A DNA stretch of 64,000 nucleotides, from positions 1 to 64,000 of the forward strand of contig JAYWIR010000043.1 of the NCBI GenBank assembly GCA_036172245.1. Direction: 5' to 3'. The position numbers and the translations under genes are program-made. A model generated the notes under the pieces. The model saw only the letters and a list, made by a program, of their open reading frames with translations. It was not told where the DNA came from and searched no databases. Below are positions 1 through 64,000 of the stretch, piece after piece. Within the stretch, counting starts at the first letter, position 1. Each line of letters opens with the position of its first letter. Source of the stretch: Raillietiella orientalis. Lineage: Eukaryota.

Positions 1-3000
1 CGAACGGATCTCCGGAGGGCGGCTATGGTACAGGTGTCGGAGAGCGAAAAGTTGCGGTGTCGCCTACCTGCTTCGGCCAGCCGTCGAGGCCGCGGCTCAG
101 GGCGTGCGGTTCGACGATCAAGGTCCTGTCGGCCAGCTGACTCTCAGGTGGTCCGACTCGATCGATCTGATCGTCACGAACGTGTACGCACCGAGCGGCA
201 GGGACCTGATGAACAGGAGGGCGAGAAAAGAGTTTTTCCTTGCCCTCCGGCGAGACTGGCTGACCAAAGCAGGCCTGCGTAATGCCCATCTGGTTGCAGG
301 CGATTTCAACGTTCGCGTAAAACCAGATGAGCAGAATCCCGAGCCTGACCTCGTCAAGGAGGTGTGCATGGCGGTGCACATCTGTAATCTGTTTTTCAGT
401 GCACCGGTAATGGAAGACAGCATTGACCACGTGTTTCTTGACGAGCACCTGTGCCCTCGCGTGGGCAGGCTCGGCAAGTTACCGTGCGAGCTGTCCGACC
501 ATCGCCCGCTAGTCCTCGAGATCCATCCGCGCGACAGGGGCCCCCCTTCGTCAGCGTGGCGTCTCCCAGGGGACTGGCTGAAGCTCCCGGACGCGGGGGA
601 ACATCTCCGCACGTTCATACGGAGCTTCAGCCTGCGAACACTCCAGGATTGGGACCCCTTCAAGCGGTCGGTCCAGGAGTTCTGCGACCAGTTCCCTCTG
701 CACCGCCTACCTACGGGTTTTGGGACCGGGGTACGTAACGAACGAGCCTACCTGCAGGCCCATCCTTACGCCAGGACTTCTGACATCCGCAGGATGTCGG
801 AATACAAAACGGGAGCCGAGAGGCAAGCCTGGCAGTCCGGATCGGCCAGCTTACTGGACGATCAAGGCCAGGAGCACTCCGCACCTGCCCAAATCCGCGG
901 CCTGCTGCGGAGTTACTACTCCTCCCTGTATGCCAGGGCACCTCCGGAGAGGAACGTCTCACGACTTTTGCTTCCGGAAGGCGCTTCAGCGTTCGAGGAG
1001 GAGCAGAGAAAAACCCTCGACGAGCCTTTCACGATGGACGATATCCTCTCGCCGATCGGGAAGCTCAAGACGCGAAACGTTCCAGGGGAGGACGGCCTGC
1101 CCGCGGAGTTTTATCAAACTTTCGTGGCTGAGCTTACCCCCCTGGTACAGGAACTCACCTTGTTGATACGCGAAACATGTGACGTTCCCGCCTCGTTTCG
1201 TTCGGCAAAGGTGCGGCTGCTCCCTAAGGGAGGAGTTCTGAGAAGCATGAACAACTGGCGTCCCATCACATTAGTGAATGCGGACGCCCAGCTGATTGCC
1301 AAGATGTGGGCAGAGCGTCTGGGACGAATTGCCAACATATTTATCAGCCCGGTGCAGACATGTGCTGTTCCCGGGCGAAGCATGGAGGCGAACCTGTTCC
1401 AGGCTTCCACCTGGCTAGAGCTCCAACATGAAAGGAGCTGGGTGCGCAGCCGGAATTCCGGTGCGTGCACTGGCAAGTGGTTGGATGGTCGGGTGGGGGA
1501 GGGAGCGCTTACGGTAGGAATCGACTTGCGAAAAGCATTCGATTGCGTCGACCAGAATCTCCTTCTGGAGCTTCTGGAACGCTAGGGCTTCCCGGGCTCA
1601 TTAGTGGCCTATCTGCGCTCCTGCTGGCTCGACGCGCTCATCAACGTTAGTTTCAGCGGGCAGACCGTGCACGGCGTGCCGGTGCGGCGTGGGATCCGGC
1701 AGGGAGACAGCCTGAGCCCCTCGCTCTTCAGTACCTACTTTGAGTTGGTACTGAGAGCGTACAGGGGAACTCTGGCGCACCTGCCGCACGACTGTGCCGG
1801 TACGCCGGCCGTTTCAGCATACGCGGACGACCTTCTGCTGCTGCTCCCTATGTGCACCCTGGTTGCGGCGGTCGAGGAGTTCTTCGACCTGCTGCATCGG
1901 GGAACCGGACTTACGGTTAACAGGGCGAAGTCGTCCGTGATGCCAGTTGGTGCGGCGTGGGCAGGGCAGCAGGACTGGGTCCGTTTGGGGATCCCCACGG
2001 TGAGGTACTTCACCCGTTGGTGCGTCCCTGCAGGTCTCCTTCTCCAGCAAGCCACCGGCAAGACGGGACTGACTTCGTTCCATGCACTGTGTCGCAGCTT
2101 CAACCGATACGGACTCCAGATACGGAGGGTGGCTGCGCTGTATCGTAATAACCCAGGATTGCTCACCTGTCGCTTTTTGAACGGTAGTGCCTGGTTGCAG
2201 GAAATTGTTCGGACGTGGGGACAGTTCATCATGCAACGCTCCCAACAGGAACGAAGTTTCCTGTTTAGGGGTTACAGAAGTTGCACGCTCCGTGAGATCC
2301 TGGAGGATCCAAAGAAGAGAGCGTGGGCAGGAACAACACCCCTCGCTGCTGCGCTGCTCTCCCTGATGGAAGATCTTGACAGCGATGTTGCGGCGAAGTG
2401 GGTGGTTTCAGTTACAATCTCCGGAAAGGAGAAGAAGATAGGAGAGTGGAAGACGGGCCAGTTAACAGACGCTGCGTCCCCGAGTACGCCTCCCAATGTA
2501 CTTCTGCGCTGGGGCGCGCTGCTCGATGTTCCCATTGAACATCTGAAGTGGCCCCCGGTGCTCATGAACACTTCCGCCCTCCCCTTAAATATTCAGGAGC
2601 CGGCTCTGCAGTTGCAGCACTGGGGACTCCCTTGCAACGCCCGCCGATACCACTGGAACTGGGATGCGGTGGACCGCAATTGCGTCAGGTGTGGGGAACG
2701 GGAGTCCCATCCCCAGCTGCTAGTGGATTGTGTTGCCCTTTGGCCCATTTAATTTCGCTTTGCCGCGTCCATCGGAATCCCCTGCAACAACCGCAGGGAC
2801 GCACTGAAATCTCTCTTCGTTGCCGACGCCCTTCGGCCAGCGGCCTTGTTAGCAGCTTTGTGCTGCCTACGCGGGATCGTCACCGCTTGGAGCAAGGCTA
2901 CAAGAGGACAACGCGACCAGGGTGCCCTCCAGCCAGCCTCCTTGTTCCTGAGAAGGGCGTCCCGATGGCCTACCTGGATCCAGGAATACAGAAGGAGCTT

Positions 3001-3263
3001 GCCGGCATCCTGCAAAGGATGCAACGGCCCCACCAGCAACTGTGAACCCTTCCCTTACCCTCGCAACTTTTCTTTTCTTTTTTGTTTTGTATTTTATTTT
3101 TCTTCCTTCCTTCTGCTTCCGTGGTGAACCGTACCGGTCTGCGAACCGGTGACTCGGCAGGCTCTGTGTTTCTCCGTGCGTGGCTTGAGCAATGGTCCAG
3201 CCAATGAACGTCTTTAGAAATGTTTGTTTTTATAATAATGCCCCGGCGAGATCCGGGTGGAAA
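1..3263 (+). mobile_element. L1/Tx1-type non-LTR retrotransposon, family B; 5' part lies outside the window, ORF2 disrupted
   Basis: APE motifs (VTNVYAP, AGDFN, IDH, SDH), RT motifs (WRPITL, DLRKAFD, QGDSLSP, YADD) and CVRC-x7-Q-x4-C. Stops at 1583-1585 and 2750-2752, internal deletion near 2012. 3' hairpin CCCGG-N6-CCGGG at 3242-3257. Confidence 0.92.
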
Positions 3264-6200
3264 TCGAACGCCTTGTTGAGATCGACCGCGACCGCCAAGG
3301 CACCTGGCGTTCCCTCCTGCCGTCGGCGCCTGTTCTTATTGCCTGCGGCAGTGGCTTTCGCAGCAGCCTGGCTTTGCTGCGCCACAACTTCCTGCAGCTG
3401 CATCCATGCACTCGCGAAAAGGATGTTAGCCTCCGTGGATCTTCCCGGAACCGCGTAGGTTTGTTCCGGGCTCACCACGGATTCGGCGATACTTCCTAAC
3501 TGCACGACCCATAGCCTGAAAAACAACTTGACGTACGAGTTCACCAAGGTGATCGGACGCCAGTTGTCAAGTTCACGCAAGTCTCCGCCTTTCGGCAGGA
3601 GACGCACCTTCGCTGAGCGGAAGGAATCCGGGACATTCCCGGATTCACTCATCAGCGTCCCGAGTCTGAGCATCAAGGAAATGAGCTCCACTGCAAAGCA
3701 CTGATAAAACCCTGCAGGGAGCCCATCCTCGCCTGGCGCCTTTCGTCTCTCCAGCCCAGCAATGGCGGACGAAAATTCATCCGCCGTGAAGGGCTCGTTG
3801 AGACGTTCGCGTTCCTCCTCGCCGACAACACGAGCATCCTGACACAGGAGTATCTCAAAGAGAATATCTTCCGTCGGGGATTCCGCGTACAGAGAGGAGT
3901 AGTAGCGTCTCACAATGCGGCGTACTTCGGCTGGGGCCGAACATTCCTGGCCCTTGTCGTCCAACAGGCATGCTGCTCCGGACTGCGAGACCTGGCGCTC
4001 GGCCCTCGCCTTGTACTCTGCGAGACGCCCGACATCGGCGCGTCTCGAAAACGTGCGGGCCTGCAGAAAGTCTCTACTGTTGGCCACGCCCTCTTCGAAA
4101 CCGCGTGGAAGCCGGTGCAAGGGGAATTGGCAGCAGAACTCGCGAACAGATCTTTTGAGATCGTCCCAGTCCGCAGGTTCTTGAATGGCAAAGCCTCAAA
4201 GGTGTTTACGTAGATGCTCCGTAGCCTCCGGTTGGCTACGGTAATCCGCCTGCATCCTCCAGTTTTGCAACGGAGGCCCCCTGCCTGGCGGAAGGATCTC
4301 AAACTCCAACTTGTGGTGGTCAGAAAGTCTAGTCAAAAATCTTCCTCTCCTATCCACACGCGAATGCAGGTTTTCATCGAGGAAAACGTGATCGAGCGAT
4401 CTTCCCATCCCAGGTTCGCTGACCATCAAGTTGGCGGCGTGCACGGACGCGCACATCTCGATGGGCAGCGCGCGCTCCCTCGGGCGGCTCCAAGGGTCGG
4501 AGAGCAGGCGGACGTTGAAGTCCCCAGCGACGATGTGCGCCACTGGGAAGGCGGAGTTGTTGAGCTAGTGGCTCTGCACCTCACCAAAGAAAGCTACTCC
4601 TTCTTCAAGGTAGCGAGAGCCACTCGGCGCGTAGACGTTTGTAACAACGAGAACGATGGATTCGGATCACTTAATGACAAGTTGGCCTATCCGTCCGTTG
4701 TCATCGAAACGAACACTATGCATCGCTTCCGCCATTTTTTCTCTGATGAGGAACGCGACGCCGCACGTGTGTGCGCCGCCGCACCGCCAATATAGCGTTC
4801 TGCCTGCGCGCTGCTCCATTTCGGCTGTCTGCTTGTCGGAGATTACGTGAATCTCCTGCAGGAGCGCGAGGTCGAAGGGGCGCAGGGCGTTGGCTACTAA
4901 TCGCCTCTTCTCGTCGTTCTGTAGTTCGTTCACGTTCCAACACGTTACGGACAGACGACGAGAATACGCGATTCCCCGCATTACTGCTGGGAAGGTGGCT
5001 GCTTTTTGGTCGCTCTATGCGGCGAGCAGACGGCGAGCAGCACGACTGGCTGGAGTTGACGGTCGCCACCGCCCTCCGTCGTGCTGCATGCATGTAATGC
5101 CTCCACGCCAGGCTTAACCCCGTCCGGTTTCGTGGAGACTTCGCGTTGCTCCGCGGCGAGCGTTGCCTGGCTGCCTACTTCTGATCGGCGCCCACACTCT
5201 TTTGAACGAGTTGTCCTCGTCTCGGTGATCGGAACGGCATCCATTTCAGAGTCCGACCGGCGCATGTTCGATCGGGTTTCGGCCTTCCGCGAAGTAGTGA
5301 CAGGTTCTGCCGGATTGACAGCTGTCCTGCTGTCGTATTCCGTCACCAGAGCATCGCTTTTGGTGACGGCTGCTTTCCCGGCGCGCGCGTTCTCAGCGTG
5401 CTCAAGCGCAGTTGCACGAGGGACCTTTGCTGAAGTCTTCTTTACTTCATTACGGTTCCTCACTTCGCGTGGCGCCGTAAATGGAGATTGTGCTCTATTG
5501 CCATCTTTGAAGCCATTTTTGTTTTTGAACGATTGTACTTCCGATGGCTCCGACACGCTCGTCATGGGCGCTGCCTTCGGAAGGGCTTTCAATCCCTTCG
5601 TTTGCATGGTATCCGCGCCAGTCGAGAGCTTGTTCTCCCACTGAGACAGCTTGAGATGTTCCTCCGCTTTCGCGGTGTTGGACCGCGACGCGGATTTTAT
5701 TTTGCCGACTTTCGAAGTCGTCACGGCACAACTCTTCTCAGCGGATTCAAGCTTCTCAGCCGTTGCAGGATGAGAAGGAATGGATCTGACGGTACTGAAA
5801 GTGTCCTTTCCGCCGTTGTCCATTGGCGTCCCCGCCGGTTGCTCGAACTCCGAGAGAGCCGGGCGTGCTTGGGAACGACCGCCATTGCGCCTAAGAGGAC
5901 TTTTTCTTGCTCCAAATTCCCCGCACCCTTTCTTTTGCGGCTCCCCTGTTGCGACAGGGGTCGCGCAGGGCTTCGCGTGCGAGGCTTCTTGCTGCTTTGG
6001 GGCGACATTCCGCCTCGCATTTTCACGGAATTTCTGTCATGGTATCTCCGAGTTTTTCGCGGGTTTTTTCTTTTTTTCCGCGCTTTGTTCTTTGAGATGG
6101 AGCTCCGCAACTGCCTTTTTTCGCAAAAGATATGGGCAATTTTTCAATTGGTGGACGAAAAGATTGCAATAACGGCATTTTGCGGAGGGGCATTTATCCA

Positions 6201-6983
6201 AACAAGGCCCCTCCTTCCCGCATTGCTCGCACGTTCTTACTTTGCCAACGAACCTGAGGTGAACGACCGTGTCTTTCACCTGTAGTTTGGTAATCAGCAG
6301 ACGGCGGTCCGGAATTGTAAGCCGTACTCCAGCGACTCCGCTGTGTATGGACGGGATGTCCTTGAAGTTGCTACGCACCCTCCACAGCGCATGGACCGTT
6401 GCGAATGTTGCCAACGCGTTCCAAATATCAATGTCGGAGATTTTCGACTGGATGTCGAAAATCTCCGCCACAAATGAGTCGTCCATGGCGGCTGCGAAGG
6501 CCTTCTGGCCACGTATCGACAACGGGTTGAGCAGCAAGCGTTCCGCAAGTGCAGCGTCATTGCAACTCACTTTGTGATAGCCCATATCTTTTACGGGCAT
6601 AATGGCGAGTAGGTCCTCCTCCCGCACGCCAAAACGGGTCAGTTCATCGTTGACCTTCTTCCCGTCTAGCGCAGAAAGAAAACCACTCACCTTATATCAA
6701 AGAGCAGGTCTATAGCCTTGGGCTACGTATGCTTGCAACTCAGACTCGTCGGGTGGTCCTCCTTTGACGGCTGCTGTGGCAGCGACGTCAGCGAAACTCC
6801 TTTCCATTGGCGAGGCAGACGAAGAAAAGGCTGCAGTCGGTTCCGTGATTGCAGATCCGGACGGAATACCTCCAACTTCAGTAGCCTCGCGTTTTGTCGA
6901 CATTTTCGTCAAAATGCACGACAACAAGATGAAGGGGATGAAAGCACGGAGACGAGAGCGAAGAAAAACACGCCAGTACTCGA
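3264..6983 (-). mobile_element. Family A element: 5' end, disrupted ORF1 (6903-4981) and ORF2 up to the KAFD motif
   Basis: Closely matches the copies at 49932-64000. TAATG overlap at 4983-4979. Cut off at AVDLNKAFD by the element at 1-3263. Confidence 0.92.
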
Positions 6984-7156
6984 TTAAAGTCTCCCGCTAT
7001 CAGGTGCGCCCGCCGAAAGCCTGCTTCGGCCAACAAGTCTCGCCGCAGGGCTTCAAAGAACGCAGTGCGTTCTCCGCGCCTGTGGCTGCTGTAGTGCGCG
7101 TATACGTTCGTGACCACGAGATCGATCGACACGGACCACTTGAGAACAAGTTGCAT
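6984..7156 (-). mobile_element. APE endonuclease fragment of a host element, ending at GDFN
   Basis: Translates as KWSVSIDLVVTNVYAH...AHLIAGDFN, followed directly by the family A 5' end. Confidence 0.85.
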
Positions 7157-8930
7157 AGCTCCACCTTCCTCGTAGACTCGGAGACTTCTTCGATCTGCTC
7201 AGCCGCGGAACCGGACTGCAGATTTACAGGGCGTAGTCGTCGGTGGTGCCAGTAGGTGCGGCGTGGGCAGAGCAGGGGTACTGGGTCCGTCTACGGATCC
7301 CCATGGCGGGGTCCTTCAAGAACCTTGGTGTGCCGTTGGGGGAATACTCCCCTGCGGAAGCGTGCTCCGGCTGCCTCCAGAAAGTCGAGACGGCGATCGG
7401 CCCGTTCCTGGAAGGCAAGTTTCATTTGCCGGAACGGGCCGCGGTTTGGAACGTCTTCGCGGCGCCCATCCTCCGTTCCTTGCTTTTTTTTGGCCCCCCC
7501 ACTGTGGAATCTAAGAAGAGGACGAAGGACCTCCTTCGTATCGCCCTTTGGAGCGAAGAGAGGCGTCGAGTCCCTTTGAAGGACTTGTGCGCTCCGCGTC
7601 GTGACGGTGGTCTTGGCCTTCTGACGCTGGAGCGCGTGGAGAAGCAGCGGCGTTGACGAACCTTCGCCATCGCAGCGAAGATGTGGAGCACCCCTTGGTG
7701 CACTCTGGCCCGCCTCCTGGCCAGCGATGTGTCCCAGTGCTATGGACTCGCGTCTTTTCTTCTGAGCCGTGGCCGGAAGATGTGAAGTTGCGGCCTTCTG
7801 CTCGAGCGCATGGCACCATTGGCTAAGGAGAACAGCTGGATGGTTTGCTGCCCCGCCAATTTCCCCGCCTGGTTGGAGAAGATTAGTGGAACTTTGGCAG
7901 TGGTAAACCAGCGGAGCCACGAGACGTGGAATCGTCTCCGATGCAGCCCCTTCGCCTGCTGCACGCTGCGGAATTTCCTGTAGAATGCAGCAAGAAGCAC
8001 GTGGGCAGAGACTACCTGCCTAGCTACGGCGGTGGCCTTCCTGAGGAGGGCACTTAACAGCAGCCGGACGCCAAGGTGGCAAGTCTCCTGCGGCATCGAG
8101 GGACGGGACAAGATTAGCTGCTGGACAACAGGAGAAATAGCAGACGCCACGACCTCGAGCGTCCAGCCGCGAGGATTATCAAGATGGGGCGAGCTCCTCG
8201 CCATCCCAAAGGATGAACTGAAGTGGCACTCGGTGATGAAAGAATCCGGGATCCTGCCCCTCAATTGGCAAGAGTCGGCGTTGCTCCTCTTGCACTGGGG
8301 TCTACCCTGCAACGCGCGCCGCTTCCACTATACGAGGGGAGCTGTGGATCCTTTGTGTATCAGGTGCGGAGAGCGGGAATCGCTCTCCCACCTTATTGTG
8401 GACTGTGCTGCCCTTCGTCCCCTTTAGGAACGGTTTGGGACGACCCTCGGTCTCCATACGGGCAGTTCCCCTAGAGACGTTCTTCGGTCCCTCTTCGTGA
8501 AGGACGCCCTGCAGCCAGCCGCAGCCATCGCAGCCTTGTGCTACGTCCGTGGCATCGTGACGGCATGGAGCGACGCCAACATCGAAGGAGTGGTTCCACC
8601 CCCGAGGGATGTCATCGCATATGCCCAACGCTTCTTGCAAAGAGCTGCCGGATGGCCATAACTGGTGAATATGCGGATGGACTTCGAGTGCTTCTTTCAA
8701 CGGATGAGACCTACTCACAGCGAATAGTGATCCCTTCCCTGCCCTCCAACTTCTTTTTGTTCGTTTATTTTTTAATTTTTTATTTGTTTTATCCCCATCC
8801 CCCTTCGCTGTCGTGGAGTGTCACGCCGGGCTACGTACCGTTGTCGCGACAGGTCCTGTGTTTACGGCCGTGGTGGGACCTCATACCACACATGTAGAGT
8901 TTAAAAGCTCTGAGCGTTCCCGTGTGATAA
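7157..8930 (+). mobile_element. 5'-truncated L1/Tx1 element (family D): ORF2 C-terminal half and 3' UTR
   Basis: FKNLGVPLG, DLCAPRRDGGLGL and CIRCGERESLSHLIVDC, then a T-rich UTR and a degenerate GTGATAA end. Confidence 0.85.
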
Positions 8931-10170
8931 CGCCGAAACCAGGAGGGAGACGGTTCAGGGGAAACTGGTCGCAGAACTCGCGGACTGAGCTCTTTAAGTC
9001 GTTCAAGTCCGTTAGCGCCTTCAGATGAAATCTTTGCAGGAACTAGCGAAGATGTTGGGCTGCTCCTGCGAGACGCAACCAGTCCCCTGGTAAACGCCAC
9101 GCTGTGGAGGGTGGACCTCTACCACGCAAGTGTATTTCTAGCACGATCCGGGGATGGTCGGAAGGTTCGGATGGCACTGCCCCTCGATTTCCTACCTGCG
9201 AACACAGGTAGTTGTCGAGGAACATGTGGTCGATCCTCGTCTCCGTCCCGGCGTTACCGACCAACAAGTTGCGCGCGTGCATGGCAGCGCACATCTCGTT
9301 GACCAGCTGTGCGCGAATGTCGGGCGCAGCTGCCAGCAGGCGGACGTTAAAGTCCACGGCAATGGGGTGCGCCTTTTGCATGTTTGCTCCGGCCAGCCAA
9401 TTTGGCCGCAGGCTTTCGAAGAACGCAGTGCGTTCCCCGCGCCTGTGGCTCGTGCCGGGCGCATAGACGTTGGTCACGACGATGTCGATCGTGTCGGAGC
9501 ACTTGGCAACAAGCTGCCCGATTTGACCTTCCCCGTCGAAGTGCACCTCGCGCAGCGCATTAACGACGGCTGGCTTGAGCATGAAAGCAACACCGCGGGT
9601 GCGGTCACTCCCGTTTTGGTATATGAGCCGCCCGCCTGCGATCCGTTCGATTTTTTGGGCCTCCACTGCGTGGAGCACGTGCGTCTCCTGCAGAAGCGCC
9701 AGGTAGAAGTCCCGCAGGCTGGCGGCCACTTCTCTCCTCTTGCCGTCGTCGCGCAATCCGTTGACGTTCCAACAGATTACGCGCAGTCGCCAGCAGGAGG
9801 AGAGTCCACGCGTTGGTGTGTTTATGGTGTTTGCTTACCGTCCTTTGCCTCCTGATCAGCATGCGGGGGTTGTGTTTCCATTGCGACGGGCTATTCCTCG
9901 CAAGGAGGTGGTCCGTCGGTGGTTGTGGTGGTCGTTGGAGGATCCTGCTTGGCCAAGGCCGCCTCCGGCGAGGAGTCGCGAGACCTCGCGGACATCGCCT
10001 CTCCGTCGTGGTGGTCCGACCGCATTTCCTCCTCCGCCGGTAGATTTGCGGAGCGCCGCAGGTTGCCTACCTTGCGGCCCTCTTTGCGCTTCGGGAGAAC
10101 GACAGCCGTATCGTTGCCTGATTCGGCTTCCGACTCGGAAGTTTCAGGTCCTTCCGCCTTAGCAGGGTGC
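8931..10170 (-). mobile_element. L1/Tx1 fragment: ORF1 tail, APE domain and start of the linker
   Basis: ORF 9043-9756 has LLQETH, VTNVYAP, DFN, IDH and SDH. The fragment ends at QFPLNRLPPGFG. Confidence 0.85.
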
Positions 10171-13028
10171 GCGGCGGATAGTCAGGCGCTATTACTTTTC
10201 TCTGTATGCAGAGGCACCAATGGAGCGCATTCTGTCCGAGCTGCTTCTGCCGATTGATGAACCTGTTGTAGGCGATTAGGAAAGCGCGGGTCTCGATGAG
10301 CCCTTCACGGCAGAGGAAATTTCCTCGGCCATCTCGGGGCTCAAGAGACAAAAAGCGCCATGAGAGGAAGGACTCCCCGGAGAATTCTTCCAGTGCTTTG
10401 CGGCTGAGCACTGTCGTCCAACTCTCGTCGCTGACGCGAGACGCGGGCGATGTCCCCGCCTCGTTTCGCTCGGCAAAGGTGCGTCTCCTGCCGGAAGGCA
10501 GATAGTTGCGCCAACTGAACAATTGGCGTCCGATCACATTAGTGGATTCGGACTTCAAGTTGTTCTCGAAACTTTGGATGGCGCGGATGGGAAGTATCGC
10601 GTAGTCTTTGGTAAGTTTGAAGCAGACCTACGCTGTTCCTGGAAGGTATGTGGACGCGAACCTCTTATTTATCTGCACATGGCTGCAATTGCAGCATCGC
10701 GTGGCGATGGATAGTCGTGCGGAAGCGACGCCTTCGGTCTCTCACCGACGGAGGCGCAAGTCGCAAAGGGAAACCCCGGGAGCCTTGGCGGTTGCAGTAG
10801 ATTTGCACAAAGCTTTCGATTGCGTGAACCAAAAGCTTCTTCTTGAGTTTTTGGAACGTCTGGGTCTCCAGGCATCCTTGTTGGCGTACTTGCGCTCCTG
10901 CTGGCGCCACGCGATTACATCCATTCTTTTCAGTGGCTTTCGCGTGTACAGCGTGCCGGTTAGACGAGGAATTAGGCAGGGCGATAACTTAAGCCCGCTG
11001 CTCTTTAGCATCTATTTTGAAATGGTACTGGAGGCTTACAGGCTGACGCTGGCCAACCTGCCGAGCTCCAGTCCAGGTACGCTGGCCGTGGCAGCCTATG
11101 CCGACGACCTGCTTCTCCTGTTGCCCATGTCCATCCCGGCAGCGTCCCTCGAAGATTTCTTTGAGTTGATCCGTTGCGGTGAGGGTGTGAGCGCCAACAG
11201 GAGCAAGTGCATGGTGGTTCCGGTTGGAGTGACGTGGGAGGGGCAGTCCGACTGGATACGCCTGGGGATCCCCACGGGCAGGTACCCAAGGTACTTTCGC
11301 GTGCCGTTGGGCGAATTCTGCAACTCAGATGCATGGTATGACCGCCTTCGGAAGGCAGAGCGTGCACTTGGCCCGTTCTCAGGAGGAGAGTTCGTCTTGC
11401 CGGAACGGGCCAGCATCTGGAACACCTTCGTTGCCTTCCTCCTCTGCCCCCTGTTTTTTGTTTGTCCATTCCCTCCAAGAAGTCAAACTCTGGGCGCAGC
11501 GCCTTCTACGCAAAACGTTGTGGGGCGCTGCAAGATCCCGCATAAGGCTTAAAGACTTGGTGGCGCCGCGTCAGGATGCAGGCTTGGGCATCCTAGACTT
11601 AAAAAGCATCGAGCTGCAGGTGCAGTTCCGAATGCTGCGGCTCTGTGCCAAGCTGTAGTGTACGCAGTGGTGATTACCCGCACGACTTATACTAAGGCGC
11701 AGCACAGGAAGCGAGAAAATGCTTTCGTTGCTGCCCCACTTACGGCACACCAGAATTGGGTTTTGCTTCTTGCTGCGGCAGCTGTCCTCACTGCTGGAAG
11801 CCCAATGTTGGATCTCGTGCCGCCCCATGAACATGAATGCATGGCGGCAGGAATCTTTTTCATCGTGGGCAGCTTCCAAAGGAACGCGTTTGGAAGATCT
11901 TCAGCGCCTGTGACTTCTCCTCAATCATCCAATGGACGAAGTCATGCAGGACAAGAAGTCGGATCGTCTGGCCGCCACACCACTCGCTGCAGCGCTTTCT
12001 GCCCTCAGGGCAAGCAAGGACAGTTGCCTACTGGCAAAATGGGAGTTCTCCTGCTCAATAGCGGCAGTCAGTAAGCTCCTCGGCTGCTGGACGACAAAGG
12101 AGCTGGTGGAAACTGCCACTCCTCGTAATCGGGCGAAGGGCCTGCTTCGGTGGAGTGAACATTTAAGTGTACCCCCCGAAGAGATAGTGTTCCCCCCCGT
12201 TTGTTTAGACAGCTCCGTGTTCCCCCTTAAGTGGAAACAAGATGTGCTGCTCTTTTTACATTGTGCATTACACTGTAATAGGCAGCGAAGCATCGTTTCC
12301 GAGGGAGCTGCTTTGCCAAACTGTTTGAAGTGCGGAGAGATCGAGTCTTTTCTGCACCTCTTGCTGGACTGCGGTGACCTCCGTGAAATGTGGTGAAGGC
12401 TGATGTCAGCCATCCTGCCGCATGGAGGCACTGCCATTGATGTGCTGCGACGCTTCTACAGTAGGAATGGATTTTCGGTAGGCGCTATTGTCCCAACCAT
12501 GTGTTGCGTTCGCGCTATCGTCAAGGCCCGCTACGCCCTGGGGTTGTCAGCGCAGCGAAAGAAGGCTCACCAGTTTGCAGCAGAATCCATGAGAAAGGCT
12601 TCTAGGTTGCTTCATCTTCGTGCCGATGTGAAAGTGGACATCGCGGGCATCTATCGCCGGCTTAGAGACTTTTAAGAACGGCGTAAACCGTCGACCACTT
12701 CCACCTGTAGCTCACCCATACCCCTTCACCGCTCGCTCTGCTTAAATGCTGGTGCCATCACTTTTATCCCGGTGCGAACCAGAGCGATCCCAAAGGCTCT
12801 TGTTCCGGCGTCCCCCATTGATTTCTTTTTCTTTTGTTTTTGTTTGTTTGTATTCCCTGTCCCGACACACCGTTCCCAAGACTGTTATTCTGGCCTGCGT
12901 GCCAGCAATTTTATCTTGATCCTTGTACAGTCGTCGGTTGGGAGCATGTTTATCAACTGGTTTATTTTAAATAATTGTTTTTTTTTTATGTTATATAAAA
13001 TAAACTCCCCGTTATGACCGGGTGAGAA
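10171..13028 (+). mobile_element. 5'-truncated L1/Tx1 element related to family A
   Basis: DLHKAFD, QGDNLSP, YADD and CLKCGEIESFLHLLLDC, with frameshifts. 3' hairpin motif at about 13000-13029. Confidence 0.88.
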
Positions 13029-14855
13029 ATCTCCCGTACATGTTCTGCGGAGATCTGATGGATCGCCTGCAGCAGCACGAGGTCGAAGGCTTGCAAGGTG
13101 GCAGCTATGTCTCGTCTCCTGCCGTCATCGCAAAGCCCGTTGATGTTCAAACTGGCGATTCGTATTTGACGGCAGGTGGCGAGTACAGGCATTACTGCTG
13201 GGAAAGTTATGCTGCGTCTCCCGTCTCCCCATCGGGCAGGATGCTTTATTTCTCCTCTGCGGTGGGGGACGCCTCGATGACACTCTCCGCTTGTATCGGC
13301 TTCGTCTCGAGCGGGTATCGGAGTTAAGGACTCGTGTCCATTTCTCCCACGCTCGCCACATTCTTGTTTCCGGAGGATTCCCTCACCTCGGAGGAGACGA
13401 ACCGGTTCGGGTTACGGATCTTCCGTCCGTTCTTCCTCGGATGTGCACACGCGGATTGTGCGTGTCCAGCCTTCGGGTACGAGTCCGAGGTACCGATCCC
13501 CCTCCTTTCGGCCGGACGTCGAACGGCCCTCTTCCCGGCCTTTGCGGGTGGTTGCTGAAGGGCGACGGCAAGCTCGGCGGAGCCTTTCGCAAAGTCCGCA
13601 TCATTAAGGCTCTTTCCTTCGCCGCAGCCCACGGTCGCTGTTTGCAAAGCGACGGGCTTGTCGGCGTTGTTGCACACGGCAACGGTCTGTTCTCACGGCA
13701 CTTCGTCTGTAAGACGCTCCAGTGCGATCGCGCATTTTTTCAGTCCTTGCTTATTCGCGGGTTTCGCGGTTTTTGCAAAGGCTTTATTCTTTTTCTTTAA
13801 ATTCTCTTTTTTGAGGCTGACCTTTTGCCAGTCAGACCCTTCTCTTTCCACCCCAGTTGACTGCGTTTCCGCAGACGGGATGATAGGCGTGTCCAGTTCA
13901 ACTGGCTCAGGGTACGCCTTTTTTTCTCCCGTCGGCCTGGACTCACCAGGCTTCTTTTTGCTCGCGTTCGTGTCTCTCGTGGCAGCAGCCGGCCCTCGCG
14001 TAGTTTTTTCGGGGCACACTTCTCCCGTGTGTCCTTTTGCCACGTACTTCACCAGATGATGTTGGGGTAGCCTTTCTTCACGTGCCCCGTAGCATCCCAG
14101 AATGCGCAGTACTTGGGTTTCCCAGATACTGGAGGTCGACAGCATCTGCGCCGACAACCAGTTTGTGGGAAATCCCAACGTCCTTGGCTACCGTGATGCG
14201 CGCAGGGGTGAGCCCGCTTAGAAGTTTGTCATAAGTACGGAATCTGTTGGACTTCGACCACAGTGCGTGCACGTTGCCAAATTTGCTCATTTCAACCCTG
14301 ACGGTGCTCAGGGACATCGTTAGGGTGATTCCAAAGAGGTGGACAATTATTGAGTTGTCCACCGGGACAGGGAAGATCTGGCGGCCCTCGATCCTCGCAA
14401 GGTTTCGCAGCAGTCTATGCGCCAACCCTGCTTCTTTGCAGGTCAGCTAGACATGCTGTCCCCGCTGCGGATGAAGAGACCCGACAGATCCTCCATGTTT
14501 ATATTCATTCTGTGGAGCTACTGCTCGAAGGAGCGCGCAACACGATCATCGAAAACCCGGACTACCTTGTACAGCAGGCTAGGGTTGTAATTGCAGGACT
14601 TGTAGGCCTAAGCCTTGGTCAAGGCCGCTACAAGTAACGCGGAAACCACGGCGCTGTAATCCCTCGCTGGCGCGTGGTACGATTCTTTTTAGGAAGATGC
14701 CCCTACCTCCATGAAACGGAAGATATGCGACCGTCGTCGCTCTCACATTTACTAGTAGAGATAACACGCATTGCTGCCATCCCAAAACAACTTAATCACC
14801 GCACTACACCAATACTCATAAGCGAGTCAGGAGAGCGTAAAGAAAACGCCTGACC
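13029..14855 (-). mobile_element. L1/Tx1 5' portion: decayed ORF1 and APE N-terminus
   Basis: FGNVHALW ORF1 segment, TAATG overlap at 13194-13190, and SLNINGL...LLQAIH. Confidence 0.8.
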
Positions 14856-14859
14856 GTCG

Positions 14860-15544
14860 GCACTGCGTGTGTTGCATTGGGAAATCCTTTGCCAAGCACG
14901 TTTTACTCTGGACGATAGAATAAGCAGATTCCAATTGTACCAGCAGCTAGGCAAGCTGAAACATTCCTTACCTACTATTGAAATATTACGGTTTCCTCCC
15001 AATGTGAAATCGAATTACGTGGAGTTTAGACATGCAACTTGCCGAGGCAGACAAATTTTTCCATCAACTCCAGATATAGGTCGCCCTGCTAAGAGCTGCG
15101 CCTGTAGCAGTTCTGTGTAGCAAACGCAGTATCCTGGATAAACTAACTGCATCGAGATGAGGCCACGACAGCCGGAATGCCATTCACCGGGCAGCCACCT
15201 CCATGGAGAAAGGTTCCATATGTCTCCAGCTTCAAACATTCTGATCTACACATGTTCGCATCTAATACCGGATGTAGAGGACCAGTCACGCTGAGTAGCG
15301 ATCGCTTTTCTCTCTTCCCCGGAGAACATGGACGCCTCTCATGCATTTTTGATTTGTGGTTGCTTGTGGTTCTCTTATCGCCAGCGCCAGTTACGAGGAC
15401 CTCACCGGCCTGCAAGCCTCTGAAGGAAAGTGTCAGAAGACGGGCAAAACCACGTGCTCTTCCGGAAAAATACTTTTAAACTTCATGGTATCATTTTTTT
15501 TTTATAATTGTAATTACAGATATCCTAGTAAATCCAGGTGAAAA
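14860..15544 (+). mobile_element. Decayed 3' fragment of a family C element
   Basis: Resembles the reverse complement of 42500-42930 (RNAIH segment). Ends in CCAGGTGAAAA. Confidence 0.65.
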
Positions 15545-17552
15545 TATTCGGTATACGCGCGGCAGGCGTGTCGGATTCTTCCATTGCTCGCTCCGCACCA
15601 GCTCAAAGTAGATGCTGGAGTGCACGTGGCTCATTGTGTCTCTCTACTTCATCCCGCGGTTTCCCGGCACACCGCACACGTGCCTTCCGCTTAAAGAGAT
15701 ATTGATTAGTGGGTCGCAGCAGCAACAGAACAGTATGGTTAGTAAGGAAGTTGGTGATCCCACGAATCCAAGAAGCTTCAGAGGAATCTCCTGGTCGGCG
15801 CGCTCGAATGCTTTGCGTGAGTCACCTGCGACTGCGATGGACGAAACTCTCGAACGACCGTTGCGCAAATCATCGGCGTATCTTGTGATAATGAAAAGAG
15901 CAAGGAATCCAGCACAAGCCTCCAGTTCTTGCGATATGGCACTCTTGATTTCAGTGAGCGGTGAAGTTTCAGCTGCTGCCATTTATTACGAGCGTATGTT
16001 TAACGCCGCATTGTGTCTGTCCAATTTCCTAGTGCTCAGATGCCTTTTGCAATGGCAAACTACATGACCAATGCGTCTTTCGGATGCGGATGGTGTAGTC
16101 ATGTTCCGCTCAATCCTAAGAGCTAAACATTGCCGTTCAGTGTCAACTGCTCAATTCCGGAACTGTGTATGAACCGCTAGTCACTGAAGAGTAATAGCAC
16201 GCTGCACTACAGGCTAAAATTTCACGCAGAGTGTGGAACCACGCGAACAATCTCGATCTGGCATCGCAAGTAAAATCTCGATTACGTGGAGGATCCCAAC
16301 CCTGCGTATGGTGCGTGCCACAACATTCTGATCAGACACGTGAAGAGACCGATTGGGAAGAATGATCGTCACTGCACTATGTGGATAGTTTTACTGAATG
16401 CGCAGTCTCTTCGAGGGTAGCTGATCAGGGGCTTGCAGCATTTTTTTTTGGGTGATGCACTGGGGGAGCCGTCTGCCGACTCATATATGCAGCGACAATT
16501 TTTGCTTCTGACAATAGTCGCATTGTTTCCAGGATGGCCTCATTTACTGAGTCTTTCGAGAACACACCAATAACCGATTGATGACACGCTAACATTTCAA
16601 CGTGGAAGCAGTGGACATATACTGGAACTCCTCCGCTAGTGTTAGCATGCCCAGGAATCCTTGAGGCACAAAACCGTATAGATTTTTTCTGCATTTACCA
16701 CTTTGTTCCCTTGCTTCAGTTTTTTTCCATCGTGGAAATTTAAGTCTCTACAGTTTTTCCTGAGTATTTCATGCAGCATGCATATTATTGCTACCTTCCT
16801 TGAGGAAATTCATCGCTATATTGAGTTTCTTTACTCTATGGACAGTAGCGAATCATCTTCTCTTCCCAGTGAAGCTGTCGTAATGTGCTGCTGACATATG
16901 CAATGACAAGTGTTTTCCGAGTTCTTACAAGGCTGAACATTTCTCGGGAAATTTGTTTGGCATCTGCGAAACTGACTCCGATTTTTCTTTTTTATGGCCT
17001 GCATCCAGCTGGCTGCAGCCTTTCTGGAAAGTTGCCTGCACGGTACGCTTTTTGCACCCGTCGCTGCAATCGAAAACGACCAAATCTTAATCCCATCCTT
17101 TTTACTCACCTTTAACATTCCTCCCTTTCCTAAAGTGCTGTCGCTTCGTTGGAAGATCGGTGTGCTTCAGCGAACCATCGAAGAACTGAGGAGCCATCAT
17201 GATGTCGATGAGGCAAGTGGTGAGAATATTACTAGATTTATGGAGCTCCAATCAGTGAAATTACTATAACCTGTTCTATATTTGTTTATTGGGGACATTC
17301 AGTAAGCCTGTACTCTCCATTTGAATGTTCGCTTTTTGAATCATGTTTGCATTCTTCATCTCTTCTTCACCCTGTTTCTTTGCTATCCAAGTAGCTTGCA
17401 TTCGAATCTGCCCAGCCTGCATATCTACAGGTGGCATATGTTTCCTGTGAGTAGAGATGCTTGAGTCTGGATTTGAACGCGAAACTACATTTCTGAAACC
17501 CAACTGTAGCAATGCTCTCGCTATTGTCAACGATTTATCTTAATTTCACCTC

Positions 17553-17690
17553 ATCTAACCTGACGTAGCGTAACCTAACGTAACCTAACCTACCCCTTCC
17601 CCTCACTTCCCAATGTAAACTAATTTAACAAACCCCTACCTCTACTGTCCAACCTAACTTAACCTTACCTAACGTACACTATCGTAACCA
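17553..17690. repeat. Degenerate (CCTAA/TTAGG)n-like tract
   Basis: taacctaacgtaacctaacctacc ... aacctaacttaaccttacctaac. Confidence 0.65.
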
Positions 17691-17774
17691 CTATCTCTAC
17701 GCAGTTTTCTTTTTCCTGTTGTAACTTCACCACTTTTCTCTCCTTAATTGGATTTCTTTATTTCGTTTTTCCTT

Positions 17775-18191
17775 TTACATTGCTTCTCTGATTATCAAGT
17801 ATAAGAGTGTGAATACGAGAAATTTCATTTGATCCATGGTTCCTTGTGCATGGTTCCCCACTAAACGGCACAGTGAGTTTGCAGACTCTCTTCCATCGTA
17901 ATTATGAAGTCTTAAAACTCCACATAGTTGTCTGATTTTCGTAAGTCCACGTTCTTGGAACCTCCTTTTCCATGTACGATCTATGTATGGTATCGTATCT
18001 ATGTCATCATTCCAGTTCCATACATTGACGAAATCCCAAAATTGATCGTCGTTCAACAATTCGTAGTATAAGTTCCTTTGCAACCATCTGTACAGTATTT
18101 GTAGCTCATTCATGATTATTTCCTTTTCACGAACTGTCAAGTCCTCAGGTGCTGTTTCCATGTGTAGGGACCTCAAATTTCTAAGTTTCAA
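17775..18191 (-). CDS. Orphan AT-rich ORF of unknown function, paralogue of 25988-26401
   Basis: 138 open codons that align without gaps to the second copy. The start is uncertain and homology continues upstream through stops. Confidence 0.45.
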   Translation of the reverse strand: MKLRNLRSLHMETAPEDLTVREKEIIMNELQILYRWLQRNLYYELLNDDQFWDFVNVWNWNDDIDTIPYIDRTWKRRFQERGLTKIRQLCGVLRLHNYDGRESANSLCRLVGNHAQGTMDQMKFLVFTLLYLIIREAM

Positions 18192-20049
18192 GGTAACAAT
18201 TAGTTGATTCTTTTCTTGGAAAGGTATGTCTGGAATTTTTTATAAAATGCTTTGTGTTGCAAGTGAAATGGAGACCTTTAACTTCCCAATTTGAATTGCT
18301 TCCTATATTATGCCTTCTTCTAGTTCGTAATTTTTGTTGCTATGCAACAATCTGCAACCAGTTCGCTGTTGTATGTTTCATCGATTTGTTTAACGCCTGA
18401 TGCCGATGTTTGTTGGTTTTTTATTGAATAATGTTTTGCGGAATGCTTGTGAAACGGAGTCCCAGTGCTAACAGTTGAAAATACATCTTCATTTTGCTTG
18501 ACTTCTTTGAAGTCGAACTCAAAAGAGGCGTTGTACCTCATGTTTTTCTTTTCTAATATGTCTTTCTTTTTTAATTTTCCAAGGCATAATTCGTTCCTGA
18601 AATATGCAAACATTTTTTTGGTAAAGTTTACCTTGATGTTTGAATCTTTCAAAGCTACTCACGGCCTTCCTGATCAATCGTTTTTCTATTTATCATCTTA
18701 GGGCTTCATTTTGTGTTAAATATTTCGAGGATGTCATCTACTTTTTAGTGCGGAAGTTATCTACATTATCTACATGATATAGGATATACTTCTTCTTGCT
18801 CAACACACAGCTTAGAAGTGCTGAAACAGTGAAACCAACTTTATCTGAAGGCCTCCGCTATTCCGCAATCGGCGGCAAGTTTTCTTGGTCTTTTTTTTAT
18901 ATTTATTTAACAGGTGTCTTCGCCACATGGTTGCCTTATAGCTTCGTTGAGCGTCTTTTACCTTCTCTATTACTTTTTTCTTCTGAAAGTGATGATATAC
19001 TGGTTTTTCTCTCTTCCTATTCTTCTGCACAAGTATTCTTTTAAAGACAATAGCGCTGACGAGAGCAAAGTTTCTCATGCTAACGTACATTTACTCGAAT
19101 AATATAGGATATCTTGAGCTTGGAACGATTAAATTGCAATGATAGGGACCGTTATACTAGCTTTCTGTTTCGCTACTAGCTACTGTCTATCCTGCGAACG
19201 GTTTTCCGCATGCAGGCGGTACCATTATCGTGGCGGCAGTGGATCTATTTTAAATTCTTGCGGTCTACGTTTCTTCCCTTGAAAGCTCAATCCACAGTGG
19301 GAGAAGTGATGGTTTCGGAGTGCAGCAATACACGCAATTTGCTCGTTTGCGTTGCCTTCCTGTACGGTACCAAGTTCTCGGACGTACCTTAATTTGCTCC
19401 ATACCGACCCCAGAAGGGCAACAATCCTCATCTTGTGCGGAAGCTGTTGCCTCTTGAGAAGCAGCAGTCCTTGTCCATCATCCCGTTCTGGAGAGAACAA
19501 GTCGTTAATCTGGTTTTGGAACCACTTCCATCTGGAACCAAGTTCCAGAAATCGATCACACCTAGTTTTTTTGTAATTTTCGCTTTGCTGGGAAGGAATG
19601 CCTTCAAAAAACAAGGAAAGTAAAAGGGAAAGAACAAAGTGTTGAACACCGCAGCCCGTTTCGGCAATATAAATGGTCAACCAGGAACAGAGCGATCACA
19701 GTGTCAGCCTTTTAGTGACACTTGAATTACGCCTCCGCAGTTAAATGGTCTTCAAGCGGCACACTGTGGTGACTAAAGAATAGAATCGCGGAGATTTTTG
19801 ATCGACACCTGACATACCAACATCAAATGGGCTACTACCGCGTACAACTTTATTTTGCTCATCTCTAGTCCCTTCTTTCGGCGTAGTACTCTGAGGAAAT
19901 TTTCGAGTGTCGGTGCTGAGGTGAAATTCAGGTGCAGCAGCAGCAGATCGTTTGTATAAGCGGGCATAACTTTTGTGCTTGGGCATATTCTTAGAGTCCC
20001 AACTAAAGGTTTTGTCCTCTGGAGTGTCCGCCACGGTATTTTTCCTGGA

Positions 20050-21160
20050 GAAGTAGAGTGATCCACAGTGTGTTGGAACAGTACCATTTTTCTGTTGTAT
20101 TCACAGGAGATCACGATGCTTGTTCCGCATTGGGGACACCTTTGGGATGCACGTTTTGACTCTGTTCAATAGAATCTGTGAATTCCAATCGTGCAAGAAG
20201 GTAGGAAAGGAAAAAGTTTCCTTACCTACAAATGCAATATAACGGTTTTTACCCAATATAGAGTCGACTGTCTTGGAGTTGAGACATGTCCCTTGACGAG
20301 CCAAACAACATTTGTAATCACCTCCAGATAAGGTCGCCCTAACGGCAGCTGCGCTTGTAACAGATCTGTGTTGCAAACGCAGTATCCCATGTAAGCTCAA
20401 TGCATCGAGATGAGGCATCAACAGCCGCAACCCCATTCACCGGGCAGACATCTCCATGGAGAAGGCTTCCATAGAGCGCCAGAGTTAAACATTCAGATCT
20501 GCACTGGTTCGCATCCAATACCGGATACAGAGGACCACTCGCGCTGAGTACTGATCGCTTTCCTCTCCTCCCCTGAGAACATTGAAGACTCAAATGCATT
20601 TTCAATTTTTACTTGCTCGTGGTTTTCTTGTCTCCAGAGCCATTTACGAGGATCTTTCCGGCCTGCAAGCCTCTGAAGGGAAGTGTTACAAGACAAAGCA
20701 TACCACGTGCTCTGAAGAAAAAATACTTTTAGGCTTGTTTGTATGATAAATTTTTTTGTATAAATTACATGATAAATAGTATGATAAATCGTTATAGCTA
20801 ATATCCTGGTATAATCATGTAAAAATCTTCGGTCAACGCGCGTTAGTCGTGTCGGATTCTCGCATTGCTCGCTCCGCATTAGCTCAATATGGATGCAGGA
20901 GTAGATGTGTTTCTATCTGTCGCTCTACTTTATCCCATGGTTCGCCGGCCCACCGCCCAGGTTCCTACGAGTAAGAGAGATATTGCTAACTGTGTCGCAG
21001 CTTCAGAAAGAACTGTAATGCCAGTGAGTAGATCGGTAATCGGAAGCATTCAAGAACCTCTAGAGGAATCCCCTGGTTGGCGCGCTCGAATGCTTCGCGT
21101 AAGTTATCTGCGACTGGGAGCGCCGACACGCTCGAACGACTATTCCGCCGATCATCGGCG
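20050..21160. repeat. Diverged duplicate of about 14860-15880 (family C 3' end plus antisense RT remnant)
   Basis: Colinear nucleotide similarity including the junction (15544/15545 versus 20825/20826). Confidence 0.7.
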
Positions 21161-24100
21161 GTCGTTTCGTAATTCGGAGTGCCGACTTTGTCATATTCAT
21201 TTTTTCTTCCCCTCAAAAACTGGGACCAGGTTTTCGCGTTTTGGTATCCATTCTCCACTCGGAAACAGCATTGTTTTGTTCTTCGTTAATGTAGCTCTGC
21301 GCCATTAGCCCCGGTAACCCCGACGAAAGTTTTGCCTTCAGATGGCGCCCGCTTTCAAGAGGATGAGACCGATCTGTTGTGGTGCTCTTGCAAGGATTAC
21401 TGTTGCGAATGGACATGCAGAATGTCCTCGAGCAGCTCAAAGAATATAGGAAGTTCTCTGCGTATTAGTCTAGGTTAAAAATGTTTCTTGGATTTCAGGG
21501 TCTGTTTAGCGTCTTCGATGCATTCCGCTTGATCTAACACAAAAGGAAGCAGCGTTCTCAGCGTGTGCGAATCAAACAGCTCTACGTTGATCTCTGGTGG
21601 TTCGGAAAGTCAGGACTATGAAGCCATTGTAATGAAATTAAACGAATGAGAAGAACCTTGGAAATTATTTGTCATGGCTGAAGACTAAAAATGCTCATAA
21701 AGTGTGTCTGCACAAAAAGATTGGTACACGGTATGCTCAGCGCAAAACTATTAAAATCATAGCAGGAGCAAAGGAGGGAAACAAAAGGAATAAGCAAAAG
21801 GGTCCACCACAGCAAAACCTAACTTTATCCGTGTACTTTTATATTAGGAAAGAAATAAGCAGTGAAGTGACATGACAAGTCGCGACATTCAAAAAGAAAA
21901 TTAGGAGGCTTCCTTAAACCCAAAATGAATTCCATAACACAGAGGTGATCGCTGACAATCTGCTGGACTGCGAGTTGATGTTTCATCGGATCCGAACTAA
22001 TGACGATACGATAGGAAGGGGCGTGTTGACTGCTGTAGCATATGGTGTTGCTGAACCGATAGACAGAGACCACAGTCTTGTATTGCTGTCACCTTTTCGG
22101 AGGAGGAGATCAGGCATATGCCTTGAAAAGTAAAGTTTGCGTAACAAAAAAGCCGTAAAACCTTCTGCAACTTTTCACTCAACGGCGGCACCGCTATGGA
22201 CGTACACCTGGTTGAGGAAAACACCAATAGAGATGCGGAAGCAACGGAAACCTTTTTAAACAGCAGAACTCCCAGAGTGGAAATGCGTCTACCCAGGGAT
22301 AGGATACATCACCATTGAACACACCGATCGCGTAGCCCGGTGAAAGGGAGAATTTCCACTAAAGCATTATTTCATCTAGTAGAACAAAGCTAATGGAGCT
22401 TATGAAGTATAGAGACGTAAGCTTTCTAACTCTTTCATCATTAACGTAGGAGGTGCAACATCGACATGCAAGTAGTGATGCGCGCTCTCGACTAATACCT
22501 GCGTTCATGCGTATCCTCTGGAGATGACCACGGACTGCACGACGACGGCTGGACACGGTTCGCCGTTGCCGCCTTTGGCTTATTGGACCTGCTTCTCTAC
22601 GAAAGTGTTCAAGAAATTGAATCGACTGTTATCGAAGAATAGCATCAGCGTCGCGGATGAGAGGATTTCTGCATTTCACTCTCACTAAAACCAATCGTGC
22701 AAGGTGTGAACCCGGACGTTCACTTCGAAGAGGAAGGTTGAGTGAAACAGCTTGTACCAAAGTGTACCAGATCGATCAATCTCGTCTTAGCAAACATATA
22801 TGCACCAGGCGACTCACAAATGCTCGTGACGCGGACCAGCTCCTTTGAAGTTCCGAAGAGGAGATTGTTGATGGCAGATTGTGCGCAAAGAGAGTAGAAG
22901 GTTTCAACATTCTTTCTGAGTGTGAACTGCAGAAAGAGCATGATCGTTTTCGAGGGAGTGTCGTGGGAAGGGCAGTCCGACCTGATTAACCTGCAATATT
23001 AAAAGGTGGGTATTTGAATTAAATTGGCGTTCCGATAGGAGTCTCTGACTCCGCAGAAGAGTGCTCGGACTGCTTATAATTGGCAGAGTTGATCCTTGAA
23101 CCTTTCTTCCATGAAAAGCCAGCAAACCGGAAACGCGTTGTTATTTCGAACACCTATGCGGCTCTCCTCGTGTGACTTCCTTTTTTAGCTTTTCACACTA
23201 CCCTATCAGGCAAAGCATCGGGATCATTGCCTACTGGAGAGCGGTCCCCGGAGAAACGCGACGTCCAGGATCCTCCTGCAACACTTGGCATCTCAGCGTC
23301 GGTTCAGTTATCCTTAAACAGGGCAAATCAAGCTGCGAGTGCGTTTCTGAATGCTGCAACTTTGTGCTTAGTTGTGCACTTAGTTGCTGTAGGAATTTGC
23401 ATGCATACTTCTACAGAGATGCAACGGCAGCGAAGCCCTGTTTTTTTTGTTGCTGAACTCGAGTTATAGATGCAAAGGCTCAGGCTAGTTCCCTCCTAAA
23501 GCAACTGGACTTTCCAGAGGAAGACCATCCCTGAGTCTCCTGCATCACAACGAGCTTTAACGCTGTCAGCAGTAAACTGTAGAATCCTGAGGCGCATTCC
23601 AGAAAATGCACCTTTCAGACAACCACTTTCGCAGACATCTGTTGCCACTCCCTCTAAAAGTGTTCCTGCAGAACGGGGTGATTTTTTCGACACTGACTTC
23701 CACACCCGTCGTCACTGCACAGTTTGCTCTTAGGATGAGAGAAGATACAATAGTCAGTTTTTGAGAACGATGGTTTTTTGCATCAACTCACGAAATACGA
23801 AACTTCTCGATGCCTGTTACTCGCGTAATTTGCTGGACGCCTCCAGTGCACGTTCTGTGGCAAAGAAAAACATCTCTAGGGCGTAGTATTCACTATTTCC
23901 CGTAAAGAACTAGTGCTTCTCCTGATATGTTGGACAGTTCGTTGTTCCCCCTCGCCTGGAAACAGAGCGTGCTGCTTCTCTTCTACTGCGGATTCTATAG
24001 TAACGAACGACAGAATTGAGTTTCCGGAGAGGTTGCTTGTATACTTCTTTGAACTTCTAGGCCGCATCGTCATTGTGGTACCAACTTCAACACGACTCAA

Positions 24101-24230
24101 GGACAAGTGCATCTATTTCGACCGCTGTGTTCTATGTCTCGGAATCACTCCTCATGCACTAGTATTTGGTGATGCTGCGGTTCCTAAAAGCACCGATTGA
24201 CCTCTTCCTGTTTTCGTATGAGATCGTCAC
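21160..24230 (+). mobile_element. Decayed L1/Tx1 material present only in the second duplicate block
   Basis: LDSSLFPLAWKQSVLL near 23930-23980 matches the family A ORF2 C-terminus. The segment is absent at the matching position (about 15880) of the first block. Confidence 0.5.
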
Positions 24231-25869
24231 CCCAATGATGAAGGCTCAGTATGAATCGCAAGCCTACATGTAGTACTGTTGATTTCAGGGAGCTCTGAAG
24301 TGGCTGCAGCTACTTTTTATGAGCGGATGTTCAATGCCGCATTGTGTCTGTCCAATATTCTAGTGCTGAGATGCATTTCGCAATGGCAAAACACATGACC
24401 GATGCGTCCTTCGGATACGGACGGTGTTCGAGTGTTTCTCTAAATCCTAAGAACTAAAAATTGCCATTCAGTGTCAACTGGTTAAATCAGGAACAGTGCA
24501 TGAACCGCCAGTCACTGAAGCGTAATGGCCCACAGCGCTCCAGGAAACAATTTGCGCAGAGTTGAAAACCACGCAGACGAACTTTATCAGACATCGCATG
24601 TAAAATCTAGATTCTGCGGAAGCGCCTAACCGGACGTATGGTGCGTACAAAAACATTCTGATTAGACTCGCGAAGAGTCCATTGGGAAGAATGATCGTCA
24701 CTGCACTATGTGGATGGTTGCACTCAATGCGAAATCTCTTCGAGGGTAGCTGATGAGGGGCTTGCAACATTTTTTTTTGATGATGTAGTGTGGAAGCCGT
24801 GTGCATAATCCAACATGCAGAGACAACTTGTGCATCTGATAGTTGTCGTTTTTTTTCACGCATGGCCTTCTTCAACAAGACTTGAGAGAAATGGCGAACA
24901 AATGGGTGAAGGCACCCTACGATTTAAACGTGAATACAGTGGACATAGTGCGGAACCCCTCCGCTAGTGTGAGCATGCCCAAGAATCCTTGAGTTACAAA
25001 ACCGTACAGATTTTTTTTCTATGTACCACTTTGTATCCTTGCTTCAGATTTGCGCCGTGTGGAGATTTAAATCTTTACCCTATCCACTGAGGCTTTCATG
25101 CAGCATGCAGATTTTTTTTACTTTCCGTGTGGAGGTTCATCGCTTCCTTGAGTTTCTTTTCTGAATGGGCAGCATCGACTGATCTTCGATTCCCAGTAAA
25201 GCTGTCGTAATGTGCTGCTGACGTATGCAATGACAAATATTGCTCCGAGTACTTTACAAGGCTGAACAAAGATTTCTTGGAAAATTTGTTTTGCATCTAC
25301 GAAGCTGTTTCAAATTTTGCCCGTTTATTTCCTGCATTTACCTGGCTTCAGCATTTCTCGAAAGTTGCATGCAAGGTGCGCTTCTTGCACCCCTTACTGC
25401 AATTGAAATTGACCAAATTTGAATCCCATCATTTCCATTCACCTTTAACATTCCTCGCTTTCCTGAGGGGCTGTTGCTCTTCTAGAGATTCGGTCTGCAT
25501 CAGGGAACAAACTGAGTAGAACTGAGAAGGAATCATGATGCCGAAGATGCACATTGTGAGATTGTTTAAAGTCTGATGGGGATTCAAGGGTTTTATTTCT
25601 GTAACCTACGCTATATTTGTTTATTGGCAACATTATTCTTATGCTCTCCACTTTGAGCATCCGCTTTTTCAATGATGTTTAAATGCTTGATATCTTCTTT
25701 TTGTTTCTTTGTAGTGTAAGCAGCTTGCTTTCTTAGCACCCCAGCTTGCATGCCTACTGGTGGCATCTCGTTCACGGAAGCAGCGATGCATCTTTTTGGA
25801 TTTGAACGCGGAGCTGCTTTTGGGGGATTTCGCTGCTGCGACTTCGTTGCTACTGTGAATGGCTAGCAC

Positions 25870-25916
25870 TAATTAAACTTAGGTTAACCTAACCTAACCA
25901 AAACTAACTATAACCC
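25870..25916. repeat. Short degenerate CCTAA-like tract
   Basis: ttaggttaacctaacctaaccaaaactaactataaccc. Confidence 0.55.
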
Positions 25917-25987
25917 TATTCCGGTTTTGTTTTGTGTAATATGAGTGTACCATGTCACAGTTGTTTCTTCGTTTTCTTTATTTCTTT

Positions 25988-26401
25988 TCATTCGTTTTTC
26001 CAATCTGAGTACTTGATCCACCAGAGGAGCATTAATGTAAGAAATTTCAGTTCATTCATTGTTTGCCTTACAATATCTCCCACCAAATGACAAAGCATGA
26101 TTGTAAACATCCATGCTTTGTTATCAAAATTTCTGAGAAATTCAACTAGATGTCTCATTTTCGTAAATCCTATCTCTCGAAGCCTTATTTTTAATCTGTA
26201 ATCTATGAATGGTATTATATCTACGCTGTCATTCAATTCTGCTGTAGTGATGAAATGCTGAAATAGTTCGCTGTTGAAAAATGCGTAGTATGGTGTCGTT
26301 ACCACCCAATTGTAGAGTTTTTTCATCTCGTACTGGATCCTGTCCTCTTTAGAAATTTGCCCAATTACAAGATGATTTTCCATGCCAAAAGTACCTAACA
26401 T
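25988..26401 (-). CDS. Orphan AT-rich ORF of unknown function, paralogue of 17775-18191
   Basis: 137 open codons. Shared blocks LYxW, YY, NDxxDxIPxID, GxTKxRxL, LCxLVG and TMxxxKFL. Confidence 0.45.
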   Translation of the reverse strand: MLGTFGMENHLVIGQISKEDRIQYEMKKLYNWVVTTPYYAFFNSELFQHFITTAELNDSVDIIPFIDYRLKIRLREIGFTKMRHLVEFLRNFDNKAWMFTIMLCHLVGDIVRQTMNELKFLTLMLLWWIKYSDWKNE

Positions 26402-27920
26402 TTTAGATTTTTCAGGTTCATTTCAATTTTACATTTAGTTGATTACCTTTTTGGAAGACAATATCTGGAATTTTTTGAAGATGAAGCTTTGTAGTGTGAG
26501 TGATACGGAAAACTAAAACTTTATAATTTGAATTGTTTCCTGGGAAACGAAACCTTTTACACCGAATTTTCTGTTGCTATGCCACAGTCTGCAATTCTTC
26601 AGTGTTGTATGTGTCATTCATTTCCTCAATTTCTAATACCGATGTTAGTTTTTGTTTTGTATTTAATATTGTTCAGCGGATTGCTTGAGAAATAAGTTTG
26701 GTTGACAGAGGTTCAGGACACATCGTTTTTTGGCTTGACTTCTTTGAAGTCGAACTCAGAAAAGGATCTCTACAATATAATTTTGCTCTCAAAGGGAGAA
26801 TTTGTTCTCGAGAATTTGCAACATGAATCATTTAAAGTTAAACTAGATTTTTTCTGACTTTCTGCCTTCCCTTGTACCAGCTGCTTTCTATGTTTGTGTG
26901 TGTTGGCTGTATTGCGAATGCAGTCTGCATAAGTTTAGGGTATCTTTCTTCTAATTTAAAGAACTGCTAAAAAGAGGAACCACAGTAAATTTATGCTTTA
27001 CCAAAGGACGCTGTTTTTCCACAATTGCTGGCTTATTTTGCTGTTTTTTCTTTCTTGTTTTAACGGGTTTCTCGGCAACGTAGCCTCCTTTCAGCGTCAT
27101 TGAGCTGTTCGTCTTTCACACGCTCAGTCCTTTATTTCTTCCAAAAGTGATGATCTACACTCCTTCGTATCTTTGCTCTGATTCTGCTCAGTTGATCCCT
27201 GAGAACGGACATCGTTGCTGCGGGAGAATTTCCTAATGCTCAGCCTCTTTTACTGGAATCTCTCAGGATCCCTCGGAACGTGCAGTGGTTGTTTCCTACA
27301 AACAGGAACCGGTGTACCTGTTCCATTGTTTGATCCTTGCTTTAGCCCAAGTGTAAATGGTTTACTGTATGCAGATGCTACTCTTATTCGGGAGACAGTT
27401 AATCTATCAAGAAATCTCCCGTTTAACGATTCACACCCTCGGAAGTGACACTCCACAGTGAGCGATGTAATGACGATGGAGTGCAGCGAAAAATGCAATT
27501 CCCTCGTTTCCCTAGCTTTGCTGAACGTGGTTCTGAGCAGAGACGTACAACTTCCTGTTCGATAACTTCGCCGCGAGGGCAACAAAGCTTATATGGAGCT
27601 TAAGCTGCTGCTGCTTTGGCATGAACAGGCTGAGAATGTCCACCTTACTGGGAGCGCACAAGTCCTTCAAATAAACACTGGACCTCTTTTCATTCCAAAA
27701 ATCACTCCCTTCCAAGTTCTATTCTCTCTTACTCTTTTGCGTTGGAAAACTTATTTAAACCATTTGATACAAGCGAGAAGCCAGGGATGTGTTTTACACC
27801 AATTCCCCTTTCTACAAAGAGAACAGTCATCCAGGAAAGGAGTGATCGACGTGTCAGTCTTCTAGAAGCTGAATCACGCCCGCGCATTTAAATAGATTCC
27901 CAACGGAACACCTCAGTACA

Positions 27921-29285
27921 TAAAGGACTTGTGCGCTTTGCGTCGGGACGGCGATCTCGGCCTACTGACGTTGGAGAGGCTGGAGCTAAAGCTCTAGTTC
28001 CGGATGTTGGCCGTTGTGCCGAAATTGCGTTGCACCTGCTGGTGTGTCCCTGCACGTCTCCTCGTGAACAAAGCCATCAAGAAAACAAGACTCACGTCCT
28101 TTCTTTCATTCCATCGCTCCCGCATCAACCGATGTGGGCCACAGCTGCTGACGGTAGTTGCCTTGCTTCGGAAAAACCACGGATTGATCTGTCGCCCGCA
28201 AACGGTAGTGCGAGGTTGCAGGAAACCGTTTGCACGTGGGCACACTGCGGCATGTAACGCTCCTTACAGGAACGACGGTTCCTCTTTGGGTGCTACAGAA
28301 GTTGCACGCTCCGAGAGATCCTAGAGGATTCGAGGAAGCGAGCGTGGTCAGGAAGAACCCCCCTCGCTGCTGCGCTGGCCTACCTAGTAGAAGATCAGGA
28401 CAGCGATGTTGTGGCGAAGTGGGAGGTGAAAGCAACCATCTCCGGAAAGGAGAAGAAGCAGAGACAGTGGAAGAATGGCCAGTAAACAGACGCTGTCACC
28501 CAGAGTACGCAATCCGATGGACTTCTGCGCTGTTGCGCGCTGCTCGGTATTCCCATTGAACGTCTGAAGTGGCCACCGGTGCTCATGAACACTTTCACCA
28601 ACCCCTTAAAATGGCAGAAGTGGGCTCTTCTGTTGCAGCATTGGGGACTCCCTTGCAACGCCCGCCGAAACCACTGGACCTGGGGAGAGGTCTATCCCGA
28701 CTGTGTTAAGTGTGGAAAACGAGAGTCCCTCACCCACCTCCCAGTAGATTGTGTTGCCATTCGGCCCCTTTAGTTTCGCTTTGCCGCTGCCATTGGTGTC
28801 CAATGGGGCAACCCTAGGGTCGCTTTGAATGCCCTCTTCGTTGCCGAAGCCCTTCAGCCAGCAGCCTTGATAGCGACCTTGTGCTGCCATCGCGGAAACG
28901 TCGCCGCATGGAACACGGCTACGGGAGGACCACGCGATAAGGAGGCCATGCAGGGCGCTGCTCAATTCCTGAAGAGGGCGTCGCAATGGCCCCACCTGGA
29001 TCCTTGAATGCAGGAGGAGCTTGCTGGCATTCTGAGAAGGATGATACGGCCTCTGCAGAAACAGTGATCCCTTCCCGTACACTCCCACTCTTCTTTTTCT
29101 TTTTGTTCAATTTTTTCTCTTTTCCCCTTTCCCCTGTTGCCTTGGTGGACCGTTCCGATCTGCAAACCGGTGACCCGGCATGTTCCGTGTTTCTTCGTGC
29201 GTGGCTGCAGCATTCCTACAGCCAATGACATATTTTTGTAAGGTGTATTTTTTAAATAAGCGACCCGGCGAAATCAGGGTGAAAA
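27921..29285 (+). mobile_element. 5'-truncated, decayed family B element
   Basis: Homologous to 2020-3263. LLQHWGLPCNARR and CVKC. 3' end CCCGGCGAAATCAGGGTGAAAA. Confidence 0.82.
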
Positions 29286-29304
29286 TCGAATGCTATACAC
29301 CCTC

Positions 29305-30947
29305 ACGGTGATGCGCTTTAAGAACCTTGGTGTGTCGTTGGATGACTCTTCCCCAGCGTATCGTGTTCCAGCAGCCTCCAAAAAGAAGAGAGGGCGATCA
29401 GCTTGTTCCTAGGCATCAGATTTTTCCTGCCGGAAAGGGCCGAGGTTTGTAACACGTTTGCGGCTCCTCTCTTTTGTTCCCTGCTTTTTGATTGCCCCCC
29501 GGAGGGAGGATAAAAAAGCGGAGAATGGTCCTCTACCGTATCGCCTTTTTGGGCAACAGGAGGGCGAAAGTCCGTTAAAAGGAATTGTGCGCTCCTCGTC
29601 TCAATGGCGGCATACGAATGCTAACGTTGGAGCGGCTGTAGCTTCAGCTACAGTTGCGTATGTTGGCCGTTGTACCGGAGTTGTGATGCACCTCCTGGTG
29701 TGTCCCTGCGCGTCTCCGCGTCACAGAAGCCACCGAGAAGATGAGACTCACGTCCTTTCTTTCACACCATCGCTCCCGCATCAACCGATGTGGGCTCCAG
29801 CTGCGGAGGGTGGCTACCTTGGTTCGGAAAAACCAGGGATGGATCACATATCGCCTAGCAAACAGTAGGCCTTGATTGCAGGAAATCATTCGCACGTGGG
29901 CACAGTGCGTCATACAACGCGATCAACATTAACGACGGTTCCTGTTTGGGTTTTACAGAAGTTACGCGCTCCGAGAGATCCTGGAGGATCCGAAGAAGCG
30001 AGCGTCGTAAGTAAGAACCCCCATTGCTGCTGCGCTGGCCTCCCTAAGAAAAGATCAGGACAGCGATGTTGCGGCGAAGTGGGAGGTTAATGTAACAATC
30101 TCCGAAGAAAAGAAGAAGCGAGGGAGAGTGGAAGACGGGCCAGTTAATATACGCTGCCATCAAGAGTACGCCTCCCAATGGACTTCTGCTCTAGGGCAGG
30201 CCGCTCGATGTTCCCATTGAACATCTGAAGTGACCCTCGGTGCTGATGAACACCTGGACCCTCCCTTTAAAATGGCGGAAGTCGGCTATACTGTTGCGGC
30301 ACTGGGAACTCCCCTACAACGCGCGTCGACTACTCTGGACCTGGGACGCGGTCGATCCCAACTGTTAGGTGTGGGGAACGGGAGACCCTCCCCCACCTTT
30401 CAATGGATTGTGTTGCCCTTTGGCCCCTTTGGTTACGCTTTGCCGCGGCCATCGGTATTCAATGTTGCAACCCCATGGACGCATTGAAAGCCCTTAACTT
30501 TGCCGACTCCCTGCAGCATTCGGCTGCGTTAGCAGCCCTGTGCCTTTGCGGGATCGTCGCCGCTTGCAGCAAGGCAACGGAAGGACCTTGCGATAAGGGT
30601 GATATCCGAAACATCGCCTAATTATTGAGGAGGGCGTCCAGATGGCCCCACCTGGATCATGGATTGCAGAAAGAGCTTGCCGATATGCAGCCAAGGATGC
30701 AGCGGTCCTAGCAGCAACTGTGCTCCTTTCCTGCGCTCTCTCAATTTTTTTTTTTTCTCGTTTTTTTTTTTTTCTCGTTTCGTTTATCTCCTTTTTCTCT
30801 GCTGCCGTGTTGGTCCGTGCTGGTCTGCGAACCGGTGCCCTGCATTCTCCGTGTTTCTTCATGCGTGGCTAGAAAACTGCTCCTGCTGCAGCACGTCTTT
30901 GTGAAGCTTATCTTTTAATGAACGACCCGGCGAAACCTGGGTGAAAA
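29305..30947 (+). mobile_element. Second 5'-truncated family B element, in tandem
   Basis: Starts near FKNLGV and is homologous to the previous copy. 3' end CCCGGCGAAACCTGGGTGAAAA. Confidence 0.82.
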
Positions 30948-33900
30948 TTGAAGGCTTTTCTCAAATCGACCACCACTGCAATGGCTCCGGATTCCGCTTT
31001 CCTTACTCAGCCATCTTTCCTTTTCTCTTTTCGGGAGAGAATGCAGGATTCAGTTGACAAACCTGCGAATCGCCGTCTTGCAACTGCCAAAATTTACCGG
31101 CGCAAAACCGGTTTGCTTCAACATGGTTCGTCCGGCAACAGCTATGCACTTCTCCGGACTCTCCACTGATTTTGCTATTTGTCTCTATCCCTCATTTCCT
31201 TGTTTTGCAAGCTGCTTTGCAACCCCGTTTCCTGTCATTTGACGACAGTTGCCTCTCTTGTGCAGATCTCCTCCTTTGAAGCGGAGTCGTACTCTAGTGA
31301 CCGAAACGAGTTAGGGACGACCTCAGTCGCTCACGGATCAGTAGCCATACTGCCATTAAGCAGCAGTCATTTGTGCACCAGGGAGATATGCTATGCCACA
31401 TAGAATTGATTAGACTACGCAGGCAGGCCGTTTTCCACCCGTGCTTTCAATCGACGATGGCGGAGGCGATCTCAGCCATCGTCAGATCTTGCTTTACGGT
31501 GTTCTCCACTTGCTTCCTCGATGAGGGCACGCCGTGTGGAAGCAGACTGCCCAAAATCGCCCTCATGTGCTCTTCTCTCGTGGAAGGAGCAGTAGACGTC
31601 CCGCAAAATACCTACCTGACGAGTCGGAACAGTGCGTCACTGCTGTACTGGATTCGTGTGTTTCGAAAATGGAGGCATTTTCCGGAACGGACCGTGTTGA
31701 CTCGACTACCTTTAGAAAATACTAGCTTCGGCCTCCAGAGGAAATGAAAAAAGAATACCGTTTCTCTGGCAGCAAAATAACCATGGAGAAGGCTGGCAAC
31801 ACTTTCTTCATTTTCAGCATTTTTCGAGAGACTCATATTAAGTCTCGCATTCAAGCCATTAGTCAAGAACATAAAATCCACTTTCGCATTCAGTCTTTAA
31901 TTCTATGTGTTTTTACAAACGGATGCCAGTGGAAAGGATTTTGTAAATACGGACCACATAACCTTGCATTCTGCAAGAGCATGGCTGCGCTCTTCTTTTT
32001 CTTGCAGTCAACCTTCTCTACGTCCAACTAGTTCCCTGTACAAACTCCCTGTTCAAATACCTTCCTTCGTGATACCGTGTTTGCTCTTTTCCGGAACCGC
32101 AATCTCATAACTGACTTTGTAAACATGCAGGAACGCAGTTCACCATCCTGCTAAGCTTTGCAACTTTTCTTTGCTTCCCAGGACGGGCTTTAGACATTCC
32201 TCCGCCAATGCTCGTGTCCTTAATTTCGCCGTCCGTCACCCTTAGGCCAGTTTCTTCCTCGGCTGCCTATGCTTCGCTTCACGCAAGCAGCCTACTGGGG
32301 TTCCCCAGCTATATGTAGGTGGCGGTGGCTTTTGTGACGTTGGATGCAAACGTGTCCTACCTGTAACTTTTCAACCACGTCAGCATACCAAGTCATTCGG
32401 CACACCTTCTCCGAGTTCTTCTTCGCATTACCTGCAATATGCAGCACTTCTTCTACCTTGGCTCGATCCCAGGCAGCTAGATTGCCAAAGACGCGAACTG
32501 GCGCTGCGAATTCTCTTTCCACTCTGTCCTGCTGGACCGTTCCTTGCTTCCCTGTATTTTTCCTATCTCAGCGCCCGCACTTCCGTCGCATTCACATTGC
32601 TCACGTCGCAACGGAAAGCATTTGCAATTGGTGAGAATTTCGGTTCACCTATGCATCAACCTCCAATGTCGACACCCTGAGAATGTACCCGGTCACCCCG
32701 AACATATTTACGTGCCGTCAAACGCTTCATTTTCCTCAGTTCCCTTCAAGTGCATACCCATTATGTCCACGCAATTCGAAAACTACAAGCCCTTTGTCTT
32801 ATAAACATGAATCTCCGAGTATGATGCATCCATCCATTACGTTCCTATTACCGAATAATGCCCCCTTTTCCAGTGAGAAGTCACGACGCAAACCATGAAC
32901 CCAAGAATATTTAATTTGCGCACATCTCCTCTACCCAACCTCGCAACCGCTACATGGAGGCCATTTATTCTCCTTCCCTGAGAGCAAGCACCCATCCACA
33001 TATAGGGGTTCCCATCCAGGAGATTCACGCATTCCAGGAAACTTGCTTAGCTCTAGAGCAAATCAGCCTCTTTTTTTACTGTTTACTCGTTTGGGGATCG
33101 TGAACAAGAACGGAAAAAGCGAATCCATCTCTTTCTTTCTCCCCTTGAACCCTTCCTCCTTCCTTTTGAATGCCGCAACCGTATGCGACTGGGAACGTCA
33201 TGCCGACATCCAATGTGGATCCCCTACGATTCCTTCCGGCTAAGGAGAAATCAATCGAAATGCAGCACGACAACCTGTTGGTTGCTGCGTCTTTGCACTT
33301 TGGCAATTGCAAGAAATGAAGTGTGCCAGCCGGATCTGCATAGCGAAAAACGCGGTAAATCGTTCTGCCTCTCCTTTAGTTGTGGTTTGTCATCTGTTAA
33401 GTAAAGGAACCATGGAAACGCCTGCGCGGCTTCCATTTTTCATTTTTAAATCCAAATCCCCAGTAGCAGGATGGACTGCTTAGGCGGCCAAATCTGCCAT
33501 CCTACCTACAGGGTTGTTCTGCTCCTTCTTAGGAGCAGAAACGATAAGGCTTTGGACAATATCAAGATTTTGCAGAAAACACAAATGTCCATCGCACTGG
33601 TGGAAATCCTGGATAGAAAGCGGAAAATCGAGATAAAACGGGGCATCCTTTTTAGAAGCGCCGAGGTCCTCCATCAGTACCGCAACGTCACAAGGGAGTT
33701 CACAAAAAAATCCAAGAACACCGAGTGGCCACCAGTCTCCCGGATTCTTTCCAAGCTAATTTCAGTACATCACCGTAGGCAGAAAGCATTGCAAGCGAGA
33801 GTGCACCGCCCAGGCAAAGCACCGTCCAACGGTGGTCATGGGGGTACAGCTTCTTGATGATCGTGGGCTGGTCAATCCAGGCTGCCTACTCTGCTGATAT

Positions 33901-34600
33901 TCCCGTTTTCCCCTTTGGCACCTCACGAATTGGTTGCAATCTTGCCGGTTAGCAGCAAGCAGTAATGCCCTTCCTTCTCCAACATCGGATGGTCACTTTG
34001 ATCAGGAAATTGCACGTCTTTTCGCCTTGTTTTTCCTCCTTTGTCAGCCTCCGCAATATCAACATTCTGCAATAGACGATAAACAGTTCTAAACATGCGC
34101 TCGCGGCGGATTGTATCGAGCACATCTTGATTACAGGAAGAATTGCCTGGGCGCCGGGACGCAGCATGCATAAATCTTCGAGAAGCCAAAGTTACATGTG
34201 CTGCTGCCACCTTACTATTACTGCCAGTTCTCTGGCTCCGAATAGAACATAGGCCGTCAGCCATCACTGTCATGTTGGCGACCACAACGCTGGCAAAAAA
34301 AATTTCCATCTCTTTGAAGTGTCACAGCACGTAACTGTGGATGCTCTGCGCCTCGTTTCCTCCGCTTAGCAGAAAGACTACGTTTCCTTACAGCTCCTGA
34401 TGATATCTCACATATGCAGTAGTCCATTCCGCCGTGTTTTCGAGGATAGCGAAAAGAAGCTGTTGATTTGCGTCTTCCGCTGCTCCAGGAGTACGATAAT
34501 CCCTTACTCCCTGCACATTGGTTCTACGTCAAATAGTCCCGTTTCGGCGTGCGCGCTCTTCAGGACAGTCAGCAACGACCTCGATTCTTGCTCGTGCTCA
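30948..34600 (-). pseudogene. Decayed L1/Tx1 host: ORF1 remnant, EN remnant and RT N-terminus up to KAFN
   Basis: GAIAVVVDLRKAFN at 30988-30947, VPNSFRS...KGGDL near 31320-31260, and AAAHVTL (ORF1-like) near 34200. Confidence 0.55.
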
Positions 34601-36250
34601 ACAAAGAACGTCACAAAAGCGGCAACTCACATTCCACTGACCCGCATCCGCATGTCAACTGGATCCAAAAATTCCAAGAAGCCTGCGCAAACCTGGTTCC
34701 TGGTCGGCTAGAAACCCGATTTAGGCAGCAGCCGCATGCATTTCCCGTGGTTGCCGGGATGCGGTTCAGTACTTCACCCCATTCCCACCGCGTTCTTTGA
34801 CCACACTCCCATCCGAAAGCGGAATGCTTAAACCTGCTGACGTCCCTGCACTTCCATCCTACGGAGTGGAAGGATTCCACTCATCTTCCGCAAACACCAG
34901 AGTGATGCCCTGCGGGCTTTATTAATCGCAACGCGCAGCGCACTCCTGACATCGCGCTTCATTGCGCGCGATCGTGCAGCGCTCCTTATCATCCTTCCCA
35001 GCATATTCACGCTATCATTCCGTCTTCGTTGGCGAGGCAAACGTTTACCGCAAAGCTGCAGGCGTCCCTGACCAACATCAGCAGCATCAGGTGCACCGTA
35101 GTCCACAAGAAGGATTGTCGCTCATCGGAAGCATGGCCACGAATTTCCTAGGTGCCAGGGTGGAAGCCAGTGCGCCGGCAGCAGGATGGCAGCCTCGCGT
35201 GCCGAGCGCGCGCTCGTGCGTTGCTGTGCGCGTGCGCGACCTCCGCTCTACTCCGCCGTGTCTCGGCGCGCCGCTCTCGCCTCTAGCCTCTCTCCGAACA
35301 GGCATGCGAGGAAAGGAGCGTTGATAGCAAGCTGGCTGTGGGCGGTGAGGCAGGTGCTTTTCGATTTTTCCTTCAGCCCTGTGGCCAATTTCTCCTTGTG
35401 GTGGTGCCTTAACCTGCCAAGGAAGTCCACTATCCTCTCACTCTTTCGATGTTGGTGCCCAATGCCGCAGTCGCACAACCAGCTGCACCGCTTGCAAAAG
35501 GAGGCGCATTTCTTCGATGCACCTGTCGACTTTGCACCTTCATGTACTTAAGCAACGTCTTCCTTCGGGTAGCAGCCGCCGATGCCTTGACGCTCGATTC
35601 TCAGCCTGCCAATTTTGCCGTCGACATGAAATCCAACCAAAACGACGGTTTTCATGGTTTGGTTTCCCCTCCGATGGAAAGAAAATCAAGAGGAGACTTC
35701 GTGCGTGCATTTTCGTTCTTCTGCTTAGGCCACCCACTATTTCCGCAAACTAGTGATCATGGGCTGCAATCTGCCGCTCTCAGCACGAAAGTTCACTACA
35801 GGACCCATTTGCGGGGAAGGAGTTCACAGTGCAATTTGCATACCTCGCAACCAACCCTATTACCAGTATTCAAATGCCTAATGGAAACGGTTTTGCTTTC
35901 CCACTGCAGGGCACGGATCTGGCTGTGGTTTCCGATTGCACTAGCAAACTGGGAATGACATGCGCGACTCACCTTGCGGCTGCTGGCTTCCTCTCTCCTT
36001 TCACAATTGCTTTAGGTAAAAATGTACCCTTCGTGCGTAATGCGAGCTCCCCTTATCTTCATAGGAACAAGGATTCCTACGCTTGGAATCGCTGGCGGCG
36101 TCGAATCGGATTGAGATGGTTAGCAAAGCTCGTGCATACTTTTGGTCGGAATACAAAACTTGGGGAGAATTTCCTTTCATTATCACCTTATCTCCGTCTC
36201 CCCCTTTCAACGTTTTCTGCGTATTTCATGCTCAGAGATCAGTAAATGGG

Positions 36251-37859
36251 TTTTTCACTCTCTTAAGCGTGCGAATTTATCATCAAAGACTTTCAATAAT
36301 GCAGAATTTTATAATAAAGTCTCGAGGTTCTTTCAGACACAACACATGGTCCCTCCTATGAGGAACATGTGACTTTACTAGCATTCGAAACGCTTAAGTC
36401 TTTTTCGCAAGCAAAGTGGGAGAGGGGGAGTAAGCAAAACAAGACAAATACTTGAGGGGAAAACAATGTTTCACTGGAAGCGGATGGAAGAGAAATGATC
36501 ACAGATCGTCGGCAGAGGCTCTCTGCACCCAATGTTGGAAGCAGACAACTGCCCGTTGGAATGACCTTAGCCAACGCCATCGGCAAACGTTCTAAATGAA
36601 GATGGCTGCCCAGTGTATGACATTCCGGGTCTTCTGACTTATCGTGTATGCAGTCCATTTGTCCAGGATTCTGCGTATGCAACAGATAACTGCTACACAC
36701 CCGGTTGCTGTGGAGAATCACGCTTCAAGATCCATAAAAAATTGAAGATTTGGTCGATCCATCGATGACGGTCGATTCCACACGGGACCATGAACAACAC
36801 ACTTCATGAATAGGGTCGTGAGAAATTCCCATATCCCGCATACTGCACAATTAATATCGACACTTCCCACGTTTTCCAACGTCCAGTGGTGGCAATGCAC
36901 ATTCCAGGGAACATCACAGTGCAACAACAGCAGCGCCGTTTCCTGCCACTTTAGGGGGAGGGTGGATCAGTCTCTGAATGCCAGGAGCCACTTTAAATCT
37001 TCCAGCTAGATGCCCAGCAGCTCTCTCCATCTTCTAATTTTTCGCGGAAGGACGCTTCGGGTGGCGCCGTCAGTTTGTTCATGGTCCAGTCGCTTCACAG
37101 CTTCTTGCCTGCTATGCGGCAGGAGATTTGTCAACTCGGCTTTTGGCTGATGACGCGCACCCTCTTCGAGAAAGTCAACGCTGTAGTGAGTGGGGTCGTC
37201 TCCGCCCACATGCTTCTGCAGACAAACTCCAGCATGTTCAGCATCGTCCATCCGTTCCTGTGAGTGAAATTTGGCTTGTAGGAACGCACCGATCGCAAAG
37301 TTCACCTCTTCCAGGAGGTCGGACCAGTCCTGTGCCGCACGTATGTCTCCCTACATAAAGCATTCATACTTGGAACACATGCCTCTGGGTAACCTTCAGC
37401 GCTCCCAGTACGACCGTCAATCCCACGCCGAAAAGAAAGCAACGATTTAAGAATTCGGCCTCTCCAGCAGCAGGCTCGTACAGCAGCGTAGCTGCTCCAA
37501 CAAGTCCTCGAGCGCAGATGCCGGCCTAGTCCAGGGTAACAACAGCAGAACATCGTCTGCATAGGCCGACACGGAAGGTGTGCTTGGAAATGATCTCAGC
37601 AGGATCGCGAATGTCTTCCTGCCCTCTCCCAGCTTTAGCTAAAAGTAGATGTTGAGAAGCAATAGGCTTAGACTGTCACCCTGCTTTATACTATCCGACT
37701 AGGCAGGCTGTACGCTGTCCGATATTTAAAATTCATACCTTAGGACGCCAGTCGCATGCGGCACCGCATTTAGTGAAAGAATAAAACCCGTAATTGCATG
37801 CGCTCTAGGAAATTCAGAACGATATTTTGGTCGACGCACTCGAACGCTTTACGCCGGTT
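36251..37859 (-). pseudogene. Decayed family C-like ORF2 from KAFE to the 3' end
   Basis: RKAFECVDQN at 37853-37824, QGDSLS near 37680, VSAYADDVLL near 37560, RNVIHWA near 36620, and a degenerate GTGAAAAA end at 36251. Confidence 0.7.
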
Positions 37860-40800
37860 AGAGAGGACGTGTTTCCTCGGTGCTCCTCGTGCCGGGAACC
37901 ATCCCTAGGTGTAGGCGTCGTGTGTGGTGGTGGTCGATCAGGCAGCAATGCCTGACACGACCACCAGTGCGTGTCAGGGAGGCGGTGTGTACGTCGCCTC
38001 CTGAAGAAATGGAGTGCCAGGTGGCGGCGGCAACGTCGCCTCTATAAAAGTTGGAGTGCCAGGAAGAGGCGGCAACGTCGCCTTCAGTAGCGAAGGAGGT
38101 GGAGGCGTCCGCCCCCACACAACCGGTCACCGTTGCAGCGCGGGCGTAAAGAGCTGTCGTGAAGGCGTAATCGCCTGCAGCCGAGGCGGAATTATCTGCC
38201 TCATGTAGAAGGGATGTATAAACCATCGCTATTCTACAAGGTAGAAAATTTGTATTCTTCTGAAAGTGCGCGCGTTTTTTCTAAGGGGATGCGCGCTCTC
38301 GATGTTAAAGAGGAGGAGCTTTGCGCTATGACCATTCGTAGCGTGAAGGAGTACGTAGAGGTGATCCGCAAACACGCAGATCTGACACAACGTCTGTTCA
38401 AAACCCCCGTGGTGATGGGGACACGCAGGCTCCTTCCCATTACGAAGGACCACAGTATAATGGTCCACCTTTTAGGAGATACCGCGCTGATGCGGAAAGA
38501 ACAATTACGCGCCGAGTAGGGAAAAGAAAGCACGGTCCATGCAGTATGGACCAAGCCTAGTCCTTTCGAGGACTATACCACAGTTCAGTACAACCTCACG
38601 GCTGCCAGTGTAACCGTTCTGGAGGGCTCTACCCTTTCCCGCAAACTGGTGGTCGGCGGAGAAAGCGTCGACCTCTGGTACATGGGGAAACCCAAATACT
38701 TTGGCTTCTGCAACACGTCGGGACACCTCAAAAGGAGGTGCCTCAACGTATGGTGCCAGGTATGCGGGACAATGAACCACACGAGAAAAGTGATCCCACA
38801 ATCCGCTGTGCGAGTGGTTTCCGCGATGAACCTAAAAAAACGCGCGCCTGCTACACCAAAGGCTGGCGGCGAAGGCTGCCGCTCCAGCTGTGCCACCCAC
38901 GCCCGTGATCCAGGCCGCAGCCGACACCCCGACAACGAATGCCTAAAACATCGACAAGAGCGATCAGGTGCCGGAATGGCAAGAAGCCACAGCGAAAAAC
39001 AAAAAGTCGAAGAAAGAACGACGAATTGAAAAAAAGCTCGCCTACCAAAATAAAAAACAGCAGGTTAGCGAGAATTTAAAAGAATGCAGCGTCGTCGTGG
39101 AACGCGTTCCCGCCGAACGCCGCAAAGTAGAAATCGCTGCTACCGACGAGCAACCCACTGCTGAAAATGTCAACAGCGTGAGGAGCGAACCGGCGGAAGC
39201 GTCCGTCATCGAGATCGTGATCGATGACGCCGCCTTCAAGCGTGCCGCGGAGAAGCTGGCTGCATCCTTGCAGCCATGCCCCTCCAGGGCAAGTCCCCTG
39301 CTCTTCAGCACCTACTCTAAGTTGGTGCTGAGAGCGTACAGGGTGACTTTAGCCCCCTTGTCGAGCTCGTACCCCGGCACGCCCGCCGTAGCAGCCTATG
39401 CCGACGACCTTCTGCTCCTGTTACCTATGTCCACCCCAGCAAAGGCGGTCGGAGACTTCTTCGATCTGCTCCGCTGTGGGACCGGACTGCAGGTCAACAG
39501 GGCGAAGTCGTCGGTGGTGCCACTAGGTGCGGCGTGAGTAGGGCAGCAGGACTGCATCCGTCTGGGGATCCCCACGGCGAGGTTCCTCAAGTACCTTGGT
39601 GTGCCGTTGGTGGACTACTTCCCTACGGAAGCGTGGTTCAGCTGCCTTTAAAAAGTTGAGACGGCGATCGGTCCGTTCCTGGAAGGCAAGTTTCACTTGC
39701 CGGAACGGGCCGCGGTTTGGAACGCTTTTGCGGCCTCCATTCTCCGCCCCTTGCTTTTTGTTTGCCATGCCCCCAGAGAATGCAAAAAGAATACAAAGGA
39801 CATCCTCCGCATAGCCCTTTGGGGCGAAGGGAGGCCCCGAGTCCCTCCGAAGGACTTGTGCGCTCCTCGTCGGGACGGCGTTCTTGGCCTCCTGACGCTG
39901 GAGCGCGTTGAAATCCAGATGCGGTGGCGCACCTACGCCATCGCTGCGAAGATGTGGAGTACCGCTTGGTGCGTTCGGGCTCGCCTCCCGGCCAGGCGTG
40001 TGTCCCGCTGCGAAGGACTCGCATCGTTTCCTCTGTGCCCTGACCGGAAGATTCGAAGAAGCGGTCTACTGCTCGGCCGCATGGCAACCCTGGCAAAAGA
40101 GAACTGGATGGTTTGTGGCCCCGCCAACTCCTCCGCTTTGCTAGAGGAGACTGCTGGCACCTGGGCCAAGCACTACCAGAGGTGCGAAGAACGGATGGAC
40201 TGCCTGCGAGTCGGCTTTTGCGCCCGCCAAAGTCTGCGTGAAATTCTTGAATTTCCAACGAGTTGCACGTGGGCGGAAGGCACACCCCTTGTTACGGCGA
40301 TGCCCTTCCTACAAAGGGCGTTTCACGAAAGCCGGAAGCCAAGGTGGCAAGTCTGCTGCCGTATCGCAGGCAGAGAGAAGATGATGAGCGGCTGGACCAT
40401 GGGAGAGTTGACAGATGCCACGACCCCTAGTCTCCAGCCGCGTGGATTAAGAAGATGGGGCGAGCCGCTCGCCATTCGATTGGATGAATTGAAGTGGTCC
40501 CCGGTTTTACTTGGATCCAGGCATCTTCCCCTGAAGTGGCAAGAATCCGCGCTTCTGTGGCTGCATTGGGGTCTACCTGCAACGCGCGCCGCTTTCACTG
40601 GACGCGGGGAAGAGTAAATCCTGCGTGTGCCAGGTGTCGTGAGCGGGAGTCGCTCTTTCACCTCTTAGTTGAATGCCCTGCCGTCCGGATTCTTTGGTAT
40701 CGTCTTAAAACGGCACTTGGGATACCGAATGGTGGCAACGTTGAATGTGTTTACAGTCTTGTCTTCGTGCGGGACGCCCTCAGTACAGCCGCTGCCCTGG

Positions 40801-41215
40801 CAGCACTTTGCTGCATTCGTGCTATCGTGGCGGCCTGGAGTGATGCCGAAGATGAAGACTGCATCGTGAGGGACGTCATCGAGTATGCTTCTCGCTTCCT
40901 GCAGAGAGCTACTTGATGGTGCCATGTAGGAAAATTGAAAATGGAACTAGAAGGCATCCTGCAAAGAATGGGCACTCCCAGCAGTTTTCTGTGATCCCTT
41001 CCCGGCCCTCCGAACTCCTTTTGTTGTTTGTTTTTTTCTTTTTATTTTATTTTTGTTTTCTCCCCCATCCCCCTCTACTGCCGAGTAGAGCCACACCGGG
41101 CTGCGTCCCAATGTTCCGGCAGTTCTGGTATTGCGTGGCCGTCAGTGAGGCCTTGTACCACGTTCTGTATTGACTGTAGAAATGTTTTTAATAAAGATCC
41201 CGGCTTATCCGGTTT
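37860..41215 (+). mobile_element. L1/Tx1 element with 5' end and ORF1 joined at about 39290 to the RT C-terminal half (internal deletion or chimera)
   Basis: GGACGTG at 37865, knuckle CNTSGHLKRRC, an abrupt switch to SPLLFSTY...YADD, CARCRERESLFHLLVEC, and AATAAA plus hairpin at 41190-41212. Confidence 0.82.
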
Positions 41216-41219
41216 GCAT

Positions 41220-41460
41220 CACCGGATGGGCCCTCCTCACAGCGAATAGTGATCCCTTCCCGGCCCTCCAACTTTTTTTTGTTTGTTTATTTTTTATTTT
41301 TCTTTTTGTTTCATCCCCCTTTCTCTTCGCTGCTAAGGAACGCTACGCTGGGCTGCGTCCCGGCGTCCCGGCAGGTCCAGTGCATCTGGTCGTGAGCGGG
41401 GTCTTGTACCGCGGATGTGGAGTTTTAACAATAAACGCCCCAGGCGTACCCGGGTGTAAA
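41220..41460 (+). mobile_element. Short 3'-end fragment of family D
   Basis: Shares ctcacagcgaatagtgatcccttcc with 8715-8739. AATAAA plus terminal motif at 41430-41460. Confidence 0.75.
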
Positions 41461-41476
41461 CCTCCAAGGCAAGTTG

Positions 41477-42225
41477 GAGGACGTGTTTTTTTTTCACTCC
41501 CAAAAGAGTCGTAGGAAAGCGCCTTTTCTTTTGTGTGGTGTTGTTTGTACATCGTCGGTGTCCAATGGCCACGATGCCAGAGGAAACCGCGATGGAGGTA
41601 GGCGTGGGGGGAACCTAGTTCGCCCCCACAGCCTACTGGAGCAGGGGCAGCGGTACCGGAACCATCCCCGGCCACGCCGGGGACATGGAGCGCCATGGTG
41701 GACGCGCCCAGCGCGGAAGCCATGGCGGAGATGGCCGCATACAAGGCCTCAGGGTACAAGTCTTCGCTTGTGTACCAGATAGGCAACTTGTTCGACGGTC
41801 GGACAGCGCGCGCCTTTAGCAAAGCTTTGAAAGACGCGAACGTCATGGAGAAGGATCTGGACGGCCTCTCCGTCCTCAGCGGCGTGCAGCATGTCGAGGT
41901 GGTCTGCAAAGACGACACCTTGGTTCACCGCCTAATCCATGCGCCGCTGAACGTAGACGGCCGCAAGATCCTGCCTGTGTCAATGGACCACTTTGTGGTG
42001 GTCCACCGGACTGGCATCACCAGCCGCATGAAGCGGTCAGCGGTTGGTGACGAACTACGTAAGTTCGGTGAGGTGCACGCACTGTGGCCGAAACCCACCA
42101 TTTTTGACGGGTTCGATAGCATTTCTAGTGGTCAGGCTGCAGCGCGGGTAACCGTGAAGGAGAATTGTTGGCTTCACCAAAAACTACAGGTGGCACAAGA
42201 AAACGTTGACCTGTGGTATGTAGAG
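41477..42225 (+). mobile_element. 5' end and N-terminal ORF1 of an E-like element, interrupted at DLWYV
   Basis: GGACGTG at 41479. ORF 41695-42225 is homologous to 47711 onward. Confidence 0.85.
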
Positions 42226-45198
42226 TTTTTCACCCGGGTAAGCCGGGGCTTTTATTACTAAAATTCTGACATTACAAAATTTCGTAATAATGTCTTTGTT
42301 GTTAAAAAAAAGAAACTTTCTTTTTCGGACGTCAGACGTTCATTGAAGTTCAATAGCACTTGTCTTTACGGACCCGGAGGCTGATAAAGTCCTTCACTGG
42401 CGACGGGACGGGGAAAATAAACAGAAAACAAAACAAAAAAAGAAGAACGTCTGGAGGGCAATGTTTTTGAGGAGCGGGAGAGAGGGAGGGGATCACGGTA
42501 CGCCGTGAGCAGGCCTTTGCATCCGGTTTCGGATGCGAACAAGTGCCGGCAAATGTTTTTGAAGTCAGCGCCAACGGCACGCTTTCTCCAAGGAGATCGC
42601 TGCCCAGTGGATGGCATTCCGGCTAGTCCTTCCTCTCCTAGACGCGGTCCACTTCTCCAGGATACCGCGTATGCAGCAGAGCACTGCTACGCTCCCGGAG
42701 GCTGGCAAGCCGTCTCGCGTCAGAAGGCGTCTGAATAAATTTTTCGGGTCACCCTCCGGAATGTTCAGGATCGACAAGAGTCTGTCCCACATTTCGTGGA
42801 GGGCAACAAACTCCTGAATCAAGTCGGGGAAGGTCTCCCTTTCCCCGCACTCTCCACAACTAGCATCCACATTCCCTGATGTACAGCGCGACAGGCGTGC
42901 TCTGCTTAAAAGTCCCCAGTGGAGCAGAAGCAACGCCGTCTCCTGCCACTGCAGGGGAAGGGTGCCGTTGTCCCATGACGCTGGAGTCCACTTCACCTCC
43001 TCCGGAGTTATACCGAGCAGCGCGCCCCAGAGTCAAAGTCCGTTCGGCGGGACACTCGGGGTACTAGCGTCCGTTAGTTCCCTCGGCGTCCACGCCTTCA
43101 GTGAATTTTTCCTGCCTCCGATGAGGCAGGACACTTCCCACGATGCCTGTTAGTGGCTGTCCCGAACTTCCCTGAGGGAGGCCAGCACTGGGGCAAGGGA
43201 AGTGAAGGAAGCCCACAGAAGTTTCCGTGGGTTGGAAACGATCTCCTGGAGTGGCTGACCAGCGTGCCTCCCTCTGCGGAGGCAGGAGAAGTCCTCATCG
43301 CTGATGCCATTGATCTTCGCCCATGCGAAAACGGACTCTTGAAGCCAGGTAGTCCAGTCCGCTGGGATGCAGAAGATCTAAGGGTTGTCTCTCATCAGAG
43401 CAACCAAATCCCTCAGCTGATAACCACAATGGTTCAGGCTGCGTTCGTTAGCTACCAGGATTGAAGTCAATCCGAAGCAGCCGGTTGCCCTGTGAGCAAG
43501 GAGTCTTGCTGGTGCACACCAGGGTGCTGTCCAAAACTTTGCCACAAGGGCAAGTTTTCTGAATTGGAGCTGTCGCTCCATGCGCTCCAACGTCAGGAGA
43601 ACAAGTCCACCGTCCCTGCGTGGAGCGCACAAGTCTTTGAGCCGGAAGCGAAGCCTCCGGTTGCCCCAGAGGGCTTTCCGTATAAGGCCCCTAGTCCGTG
43701 TCCTAATTTGACACGGGGTAGGGCACACAGAAAGTAGGAAGCGAAGGAGGGGGGCCGCAAAAGCGTTCCATACCGTGGCCCGTTCCCGCAAGTGAAACTT
43801 GCCGTCCCGGAACGGGCCGATCGCCGGCTACACCTTTTGTAGACGGTCGGACCAGGCTTCTGCAGAGCAGAAGTCCCCCAACGGAACGCCAAGGTACTTG
43901 ATGTACCTGCCCGCGGGGATCCCCAACCGGATCCAGTCCGACCGTCCGGCCCTCGTCGAGTAAGTGAAAAGCAACGACGACTTCGTCCTATTTACATGTA
44001 AGCCCGTCCCACGGTTCAGCAACTCAAAAAAAAACCTCGAGCGCCTATGCCGGGGTGGACCCGGGAAGCAGGATCAGAAGATCGTCCGCGTATGCCGAAA
44101 CCGCAGGCGTACTGGGACAATCGCGCGGCAGGTGCGCCAGAGTCTCCCTGTACGCTCTCAGCACCAATTCGAAATAGGCGCTAAAGAGCATGGGGCTCAG
44201 GCTGTCTCCCTGCCGTATGCCGCCTCGCACCGGTACTCCGTGCATGGTTTGCCCGCTAAAAAGAACATTAATTAGCACCAGCTGGAGCGCAGGTAGGCCA
44301 ACAAAGAGGCCGGGAAGTCCAAGCGTTCCAGAAGCTCCAGTAGGAGATTCTGGTCGACGCTGTCAAATGCTTTACGCAAGTCGACAGCGACCGCAAGGGC
44401 TCCCTTCCCCACCCTATTGTTTCGTCTCATGCCAATGGAAGCACCGGAATTCTGGCTGCTCAATAAGCCCCTTCCTTTTTGGAGCTGTAACCATGTGGAA
44501 GCGTGGAACAGGTTCGCCTCCATGCTTCGACCGGGAACAGCAAAAGTCTGTTCTGGGCAGATGAAGATGTTGGCGACCCGTCCCAGGCGCTCTGCCCACA
44601 TCTTGGCTATCAACTTGGCGTCCGCATTCACTATTGTGATGGGACGCGCATTGTTCATGCTCCTTAGGTCTCCTCCCTTCGGGAGGAGCCGCACCTTTGC
44701 TGAACGAAACGAGGTGGGAACGTCACCTGTCTTGCGAATCAGCAAGGTGACCTGATGTACCAGGGGGGTAAGCTCTGTCGCAAAGTTTTGTAAAACTTCG
44801 CGGGCAGGCCGTCCTCCCCTGGAGCCTTCCGCCTCTTGAGCTTTCCGTTGGCTGAGATGATCTCGTCCATCGTGAAAGGCTCGTCAACGCTCGTTTTCTC
44901 CTTTTCCCCGATCACTGGAGCACCTTCCGGAAGCAGAAGTCGTGAGACTTCTCGCTCCGGAGGCGCTCTGGCGTACAGGGAGGAGTAAAATTTCTTGATA
45001 ATCTCGCGCTTCTGAGCAGGAGCCTAGTGCTCCCGGCCCTGGTCGTCCAGAAAGCTGGCGGACACGGATTGCCAGGCTTGCCTCTCGGGTCCCGCTCAAT
45101 ACTCTGCTAACCTGCGCACAACGGGGGTTCTCGTAACGTCAGGCCTGAAGATAGCACCTTTTGTTACGCAGCCCCTTCCCAACTCTCTCTTCTCAGAA
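42226..45198 (-). mobile_element. Family C element: ORF2 from the linker to the 3' end, frameshifted
   Basis: DLRKAFD, QGDSLSP, YADD, KYLGVPLG and CGECGE. Terminal AATAAAAGCCCCGGCTTACCCGGGTGAAAAA. Confidence 0.88.
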
Positions 45199-47231
45199 GC
45201 GGACGTCTTTTTCCGGCGCTCCCGTACGAGTACCGGAAAGCAAGTTTTCTTGGTTTAGTATGCGTTGTTTCACATCGTTGGTGTTCCATGGCAGCGATGC
45301 CAGAGGACAACACGATGGAAGTAGGAGTGAGGGAGGCTAGCCCCCCTCACGACCTACAGAATCAGGGGCATCCGCCCCGAAAACATCCCCGGCAACGCCG
45401 AGGACGTGCAGCGCCATATTGGCCGCGCCGAGCGCGGAAACCTTGGCGGTGCAAGCGGCCTACAGGGCCTCAGGATATAAACCAACTCTGGTTTATAAGG
45501 CAGGACCCCAGTTTGATGGTCGCACCGCCCGGGCCTTCAGTGAGGCACTACAGGACTTTCCTGTGAGAGAAGAGAAACTTGACGCCCTCCCCGTACTCAG
45601 CGGGGGGCAGCGCGTGGAGGTCGACTGCAAAGACGTAACCTCAGCACAGCGCCTTATGAACACCCCGCTGAATATGGATGGCCGAAAAAACCTACCGGTT
45701 AAGCATGGACCGCTCCATAGTGGTCCATCTAACCGGCATTACAAACCGCATGACGCGATCTGCGGTGAGTAATGAATTAAACAAATACGGTGAGATACAC
45801 GCGTTTTGGCCTAAGCCTACCATTTTCGAAGGCTTTCATAGCCATTTCGGAGGCCAGGCTGCAGCGCGTGTAACGGGTAATGAGGGCAGTGGCTTGCCCC
45901 ACAAACTGGAGGTCGCAAAGAAATCCGTCGACCTCTGGTACGTAGGGAAACCCCGCTATTGTGGCTACTGCGATGCAGTAGGGCACTTGCGCAAGCGGTG
46001 CCCGAATATCGAGTGCCACTTGTGCGGGGTTAAGAAACACGTTCGTCGTGTGTGCCCCAAACGCCCCACCCCGCTGCCACCTGCTATCAAAAAGGCACAG
46101 GCTAAGAAAGGAAATAAGGACGAAAGACCTTATCGCGAAACTGGCCGGCCCAAGCCGCCATCTCCTGTTCCTCCCACTCAGGCGTCGGAGAAAAAACCCG
46201 CTGAAGACGCGGGAGAGCAAGAAAGATGGAAACTGGTAAAGGCCAAAAAAGAGAAAAAAGTTCCCCCTGTGGCACCCGCGAGAGCAAAGAAACTAAAGAG
46301 CACGAAACCGAAAAAACCCGGTCCGCGCTGGAAAACTTTTCGCGAGTGCACGGTGGCACTCGAACGGATTGCCGTTCCCGAGGCTGCCACCCGGGGCGAC
46401 GAGCATCCCCTCGCCGTTTCCGCCGCGTCCGAGGTTCGTCAAGACGAACCCTGTGTTTGCACATAGCATGAGCCGCGCGAAGCGCGCGCCAAAAGCGAGG
46501 CCGCCGCGTTCGCGCAAGCGGAGGAGGAGCTCGCGTCCACCCTGGCCGAGCGTGAGAACCCCTCGCGCAAGTCCGTGCGAAGGCCGGCTCTGCCGAAGAA
46601 GGCCCCCCGCAGGTGAGTTGGACCTGATGGCCGGAAGCAAATCCTCTCCCTCGGAGGCACCCCCCAGGAAGTCGCGACGCAAGTCCCAGAAACCCAGGAG
46701 GAGCCTCCCCTCCACAAGCGAGAAGGAGAAGCAGGAAGCCCACGGCAGCGTGGGAATCCCGGAGGGGGAACTCCCACGCGCGGAAGTCGTCGAGTATGCC
46801 ACCCTCATGGAGGAGGATGAGCAGGGGGGCGCAGTCCTCCTTGCCGGCGCGGACCCTGTACAGCCCACCCCTATGGAGGAGGGCCAACAGGTAGGCGCGA
46901 CCCCACCGGAGGGTGACCCGCCCGACGCGCCGTCACCGAAGGAGCAGGGGGACCAGGTGCACGAGGCACCTGTCCCTCCTGCTCCACCTAGCGTCTTACC
47001 CAAACAGGTGGCGGACGCCGCAGAGCCGATTTCCCAGGAATAACACCTGGGCTCGCCTTTCGCCGTCGAATCCGCGTGGCCAGTTGGAACGTCAACGGGC
47101 TGCGCGACGACGGCAACAGACGAGATACGGCAGACACCCTGCGCGAGTTTGACCTCACTCTGCTGCAGGAGATCCATGTGATCACCTCGTCAGACGTCCA
47201 GGAGATCGAGACGATCGCTAAGGGTCGACTG
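45199..47231 (+). mobile_element. Family E element, copy 1: frameshifted ORF1 and APE N-terminus
   Basis: Knuckles CGYCDAVGHLRKRC and CHLCGVKKHVRRVC, then WNVNGL...LLQEIH. Confidence 0.88.
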
Positions 47232-47621
47232 TTTATCACTCGGGTGAAACGAAGCGTTTATTGTAAACTATCTGGGAACAGGGTTCCTGGACAAAGGGGA
47301 AAACAAGAGTCCAAGGGCGTGGGATACCCGACACGCAGGTCGGTATGCCAAAAGTCCTGAACGGGAGGGAAGGGACCGCAAATACACTACTATAAAAAAA
47401 TAAAAGAAAAATATGGAGGGCAGGGGAAAGGGATCTTTGATGAGTCCGTTCCTACCTTTCAAATCCGGCAATGGATGCCGGCGATCTCTCTCCTTACGCC
47501 CTGTGGCAGATGGGCCCACTCGGCAGCCGACGACATGGTTTTGCTGGCTAATCCGGTGAGCTGACGGAAGATGGCAGATAGGATCTGCTGTTCGCGACAA
47601 CCTCCCGGAATCCCTTGGCGA
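47232..47621 (-). mobile_element. Internally deleted element: linker stub joined to ORF2 C-terminus and 3' end
   Basis: KGFREVVANSR, then AHLPQGVRREIAGIHCRI*, then AATAAA...GTGATAAA. Confidence 0.7.
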
Positions 47622-49931
47622 GCGGACGGGCTTTTCCTGAGCTCCCGATCAAGTCGACAAAAAGCGGTTTTTTCTGTGTGTTTTGTTGTGCGAAACATGG
47701 TTGGTGTCCGATGGCAGCGATGCCTGAGGACGCCACGATGGAGGTAGGTGTGGGGGAGGCTCGCTCACCCTCACAGCCTGCAGAATCAGGGGCGTCCTCC
47801 CCGGAATCATCCCCAGCGACGACAAGGACGTGGGACGCCATGGTTTCCGCGCCGAGCGTGGAAACCTTAGCAGAGCAAGAGGCCTACAGGGCCTTAGGAT
47901 ATAAACCATTTCTAGTTTATAAGGTAGGACCCCTGTTTGATGGTCGCACCGCCCGGGCATTTAGTAGGGCACTGCGAGATTTCCCTGTACGAGAGGAGGA
48001 TATTGACGGCCTCTCCGTACTCAGCAAGGGGCAACGCGTGGTGGTCGTCTGCAAAGACATAGCCTTAGCACAGCGCCTCATTAAAACCCCGCTGAATGTG
48101 GATGGCAAGCAGATCCTGCAGGTTAGCATGGACCGCTCCGTAGTGGTCCATCTAAGCGGCATTACGAACAGCATGAAGCGATCTGCGGTGAGTAATGAAT
48201 TAAACAAATACGGTGAGATACACGCGTTGTGGCCAAAGCCTACCATTTTCGAAGGCTTTAATAGCTATTTTGGAGGCCAGGCTGCAGCGCGTGTAACGGT
48301 TAATGAGGGCAGTAACTTGCCCCACAAACTGGAGGTCGCAAAAGAATCCGTCGACCTCTGGTACGTGGGGAAACACCGCTATTGTAGCTACTGCGATGCA
48401 GTAGGGCACTTGCGTAAGCGGTGCCCGAATATCGAGTGCAACTTGTGCGGGATTAAGGGACACGTTCGTCGTGTGTGCCTCAAACGCCCCACCCCGGTGC
48501 CACCTGCTGCCAAAAAGGCACAGGCTAAAAAAGGAAAAAAGGTCGAAAGACCTCATCGCGAAACTCGCCGGCCCCAGCCGCCATCTCCTGTTCCTCCCAC
48601 CCAGGCGTCGGAGGAAAAACCCGCTGAAGACGCGGGAGAGGAAGAAGGATGGAAGCTGGTAAAGGCCAGAAAAGAGAAAAAAGTTCCCCCCGTGGAACCC
48701 GCGAGAGCGAAGAGAGAAAAGAGCGCAAAACCGAATAAACCCGGTCCGCGCTCGAAAACTCTTCGCGAGTGCACGGTGACACTCGAACGGATTGCCGTCC
48801 CCGAGGCTGCCACCCGGGGCGACGAGCCTCCGCTCGCCGTTTCCGCCGCGCCCGAGGTTCGCGACGACGAACCCTCTGTTTGCACAGAGGGTGAGCCGCG
48901 CGAAACGTGCGCCGAAAGCGAGGACGCCGCGTTTGCGCAGGCGGCGGAGGAGCTCGCGGCCACGCTGGCCGAGCGTGAGAACCCCTCGCGCAAGGCCGTG
49001 CGAAGGCCGGCTCCGGCGAGGAAGGCCCACAAAGGTGAGTTAGACCTGGGGGCCGGAAGCACATCCTCCTCCTCGGAGGCACCCCCCAGGAAGTCGGGAC
49101 GCAAGTCCCAGAAGCCCAGGAGGCGCCTTTCCTCCACCAGCGAGGAGGAGAAGACGGAAGCCGTCGCCAGCGTGGGAAATTCGCAGGAGGAATTCCCACG
49201 CTCGGAAGCCGTCGATGCGGCCACCCCCATGGAGGAGGGTGAACAGGGGGGTTAAGTCCCCCCTGCAGGCGCCGACCCTGAACAGCCCGCCCCCATGGAG
49301 GAGGGCGAACAGGTAGGCGCGACTCCACCTGCGGGTGATCCGGCCGACGCGCCGGCACCGATGGAGGAGGGGGACCAGGTGTCTTCAGCACCTGACCCCC
49401 CTTCTCCACCTAGCGTCCCGCCCCAGCAGGTGGCGGACGCCGCACTGCCATGTTCCCAGGAGTAACACCTGGGCTCGCCAGTCGCCGTCGGATTCGCGCG
49501 GCCTGTTGGAATGTCAACGGGCTGCGCGACGACGGTAACAGGCGAGATACAGCTGACACCCTGCGGGAGTTCGACCTGGCCCTGTTGCAGGAGATCCACG
49601 TGATCACCGCGGCAGACGTCCAGGAGATCGAGACGATCGCGGGGGGTCGGCTATACTGGCAATGCGGCATCCGCAACACCTGCGGGGTCGCGTTCTTCGT
49701 GAAGCCGGCCATCGACGCTGCCGTGAAGGGCGTGCGCTACGATCACGACGGACGGGTCGGTCAGCTGACTCTCAGCTGGTCCGACTCGATCGATCTGATC
49801 GTCACGAATGTGTACGCCCCAACCGGTCAAAAGGGATACAGCAACCGTACCAGGCTGCTTGAATCCCTGAAGCACGTCTGGCTGGCGAACACGAGCGTGC
49901 GGAAGGCTCACCTGAAAGCGGGAGATTTCAA
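47622..49931 (+). mobile_element. Family E element, copy 2; host of the family A array
   Basis: ORF1 plus APE domain up to AGDFN, where family A begins. Confidence 0.9.
47711..49465 (+). pseudogene. ORF1 (zinc-knuckle nucleic-acid-binding protein) with a premature TAA at 49253-49255
   Basis: Two CX2CX4HX4C motifs. Copy 1 has GCA at the position of the stop. Confidence 0.82.
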
Positions 49932-49939
49932 TCGAGTGC

Positions 49940-49952
49940 GGACGTGTTTTTC
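49940..49952 (+). promoter_or_regulatory. 5' GGACGTG-T-tract motif, candidate internal promoter element
   Basis: Also at 37865, 41479, 45201, 55855 and 61756, always within about 10 bp of an element 5' end. Confidence 0.45.
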
Positions 49953-50011
49953 TTCGCTCTCGTCTCCGTGCTTTCATCCGCTTCATCTTGGCGTCGTACA
50001 TTTTGACGACG

Positions 50012-51934
50012 ATGTCGACCCAACTTGAAGCTACTGAAGTTGGAGGAACAGCATCCGGATCTGCAATCGCGGAACCGACGGCCGCCTCCACTTCGTCTTT
50101 CTCGCCAATGGAGAGGAGTTTTGCTGACGTTGCTGCCACAGCAGCCGTCAAAGGGAAACCACTCGACGAGTCGGAGTTGCGGGCATACGTAGCCCAAGGC
50201 TATAGACCTGCTCTCCGATATAAGGTGAGTGGTTTTCTTTCTGCGCGCGACGGGAATCAGTTCAACGATGAACTGACGCGTGTTGGCGTGCGGGAGGAGG
50301 ACCTTCTCGCCATTATGCCCCTAAAAGACATGGGCTATTTCAAGGTGCGTTGCAAAGACGCTGCACTTGTGCAACGTTTGCTGCGCACCCCGTTGTCGAT
50401 CCGTGGCCAGAAGGTCTTCCCGGCCGCCATGGACGACTCATTTGTGGTGGAGATTTTCGACATCGAGTCGGAAATCTCCGATACTGATATTCGGAACGCG
50501 TTGGCGAAAGTCGCCACGGTCCATGCGCTGTGGAGGGTGCGTAGCAACCTCAAGGACTTCCCGTCCATACACAGCGGAGTCGCTGGAGTCCGGCTTACAA
50601 TGCCGGACCGCCGTCTGCTGCCTACCAAACTACAGGTGAATGACACGGTCGTTCACCTGTGGTTCGTGGGCAAAGTAAAAACGTGCGAGCAATGCGGGAA
50701 GGAGGGGCATTGTTTGGATAAATGCCCCTCTGGAAAATGCCGTTATTGCAAACTATCCGGGCACCAATTGAAAAATTGCCCGGATCTTTTGCGAAAAAGG
50801 GCAGCCGCGGAGCTCCATTTTAAAAAACAAAGCGCGGATAAAAAGAAAAAATCTGCGAAAAACCTGGAGACCCCACGGCAGAAATTCGGTAAAAACGCGA
50901 GGCGGAATGTCGCCCCAAAGCAGCAGGAAACCTCGCACGCGAAGCCCTGCGCACCCCCTCTCGCGGCAGGGGAGCCGCAAAAGAAAGGGTGCGGGGAATC
51001 CGGGGCAATGGTAAGTCCCCCTAGGCGCAATAGCTGTCCTTCCCAAGCACGCCCGACTCTCTCGGAGTTCGAGCAACCGGCGGGGACGTCAATGGACAAC
51101 GGCGGTAAGGACACTTCCAGTACCGTCAGATCCATTCCTTCACCTCCTGCAGTGGCTGAGAAGCCCAAATCGGGTAAGAAGGGTTGTGCCGTGTCGACTT
51201 CGAAAGTCGGCAAAAAAAAATCCGCGTCGCGATCCAACACCGCGAAAGCGGACAAAAATCTCACGCCGTCGCAGTCGGAGAGCAAGCTCTCGACTGGCGC
51301 GGATGCCATGCCAACGAAGGGATTAAAAGCCCTTCCGAAAGCAGCGTCCATGACGAGCGTGTCGGAGCCATCGAAAGGGCTCCCGTCCAAAGACGCGGAT
51401 GGCTTCAAAGATGGCCATGGAGCACAATCTCCATTTACGGCGCCACGCGAAGTGAGGAACCGTAATGAAGTAAAGAAGACTTCAGCAAAGGTCCCTCGTG
51501 CAACTGCGCGTGAGCACGCTGAAAACGCGCGCGCCAGGAAAGCAGCCGTCACCAAAAGCGATGCTCTGGTGACGGAAAACGAAAACAGGACAGCTGTCAA
51601 TCCAGCAGAACCTGTCACTGCTTCGCGGAAGGCCGAAATCCGATCGAACATGCGCCGGTCGGACTCCGAAATGGATGCCGTTCCGATCAGCGAGACGAGG
51701 ACAACTCGTTCGAAAGCGTGTGCGCGCCGATCAAAAGTAGGCAGCCAGGCAACGCTCGCCGCGAAGCAACGCGAAGTCTCCACGAAACCCGACGGGGTTC
51801 AGCCTGGCGTGGAGGCATTACATGCATGCAGCACGACAGAGGACGGTGGCGACCGTCCCCTCCAGCCAGTCGTGCTGCTCGCCGTCTGCTCGCCGGATAA
51901 AGCGAGCAAAAAGCCGCCACCGTCCCAGCAGTAA
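50012..51934 (+). CDS. ORF1 protein, family A (two CCHC knuckles, long low-complexity basic tail)
   Basis: Open from ATG 50012. CEQCGKEGHCLDKC and CRYCKLSGHQLKNC. Confidence 0.9.
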   Translation: MSTQLEATEVGGTASGSAIAEPTAASTSSFSPMERSFADVAATAAVKGKPLDESELRAYVAQGYRPALRYKVSGFLSARDGNQFNDELTRVGVREEDLLAIMPLKDMGYFKVRCKDAALVQRLLRTPLSIRGQKVFPAAMDDSFVVEIFDIESEISDTDIRNALAKVATVHALWRVRSNLKDFPSIHSGVAGVRLTMPDRRLLPTKLQVNDTVVHLWFVGKVKTCEQCGKEGHCLDKCPSGKCRYCKLSGHQLKNCPDLLRKRAAAELHFKKQSADKKKKSAKNLETPRQKFGKNARRNVAPKQQETSHAKPCAPPLAAGEPQKKGCGESGAMVSPPRRNSCPSQARPTLSEFEQPAGTSMDNGGKDTSSTVRSIPSPPAVAEKPKSGKKGCAVSTSKVGKKKSASRSNTAKADKNLTPSQSESKLSTGADAMPTKGLKALPKAASMTSVSEPSKGLPSKDADGFKDGHGAQSPFTAPREVRNRNEVKKTSAKVPRATAREHAENARARKAAVTKSDALVTENENRTAVNPAEPVTASRKAEIRSNMRRSDSEMDAVPISETRTTRSKACARRSKVGSQATLAAKQREVSTKPDGVQPGVEALHACSTTEDGGDRPLQPVVLLAVCSPDKASKKPPPSQQ

Positions 51935-54900
51935 TGCGGGGAATCGCGTCTTCTCGTCGTCTGTCCGTAACGTGTTGGAACGTGAACGGACTGCAGAACG
52001 ACGAGAAGAGGAGATTAGTAGCCAACGCCCTGCGCCCCTTCGACCTCGCGCTCCTGCAGGAGATTCACGTAATCTCCGACGAGCAGGCAGCCGAAATCGA
52101 GGAGCGCGCAGGCGGAACGCTACATTGGCGGTGCGGCGGCGCACACACGTGCGGCGTCGCGTTCCTCGTAAGAGGAAAAATGGCGGACGCGGTGCGTAGT
52201 GTTCGTTTCGATGACAACGGACGGATAGGCCAGCTTGTCATCAAGTGGTCCGAGTCCATCGATCTCGTCGTTACGAACGTCTACGCGCCGAGTGGCTCTC
52301 GCTACCTCGAAGAAAGAGTAGCTTTCTTTGGTGAGGTGCAGAGCCAGTGGCTCAACAACTCCGGTTTCCAAGTGGCGCACCTCGTCGCTGGGGACTTCAA
52401 CGTCCGCCTGCTCTCCGACGATTGGAGCCGCCCGAGGGAGCGCGCGCTTCCCATCGAGATGTGCGCGTCCGTGCACGCCGCCAACTTGATGGTCAGCGAA
52501 CCTGGAATGGAAAGATCGCTCGATCACGTTTTCCTCGATGAAAACCTGCATTCGCGTGTGGGCAGGAGAGGAAGATTGTTGACTAGGCTTTCTGACCACC
52601 ACAGGTTGGAGTTTGAGATCCTTCCGCCAGGCAGGGGGCTCCGTTGCAAAACTGGAGGATGCAGGCGGATTGGCTTAGCCAACCGGAGGCTGCGGAGCAT
52701 CTACGTGGATACCTCCGAGGCTTTGCCATTCAAGAACTTGCGGACTGGGACGATCTCAAAAGATCTGTCCGCTAGTTCTGCTGCCAATTCCCCTTGCACC
52801 GGCTTCCACGCGGTTTCGGAGAGAGCGTGGCCAACAGTAGAGACTTTCTGCAGGCCCGCACGTTTTCGAGACGCGCGGATGTCGGGCGTCTCTCAGAGTA
52901 CAAGGCGAGGGCCGAGCGCCAGGTCTGGCAGTCCGGAGCAGCATGCCTGTTGGACGACAAGGGCCAGGAATGTTCGGCCCCAGCCGAAGTACGCCGCATT
53001 GTGAGACGCTACTACTCCTCGCTCTACGCGGAATGCCCGACGGAGGATATTCTTTCTGAGATACTCCTGTCTCAGGATGCTCGTGTTGTCGGCGAGGAGG
53101 AACGCGAACGTCTCGACGAGCCCTTCACGGCGGATGAATTTTCGTCCGCCATCGCTGGGCTGAAGAGACGAAAGGCGCCAGGCGAGGATGGGCTCCCTGC
53201 AGAGTTTTATCAGTGCTTTGCAGTGGAGCTCATTCCTTTGATGCTGAAACTCGCGACGCTGATGAGTGAATCCGGAAATGTCCCTGATTCCTTCCGCTCA
53301 GCGAAGGTGCGTCTCCTGCCGAAAGGCGGAGACTTGCGCCAACTTAACAACTGGCGTCCGATCACCTTGGTGAACTCGGACGTCCAGTTGTTTTCCAAGC
53401 TGTGGGTCGCGCGGTTAGGAAGAATCGCGGAATCTGTGGTGAGCCCGGAACAAACCTACGCGGTTCCGGGACGATCCATGGAGGCGAACATCCTTTTCGC
53501 GCGTACATGGATGCAGCTGCGGGAAGTTGTGGCGCAGCAAAGCCAGGCTGCTGCGAAAGTCACTGCCGCAGGCAAAAAGAACAGGCGCCGACGGCAGGAG
53601 GGAACGCCAGGTGCCTTGGCGGTCGCGGTCGATCTCCACAAGGCGTTCGACTGCGTAAACCAGAAGCTGCTTTTGGAGCTTATGGAACGCCTTGGGTTCC
53701 CGGCGCAACTCCTGCTGTATTTGCGCGCGAGCTGGCGCCACGCGCTAACCTGCATCACTTTTAGCGGCTGCCGCGTGTATGGTATTCCCGTTCGTAGGGG
53801 CATCCGACAGGGCGACAGCTTAAGCCCGTTGCTCTTCAGCATCTTCTTTGAGTTGGTTCTAAGAGCATACAGGCTGACGCTGTCTCACTTGCCAAGCTCC
53901 TGCCCGGGAACGCCTGCCGTGGCCGCCTACGCTGATGACCTGCTTCTTCTGCTCCCCATGTCCACCCCGACGTCCAGTGTCGAGGATTTCTTCGACCTGA
54001 TTCGTCGGGGAGCGGGCGTGAGCGTGAACAGAGAGAAGAGCGTGGTCGTTCCTGTGGGTACGTCGTGGGAGGGGCAGTCCGACTGGATCCGCCTGGGGAT
54101 CCCCACGGGCGGGTACTTTAAGTACCTTGGCGTTCCGTTGGGCGCTTTCGGCGCAGCCGAAGCGTGGGCGGACTGTCTTCAGAAAGCAGAGTTGGCCATC
54201 AGCCCGTTCTTGAACGGCAAGTTTACCTTGCAGGAACGGGCGACTATTTGGAACACCTTTGTGGCCCCCCTCCTCCGTCCCCTGTTTTTTGTTTTGGACC
54301 CCCCCTATGCGGCAAAACAGCGGGCTAAGCGCCTGCTCAGGAACGCTCTCTGGGGTCCGGCGAGATCCAGGATCCGCCTTAAAGATTTGTCAGCTCCGCG
54401 TCGGGATGCGGGTTTGGGTATCCTGACAATGGAGCGAATCGGACTGCAGGTGCAGTTCCGACTGCTGGCACTGTGTGCCCAGCTATGGACATCCCCCCTG
54501 TGTGTGCCAGCTCGCATTCTCCTGCGGAGATGCGCCGTTAGCGGAGGATTTCTCTCGCTTTTGCCGGGCACTCAATACAGGAAGCGGGGTTTCGGGTTTC
54601 CATTGCGGCAGTTGACCGCACTTCTGGAAGCACACTCTTGGATCTCCTGCCGCCCAATGAACTTTGAAGCTTGGCGGCAGGAGTCTGTTGAATCCTGGGC
54701 GGCGTTGCAAGGAATACGTCCTGAAGATCTTCGCCCCCTGCGCCAATTTTTTCCACGATCCTTGGAAGAAGTACTGCAGGACGAGGTGAAGTTTTCTACC
54801 CTGGCTGCCACGCCTCTTGCCGCAGCGCTGTCTGCCCTCAGGGCAAGAAACGACAGTTACCAACCGGCGAGGTGGGAGGTTTCCTGCACGATAGCGGGAA

Positions 54901-55526
54901 GAACCAAACTCCTTGGCACCTGGAAGACAAGTGAGTTGGCGGACGCCGCCACTCCTCGGGTTACTGCAAAGGGACTCCTCCGGTGGGCAGAAGAACTTGC
55001 TGTCACCCCCGAAGAACTTGTAGTCCCTCCACAGTGTAAGGACAGTTCGCTGCTCCCCCTTTCTGGGGAACAAGCCGTGCTGCTTTTCGTTCACTGGGGT
55101 TTTCAGTGCAACGAGCGTTGGCATCGTGACTCCGGGGGACTTGCGTCTGCGAACTGCGTTCGGTGCGGATCGACGGAGTCGATTCCGCACCTACTTCTGG
55201 ACTGCGGTGTCCTACAAGGACTGTGGCGTAGGCTGGCAACAGCACTATTGCATCCCGTTGACACCGCAAGAGACTTGCTGCGACGATTCTTCACGCCGAG
55301 CGGGCTTTCAGTAAGCGCAAGGATTGCAACCATCGGTTGCATCCGCGCGATAGTTTCCGTCCGCCAGGCGTTGGTAATCAACGGACAGTACCAAGAGGTA
55401 ATCAGCAAAGCATCCTTCTACATGGGAGCATCCGCTAGATGGCCTCATTTGACAGAGGAGACAAAGAGGAATCTCGCCGCAATACACCGCCGGTTTACAC
55501 CCCCTCATCAGCGGCCAACCCGGTGA
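51934..55526 (+). pseudogene. ORF2 (APE endonuclease, RT, CCHC) with a 1-bp deletion near 52639 and TAG at 52773-52775
   Basis: WNVNG, LQE, GDFN, SDH, KAPGEDG, KAFD, QGD, YADD (53928-53939) and CVRCGSTESIPHLLLDC. Lesions identified by comparison with copy 2. Confidence 0.92.
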
Positions 55527-55809
55527 TCATTGCCCTACCCTCCATAAACTAAATTTGTATTTTCTTTTTACACCCGCGTCCCCATAGGCTCCGGAACATT
55601 TGAGGTGCTCATCGTTTAAATCCCCGTGAGTACGGAGCCTAACCAAAAACCCTTTTCCCTTCCCTCCAGTTTTTGATTTTTGTTTGTTTCCCCTCATTCC
55701 CCCCACGCTGCGAGCGGTTTGTTTACCAGGCCGGCGTGGCGGTAATTTTTCTATGTTCTCTGTCGTTCTGTTGGTTGGGGACATTGTCCCTGACCAGTTT
55801 ATTATTATT

Positions 55810-55839
55810 AATAAACGCCCCGGCGTGACCGGGTGATAA
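55810..55839 (+). terminator. Element 3'-terminal signal: AATAAA plus CCCGG-N5-CCGGG hairpin plus TGATAA
   Basis: A related motif occurs at about ten other element ends in the window. Confidence 0.6.
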
Positions 55840-55926
55840 ATTTCAATCGAGTGCGGACGTGTTTTTCTTCGCTCTCGTCTCCGTGCTTTCATCCGCTTCA
55901 TCTTGGCGTCGTACATTTTGACGACG

Positions 55927-57846
55927 ATGTCGACCCAACTTGAAGCTACTGAAGTTGGAGGAACAGCATCCGGATCTGCAATCGCGGAACCGACGGCCGC
56001 CTCCACTTCGTCTTTCTCGCCAATGGAGAGATTTGCTGACGTTGCTGCCACAGCAGCCGTCAAACGAAAACCACCCGACAAGTCGGAGTTGCGGGCATAC
56101 GTAGCCCAAGGCTATAGACCTGCTCTCCGAAATAAGGTCAGTGGTTTTCTTTCTGCGCGCGACGGGAATCAGTTCAACGATGAACTGACCCGTGTTGGCG
56201 TGCGGGAGGAGGACCTTCTCGCCATTATGCCCGTAAAAGACATGGGCTATTTCAAGGTGCGTTGCAAAGACGCTGCACTTGTGCAACGCTTGCGGCGCAC
56301 CCCGTTGTCGATCCGTGGCCAGAAGGTCTTCCCGGCCGCCATGGACGACTCATTTGTGGTGGAGATTTTCGACATCGAGTCGGAAATCTCCGATACTGAT
56401 ATTCGGAACGCGTTGGCGAAATTCGCCACGGTCCATGCGCGGTGGAGGGTGCGTAGCAACCTCAAGGACTTCCCGTCCATACACAGCGGAGTCGCTGGAG
56501 TCCGGCTTACAATGCCGGACCGCCGTCTGCTGCCCACCAAACTACAGGTGAATGACACGGTCGTTCACCTGTGGTTCGTGGGCAAAGTAAAAACGTGCGA
56601 GCAATGCGGGAAGGAGGGGCATTGTTTGGATAAATGCCCTTCTGGAAAATGCTGTTATTGCAAACTATCCGGGCACCAGTTGAAAAATTGCCCGGATCTT
56701 TTGCGAAAAAAGGCAGCCGTGGAGCTCCATTTTAAAAAACAAAACGCGGATAAAAAAAAAAAATCTGCGAAAAACCTGGAGACCCCACGGCAGAAATTCG
56801 GTAACAACGCGAGGCGGAATGTCGCCCCAAAGCAGCAGGACACCTCGCACGCGAAGCCCTGCGCACCCCCTCTCCCGGCAGGGGAGCCGCAAAAGAAAGG
56901 GTGCGGGGAATCCGGGGCAATGGTAAGTCCCCCTAGGCGCAATAGCTGTCCTTCCCAAGCACGCCGGGCTCTCTCGGAGTTCGAGCAACCGGCGTGGACG
57001 CCAATGGACAACGGCGGTAAGGACACTTCCAGTACCGTCAGATCCATTCCTTCACCTCCTGCAGTGGCTGAGAAGCCCAAATCGGGTAAGAAGTGTTGTG
57101 CCGTTTCGACTTCGAAAGTCGGCAAAAAAAAATCCGCGTCGCGATCCAACACCGCGGAAGCGGAGAAAAATCTCACGCCGTCGCAGTCGGAGAGCAAGCT
57201 CTCGACTGGCGCGGATGCCATGCCAACGAAGGGATTAAAATCCCTTCCGAAGGCAGCGTCCATGACGAGCGTGTCGAAGCCATCCAAAGTGCTCCCGTCC
57301 AAAGACGCGGATGGCTTCAAAGATGGCAATGGAGCACAATCTCCATTTACGGCGCCACGCGAAGTGAGGAACCGTAATGAAGTAAAGAAGACTTCAGCAA
57401 AGGTCCCTCGTGCAACTGCGCGTGAGCACGTTGAAAACGCGCGCGCCGGGAAAGCAGCCGTCACCAAAAGCGATGCTCAGGTGACGGAAAACGAAAACAG
57501 GACAGCTGTCAATCCAGCAGAACCTGTCACTGCTTCGCGGAAGGCCGAAACCCGATCGAACATGCGCCGGTCGGACTCCGAAATGGATGCCGTTCCGATC
57601 ACCGAGACGAGGACAACTCGTTCGAAAGCGTGTGCGCGCCGATCAAAAGTAGGCAGCCAGGCAACGCTCGCCCCGAAGCAACGCGAAGTCTCCACGAAAC
57701 CCGACGGGGTTCAGCCTGGCGTGGAGGCATTACTTGCATGCAGCACGACAGAGGAGGGTGGCGACCGTCCCCTCCAGCCAGTCGTGCTGCTCGCCGTCTG
57801 CTCGCCGGATAAAGCGAGCAAAAAGCCGCCACCTTCCCAGCAGTAA
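55927..57846 (+). CDS. ORF1 protein, family A copy 2
   Basis: Open frame, near-identical to copy 1. Confidence 0.9.
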   Translation: MSTQLEATEVGGTASGSAIAEPTAASTSSFSPMERFADVAATAAVKRKPPDKSELRAYVAQGYRPALRNKVSGFLSARDGNQFNDELTRVGVREEDLLAIMPVKDMGYFKVRCKDAALVQRLRRTPLSIRGQKVFPAAMDDSFVVEIFDIESEISDTDIRNALAKFATVHARWRVRSNLKDFPSIHSGVAGVRLTMPDRRLLPTKLQVNDTVVHLWFVGKVKTCEQCGKEGHCLDKCPSGKCCYCKLSGHQLKNCPDLLRKKAAVELHFKKQNADKKKKSAKNLETPRQKFGNNARRNVAPKQQDTSHAKPCAPPLPAGEPQKKGCGESGAMVSPPRRNSCPSQARRALSEFEQPAWTPMDNGGKDTSSTVRSIPSPPAVAEKPKSGKKCCAVSTSKVGKKKSASRSNTAEAEKNLTPSQSESKLSTGADAMPTKGLKSLPKAASMTSVSKPSKVLPSKDADGFKDGNGAQSPFTAPREVRNRNEVKKTSAKVPRATAREHVENARAGKAAVTKSDAQVTENENRTAVNPAEPVTASRKAETRSNMRRSDSEMDAVPITETRTTRSKACARRSKVGSQATLAPKQREVSTKPDGVQPGVEALLACSTTEEGGDRPLQPVVLLAVCSPDKASKKPPPSQQ

Positions 57847-60800
57847 TGCGGGGAATCGCGTCTTCTCGTCGTCTGTCGGTAACGTGTTGGAACGTGAACG
57901 GACTGCAGAACGACGAGAAGAGGCGATTAGTAGCCAACGCCCTGCGCCCCTTCGACATCGCGCTGCTGCAGGAGATTCACGTAATCTCCGACGAGCAGGC
58001 AGCCGAAATCGAAGAGCGCGCAGGCGGAACGCTACATTGGCGGTGCGGCGGAGCACACACGTGCGGCGTCGCGTTCCTCGTAAGAGGAAAAATGGCGGAA
58101 GCGGTGCGTAGTGTTCGTTTCGATGACGACGGACGGATAGGCCAGCTTGTCATCAAGTGGTCCGAGTCCATCGATCTCGTCGTTACGAACGTCTACGCGC
58201 CGAGTGGCTCTCGCTACCTCGAAGAAAGAGTAGCTTTCTTTGGTGAGGAGCAGCGCCAGTGGCTCAACAACTCCGGCTTCCAAGTGGCGCATCTCGTCGC
58301 TGGGGACTTCAACGTCCGCCTGCTCTCCGACGATTGGAGCCGCCCGAGGGAGCGCGCGCTGCCCATCGAGATGTGCGCGTCCGTGCACGCCGCCAGCTTG
58401 ATGGTCAGCGAACCTGGAATGGAAAGATCGCTCGATCACGTTTTCCTCGATGAAAACCTGCATTCGCGTGTGGGTAGGAGAGGAAGATTGTTGACTGAGC
58501 TTTCTGACCACCACAGGTTGGAGTTTGAGATCCTTCCGCCAGGCAGGGGGCCTCCGTTGCAAAGCTGGAGGATGCAGGCGGATTGGCTTAGCCAACCGAA
58601 GGCTGCGGAGCATCTACGTGGATACCTCCGGGGCTTTGCCATTCAAGAACTTGTGGACTGGGACGATCTCAAAAGATCTGTCCGCGAGTTCTGTTGCCAA
58701 TTCCCCTTGCACCGGCTTACACGCGGTTTCGGAGAGGGCGTGGCCAACAGTAGAGACTTTCTGCAGGCCCGCACGTTTTCGAGACGCGCGGATGTCGGGC
58801 GCCTCGCAGAGTACAAGGCGAGGGCCGAGCGACAGGTCTGTCAGTCCGGAGCAGCATGCCTGTTGGACGACAAGGGCCAGGAATGTTCGGCCCCAGCCGA
58901 AGTACGCCGCTTTGTGAGACGCTACTACTCCTCGCTCTACGCGGAATCCCCGACGGAGGATATTCTTTCTGAGATACTCCTATCTCAGCATGCTCGTGTT
59001 GTCGGTGAGGAGGAACGCGAACGTCTCGACGAGTTCTTAACGGCGGATGAATTTTCGTCCGCCATCGCTGGGTTGAAGAGACGAAAGGCGCCAGGCAAGC
59101 ATGGGCTCCCTGCAGAGTTCTATGGGTGCTTTGCAGTGGAGCTCATTCCCTTGATGCTGAAACTCGCGACGCTGATGAGTGAATCCGGGAATGTCCCGGA
59201 TTCCTTCCGCTCAGCGAAGGTGCGTCTCCTGCCGAAAGGCGGAGACTTGCGCCAACTTAACTGCTGGCGTACCATCACCTTGGTGAACTCGGACGTCAAG
59301 TAGTTTTCCAAGCTGTGGGTCGCGCGGTTAGGAAGAATCGCGGAATCTTTGGTGAGCCCGGAACAAACCTACGCGGTTGCGGGACGATCCATGGAGGCGA
59401 ACATCCTTTTCGCGCGTACATGGATGCAGCTGCAGGAAGTTGTGGCGCAGCAAAGCCAGGCTGCTGCGAAAGTCACTGCCGCAGGCAAAAAGAACAGGCG
59501 CCGACGGCAGGAGGGAACGCCAGGTGCCTTGGCGGTCGCGGTCGATCTCAACAAGGCGTTCGACTGCGTAAACCAGAAGCTGCTTTTGGAGCTTATGGAA
59601 CGCTTTGGGTTCCCGGCGCAACTCCTGCTGTATTTGCGCGCGTGCTGGCGCCACGCGCTAACCTGCATCACTCTTAGCGGCTGCCGCGTGTATGGTATTC
59701 CCGTTCGTAGGGGCATCCGACAGGGCGACAGCTTAAGCCCGTTGCTCTTCAGCATCTTCTTTGAGTTGGTGCTAAGAGCATACAGGCTGACGCTGTCTCA
59801 CTTGCCAAGCTCCTGCCCGGGAACGCCTGCCGTGGCCGCCTACGCTCATGACCTGCTTCTTCTGCACCCCATGTCCACCCCGGCGTCCAGTGTCGAGGAT
59901 TTCTTCGACCTGATTCGTCGGGGAGCGGGCGTGAGCGTGAACAGAGAGAAGAGCGTGGTCGTTCCTGTGGGTACGTCGTGGGAGGGGCAGTCTACCTGGA
60001 TCCGCCTGGGGATCCCCACGGGCGGGTACTTTGAGTACCTTGGCGTTCCGTTGAGCGCTTTCGTGCAAGCCAACGTGGACAGCTGTCTTCAAGCAGAGTT
60101 GGCCTGGCCGTTCATTAACAACAAGTTTACCTTGAAGGAACGGGCCATTATTTGGGCCTTTGTGGCCCCCCTCCTCCGTCCCCTGTTTTTTGTTTTCGAC
60201 CTTCCCTATGCGGCAAAACAGCGGGCTAAACGCCTGCTCAGGAACGCTCTCTGGGGTCCGGCGAGATCCAGGATCCGCCTTAAAGATTTGTTAGCTCCTC
60301 GTCGGGATGCTGGTTTGGGTATCCAGACAATGGAGCGAATCGGACTGCAGGTGCAGTTCCGACTGCTGGCACTGTGTGCCCAGCTATGGACATCCCCCCT
60401 GTGTGTGCCAGCTCGCATTCTCCTGCGGAGATGCGCCGGCAGTGGTAGATTTCTCTCGCTTTTGCCGGGCACTCAATACAGGAAGCGGGGTTTCGGGTTT
60501 CCATTGCGGCAGTTGACCGCACTTCTGGAAGCACACTCTTGGATCTCCTGCCGCCCAATGAACTTTGAAACTTGGCGGCAGGAGTCTGTTGAATCCTGGG
60601 CGACGTTCCAAGGAATACGCCCTGAAGATCTTCGCCCCCTGCGCCAATTTTTTCCACGATCCTTGGGAGAAGGACTGCAGGACGAGGTGAAGTTTTCTAC
60701 CCTGGCTGCCACGCCTCTTGCCGCAGCGCTGTCTGCCCTTAGGGCGAGAAACGACAGTTACCAACCGGCGAGGTGGGAGGTTTCCTGCACGATAGCGGGA

Positions 60801-61427
60801 AGAACCAAACTCCTTGGCGCCTGGAAGACGAGTGAGTTGGCGGACGCCGCCACTCCTCGTGTTAATGCAAAGGGACTCCTCCGGTGGGCAGAAGAACTTG
60901 GTGTCACCCCCGAAGAACTTGTAGTCTCTCCACAGTGTATGGACAGTTCGTTGCTCCCCCTTCCTTGGAAACAAGCCGTGCTGCTTTTCGTTCACTGGGG
61001 TTTTCAGTGCAACGAGCGTTGGCATCGTGACTCCGGGGAACTTGCGTCTGCGAACTGCGTTCGGTGCGGATCGACGGAGTCGATTCCGCACCTACTTCTG
61101 GAGTGCGGTGTCCTACAAGGACTGTGGCGTAGGCTGGCAACAGCACTATTGCATCCCGTGGACACCGCAAGAGACTTGCTGCGACGATTCTTCACGCCGA
61201 GCGGGCTTTCACTAAGCGCAAGGATTGCAACCATCGGTTGCATACGCGCGATAGTTTCCGTCCGCCAGGCGTTGGTAATCAACGGACAGCACCAAGAGGT
61301 AATTAGCAAAGCATCCTTCTTCATGGGAGCAACCGCTAGATGGCCTCATTTGACAGAGGAGACAAAGAGGAATCTCGCCGCAATACACCGCCGGTTTACA
61401 CACCCTCATCAGCGGCCAACCCGGTGA
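57846..61427 (+). pseudogene. ORF2 copy 2 with TAG at 59301-59303 and YADD changed to YAHD
   Basis: tac gct cat gac at 59841-59852. Several small deletions at about 60060-60160. Confidence 0.9.
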
Positions 61428-61747
61428 TCACTGCCCTACCCTCCATGAACTAAATTTGTATTTTTTTTTTACACCCGCGTCTTCATAGGCTCCGGAACAT
61501 TTTAGGTGCTCATCGTATAAATCCCCGTGAGTACGGAGCCTAACCAAAAACCCGTTACCCTTCCCTCCAGTTTTTGATTTTTGTTTGTTTCCCCTCATTT
61601 CCCCCACGCTGCGAGCGGTTTGTTTACCAGGCCTGCGTGCCGGTAATTTTTCTATGTTCTCTGTCGTTCTCTTGGTTGGGGACATTGTCCCTGACCAGTT
61701 TATTATTATTAAAAAACGCCCCGGCGTGACCGGGTGATAAATTTCAA

Positions 61748-64000
61748 TCGAGTGCGGACGTGTTTTCTTCGCTCTCGTCTCCGTGCTGCTTTCATCCGCC
61801 ATCTTGGCGTCGTACATTTTGCGACGACGATGTCGACCCAACTTGAAGCTACTGAAGTTAAAGGAACAGCATCCGGATCACACAATGGGAACCGACGGCC
61901 GCCTCCACTTCGTCTTTCTCGCCGATGGAGAGGAGTTTTGCTGACGTTGCTGCCACAGCAGCCGTCAAAGGGAAACCACTCGACGAGTCGGAGTTGCGGG
62001 CATACGTACCCCAAGGCTATAGACCTTCTCTCCGATATAAGGTGAGTGGCTTTCTTTCTGCGCGCGACGGAAATCAGTTCAACGATGAACTGACCCGTGT
62101 TGGCGTGCGGGAGGATGACCTTCTCGCCATTATGCCCGTAAAAGACATGGGCTATTTCAAGGTGCGTTGCAAAGACGTTGCACTTGTGCAACGCTTGCTG
62201 CGCACCCCGTTGTCGATCCGTGGCCAGAAGGTCTTCCCGGCCGCCATGGACGACTCATTTGTGGCGGAGATTTTCGACATCGATTCGGAAATCTCCGATA
62301 TTGATATTCGGAACGCGTTGGCACAATTCGCCACGGTCCATGCGTTGTGGAGGGTGCGTAGCAACCTCAAGGAGTTTTCGTCCATACACAGCGGAGTCGC
62401 TGGAGTCCGGCTTACAATGCCGGACCGCCGTCTGCTGCCCACCAAACTACAGGTGAAAGACACGGTCGTTCACCTGTGGTTCGTGGGCAAAGTAAGAACG
62501 TGCGAGCAATGCGGGAAGGAGAGGCATTGTTTCGATAAATGCCCTTCTGGAAAATGCCGTTATTGCAAACTATCCGGGCACCAATTGAAAAATTGCCCGG
62601 ATCTTTTGCGAAAAAAGGCAGCCGCAGAGCTCCATTTTAAAAAACAAAGCGCGGATAAAAAGAAAAAATCTGCGAAAAACCTGGAGACTCCAAGGCAGAA
62701 ATTCCGAAATAACGCGAGGCGGAATGTCGCCCCAAAGCAGCAGGAAACCTCGCACGCGAAGCCCTGCGCGCCCCCTCTCGCGGCAGGGGAGCCGCAAAAG
62801 AAAGGGTGCGGGGAATCCGGGGCAATGGTAAGTCCCCCTAGGCGCAATAGCTGTCATTCGCAAGCACGCCCGGCTCTTTCGGAGTTCGAGCAACCGGCGG
62901 GGACGTCAATGGACAACGGCGGTAAGGACACTTCCAGTACCGTCAGATCCATTCCTTCACCTCCTGCAGTGGCTGAGAAGCCCAAATCGGATAAGAAGGG
63001 TTGTGCCGTGTCGACTTCGAAAGTCGGCAAAAAAAAATCCGCGTCGCGTTCCAACACCGCGAAAGCGGAGAAAAATCTCACGCCGTCGCAATCGAAGAGG
63101 AAGCTCTCGACTGGCGCGGATGCCATGCCAACGAAGGGATTAAAATCCCTTCCGAAGGCAGCGTCCATGACGAGCGTGTCGAAGCCATCCAAACTGCTCC
63201 CGTCCAAAGACGCGGATGGCTTCAAAGATGGCACTGGAGCACAATCTCCATTTACGGCGCCACGCGAAGTAAGGAACCGTAATGAAGTAAAGAAGACTTC
63301 AGCAAAGGTCCCTCGTGCAACTGCGCGTGAGCACGCTGAAAACGCGCGCGCCGGGAAAGCAGCCGTCACCAAAAGCGATGCTCTGGTGACGGAAAACGAA
63401 AACAGGACAGCTGTCAATCCAGCAGAACCTGTCACTGTTTCGCGGAAGGCCGAAACCCGATCGACCATGCGCCGGTCGGACTCCGAAATGGATGCCGTTC
63501 CGATCACCGAGACGAGGACAACTCGTTCGAAACCGTGTGCGCGCCGATCAAAAGTAGGCAGCCAGGCAACTCTATCCGCGAAGCCACGCGAAGTCTCCAC
63601 GAAACCCGACGGGGATAAGCCTGGCGTGGAGGCATTACATGCATGCAGCACGACAGAGGACGGTGGCGACCGTCCCCTCCAGCCAGTCGTGCTGCTCGCC
63701 CTCTGCTCGCCGGATAAAGCGAGCAAAAAGCCGCCACCTTCCCAGCAGTAATGCGGGGAATCGCGTCTTCTCGTCGTCTGTCCGTAACGTGTTGGAACGT
63801 GAACGGACTACAGAACGACGTGAAGAGGTGATTAGTAGCCAACGCCCTGCGCCCCTTCGACCTCGCGCTCCTGCAGGAGATTCACGTAATCTGCGACGAG
63901 CAATCAACCGAAATCGAGGAGCGCGCAGGCGGAACGCTACATTGGGGGTGCGGCGGCGCACACACGTGCGGCGTTGCGTTCCTCGTAAGAGGAAAAATGG
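61748..64000 (+). mobile_element. Family A element, array copy 3, running off the window
   Basis: Starts 5901 bp after copy 2. TAATG at 63749-63753. Confidence 0.93.
61925..63751 (+). CDS. ORF1 protein, family A copy 3 (ATG at 61830 is out of frame because of indels)
   Basis: 608 open codons, near-identical to copies 1 and 2. Confidence 0.8.
   Translation: MERSFADVAATAAVKGKPLDESELRAYVPQGYRPSLRYKVSGFLSARDGNQFNDELTRVGVREDDLLAIMPVKDMGYFKVRCKDVALVQRLLRTPLSIRGQKVFPAAMDDSFVAEIFDIDSEISDIDIRNALAQFATVHALWRVRSNLKEFSSIHSGVAGVRLTMPDRRLLPTKLQVKDTVVHLWFVGKVRTCEQCGKERHCFDKCPSGKCRYCKLSGHQLKNCPDLLRKKAAAELHFKKQSADKKKKSAKNLETPRQKFRNNARRNVAPKQQETSHAKPCAPPLAAGEPQKKGCGESGAMVSPPRRNSCHSQARPALSEFEQPAGTSMDNGGKDTSSTVRSIPSPPAVAEKPKSDKKGCAVSTSKVGKKKSASRSNTAKAEKNLTPSQSKRKLSTGADAMPTKGLKSLPKAASMTSVSKPSKLLPSKDADGFKDGTGAQSPFTAPREVRNRNEVKKTSAKVPRATAREHAENARAGKAAVTKSDALVTENENRTAVNPAEPVTVSRKAETRSTMRRSDSEMDAVPITETRTTRSKPCARRSKVGSQATLSAKPREVSTKPDGDKPGVEALHACSTTEDGGDRPLQPVVLLALCSPDKASKKPPPSQQ

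What the first reader, a model, noticed from the sequence alone, without database searches (positions are those of the whole stretch)
1..64000. A set of site-specific L1/Tx1 retrotransposons that target each other's conserved coding motifs
Seen: about 12 junctions fall at only three homologous ORF2 positions of sibling elements, namely GDFN (APE), DxxKAFD (RT) and RLPxGFG (linker). Each position is used by one lineage in a fixed orientation. A sits in E (49931), B sits in A (3263), and E abuts a C element with a B-like RT (45198), which resembles a cycle. Known: Tx1-clade elements are often sequence-specific, but for snRNA, 5S rRNA, tRNA spacers, microsatellites or DNA transposons. I do not recall a mutual-targeting set like this. 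Inference: conserved codons offer an abundant, slowly changing target that is harmless to the host, and each insertion also disables a competing element.
Basis: partly seen in the sequence, partly recalled or inferred. Interest (0 to 1): 0.9.

Follow-up and report, generated by a model that had tools for sequence, protein, structure and literature searches.

The report
LINEs that insert into sibling LINEs
This window is an island of L1-like jumping genes in which each sub-family has landed repeatedly at one exact spot inside the protein-coding sequence of its relatives, an unusual way for mobile DNA to find a harmless landing site.

Summary
The window is a nested cluster of L1-like non-LTR retrotransposons (ORF1; ORF2 with APE endonuclease, linker and RT). 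They share a 5' start and a 3' hairpin followed by a short A-rich tail. Twelve or 13 junctions between an element terminus and a sibling element fall at three codon blocks:
- GDFN in the APE domain, sense orientation, used by clade A.
- KAFD in the RT domain, antisense, used by clade B.
- GFG in the linker, antisense, used by clade e/E/F.

Most of these are independent events. At GDFN the target flanks are 63.5% identical while the inserts are 85-89% identical. At KAFD one target copy is 93.7% identical to an intact A copy, while the B inserts are only 69-74% alike. Two junctions, the A-A tandem array, could be duplications.

A tree of the RT C-terminus makes each target class one clade (support 94-99). 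In simulation, 0 of 200,000 random placements reached the observed clustering.

Short-read contigs of one public run add the expected 3' junction of A, giving an 8-bp duplication (ATTTCAAT). They also add a fourth recurrent site.

Not supported or not tested: Tx1-clade membership, the proposed A-B-C cycle, and a genome-wide census, because no genome is held. The closest known cases are Tx1L in Tx1D and the Zepp self-nesting clusters. I rate this a new variant of a known kind.

The parts
1..2011 (+). C1: C-lineage ORF2 fragment (APE aa 64 to RT aa 448). Its GDFN (299-310), GFG (710-723) and KAFD (1532-1542) sites are all intact.
   Evidence: 79.8% nt identity to C(-)
2012..3263 (+). B1: 5'-truncated B-lineage element (RT aa 573 to the 3' hairpin and GGAAA tail). 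Its 3' end abuts the antisense KAFD of A(-).
3264..6982 (-). A(-): A-family copy with a complete 5' end, cut at RT aa 292 (AAGGCGTTCGA) by B1. It is 91-92% identical to A1.
6983..7189 (-). E': fragment of an f-like APE (aa 96-164) that ends exactly at GGAGACTTTAAT (GDFN), where the A(-) 5' end starts.
7190..8930 (+). e: 5'-truncated e-lineage element (RT about aa 405 to the GATAA tail). Its 3' end abuts the antisense GFG of f(-).
8931..9834 (-). f(-): linker (..RLPPGFG, cut after GGC G) and APE aa 2-243 of a target element.
10169..13029 (+). g: sister lineage of A (RT aa 72 to the GAGAAA tail). Its 3' end abuts the antisense APE at about aa 62 of element h/i.
   Evidence: the same site recurs in run contigs
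13030..14607 (-). h/i(-): target element, running from APE aa 1-62 back into ORF1.
22742..24013 (+). An old AT-rich APE fragment ending at GGTTTCAAC (G-FN) at 22908. It is followed in sense by l23, a 5'-truncated old relative of A (RT about aa 411-782).
27917..29294 (+). m: B-lineage 3' part with a GAAAA tail ending at 29285, plus a 9-nt KAFD remnant TCGAATGCT.
29349..30947 (+). n: B-lineage element (RT aa 459 to the GAAAA tail). Its 3' end abuts the antisense KAF(N) of o(-).
30948..31295 (-). o(-): target RT fragment (aa about 177-292) cut after AAAGCCTTCAA.
36595..37853 (-). p(-): the C-terminal half of a target RT. It starts at ..CGTAAAGCGTTCGAG (KAFE) and abuts the G1 5' end.
37854..38951 (+). 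G1: a 5' end (GGACGTG at 37865) and ORF1 to aa 337, from a separate ORF1 lineage. Its 5' junction lies at the antisense KAFD.
39289..41460 (+). G2: e-lineage element (RT aa 349 to the GTAAA tail), followed by the 18 nt CCTCCAAGGCAAGTTGGA (41461-41478).
41479..42225 (+). F: a 5' end and ORF1 to aa 247, of the E/F ORF1 lineage, cut by the 3' end of C(-).
42226..45182 (-). C(-): C-lineage element from inside its GFG codons to its 3' tail (GAAAAA at 42226). Its KAFD is intact at 44363-44373.
45183..47231 (+). E1: 18 nt of filler or 5' start, GGACGTC at 45201, ORF1, and APE to about aa 71.
47232..47621 (-). X(-): A-like fragment holding the 3' UTR and GATAAA tail, the RT C-terminus, and a 16-residue linker piece LAKGFREVVANSRSYL next to the E2 5' end.
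47622..49932 (+). E2: a 5' end, ORF1, and APE to GGAGATTTCAAT (GDFN). It is the target of the A array.
49933..64000 (+). Head-to-tail A array: A1 49933-55839, ATTTCAAT 55840-55847, A2 55848-61740, ATTTCAAT 61741-61748, A3 61749-64000 (cut by the window end). The copies are about 96% identical.

Best explanation
The window holds a guild of related L1-like (APE-type) non-LTR retrotransposons. Each lineage's endonuclease appears to recognise one specific sequence of roughly 10-20 bp, and that sequence happens to encode a conserved motif of the family's own proteins.

Each lineage nicks that site in a sibling element and primes reverse transcription from the nick. The RNA ends about 20 nt after an AATAAA-like signal, in a hairpin plus a short A-rich tail. 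The lineage then joins its 5' end after a second nick, leaving a short target duplication.

The nick positions below are inferred from the junction sequences:
- Clade A inserts in sense at GG(A) G^ATTTCAAT^, the GDFN codons, with an 8-bp duplication.
- Clade B inserts antisense after AAR GCN TTC GA^, the KAFD codons, with a duplication of at least 14 bp.
- Clade e/E/F inserts antisense after GGN TTY GGN N^, the linker GFG codons, with a duplication of 7 to about 18 bp.
- Lineage g inserts antisense after ..GAG A^ in the APE N-terminal region.
- Lineages C and X have one observed site each.

Re-use of one site gives head-to-tail arrays in which only the duplicated target bases separate the copies. 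Successive hits build onion-like nests: F contains C(-), which contains E1, which contains X(-), which contains E2, which contains the A array.

Shown: the junction anatomy, the independence of the events, and the match between lineage and site.
Inferred: endonuclease specificity as the cause, the nick positions, and any benefit to the element or the host.
For: 1. Termini are defined. Ten 3' termini carry the conserved hairpin and tail, and 8 full-length 5' starts carry (C/G)N..GGACGTGTTTTT.

2. Flanks of the 10 3' termini: 3 are antisense KAFD, 2 are the GDFN remnant ATTTCAAT, 1 is antisense GFG, 1 is uncertain, and 3 lie at other positions in sibling ORFs.

Flanks of the 8 5' starts: 2 are GDFN sense, 2 are the tandem remnant, 1 is KAFD antisense, 1 is GFG antisense, 1 is a probable GFG (10 of 16 residues match the A1 linker, shuffled maximum 9 in 30 windows), and 1 is uncertain.

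3. The events are independent.
- The GDFN flanks E2 and E' are 63.5% identical over 211 nt, while the A inserts are 85.5-88.7% identical.
- E' is f-like (63% aa) and differs from E2 (46% aa).
- At KAFD, the target A(-) is 93.7% identical to the intact A1 but 55.9% identical to target o.
- The B inserts are 69-74% alike.

4. Lineage matches site. In the RT C-terminal tree, (B1,m,n) has support 99, (e,G2) 98, (A1,A2,l23) 94 and (C-,p) 96 (identities). The ORF1 groups E1/E2/F (64-79%) are separate from G1 and A.

5. Site occupancy in the window: GDFN is hit in 3 of 8 APE copies, KAFD in 3 of 9 RT copies, and GFG in 3 of 7 linkers.

6. Chance is excluded. There are 7 coincident pairs against 0.24 expected, and 0 of 200,000 simulations reached 7.

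7. Contigs of run X1:
- In 3 contigs the A tail is followed by ATTTCAAT and then an in-frame ..N LRLLTVDPKT. This is the missing 3' junction and gives the 8-bp duplication.
- In 2 contigs a tail is followed by the antisense of VISAGGAAE. This is the same APE position as g into h at 13029, but in a different copy.
- One 3755-nt A contig stops at 49904 and at 53657, beside the GDFN junction and the KAFD site.

8. No RNA gene or microsatellite target is present (Rfam gave 0 hits; one tandem repeat).
Against: - This is one 64-kb window. No genome is held, so a genome-wide census was impossible.
- Run X1 is probably the sample the assembly came from. Its tables were cut (82 loose ends and 125 contig pieces not shown). 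The 3 contigs with the A 3' junction may be the far end of this same array.
- No insertion in the window shows both matching flanks.
- Four 5'-truncated inserts have upstream flanks that do not match their 3' target: 2011/2012, 7189/7190, 9834-10169 and 38951-39289.
- Three of 10 3' termini lie at other positions. Two of those, at APE about aa 62 and about aa 71, are 27 nt apart and so are not one site.
- The G2 flank is about 7 nt off the e/f nick position, and only 18 nt of it remain.
- The endonuclease domains of the B lineage and of e itself are not in the window, so nothing links a particular APE sequence to a particular site.
- A's own GDFN site differs from its targets at only about 4 of 24 nt. 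Self-avoidance is therefore unproven.
Confidence: 0.8

Rival explanations
1. Each endonuclease prefers only a short motif of 5-8 bp that occurs all over the genome. On this view the insertions seen inside siblings are the ones that survive because they are harmless, and the window is a TE island, which biases what can be seen.
For: The shared sequence across targets of one lineage is short: T(C/T)GAA for B, and ATTTCAAT / ACTTTAAT for A. Every flank here is a sibling because the whole window is TE sequence.
Against: A 5.9-kb element offers many copies of any 5-8 bp motif. Even so, 3 of 3 B termini, 3 A-clade events and 3 e/E events use the identical nucleotide and orientation. The best-supported loose ends after the A-type tail in run X1 are again sibling APE sequence.
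Confidence: 0.1
2. A few single insertions were copied by segmental or tandem duplication, so the recurrent junctions are not independent.
For: The block 49925-58095 repeats at 55840-64000 with 96.3% identity, and the two A-A joints are identical. E1 and E2 share 87% identity over about 1.95 kb.
Against: Across families, the flanks are far more diverged than the inserts, or the reverse. The 5' flanks of E1 and E2 are unrelated sequences, GKGLRNKR against LAKGFREVVANSR. The B1 target is a young A copy, 93.7% identical to the intact A1, while B1, m and n are only 69-74% alike.
Confidence: 0.04
3. Conserved motifs act as hot spots for recombination or for template switching between co-packaged RNAs, giving chimeric elements with breakpoints at the same motifs.
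For: Several non-canonical same-strand joins exist: C1 RT aa 448 to B1 RT aa 573, and G1 ORF1 to G2 RT.
Against: At the recurrent junctions one partner is always a complete element terminus, either the 3' tail or the 5' start. Two of the three sites join opposite strands. Overlaps like target-site duplications are present. The non-canonical joins do not fall at the three motifs.
Confidence: 0.03
4. The junctions are assembly artefacts, created when an assembler joined repeats at shared words.
For: The region is highly repetitive. The only run that holds it is probably the source sample.
Against: The two sides of each junction share no sequence (a 3' tail against an antisense codon block), so there is no shared word to mis-join on. 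Short-read contigs built independently of the assembly reproduce A-tail/GDFN and g-type junctions.
Confidence: 0.03

Closest known systems
Tx1L LINE inserting in the Tx1D DNA transposon of Xenopus (read as a one-sentence mention in a passage of Cosby et al. 2019, PMC6719617; details recalled)
   Same: An APE-type LINE of the L1 group with strict sequence-specific insertion into another transposable element.
   Different: There, one lineage targets an unrelated DNA transposon. Here, at least 3-4 sister lineages each target a different codon block of their own relatives' ORFs. Membership of the Tx1 clade was not tested.
Zepp / ZeppL L1 elements of green algae (passages of PMC3446292, PMC8226300 and PMC9940879; the primary papers by Higashiyama 1997 and Yamamoto 2003 are not held)
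   Same: L1-type LINEs that insert into existing copies and build GC-rich nested clusters and tandem arrays.
   Different: In those passages Zepp is described as one family per genome, forming arrays mostly of 5'-truncated 3' ends. No lineage-specific coding-motif sites are mentioned in the passages I read. The elements here have no poly(A) tract and carry an AATAAA-like signal. Best protein hits were fish and plant L1s at 31% identity or less, and an unnamed metagenome protein at 57%.
R1 and R2 in 28S rDNA, and TRAS and SART in telomeric repeats (recalled; target classes listed in passages of Kojima & Jurka 2015, PMC4640811)
   Same: Several site-specific LINE lineages share one multicopy target and use different fixed sites or opposite orientations. 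Re-use of a site gives arrays.
   Different: In those cases the shared target is a host gene or repeat. Here it is the coding sequence of the elements themselves.
Cnl1 subtelomeric arrays in Cryptococcus (passages of bioRxiv 10.1101/2021.08.11.455996) and Tourist MITEs inserting in Tourist (PMC6719617 passage)
   Same: Self-clustering of one TE family into arrays or nests.
   Different: The passages I read describe no defined codon-block target and no set of sister lineages with separate sites.

Membership tests
APE-type non-LTR retrotransposon, L1 group | ORF2 with an N-terminal apurinic-type endonuclease followed by a reverse transcriptase | tested here: met
   Pfam Exo_endo_phos E=4e-13 and RVT_1 E=4e-20 on A1. 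In A2, APE and RT lie in one frame, with a 496-aa open stretch. The nearest ESM Atlas clusters are named LINE-1 ORF2.
APE-type non-LTR retrotransposon, L1 group | C-terminal Cys/His zinc motif of ORF2, and an ORF1 with CCHC knuckles | tested here: inconclusive
   zf-RVT scored only E=0.006, 17.7 bits, below the gathering score. ORF1 has no Pfham-level hit: no Pfam family at E<=5. CX2CX4HX4C strings are visible in the ORF1 translation.
APE-type non-LTR retrotransposon, L1 group | Hallmarks of target-primed reverse transcription: variable 5' truncation, defined 3' end, target-site duplication | tested here: met
   5'-truncated copies are B1, e, g, m, n and G2. The 3' hairpin and tail are conserved. 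An 8-bp ATTTCAAT lies at both ends of A.
APE-type non-LTR retrotransposon, L1 group | Poly(A) or simple-repeat 3' tail | tested here: not met
   The tails are GATAA, GGAAA, GAAAA or GTAAA, with only 2-5 A. An exact AATAAA lies about 20 nt upstream in 5 of 9 aligned 3' ends, and one-mismatch forms in 3 more.
Tx1 clade | Phylogenetic placement with Tx1L and the Keno/Kibi/Koshi/Mutsu/Dewa elements | not tested
Tx1 clade | Sequence-specific insertion at a fixed site and orientation | tested here: met
Zepp / ZeppL | Nested clusters formed by insertion into existing copies | tested here: met
   A nest five or more levels deep lies in 41.5-64 kb, together with a tandem array.
Zepp / ZeppL | Membership of the chlorophyte L1 clade that holds Zepp, and one cluster per chromosome | not testable with these tools
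   No Zepp sequence, genome or chromosome map is available. No algal protein appeared among the named hits.

The most novel reading that the evidence does not exclude
A closed transposon 'ecosystem'. At least four, and perhaps six, sister L1-like lineages have each evolved an endonuclease aimed at a different conserved codon block of the family's own ORF1 or ORF2. They therefore live almost entirely inside one another as reciprocal hyperparasites: A in E, E in A-like elements, B in A. Purifying selection on the victims' proteins keeps the targets available. Over time this builds gene-free islands of the kind that can become centromere-like. The specificity is old: l23, a deeply diverged AT-rich relative of A, sits at the same GDFN bond.
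Probability: 0.45. Interest if true: 0.85.

Novelty: new variant of a known kind. Interest (0 to 1): 0.7.

Why it matters
- Target niche. Site-specific LINEs are known for rDNA, snRNA, tRNA, telomeric repeats, microsatellites and one DNA transposon. A radiation of sister lineages that divide up the coding sequence of their own family would be a new target niche. It would also be a clear case of transposons parasitising transposons.
- Specificity evolution. It offers a natural experiment on how APE-type endonucleases change specificity, because close relatives use different bonds and orientations. That is useful for engineering targeted insertion.
- Genome structure. It suggests how TE-only islands with nested and tandem structure, as at Zepp-type centromeres, can arise from sequence-specific self-targeting alone.

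Tried and rejected
- Earlier findings of this scan: nothing by place, sequence or words.
- Metagenome scan with an alignment of A1 RT and P0001: only one distant locus (25% identity, L001), not used further. A first try with a 7-row alignment had no conserved stretch.
- Protein searches: the closest relative is an unnamed 57% metagenome protein that is intact across KAFD. All others are at 33% identity or less. There were no clade names, so the Tx1-versus-L1 question stays open.
- Runs X2 and X3 gave next to no cover of the stretch.
- Pfam on 56 ORFs of 13.2-36.4 kb: nothing real, only two weak sub-threshold hits. Rfam at gathering threshold: 0 hits.
- I asked whether the termini at 13029 and 47232 share a site. 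They do not; they lie 9 codons apart.
- I asked whether element i is cut at the ORF1 site used by C(-). It is not; it reads through.
- I asked whether C1 plus B1 is one element with an internal deletion. I rejected this. C1 is 80% nt identical to C(-), but B1 has no nt match to C(-) and only 39% aa identity.
- The 3' hairpin has conserved sequence but almost no covariation (1 of 5 pairs), so I make no structural claim.
- Six literature searches for LINE lineages that target sibling coding motifs, found none. Higashiyama 1997 and Yamamoto 2003 are not held, and Repbase Reports are not searchable here. A description there cannot be excluded.

Full report
WHAT THE WINDOW IS. The window is eukaryotic repeat DNA with no N. 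GC is 55-59% at both ends and 42-46% in the 16-28 kb block. No whole genome is held for it.

Stop-to-stop ORFs and Pfam show L1-like elements. The ORF1 is about 670 aa, with Cys/His knuckle strings visible in its translation. The ORF2 has an Exo_endo_phos endonuclease (APE), a linker and an RVT_1 reverse transcriptase.

The family is isolated. The best outside protein is an unnamed metagenome fragment at 57% identity, and everything else (fish and plant L1-like proteins) is at 33% or less. The ESM Atlas places the RT among clusters named LINE-1 ORF2. Rfam finds no RNA gene, and TRF finds only one 42-bp repeat. None of the classical targets of site-specific LINEs is therefore present.

HOW I MAPPED IT. 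I gave all fragments common coordinates by building profiles from the window's own ORF pieces and scoring all six frames. I then read every boundary at the nucleotide level.

The elements share a 5' start (..GGACGTGTTTTT, 8 full-length starts). They also share a 3' end made of an AATAAA-like box, a CCCCGG..CCGGGTG hairpin sequence and a tail of 2-5 A, with no poly(A) (10 termini). These termini make it possible to tell insert from target at each junction.

THE JUNCTIONS AT GDFN (sense).
- E2 ...GCGGGAGATTTCAAT|CGAGTGCGGACG, the start of A1, at 49932.
- E' ...GCGGGAGACTTTAAT|CGAGTAC.., the start of A(-), at 6983 on the minus strand.
- The two joints inside the A array. There the GATAA tail is separated from the next 5' start by exactly ATTTCAAT (55840-55847 and 61741-61748).
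- An old AT-rich APE ending ..GGTTTCAAC at 22908, followed in sense by the 5'-truncated l23.

THE JUNCTIONS AT KAFD (antisense).
- B1 tail|TCGAACGCCTTG at 3263, in A(-).
- n tail|TTGAAGGCTTT at 30947, in o(-).
- m tail|TCGAATGCT at 29285, where only a 9-nt remnant lies before n.
- p(-), which ends ..TCGAACGCTTTACG next to the 5' start of G1 (37853).

THE JUNCTIONS AT GFG, in the linker (antisense).
- e tail|CGCCGAAACCAGGAGG at 8930, in f(-). Read on the coding strand this is RLPPGFG.
- C(-), cut inside its GFG codons at 45182 next to E1.
- X(-), which ends with LAKGFREVVANSRSYL next to the 5' start of E2 at 47621. This peptide matches the A1 linker at 10 of 16 residues, against a maximum of 9 in 30 shuffled windows.
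- Uncertain: 18 nt between the G2 tail and the F 5' start, which read as antisense NLPWR and sit about 7 nt out of register.

Three other termini lie elsewhere. g ends at APE about aa 62 antisense (13029). X ends at APE about aa 71 antisense (47232), which is 9 codons away and not the same site. C(-) ends at ORF1 about aa 247 antisense (42226).

ARE THE EVENTS INDEPENDENT? The A array does repeat as a block (96.3%), so its two joints may be copies. The rest are not copies.
- The two GDFN target flanks are 63.5% identical, while the A inserts next to them are 85.5-88.7% identical. By protein, E' is f-like (63%) and unlike E2 (46%).
- At KAFD, the target A(-) is 93.7% identical to A1, whose site is intact, but only 55.9% identical to target o. 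The inserts B1, m and n are 69-74% alike.
- The B1 insertion is therefore younger than the spread of the A family. It cannot be a copy of the m/n insertions.
- The 5' flanks of E1 and E2 are unrelated sequences.

With 11 independent events, I count 7 pairs that coincide in site and orientation, against 0.24 expected. In 200,000 simulations none reached 7, even with a 25-nt tolerance.

Within the window the sites are hit in 3 of 8 APE copies (GDFN), 3 of 9 RT copies (KAFD) and 3 of 7 linkers (GFG).

LINEAGE AGAINST SITE. A maximum-likelihood tree of RT residues 573-890 (11 fragments, quick search, SH-aLRT support) gives four groups (identities):
- (B1,m,n), support 99.
- (e,G2), support 98.
- (C-,p), support 96.
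- (g,(A1,A2,l23)), support 100 for the whole group and 94 for the inner one.

Each recurrent site therefore belongs to one clade.

l23 is a long-branch, AT-rich relative of A, and it sits at the same GDFN bond. That suggests the specificity is old.

ORF1 sequences group E1, E2 and F together (64-79%), apart from G1, A and h/i (31-42%). This fits E/F being the 5' halves of the GFG-targeting lineage and G1 being a 5' half of the KAFD-targeting one. The window holds no full-length copy to prove either link.

C(-) is no closer to B (38-39%) than to e/G2 (38-40%) or to A (36-37%).

Reciprocity has some support. A sits in E2, and the same E2 sits in the linker of the A-like X. B sits in A.

OUTSIDE EVIDENCE. 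One public run holds the stretch (0.67 of its words) and is probably the source sample. I laid its short-read contigs on 49400-55900.
- In three contigs, the A tail and ATTTCAAT are followed by sequence that reads in frame as ..FN LRLLTVDPKT. This is the part of an APE just after GDFN. It is the 3' junction that the window lacks, and with the 5' junction it gives an 8-bp target duplication. It may be the far end of this same array.
- In two contigs, a tail is followed by the antisense of VISAGGAAE. That is the same APE position and register as the g-into-h junction at 13029 (QISAEHVRE) but in a different copy, so a fourth site recurs.
- Two contigs also carry a g-like 3' UTR just upstream. Whether these are the same two contigs is not stated in the output.
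- A 3755-nt A contig ends at 49904 and at 53657, beside the 5' junction and the KAFD site.

The tables were cut (82 loose ends and 125 pieces not shown), so this is supporting evidence, not a census.

MECHANISM. The anatomy is what target-primed reverse transcription by sequence-specific endonucleases predicts:
- a fixed first nick: for A, on the strand opposite the coding strand at G^ATTTCAAT; for B, on the coding strand after TTCGA^; for e/E, on the coding strand after GGN TTY GGN N^;
- cDNA synthesis that starts at the very end of the tail;
- a second nick 7-18 nt away;
- precise full-length 5' ends, or variable 5' truncation;
- arrays when a site is re-used.

Tail and target share at most about 1 nt. 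Pairing between the RNA end and the target therefore does not explain the choice of site, unless read-through transcripts are used. That leaves the endonuclease as the likely reader of the site. This step is inferred.

WHAT DOES NOT FIT.
- No insert in the window has both matching flanks.
- Four 5'-truncated inserts with canonical 3' junctions have upstream flanks from the wrong place: 2011/2012, 7189/7190, 9834-10169 and 38951-39289. Deletions at 5' joining, template switching or later deletions could each do this, and I cannot tell which.
- X carries a large internal deletion.
- A's own GDFN site differs from its targets at only about 4 of 24 nt, so self-immunity is not shown.

COMPARISON AND NOVELTY. 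The literature that I could read covers the following:
- LINE targets are listed as rRNA, spliced-leader, tRNA and snRNA genes, microsatellites, telomeric repeats and 'transposons' (PMC4640811, passages).
- The examples of transposons targeting transposons are Tx1 into Tx1d, and Tourist into Tourist (PMC6719617, passage).
- Self-nesting L1 clusters are known as Zepp/ZeppL (PMC3446292, PMC8226300, PMC9940879, passages) and as Cnl1 arrays (bioRxiv 2021.08.11.455996, passages).

Eight full-text searches found no report of sister LINE lineages that each target a different conserved codon block of their relatives. The two primary Zepp papers are not held, and Repbase Reports cannot be searched here.

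I therefore class this as a new variant of a known kind, namely sequence-specific APE-type LINEs and self-nesting LINE clusters. It is not categorically new.

VERDICT.
- Observation: confirmed.
- Interpretation: partly supported.
- Confidence in site-specific sibling targeting: 0.8.
- Interest: 0.7.

Noticed in passing
window 52638; 57813-61424; 59301-59303: Relative to A2, A(-) and a run contig, A1 lacks one base after 52638. That splits its ORF2 into an APE frame and an RT frame. A2 has APE, linker and RT in one frame, with a single in-frame stop near 59301-59303. ORF1 is open in A1 (672 codons). The A family therefore looks young.
   Followed up: partly
3' ends at 55796-55840, 41416-41460, 42226-42270(-), 12985-13029, 47232-47276(-) and others: An AATAAA box lies about 20 nt before the terminus. 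It is exact in 5 of 9 aligned 3' ends and has one mismatch in 3 more. The hairpin-like CCCCGG..CCGGGTG is conserved in sequence but shows almost no covariation. This suggests the RNA 3' end is made by cleavage at a poly(A) site, while the DNA copies carry no poly(A).
   Followed up: partly
window 14874-27700: An AT-rich block (42-46% GC) holds older, strongly diverged L1-like fragments. It has two internal duplications, 14874-15878 with 20127-21160 (76%) and 15941-17481 with 24275-25810 (77%).
   Followed up: no
window 31300-36500: About 5 kb with no L1 profile hit and no real Pfam hit on any ORF of 90 aa or more (only one weak sub-threshold match). GC skew is strongly negative (-0.15). Its nature is unknown.
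   Followed up: partly
window 2011/2012, 7189/7190, 9834-10169, 38951-39289: These are non-canonical joins. A 5'-truncated insert with a canonical 3' junction is preceded by an unrelated internal position of another element. An example is C1 RT aa 448 joined directly to B1 RT aa 573 on the same strand.
   Followed up: partly
window 27518-27703(-) and 27917-(+): Two RT fragments lie head to head, about 210 nt apart. Both begin at nearly the same RT position (about aa 528, the KDLCA motif).
   Followed up: no
window 37991-38087: A 42-bp tandem repeat (2.3 copies) lies in the 5' region of G1, upstream of its ORF1.
   Followed up: no
window 52390-52401, 58302-58313, 4514-4525 against 49921-49932 and 6983-6994: All three A copies encode their own GDFN as GGGGACTTCAAC. 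The two sites that A has hit read GGAGATTTCAAT and GGAGACTTTAAT. The differences are synonymous and could bear on self-avoidance.
   Followed up: no

What the first reader, a model, noticed from the sequence alone, without database searches (positions are those of the whole stretch)
3241..3300. Family B inserts antisense at the RT DxxKAFD motif (four junctions)
Seen: three 3' ends are in register: GGGTGGAAA|TCGAACGCCTTG (3263), GGGTGAAAA|TCGAATGCT (29285) and GGGTGAAAA|TTGAAGGCTTTTCTCAAATCGAC (30947). All are antisense to the AFD/AFN codons, in a young A host and in an old unrelated host. The 5' end at 37860 also abuts antisense RKAFECVDQN. Inference: the overlap of the 5' and 3' flanks implies a target duplication of roughly 15-20 bp. 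Assigning the 37860 element to B rests on its target site only.
Basis: partly seen in the sequence, partly recalled or inferred. Interest (0 to 1): 0.82.

Follow-up and report, generated by a model that had tools for sequence, protein, structure and literature searches.

The report
LINE that homes into LINE RT genes
A family of jumping genes (LINE retrotransposons) in this unknown eukaryote inserts, backwards, at one exact spot inside the reverse-transcriptase gene of other LINEs, a new kind of target for a site-specific LINE.

Summary
The window is a nest of related APE-type LINEs of an unidentified eukaryote. All 3 of 3 family-B 3' ends (3263, 29285, 30947) are followed by T[CT]GAA[CGT]GC[CT], the antisense of the (K)AFD/N codons of RT motif A. 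Two ends sit in independent hosts that both stop at residue 286 of the family-A RT. One host is a young A copy, the other an old diverged LINE. The third end is followed by 11-15 nt of target and then a 5'-truncated B, that is, a tandem insertion. A complete LINE head at 37861-37865 abuts a third host that starts at KAFE, overlapping the 3' flanks by 15-25 nt.

Best reading: B is a target-specific LINE. It nicks the sense strand of other LINEs' RT gene after TTCGA and inserts by target-primed reverse transcription, with a duplication of about 15 bp. The 37861 head cannot be assigned to B, because the RT behind it belongs to family C.

Other families here use other coding motifs. A uses the APE GDFN motif, sense. 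X/C uses FPLHRLPxGF, antisense.

All evidence comes from this one window, because external searches added nothing. Verdict: a new variant of a known kind.

The parts
1..3263 (+). B1: family-B LINE, cut by the window start at APE residue 56. APE 2-905, RT 698-3007, about 375-nt internal deletion at about 2012, frame break at 1585-1604, 3' UTR to 3263.
   Evidence: Pfam Exo_endo_phos and RVT_1; tblastn; 2011-3271 is 76% identical to 28033-29293 and 75% to 29696-30988; deletion seen in the alignment.
3242..3263 (+). B1 3' terminal module: hairpin CCCGG-CGAGAT-CCGGG followed by TGGAAA, with an AATAA-like signal about 20 nt upstream.
   Evidence: The same module ends B2 (29264-29285) and B3 (30926-30947). 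Variants of it end A, D, F and the C-like copy.
3264..7004 (-). Host 1: young family-A copy (about 91% identical to the tandem A copies), cut after the GA of the Asp codon of KAFD (codons at 3274-3264). Its 3' half should lie upstream of window position 1.
   Evidence: blastn 3264-7145 vs 53650-49770, 90.8%; RT residues 1-286 at 4120-3263.
27915..29285 (+). B2: 5'-truncated B copy (from about RT residue 529). Its 5' flank is AT-rich and is not RT.
29286..29300 (.). Target remnant between B2 and B3 (TCGAATGCTATACAC). The first 9 nt are antisense AFD. It reads as the upstream copy of B3's target duplication, 11-15 nt long.
   Evidence: It matches B3's 3' flank at 10 of 15 positions.
29297..30947 (+). 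B3: 5'-truncated B copy (from about RT residue 440).
30948..31295 (-). Host 3: old, diverged LINE RT (residues 171-286), ending VDLRKAF(N) at the junction.
36577..37860 (-). Host 4: old LINE RT (residues 283-883, nearest to family D), starting (NRR)KAFECVDQN at the junction.
37861..39290 (+). Element W: complete LINE head (conserved terminus GGACGTGTTT at 37865), 5' UTR and ORF1. Family not assignable. It is joined at 39291 to a family-C RT (E, 39291-41215).
53640..53651 (+). Example of an unoccupied target (AAGGCGTTCGAC = KAFD) in tandem copy A1. Other unoccupied sites are at 1532 (B1's own RT), 10809 and 59553 (+) and 44373 (-).

Best explanation
Family B is a target-site-specific, APE-type non-LTR retrotransposon. 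Its target is the DNA that encodes RT motif A (VDLxKAFD) in other LINEs of its own superfamily, probably including B itself.

Shown: B always lies antisense to the host RT, with its 3' end joined to ...TCGAA, which is the antisense of TTC GA(Y).

Inferred mechanism: the B endonuclease nicks the host's sense strand after 5'-AARGCNTTCGA-3'. That 3' OH primes reverse transcription of B RNA, which is made by cleavage about 20 nt after an AAUAAA-like signal and ends in a conserved hairpin plus UGRAAA. The other strand is cut about 15 nt away, giving a duplication of about 15 bp (TCGAANGCNTTNNNN). Reverse transcription often stops early, which gives 5'-truncated copies.

Because the duplication rebuilds the site, a second B can land beside the first. 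That accounts for the B2-B3 tandem with its 11-15 nt spacer. Each insertion splits and kills the host RT gene.
For: (1) 3 of 3 B ends carry the same flank in register.

(2) Of 9 RT fragments whose alignment reaches residues 283-286, 3 break exactly there and 6 run through (alignment). The three broken hosts are different elements: a young A, an old LINE 43-47% identical to A, B1 and D, and a D-like LINE.

(3) Homology to A starts at the first base after the B tail and is identical to the intact A2 site for 41 nt. There is no older flank carried along.

(4) Host 1 lacks its 3' part. TPRT truncation cannot produce that, but an interruption can.

(5) The B2|B3 spacer of 11-15 nt resembles B3's 3' flank at 10 of 15 positions. 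A complete LINE head at 37861-37865 has the same TCGAACGC 15-25 nt upstream, in the same orientation.

(6) B is a LINE: it has APE and RVT_1 domains, and its 5'-truncated copies share one 3' end.

(7) Other families in the window show the same behaviour at other motifs. A heads stand at GDFN in two different hosts. Three X heads and a C-like tail stand at FPLHRLPxGF.

(8) Established knowledge, from passages read: Tx1-, R1- and early-branching LINEs are target-specific, and the endonuclease mainly sets the target (PMC4640811, PMC4494074).
Against: There are only three B ends, all within one 64-kb window. No B copy shows both flanks, so the duplication is pieced together from different copies. 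B2's 5' flank (27800-27915) is not RT sequence, so that insertion is not intact.

The one 5' junction cannot be tied to B, and the RT behind it is family C. No intact B is present: B1 has a frame break and a deletion.

Five canonical KAFD sites in the window are unoccupied, so occupancy is partial.

The nick position, the second-strand cut and the role of the endonuclease are inferred. None of the external searches produced a further junction.
Confidence: 0.8

Rival explanations
1. The site is chosen by base pairing, not by the endonuclease. B transcripts read through into the downstream TCGAANGC... flank, and this RNA tail anneals to KAFD-coding DNA at nicks. Copies then land at the motif because it is the only sequence shared by all hosts.
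For: The flank is conserved coding sequence, so a read-through tail of 10-20 nt would find partners in every LINE of the superfamily. A passage in PMC4494074 notes that co-transcription with the target can strengthen specific integration of other site-specific LINEs.
Against: An AAUAAA-like signal about 20 nt before the end of every tail points to a defined RNA 3' end. Host flanks differ at 2-3 of the first 9 nt. No conserved stretch in the B UTRs is complementary to the target. The exact register in two hosts fits a defined nick better. This rival changes the determinant, not the fact of site-specific insertion.
Confidence: 0.12
2. There was one ancestral accident. A single B-in-RT insertion was later copied to other places by segmental duplication, ectopic recombination or gene conversion between RT genes.
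For: The window is full of duplicated and rearranged LINE pieces. The region around KAFD is the best-conserved stretch, so it could support recombination.
Against: B1, B2 and B3 are only 75-76% identical to each other, whereas host 1 is 91% identical to the active-looking A copies. Host 3 is only 44-46% identical to A in protein. Host 1 matches the A2 site from the first base after the B tail for 41 nt, leaving no recombination tract. Hosts and inserts therefore have unlinked histories.
Confidence: 0.04
3. It is chance, or TCGAA is B's own last five bases joined to RT sequence by accident.
Against: The same nucleotide and orientation in two hosts has a probability of about 8e-5, and with the head about 2e-7. 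TCGAACGC also stands upstream of a LINE head at 37840-37854, where no B tail exists. The intact A site reads ...CAG|TCGAAC, so TCGAA is host sequence.
Confidence: 0.02

Closest known systems
Tx1L of Xenopus laevis and the Tx1 group (Keno, Kibi, Koshi)
   Same: These are APE-type LINEs with sequence-specific insertion. Tx1 itself targets another transposon (Tx1D), and the endonuclease is held to set the target (passage in PMC4494074). The nearest named relatives of the RT here are L1/Tx1-like proteins carrying zf-RVT.
   Different: Tx1's target is a non-autonomous DNA transposon, and the others target snRNA genes or microsatellites. Here the target is the codons of a catalytic motif of LINE reverse transcriptase, hit antisense, in elements of the same superfamily. 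Clade membership was not tested by phylogeny.
R1 and R2 elements of 28S rDNA
   Same: They insert at one nucleotide position of a conserved multicopy target. 5'-truncated copies are common and share a fixed 3' junction. R1 is APE-type and, as I recall, makes a 14-bp duplication, which is close to the estimate of about 15 bp here.
   Different: Their target is a host rRNA gene, so the host pays the cost. Here another mobile element pays it. R2 uses a restriction-like endonuclease.
Zepp (Coccomyxa/Chlorella) and ZeppL (Chlamydomonas) LINE clusters
   Same: [quoted passage not shown] They form clusters of nested copies with raised GC (PMC3446292 passages). This window looks like such a cluster.
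   Different: The passages I could read name no motif-level target. The original Zepp papers were not held, so I cannot say whether a fixed site was described. The elements here have only 3-5 terminal A's and an AATAAA signal. Relatedness to Zepp was not tested.
Homing endonuclease genes, inteins and mobile introns
   Same: The logic is the same: a selfish element homes into the most conserved, least mutable codons of a gene, so the target cannot easily escape.
   Different: The mechanism is entirely different (TPRT by a LINE). The insertion is not spliced out, so the host gene is destroyed.

Membership tests
APE-type non-LTR retrotransposon (LINE) | Apurinic-like endonuclease domain upstream of the RT in one ORF2 | tested here: met
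   B1: Exo_endo_phos E 2.7e-5 (24.5 bits, exactly at the cut-off) and RVT_1 E 5.6e-10. The APE is 51% and the RT 55% identical to family A.
APE-type non-LTR retrotransposon (LINE) | No LTRs, and copies truncated at variable 5' points with a common 3' end | tested here: met
   B2 starts at about RT residue 529 and B3 at about 440. All three end in the same 22-nt module.
APE-type non-LTR retrotransposon (LINE) | Target-site duplication flanking a single copy | tested here: inconclusive
   No B copy has both flanks in the window. The size (11-25 nt, about 15) is inferred from the B2|B3 spacer and from the head at 37861.
Target-specific LINE (functional class: R1, Tx1, TRAS and the like) | Independent copies flanked by the same sequence at the same position and orientation | tested here: met
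   3 of 3 B ends, and two hosts of different families both broken at RT residue 286.
Target-specific LINE (functional class: R1, Tx1, TRAS and the like) | Endonuclease that cleaves the target sequence specifically | not testable with these tools
   Needs a nicking assay with the expressed B APE domain.
Tx1 group / L1 clade | RT phylogeny placing the element inside the clade | not tested
   No reference set was at hand. Indirect only: the best named hits are L1/Tx1-like proteins at 22-30% identity, and the nearest Atlas clusters are 'LINE-1 ORF2'.
Tx1 group / L1 clade | C-terminal Cys/His (zf-RVT-like) motif in ORF2, and ORF1 with CCHC knuckles | tested here: inconclusive
   Pfam gave no zf-RVT hit for the A RT at E <= 0.01. 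A conserved (R/K)CGxxES..HL..DC string is visible in all copies, the A ORF1 has two CCHC knuckles (translation), and homologues carry PF13966.
Zepp / ZeppL | Nested and tandem insertion into copies of its own kind | tested here: met
   B in A, the B2-B3 tandem, and the A1-A2-A3 tandem with 14-nt spacers.
Zepp / ZeppL | Sequence relatedness to Zepp ORF2 | not tested
   No Zepp sequence was available from a tool. No green-algal name appeared among the 66 hits.

The most novel reading that the evidence does not exclude
The window shows a guild of sister LINE lineages that have divided the coding sequence of their own superfamily into separate homing sites. B takes the RT catalytic motif KAFD (antisense). 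A takes the endonuclease motif GDFN (sense). X/C takes the linker motif FPLHRLPxGF (antisense). D possibly takes an ORF1 motif. All share one 3' hairpin module and one 5' terminus, so only the DNA-targeting part has diverged. Such self-referential homing would by itself build LINE-only islands of the Zepp or centromere-like kind. It would also make each lineage a hyperparasite of the others, aimed at codons the victims cannot change.
Probability: 0.45. Interest if true: 0.85.

Novelty: new variant of a known kind. Interest (0 to 1): 0.68.

Why it matters
Site-specific LINEs are known for rRNA genes, snRNA genes, telomeres, microsatellites and one DNA transposon (passages in PMC4640811 and PMC4494074). 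A LINE that homes into the codons of the catalytic motif of other LINEs' reverse transcriptase would be a new target class and a clear case of a transposon parasitising transposons. The host genome is spared, the victim is inactivated, and the target is protected from escape by its own function.

If the pattern in the neighbouring families holds, closely related endonucleases with different specificities sit side by side here. That is a natural series for mapping what sets APE target choice, which is of interest for engineered site-specific insertion. It also offers a concrete mechanism for how nested LINE islands grow.

In five searches and the passages I read, I found no report of this target. 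That is not proof that none exists.

Tried and rejected
1. Whole genome: none is held, so the genome-wide flank logo and the sequence upstream of position 1 could not be obtained.

2. Metagenome scan with the B-tail consensus, without flank: 10 loci. All are chance matches inside GC-rich bacterial-looking coding sequence. None has a LINE 3' UTR or a TCGAA flank. No use.

3. Sequencing runs: one coded run, X1, holding 0.12 of the sampled words. Its contigs laid on 2300-3900 are mostly under 90% alike (146 of 165), so it is a relative and not the same genome. One 3755-nt A-like contig aligns from 3900 down to exactly 3264 and ends 7 nt later. Almost no contig covers 3164-3271. This neither supports nor contradicts the junction.

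4. Protein-guided scans of genome contigs and viral contigs with the A RT: no relatives.

5. Search for proteins carrying the junction peptide (RT ...KAFD read on into the antisense B tail), residues 240-296 of the 3233-4120 ORF: 116 candidates, none at E <= 10.

6. P0001, the only close relative (57% identity, from a metagenome), runs through KAFD intact. It is not informative.

7. Earlier findings of this scan: none for this genome or sequence. A word search gave one unrelated Naegleria LINE note.

8. RNA-guide idea: 8-mer matches between the B or A UTRs (or the W head) and the two targets are sporadic and not shared among copies. Rejected.

9. Rfam and tRNA scans of the window: nothing, so no RNA gene serves as a target between the tandem A copies.

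10. B2's 5' flank as a second copy of the duplication: not recognisable.

11. ORF1 fragment at 14120-14440 as a second D-type junction: the ORF1 simply runs on in diverged form. Rejected.

12. Pfam on 15 ORFs of the AT-rich stretches 15-26 kb and 31-36 kb: no meaningful family.
Full report
WHAT THE WINDOW IS

No genome is held for the window. The window has no N, no tRNA gene and no Rfam match. A self-comparison, together with Pfam and tblastn, shows that most of it is a nest of related non-LTR retrotransposons. Each has an ORF1 with CCHC knuckles and an ORF2 with an APE endonuclease, an RT and a Cys/His C-terminal motif.

The family-A RT has one close relative in the protein collection, at 57% identity, from a metagenome. 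Otherwise it has 22-31% relatives, many carrying zf-RVT. The named ones are L1/Tx1-like proteins of vertebrates and plants. The Atlas points to 'LINE-1 ORF2' clusters. The organism is an unidentified eukaryote.

Family A forms a head-to-tail array (49925-55840-61741-64000, about 96% identity). A further copy lies on the minus strand at 3264-7145, about 91% identical.

THE OBSERVATION

Three copies of family B share about 1.3 kb of 3' sequence at 75-76% identity: 2011-3271, 28033-29293 and 29696-30988. All end in the same 22-nt module, CCCGGCGArAyCnGGGTGrAAA, at 3263, 29285 and 30947. A fuzzy search gave 4 hits, of which 3 are these ends and 1 is a spurious match inside B1's RT.

The bases that follow are TCGAACGCC, TCGAATGCT and TTGAAGGCT. 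These are the antisense of (A)FD or (A)FN.

tblastn with the A RT and a stitched alignment give the register:
- The minus-strand host right of 3263 covers residues 1-286 and ends ...VDLNKAF(D).
- The minus-strand host right of 30947 covers residues 171-236 and 268-286 and ends ...VDLRKAF(N).
- A third minus-strand host, left of 37861, starts (NRR)KAFECVDQN at residue 283 and runs to residue 883.

Of the 9 RT fragments that reach residues 283-286, 3 break there and 6 run through. Five of those six carry the canonical AARGCNTTYGAY string (1532, 10809, 53640, 59553, 44373).

The three hosts are different elements. One is a young A. One is an old LINE only 43-47% identical to A, B1 and D. One is a D-like LINE.

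On a simple model, a second break at the same nucleotide and orientation of a 5.9-kb unit has probability about 8e-5. With the head within 25 nt it is about 2e-7.

THE MIDDLE JUNCTION IS A TANDEM

After 29285 come 11-15 nt (TCGAATGCTATACAC). Then homology to the RT of the other families resumes in sense orientation at about residue 440. This is the 5'-truncated start of B3, which runs to 30947.

So B2 and B3 lie head to tail, separated by a target remnant. The remnant matches B3's own 3' flank at 10 of 15 positions (P about 8e-4). This is what repeated insertion into a site rebuilt by a target duplication looks like.

B2's own 5' flank is AT-rich sequence of no recognisable kind, so that side has been lost.

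B1 is not intact either. It is cut by the window edge, has a frame break at 1585-1604, and lacks about 375 nt that B3 has.

TCGAA BELONGS TO THE HOST

The intact A site, read antisense, is ...TTTACGCAG|TCGAACGCCTTG.... Host 1 is identical to the antisense of the A2 site for the first 41 nt after the B tail.

The same TCGAACGCTTTACGC also stands upstream of a LINE head at 37861-37865, where there is no B tail.

Host 1 lacks its 3' half. Truncation during reverse transcription cannot do that, but an interruption can.

THE HEAD AT 37861

Six elements in the window begin with GGACGTGTTT or a one-mismatch variant: 37865, 41479, 45201, 49940, 55855 and 61756. One search gave 8 hits, and the other two, 27785 and 46044 (minus strand), are not clear heads.

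At 37865 this terminus is preceded by ...GCAC TCGAACGCTTTACGC CGGTTAGAGA. The first 15 nt after GCAC are host without doubt (the codons R-K-A-F-E, antisense). The next 10 may be diverged host (N-R in place of D-L) or filler. The overlap with the 3' flanks is therefore 15-25 nt.

Which family the head belongs to is open. Its ORF1 is unlike that of A or of the X elements. B's ORF1 lies outside the window. The RT joined to it in frame at 39291 is family C: over residues 571-900 it is 52% identical to C and 35-41% to B1-B3, whereas B1-B3 are 57-59% identical to each other. By elimination B remains the simplest owner, but this is not shown.

MECHANISM

Shown: orientation, register, independent hosts, 5' truncation, a tandem with a short spacer, and LINE domains.

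Inferred: the B endonuclease nicks the host's sense strand after ...AARGCNTTCGA. That end primes reverse transcription of B RNA. The second strand is cut about 15 nt away.

All tails in the window carry an AATAAA-like signal about 20 nt before the end, a 5-bp hairpin (CCCGG/CCGGG with family-specific loops) and TGAnAAA. This covers B1-B3, A1, A2, D, F and a C-like copy, with degenerate versions in C, E and a minus-strand copy at 47232. The RNA 3' end and its recognition by the RT are therefore probably common to the superfamily, and target choice must lie elsewhere.

According to passages in PMC4494074, the endonuclease mainly sets target choice in such LINEs, and co-transcribed target sequence can reinforce it. 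I found no conserved complementarity between the UTRs and the targets.

CONTEXT: OTHER FAMILIES DO THE SAME AT OTHER MOTIFS

Family A. Its heads stand directly after ...GCG GGA GAY TTY AAT CGA GTR C, which is AGDFNRV of an APE gene, in sense orientation. This occurs in two hosts whose upstream sequence is clearly different (49921 and 6994). The tandem A copies are separated by TTTCAATCGAGTGC, 14 nt.

Family X/C. Three heads of a third ORF1 family (X1 at 41479, X2 at 45201, X3 at 47634) and the tail of a C-like copy (41460) abut, antisense, the motif FPLHRLPxGF at the APE-RT boundary. The hosts are different, and the positions lie within about 6 codons of each other. The tail of C (8932) sits about 19 nt further on, at GFG.

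Family D. Its tail (42226) abuts antisense ORF1 ...VDLWYVE. This is a single case.

Family F. The tail of F (13030) and a minus-strand tail at 47232 abut antisense APE at residues 54 and 63, which is not in register.

The evidence outside A and B is thinner, but it makes B's behaviour part of a pattern.

COMPARISON WITH WHAT IS KNOWN

Target-specific LINEs are well known. [quoted passage not shown] Most such families belong to the early-branching, Tx1 and R1 groups (passage in PMC4640811). Tx1 inserts into the DNA transposon Tx1D (passage in PMC4494074).

[quoted passage not shown] The passages I read in those papers, and in PMC11005252, 10.1101/2025.03.28.645958 and 10.1101/2022.06.16.496473, name no motif-level target. 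The original Zepp papers were not held. From 10.64898/2025.12.07.692804 I read passages only, and they concern LTR elements.

Five full-text searches turned up no LINE aimed at an RT-coding motif. Searches were for Zepp.

I file B as an APE-type, target-specific LINE of L1/Tx1-like appearance. Clade membership was not tested.

LIMITS

Everything rests on one window. External routes gave nothing: the metagenome pattern scan, one related sequencing run, contig scans, a junction-peptide search and earlier findings. No B copy shows both flanks, and no intact B is present.

VERDICT

It is a new variant of a known kind, with a bolder guild reading that the data allow but do not prove.

Noticed in passing
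window 49921-49939, 6994-6976 (minus), 55841-55854, 61742-61755: Family A heads stand right after AGDFNRV of an APE gene, in sense orientation, in two clearly different hosts. The tandem A copies are separated by the 14-nt remnant TTTCAATCGAGTGC. Family A looks specific for the GDFN-coding site.
   Followed up: partly
window 41461-41478, 45183-45200, 47615-47633, 8933-8960: Three heads of a third ORF1 family (X1, X2, X3) and a C-like tail abut, antisense, the motif FPLHRLPxGF at the APE-RT boundary of different hosts, within about 6 codons of each other. The tail of C sits about 19 nt away, at GFG.
   Followed up: partly
window 42204-42247: The tail of family D (minus strand, ends at 42226) abuts antisense ORF1 ...VDLWYVE of element X1. 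This is a single case, so site specificity is open.
   Followed up: partly
window tails at 3263, 29285, 30947, 55840, 61741, 42226 (minus), 13030, 41460; heads at 37865, 41479, 45201, 49940, 55855, 61756: All families share a 3' module (AATAAA-like signal, CCCGG-loop-CCGGG hairpin, TGAnAAA) and a 5' terminus GGACGTGTTT. The C-terminal third of ORF2 is the most family-specific part (33-42% identity between families against 57-59% within B).
   Followed up: partly
window 47232-47633 (minus): A short minus-strand element joins RT residues of about 5-20 directly to the last 25 or so residues and the 3' UTR, which is a large internal deletion. Its tail abuts X2's APE at residue 63, and X3's head abuts its RT start.
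   Followed up: partly
window 39291: ORF1 of element W runs in frame into RT residue 344 of a family-C element (E). This is either an internal deletion of about 2.7 kb or a chimera made by template switching. E's tail at 41215 lacks its last bases and is followed at once by a 5'-truncated C-like 3' end (41216-41460).
   Followed up: partly
window 14874-18528 and 20127-26765: An AT-rich stretch (40-47% GC) is present twice at 67-76% identity, the second copy with extra sequence that includes a distant LINE (APE and RT at 22478-24037). No Pfam family was found in the 8 of its ORFs I tested.
   Followed up: partly
window 52794-53004 and 59303-59349: The tandem A copies have ORF2 broken at different places (A1 between APE and RT, A2 further on), so neither is fully intact although they are about 96% alike.
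   Followed up: no
window 3056-3109: The T-rich low-complexity part of B1's 3' UTR attracts very high summed contig depth in run X1 (4054 against 2-50 elsewhere). This is a low-complexity effect, not a copy number.
   Followed up: no

Follow-up and report, generated by a model that had tools for sequence, protein, structure and literature searches.

Family A, a LINE found in the 64,000-nt stretch of Raillietiella orientalis DNA analysed here (the window), is likely to be a sequence-specific element that inserts in the manner of Tx1 and R1, with the coding site of a catalytic motif in other LINEs as its target. Comparison of the junctions and of the host sequences supports two separate insertions of A at one GDFN-coding position in two host families. 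The Asp and Asn residues of GDFN are catalytic in the L1 endonuclease. We infer a target of ~15-25 nt, ...AGCGGGAGAYTTYAATC..., which encodes the AGDFN active-site motif in the APE of other LINE families. A probably homes into these rival LINEs instead of landing at random, and the evidence for this sequence-specific reading is two independent events in each family (A and the C-type LINEs described below), all in one window.

Family A has the organisation of an L1-like LINE

Self-comparison of the window revealed that family A is a 5.9-kb unit, repeated three times head to tail at 49934-64000 and present once more as an inverted, truncated copy at 6981-3264 (Table 1). The array units were 95-97% identical among themselves and 89-92% identical to the inverted copy. 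An open frame of ~640 aa (ORF1, ATG at 50012 and 55927) was found upstream of ORF2. No Pfam match was obtained for ORF1; its nearest Atlas clusters were animal proteins, CCHC/RNA-binding and ORF1-like, which we take as a lead only. Pfam analysis of ORF2 from units 1 and 2 identified an Exo_endo_phos domain (PF03372, E 2e-14) and a reverse transcriptase domain (PF00078, RVT_1, E 4e-20 to 2e-13). The best solved match to the part of ORF2 running from the APE to the start of the RT was human LINE-1 ORF2p (E 8e-24), the A peptide LVAGDFNVRL being aligned with LIMGDFNTPL of the human protein. For the RT part, silkworm-type RT entries scored best, with human LINE-1 ORF2p close behind (~1e-12 to 1e-10). 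Given the content of ORF2, and since human LINE-1 ORF2p is among its best solved relatives, family A is, by its predicted proteins, an autonomous L1-like LINE made of ORF1 followed by an ORF2 with APE endonuclease and reverse transcriptase. Unit 1 contains one frameshift near 52638; a contig from run X1 has an extra C at this position, so unit 1 may be intact.

The element starts with GAGTGC (GAGTGCGGACGTG...) and finishes with ...CCGGGTGATAA / GTGATAA. Its 3' end contains AATAAA, a 5-bp hairpin (CCCGG-loop-CCGGG) and the GTGATAA terminus, and no poly(A) or A-rich tail of the L1 kind was present at the ends of the A units. The lack of poly(A) is unlike mammalian L1, yet it is no bar to membership of the L1 superfamily. 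A search for self-cleaving ribozymes or known RNAs at the unit junction returned five weak Rfam matches, all far below threshold, and folding of the 5' 92 nt and of three 3' ends of A was not distinctive (z-scores -0.5 to -1.6).

A protein search with the RT part of A gave five matches, of which the only near one, P0001, was 53% identical and came from a metagenome contig of 2870 nt. A profile built from the A RT and P0001 retrieved 80 loci from metagenome contigs, 22-38% identical, and 0/80 carried the 3' hairpin-tail or the 5' motif of the family. An exact 32-nt stretch from the 5' end of A had no match in metagenome contigs.

Table 1. Positions of family A copies, host fragments, target sites and other LINEs in the window
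Feature	Position	Strand	Remarks
A unit 1	49934..55839	+	full length, 5906 nt; 5'UTR ~80 nt, ORF1 ATG 50012, ORF2 with APE and RT, 3' hairpin and GTGATAA
A unit 2	55849..61740	+	5892 nt, full length; open ORF1; a single in-frame stop in ORF2 (59301-59303)
A unit 3	61750..64000	+	ended by the window edge; 95-96% identical to units 1 and 2
Inverted A copy	3264..6981	-	covers A positions 1-3718; element C interrupts it at RT motif A; identity to the array units 89-92%
H1 ORF1	47582..49255	+	open frame of 557 aa; weak C2H2 zinc-finger match; 87% identical to H1b
H1b, second copy	45272-47230		
Host 1 APE, N-terminal part	49414..49933	+	ends ...KAHLKAGDFN plus one base
Left copy of the 9-nt duplication, ATTTCAATC	49925..49933	+	in host 1
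Spacer between units 1 and 2, ATTTCAATC	55840..55848	+	
Spacer between units 2 and 3, ATTTCAATC	61741..61749	+	
Host 2 (H2) APE fragment	6982..7189	-	...NVYAHYSSHRRGERTAFF...RAHLIAGDFN plus one base; ~200 nt; 5' side bounded by E
Host 2 target 9-mer, ACTTTAATC	6982..6990	-	differs from host 1 at two synonymous third positions and nowhere else
A's own GDFN codons, GGG GAC TTC AAC then GTC	58302..58313	+	unoccupied; likewise at 52390 and at 4525(-)
E, RT piece	7183-8930	+	bounds the 5' side of the host 2 fragment
C, C-type LINE (APE and RT)	1..3263	+	5' part beyond the window; antisense in the inverted A copy at ...VDLNKAF/D (slash, break)
I, C-type LINE, 3' part	27920..29286	+	followed by the 8-nt spacer TCGAATGC
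J, C-type LINE	29296..30947	+	head to tail with I, which precedes it; 5' end truncated at ~RT residue 735
I/J host, RT fragment of another LINE	30948..31295	-	ends ...AVVVDLRKAF at the junction
D junction	D end at 13029		antisense, in the APE of H1c (H1-type)
X junction			antisense, residue 81 of the H1b APE
E junction			antisense, residue 307 of F
N junction			antisense, residue 262 of H1d (H1-type) ORF1

Both 5' ends of A outside the array adjoin the GDFN codons of another LINE

The window holds four 5' ends of A. Two lie behind another A unit; the other two both adjoin ...AGDFN in the sense orientation relative to the host, so that 2/2 non-array 5' junctions place independent copies at one position and in one orientation. 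A first-pass annotation of this DNA had reported the junctions as cacctgaaagcgggagatttcaa/tcgagtgcggacgtg on the plus strand (break 49931/49932) and cacctgatagcgggagactttaa/tcgagtactggcgtg on the minus strand (break 6984/6983), and had claimed the same base and orientation at GDFN in both hosts. Both strings are present as written and the shared base and orientation hold, but the start of the element was moved two bases to the right. The TC after the first-placed break belongs to host 1, judging by the host 1 sequence that resumes behind A, which places the first base of A at GAGTGC, at 49934 (+) and 6981 (-).

With this boundary, a target duplication of 9 nt, ATTTCAATC, lies on both sides of A in host 1 and reads as the host codons (G)AT TTC AAT C (Asp-Phe-Asn). 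The same 9-mer forms the spacers of the array. Since the GTGATAA termini fix the 3' end of A at 55839 and 61740, the ATTTCAATC that follows each of them is flank. The 9-mer of host 2 is changed at synonymous positions only, so it behaves as host sequence and not as element sequence. The duplication was observed at host 1 alone, the 3' junction of the copy in host 2 having been removed by element C and the start of the window. The statement that A inserts exactly within the Asn codon therefore depends on where the boundary is drawn: with the 9-nt duplication, the first nick would fall in the Asp codon (G/AT), and the second would lie beyond the Asn codon by one base.

The 3' flank of the array was found in contigs from run X1. 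Among the loose ends listed, three X1 contigs continue from ...GTGATAA through ATTTCAATC into TCCGCCTGCTAACAGTTGATCC..., which translates in the host frame as DFNLRLLTVDPKT and resumes the APE frame (compare DFNVRLLSDD in A and DFNVRLLAAA in F). Because the APE frame resumes after the 3' end of A, host 1 is read as a once continuous APE gene into which A inserted with a 9-nt target duplication. The first-pass annotation had predicted that the host APE would resume after the array; it does so in the X1 contigs, with the letters ATTTCAATC-TCCGCCTGC... in place of the expected ATTTCAAC-GT.... Run X1 is possibly the sample behind the window assembly, and so not independent of it, and its three contigs may all represent the end of one array. 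Two more X1 contigs among the loose ends listed leave an A-like 3' end after ...GATAAAT and enter CTCGGCCGCTCC... instead of the 9-mer. The loose end behind 55841 had no match in the window. The stretch 56028-56500 was without contig cover, and runs X2 and X3 gave next to no matches; neither result tells for or against the reading.

The host 1 peptide upstream of the junction is ...PTGQKGYSNRTRLL...KAHLKAGDFN (also read as ...NVYAPTGQKGYSNRTRLL...KAHLKAGDFN), and that of host 2 is ...HYSSHRRGERTAFF...RAHLIAGDFN. In the host 1 frame (49414-50028), the Pfam Exo_endo_phos match covers profile positions 3-156 of 225; as it stops at 156, the host 1 domain is cut off at the GDFN motif. The nearest relative of H2 in the window is F, at 74% of nucleotides. 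H1 and H2 are identical at 63% of nucleotides and 52% of amino acids over the 58 codons that precede the junction. In the last 25 nt their identity rises to 84%, above every other cross-family pair (56-76%), and they have AGCGGGAGAYTTYAATC in common at the junction.

A regex search of the window, from which two non-APE hits were dropped, yielded seven APE motif sites spanning five families only. Both sites with AAT-C were filled by A (2/2), and none of the five with AAC-G was filled (three in A copies, one each in C and F). This distribution fits a sequence requirement, and would at the same time offer A a route to spare itself.

Alternative explanations for the shared junction

The main rival to site-specific insertion is regional targeting combined with coincidence: A would be drawn to LINE clusters by chromatin, at a centromere or in heterochromatin, as has been proposed for Zepp-like elements, and the identical junction would reflect a local nick preference or chance. 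The window is indeed a dense nest, and the single junctions of D, X, E and N are scattered within it. Set against this, A occupies one base on one strand, next to 17-mers that are nearly the same in both hosts, although host identity is otherwise 63%. For two insertions placed randomly within an ORF2 of 3.6 kb, the probability of agreement in both base and strand is ~1.4e-4. The C-type family also repeats the pattern at another fixed site, and the 9-nt spacers speak for repeated use of one site. We therefore regard regional targeting as unlikely.

A second possibility, which we consider highly improbable, is that the host pieces are 5' add-ons, made when the reverse transcriptase left the 5' end of the A RNA and switched to an mRNA from another LINE. 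Host 2 has the look of such a short add-on, being only ~200 nt long and itself cut on its 5' side. Template switching would, however, leave no host sequence beyond the 3' end of A, yet the APE frame resumes there together with the 9-nt duplication, and the array spacers carry the synonymous bases of host 1. Host 1, moreover, reaches upstream through a whole ORF1, and two jumps to one base in two mRNAs that have no homology to the 5' end of A are hard to credit.

False joins made during assembly of a long, repeat-rich contig come slightly lower still in our estimate. The region is highly repetitive, and the X1 contig with the extra C at 52638 contradicts the unit 1 frameshift, which points to small assembly errors. 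Nevertheless, a 3755-nt X1 contig that starts at 49904 crosses the host 1/A junction into A; it bears on the host 1 junction only, has 28-30 nt on the host side and possibly comes from the source sample. The 5' end of A and the APE DNA at the junction have no sequence in common, so there is no repeat at which they could have been misjoined.

A single ancestral insertion followed by segmental duplication or gene conversion would account for the shared junction and nothing further, and it is refuted by the flanks: a duplicated locus would show equal similarity throughout, whereas the hosts are 63% (DNA) and 52% (protein) identical in front of A copies that are 89-92% identical, which bears out the earlier claim of independent events in two host families and excludes the one duplicated locus that had been named as its refutation.

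C-type LINEs occupy a second fixed site, at RT motif A

Elements C, I and J are C-type LINEs, 72-81% alike, that end in ...CCGGGTG(G/A)AAA. Comparison with the intact A units placed the break made by C at ...GTC GAT CTC AAC AAG GCG TTC GA/C, that is VDLNKAF/D in RT motif A, with C in antisense. J, the downstream member of the I/J pair, abuts an RT fragment of another LINE at the same position. C-type LINEs are thus found antisense at KAF/D in two different hosts, and 2/7 RT motif-A sites in the window are filled (after two regex hits outside RT domains had been dropped). As the two units of the I/J pair are unequal, the right-hand one being 5'-truncated, and are separated by a short target-like spacer, the pair fits repeated insertion and not unequal crossing-over.

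Proposed mechanism of insertion

Target-primed reverse transcription is the established model for LINEs and forms the basis of the steps proposed here. The A endonuclease would nick the antisense strand of the host at the left edge of the 9-mer, in the Asp codon (G/AT on the sense strand). The freed 3' end would then prime reverse transcription of an A RNA ending in ...GUGAUAA, and a read-through tail containing the 9-mer may aid annealing. In R1, read-through target sequence at the 3' end of the RNA is used for precise priming. A second cut, in the sense strand, would follow after a further 9 nt, one base beyond the Asn codon, and joining of the full-length cDNA at this point would generate the duplication. 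Because the duplication would restore the site beside an intact downstream host, more A copies could land there, and a head-to-tail array with 9-mer spacers would build up. None of the three A copies that contain A's own motif, GGG GAC TTC AAC GTC, is hit there, and this spelling of the motif would spare A from itself.

More tentatively, and with less confidence than we place in the site specificity of A, the two families might belong to a guild of related L1-like LINEs, each homing into a catalytic-motif coding site of its rivals: A into the APE GDFN site in sense, C-type LINEs into the RT motif A site KAF/D in antisense. In such a guild the first nick would fall in the codon of a catalytic Asp, and the targets would be held in place by selection on the enzyme of the victim. 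Each hit would disable a competitor and rebuild the site, so that arrays could grow, and the attacker would carry AAC-G, not AAT-C, in its own motif.

If A does target the active-site coding DNA of other LINEs, it would be a parasite of parasites. Its target could not drift without killing the enzyme of the victim and would be renewed whenever the victim multiplies, and each A insertion would eliminate a competitor without expense to the cell. The window would then offer a concrete case of competition between mobile elements that lends itself to testing, and would explain how head-to-tail arrays and nests of LINEs within LINEs accumulate. Few natural APE endonucleases are known to recognise a long, defined site (R1Bm, TRAS1 and Tx1), and two more would join them.

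Comparison with known site-specific LINEs

Site-specific LINEs are known to target rRNA genes, small RNA genes, telomeres, microsatellites and DNA transposons. R1 and R2 in 28S rRNA genes, and TRAS and SART in telomeric repeats, are like A in that each inserts at one site and in one orientation, within a multicopy target that is conserved and hard to mutate away. Unlike A, they use targets that the cell needs, whereas the target of A is a rival parasite and the copy that is hit is disabled; R2 differs further in having a restriction-like endonuclease in place of an APE.

According to the available parts of the sources, target-specific elements of the R1 and Tx1 clades encode an APE-derived endonuclease (PMC4640811), the targets of specific non-LTR elements include transposons (PMC5035012), and in Xenopus the piggyBac-type element Tx1D harbours Tx1 (PMC4494074). 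Tx1-clade elements, like A, are APE-type LINEs that enter a different multicopy mobile element at one defined sequence. In a mariner element of crocodilians (Mariner-N4_AMi), tandem copies of SINEU-3 'sandwiching a TSD' were put down to sequential insertion (PMC4494074), and tandem copies with a TSD between them are the layout of the A array. The transposon targets of the Tx1 clade are DNA transposons, whereas A targets the coding DNA of LINEs, at the active site of its own class of enzyme. A ends in a hairpin and GTGATAA, and is likened here to Tx1 and R1 by its manner of insertion, not by clade placement. Site-specific LINEs of the Tx1/R1 sort being already known, what appears to be new in A is the type of target, the catalytic-motif coding DNA of LINEs. 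A literature search of limited reach, with the original Zepp papers outside it, turned up no account of a LINE with the ORF2 coding sequence of other LINEs as its target.

The LINE nest around family A

A Zepp-like cluster in the strict sense would lie in a green-algal host, one per chromosome, at the centromere. Zepp and Zepp-like elements are L1-type LINEs of green algae that form mutually nested, GC-rich clusters with arrays and 5'-truncated copies, as described in the available portions of two papers (PMC8226300, PMC3446292). On that description the window holds a nest of the same sort, and the A array is unlike such clusters in consisting of full-length units. The Zepp-like literature consulted, comprising the available portions of PMC8226300, PMC3446292 and two Chlamydomonas preprints, and with the original Zepp papers outside this scope, describes no fixed target in a coding motif.

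A tblastn map of the 64-kb window showed LINE fragments nested across 1-14.7 kb and 38-64 kb, with older, AT-richer remains lying between the two parts. Map and junctions together revealed L1-type LINEs lying inside earlier copies in a local cluster, as in a Zepp-like nest. No Pfam family was detected among 48 ORFs of at least 100 aa (of 128 ORFs of at least 70 aa) in 14.7-38.2 kb. The whole window gave no Rfam family at gathering score, no tRNA and no telling tandem repeat.

The junctions of the other families are one observation each and lie at differing places (Table 1). A common site for X and D in the APEs of H1-type elements was considered and rejected: a search for the 3' hairpin put the end of D at 13029, which leaves the two sites ~28 nt apart. 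Since the whole region consists of LINEs nested in LINEs, landing inside a LINE is unremarkable in itself. Among the 3' ends read, those of related LINE families in the window consist of AATAAA followed by a short hairpin and then an A-rich TG-AA tail, and GTGATAA is the terminus of A, X and E.

A second site-specific LINE family

The endonuclease (APE) of A, the 5.9-kb L1-like LINE found as a head-to-tail array, encodes its own GDFN motif as GGG GAC TTC AAC, followed by GTC (52390-52401, 58302-58313 and 4525-4514 on the reverse strand). The two filled targets, the sites occupied by A in host 1 and host 2, read GGA GAY TTY AAT followed by C, and differ from A's own wording. This difference could protect A from itself. 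The sole frameshift in ORF2 of array unit 1 lies at 52638, where a contig from run X1, a public run that may derive from the window's source sample, carries an extra C. This frameshift may be an assembly error, and unit 1 could then be intact.

The C-type LINEs are a second site-specific family besides A. Two different hosts carry them in antisense at motif A (KAF|D) of the reverse transcriptase (RT) (elements at 1-3263, 27920-29286 and 29296-30947; RT fragment hosting the last two at 30948-31295, reverse strand). The elements at 27920-29286 and 29296-30947 form a head-to-tail pair separated by an 8-nt spacer, the right-hand unit being 5'-truncated.

Shared ends and array-like arrangements

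Related but distinct LINE families finish alike: AATAAA is joined at the 3' end by a CCCGG-loop-CCGGG hairpin and a TG-AA type of A-rich tail. At the 5' end they have GGACG(T/G)NNTTTT in common (41480, 47620, 45200 and 49940). These motifs may be common recognition signals for the families' RTs or promoters.

Positions of the shared 3' end and of two LINE pieces near 41 kb
Feature	Position	Description
Shared LINE 3' end	3241-3263, 13007-13029, 30926-30947, 41439-41460, 42248-42226(-), 55818-55840, 61719-61741	
M1	end near 41220	3' UTR
M2	end at 41460	copy cut down to ORF2 end and 3' UTR

Two run X1 contigs leave an A-like 3' end (cf. 55841) after ...GATAAAT and pass into CTCGGCCGCTCCTCCTGC..., a flank matching neither the 9-nt target duplication of A in host 1 nor any window sequence.

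The stretch 14700-38200 has 40-50% G+C, versus 55-61% in the LINE nests, and contains only degraded LINE fragments; none of its 48 ORFs of at least 100 aa matched a Pfam family, and no tRNAs or Rfam families were found there.

At 40979-41480, M1 is followed head to tail by M2 and then by a full-length H1-type (host 1-like) 5' end at about 41470, which a spacer of 19 nt precedes. This row is another array-like arrangement.

Within 45192-47234 and 47235-47660, the APE of H1b, an 87% copy of host 1, breaks off at residue 81, where X, an A-like element in inverted orientation, interrupts it with its 3' end; host 1's own 5' end comes directly after. The same opposite-strand joint, from 49650 to 55840, was present in one run X1 contig.
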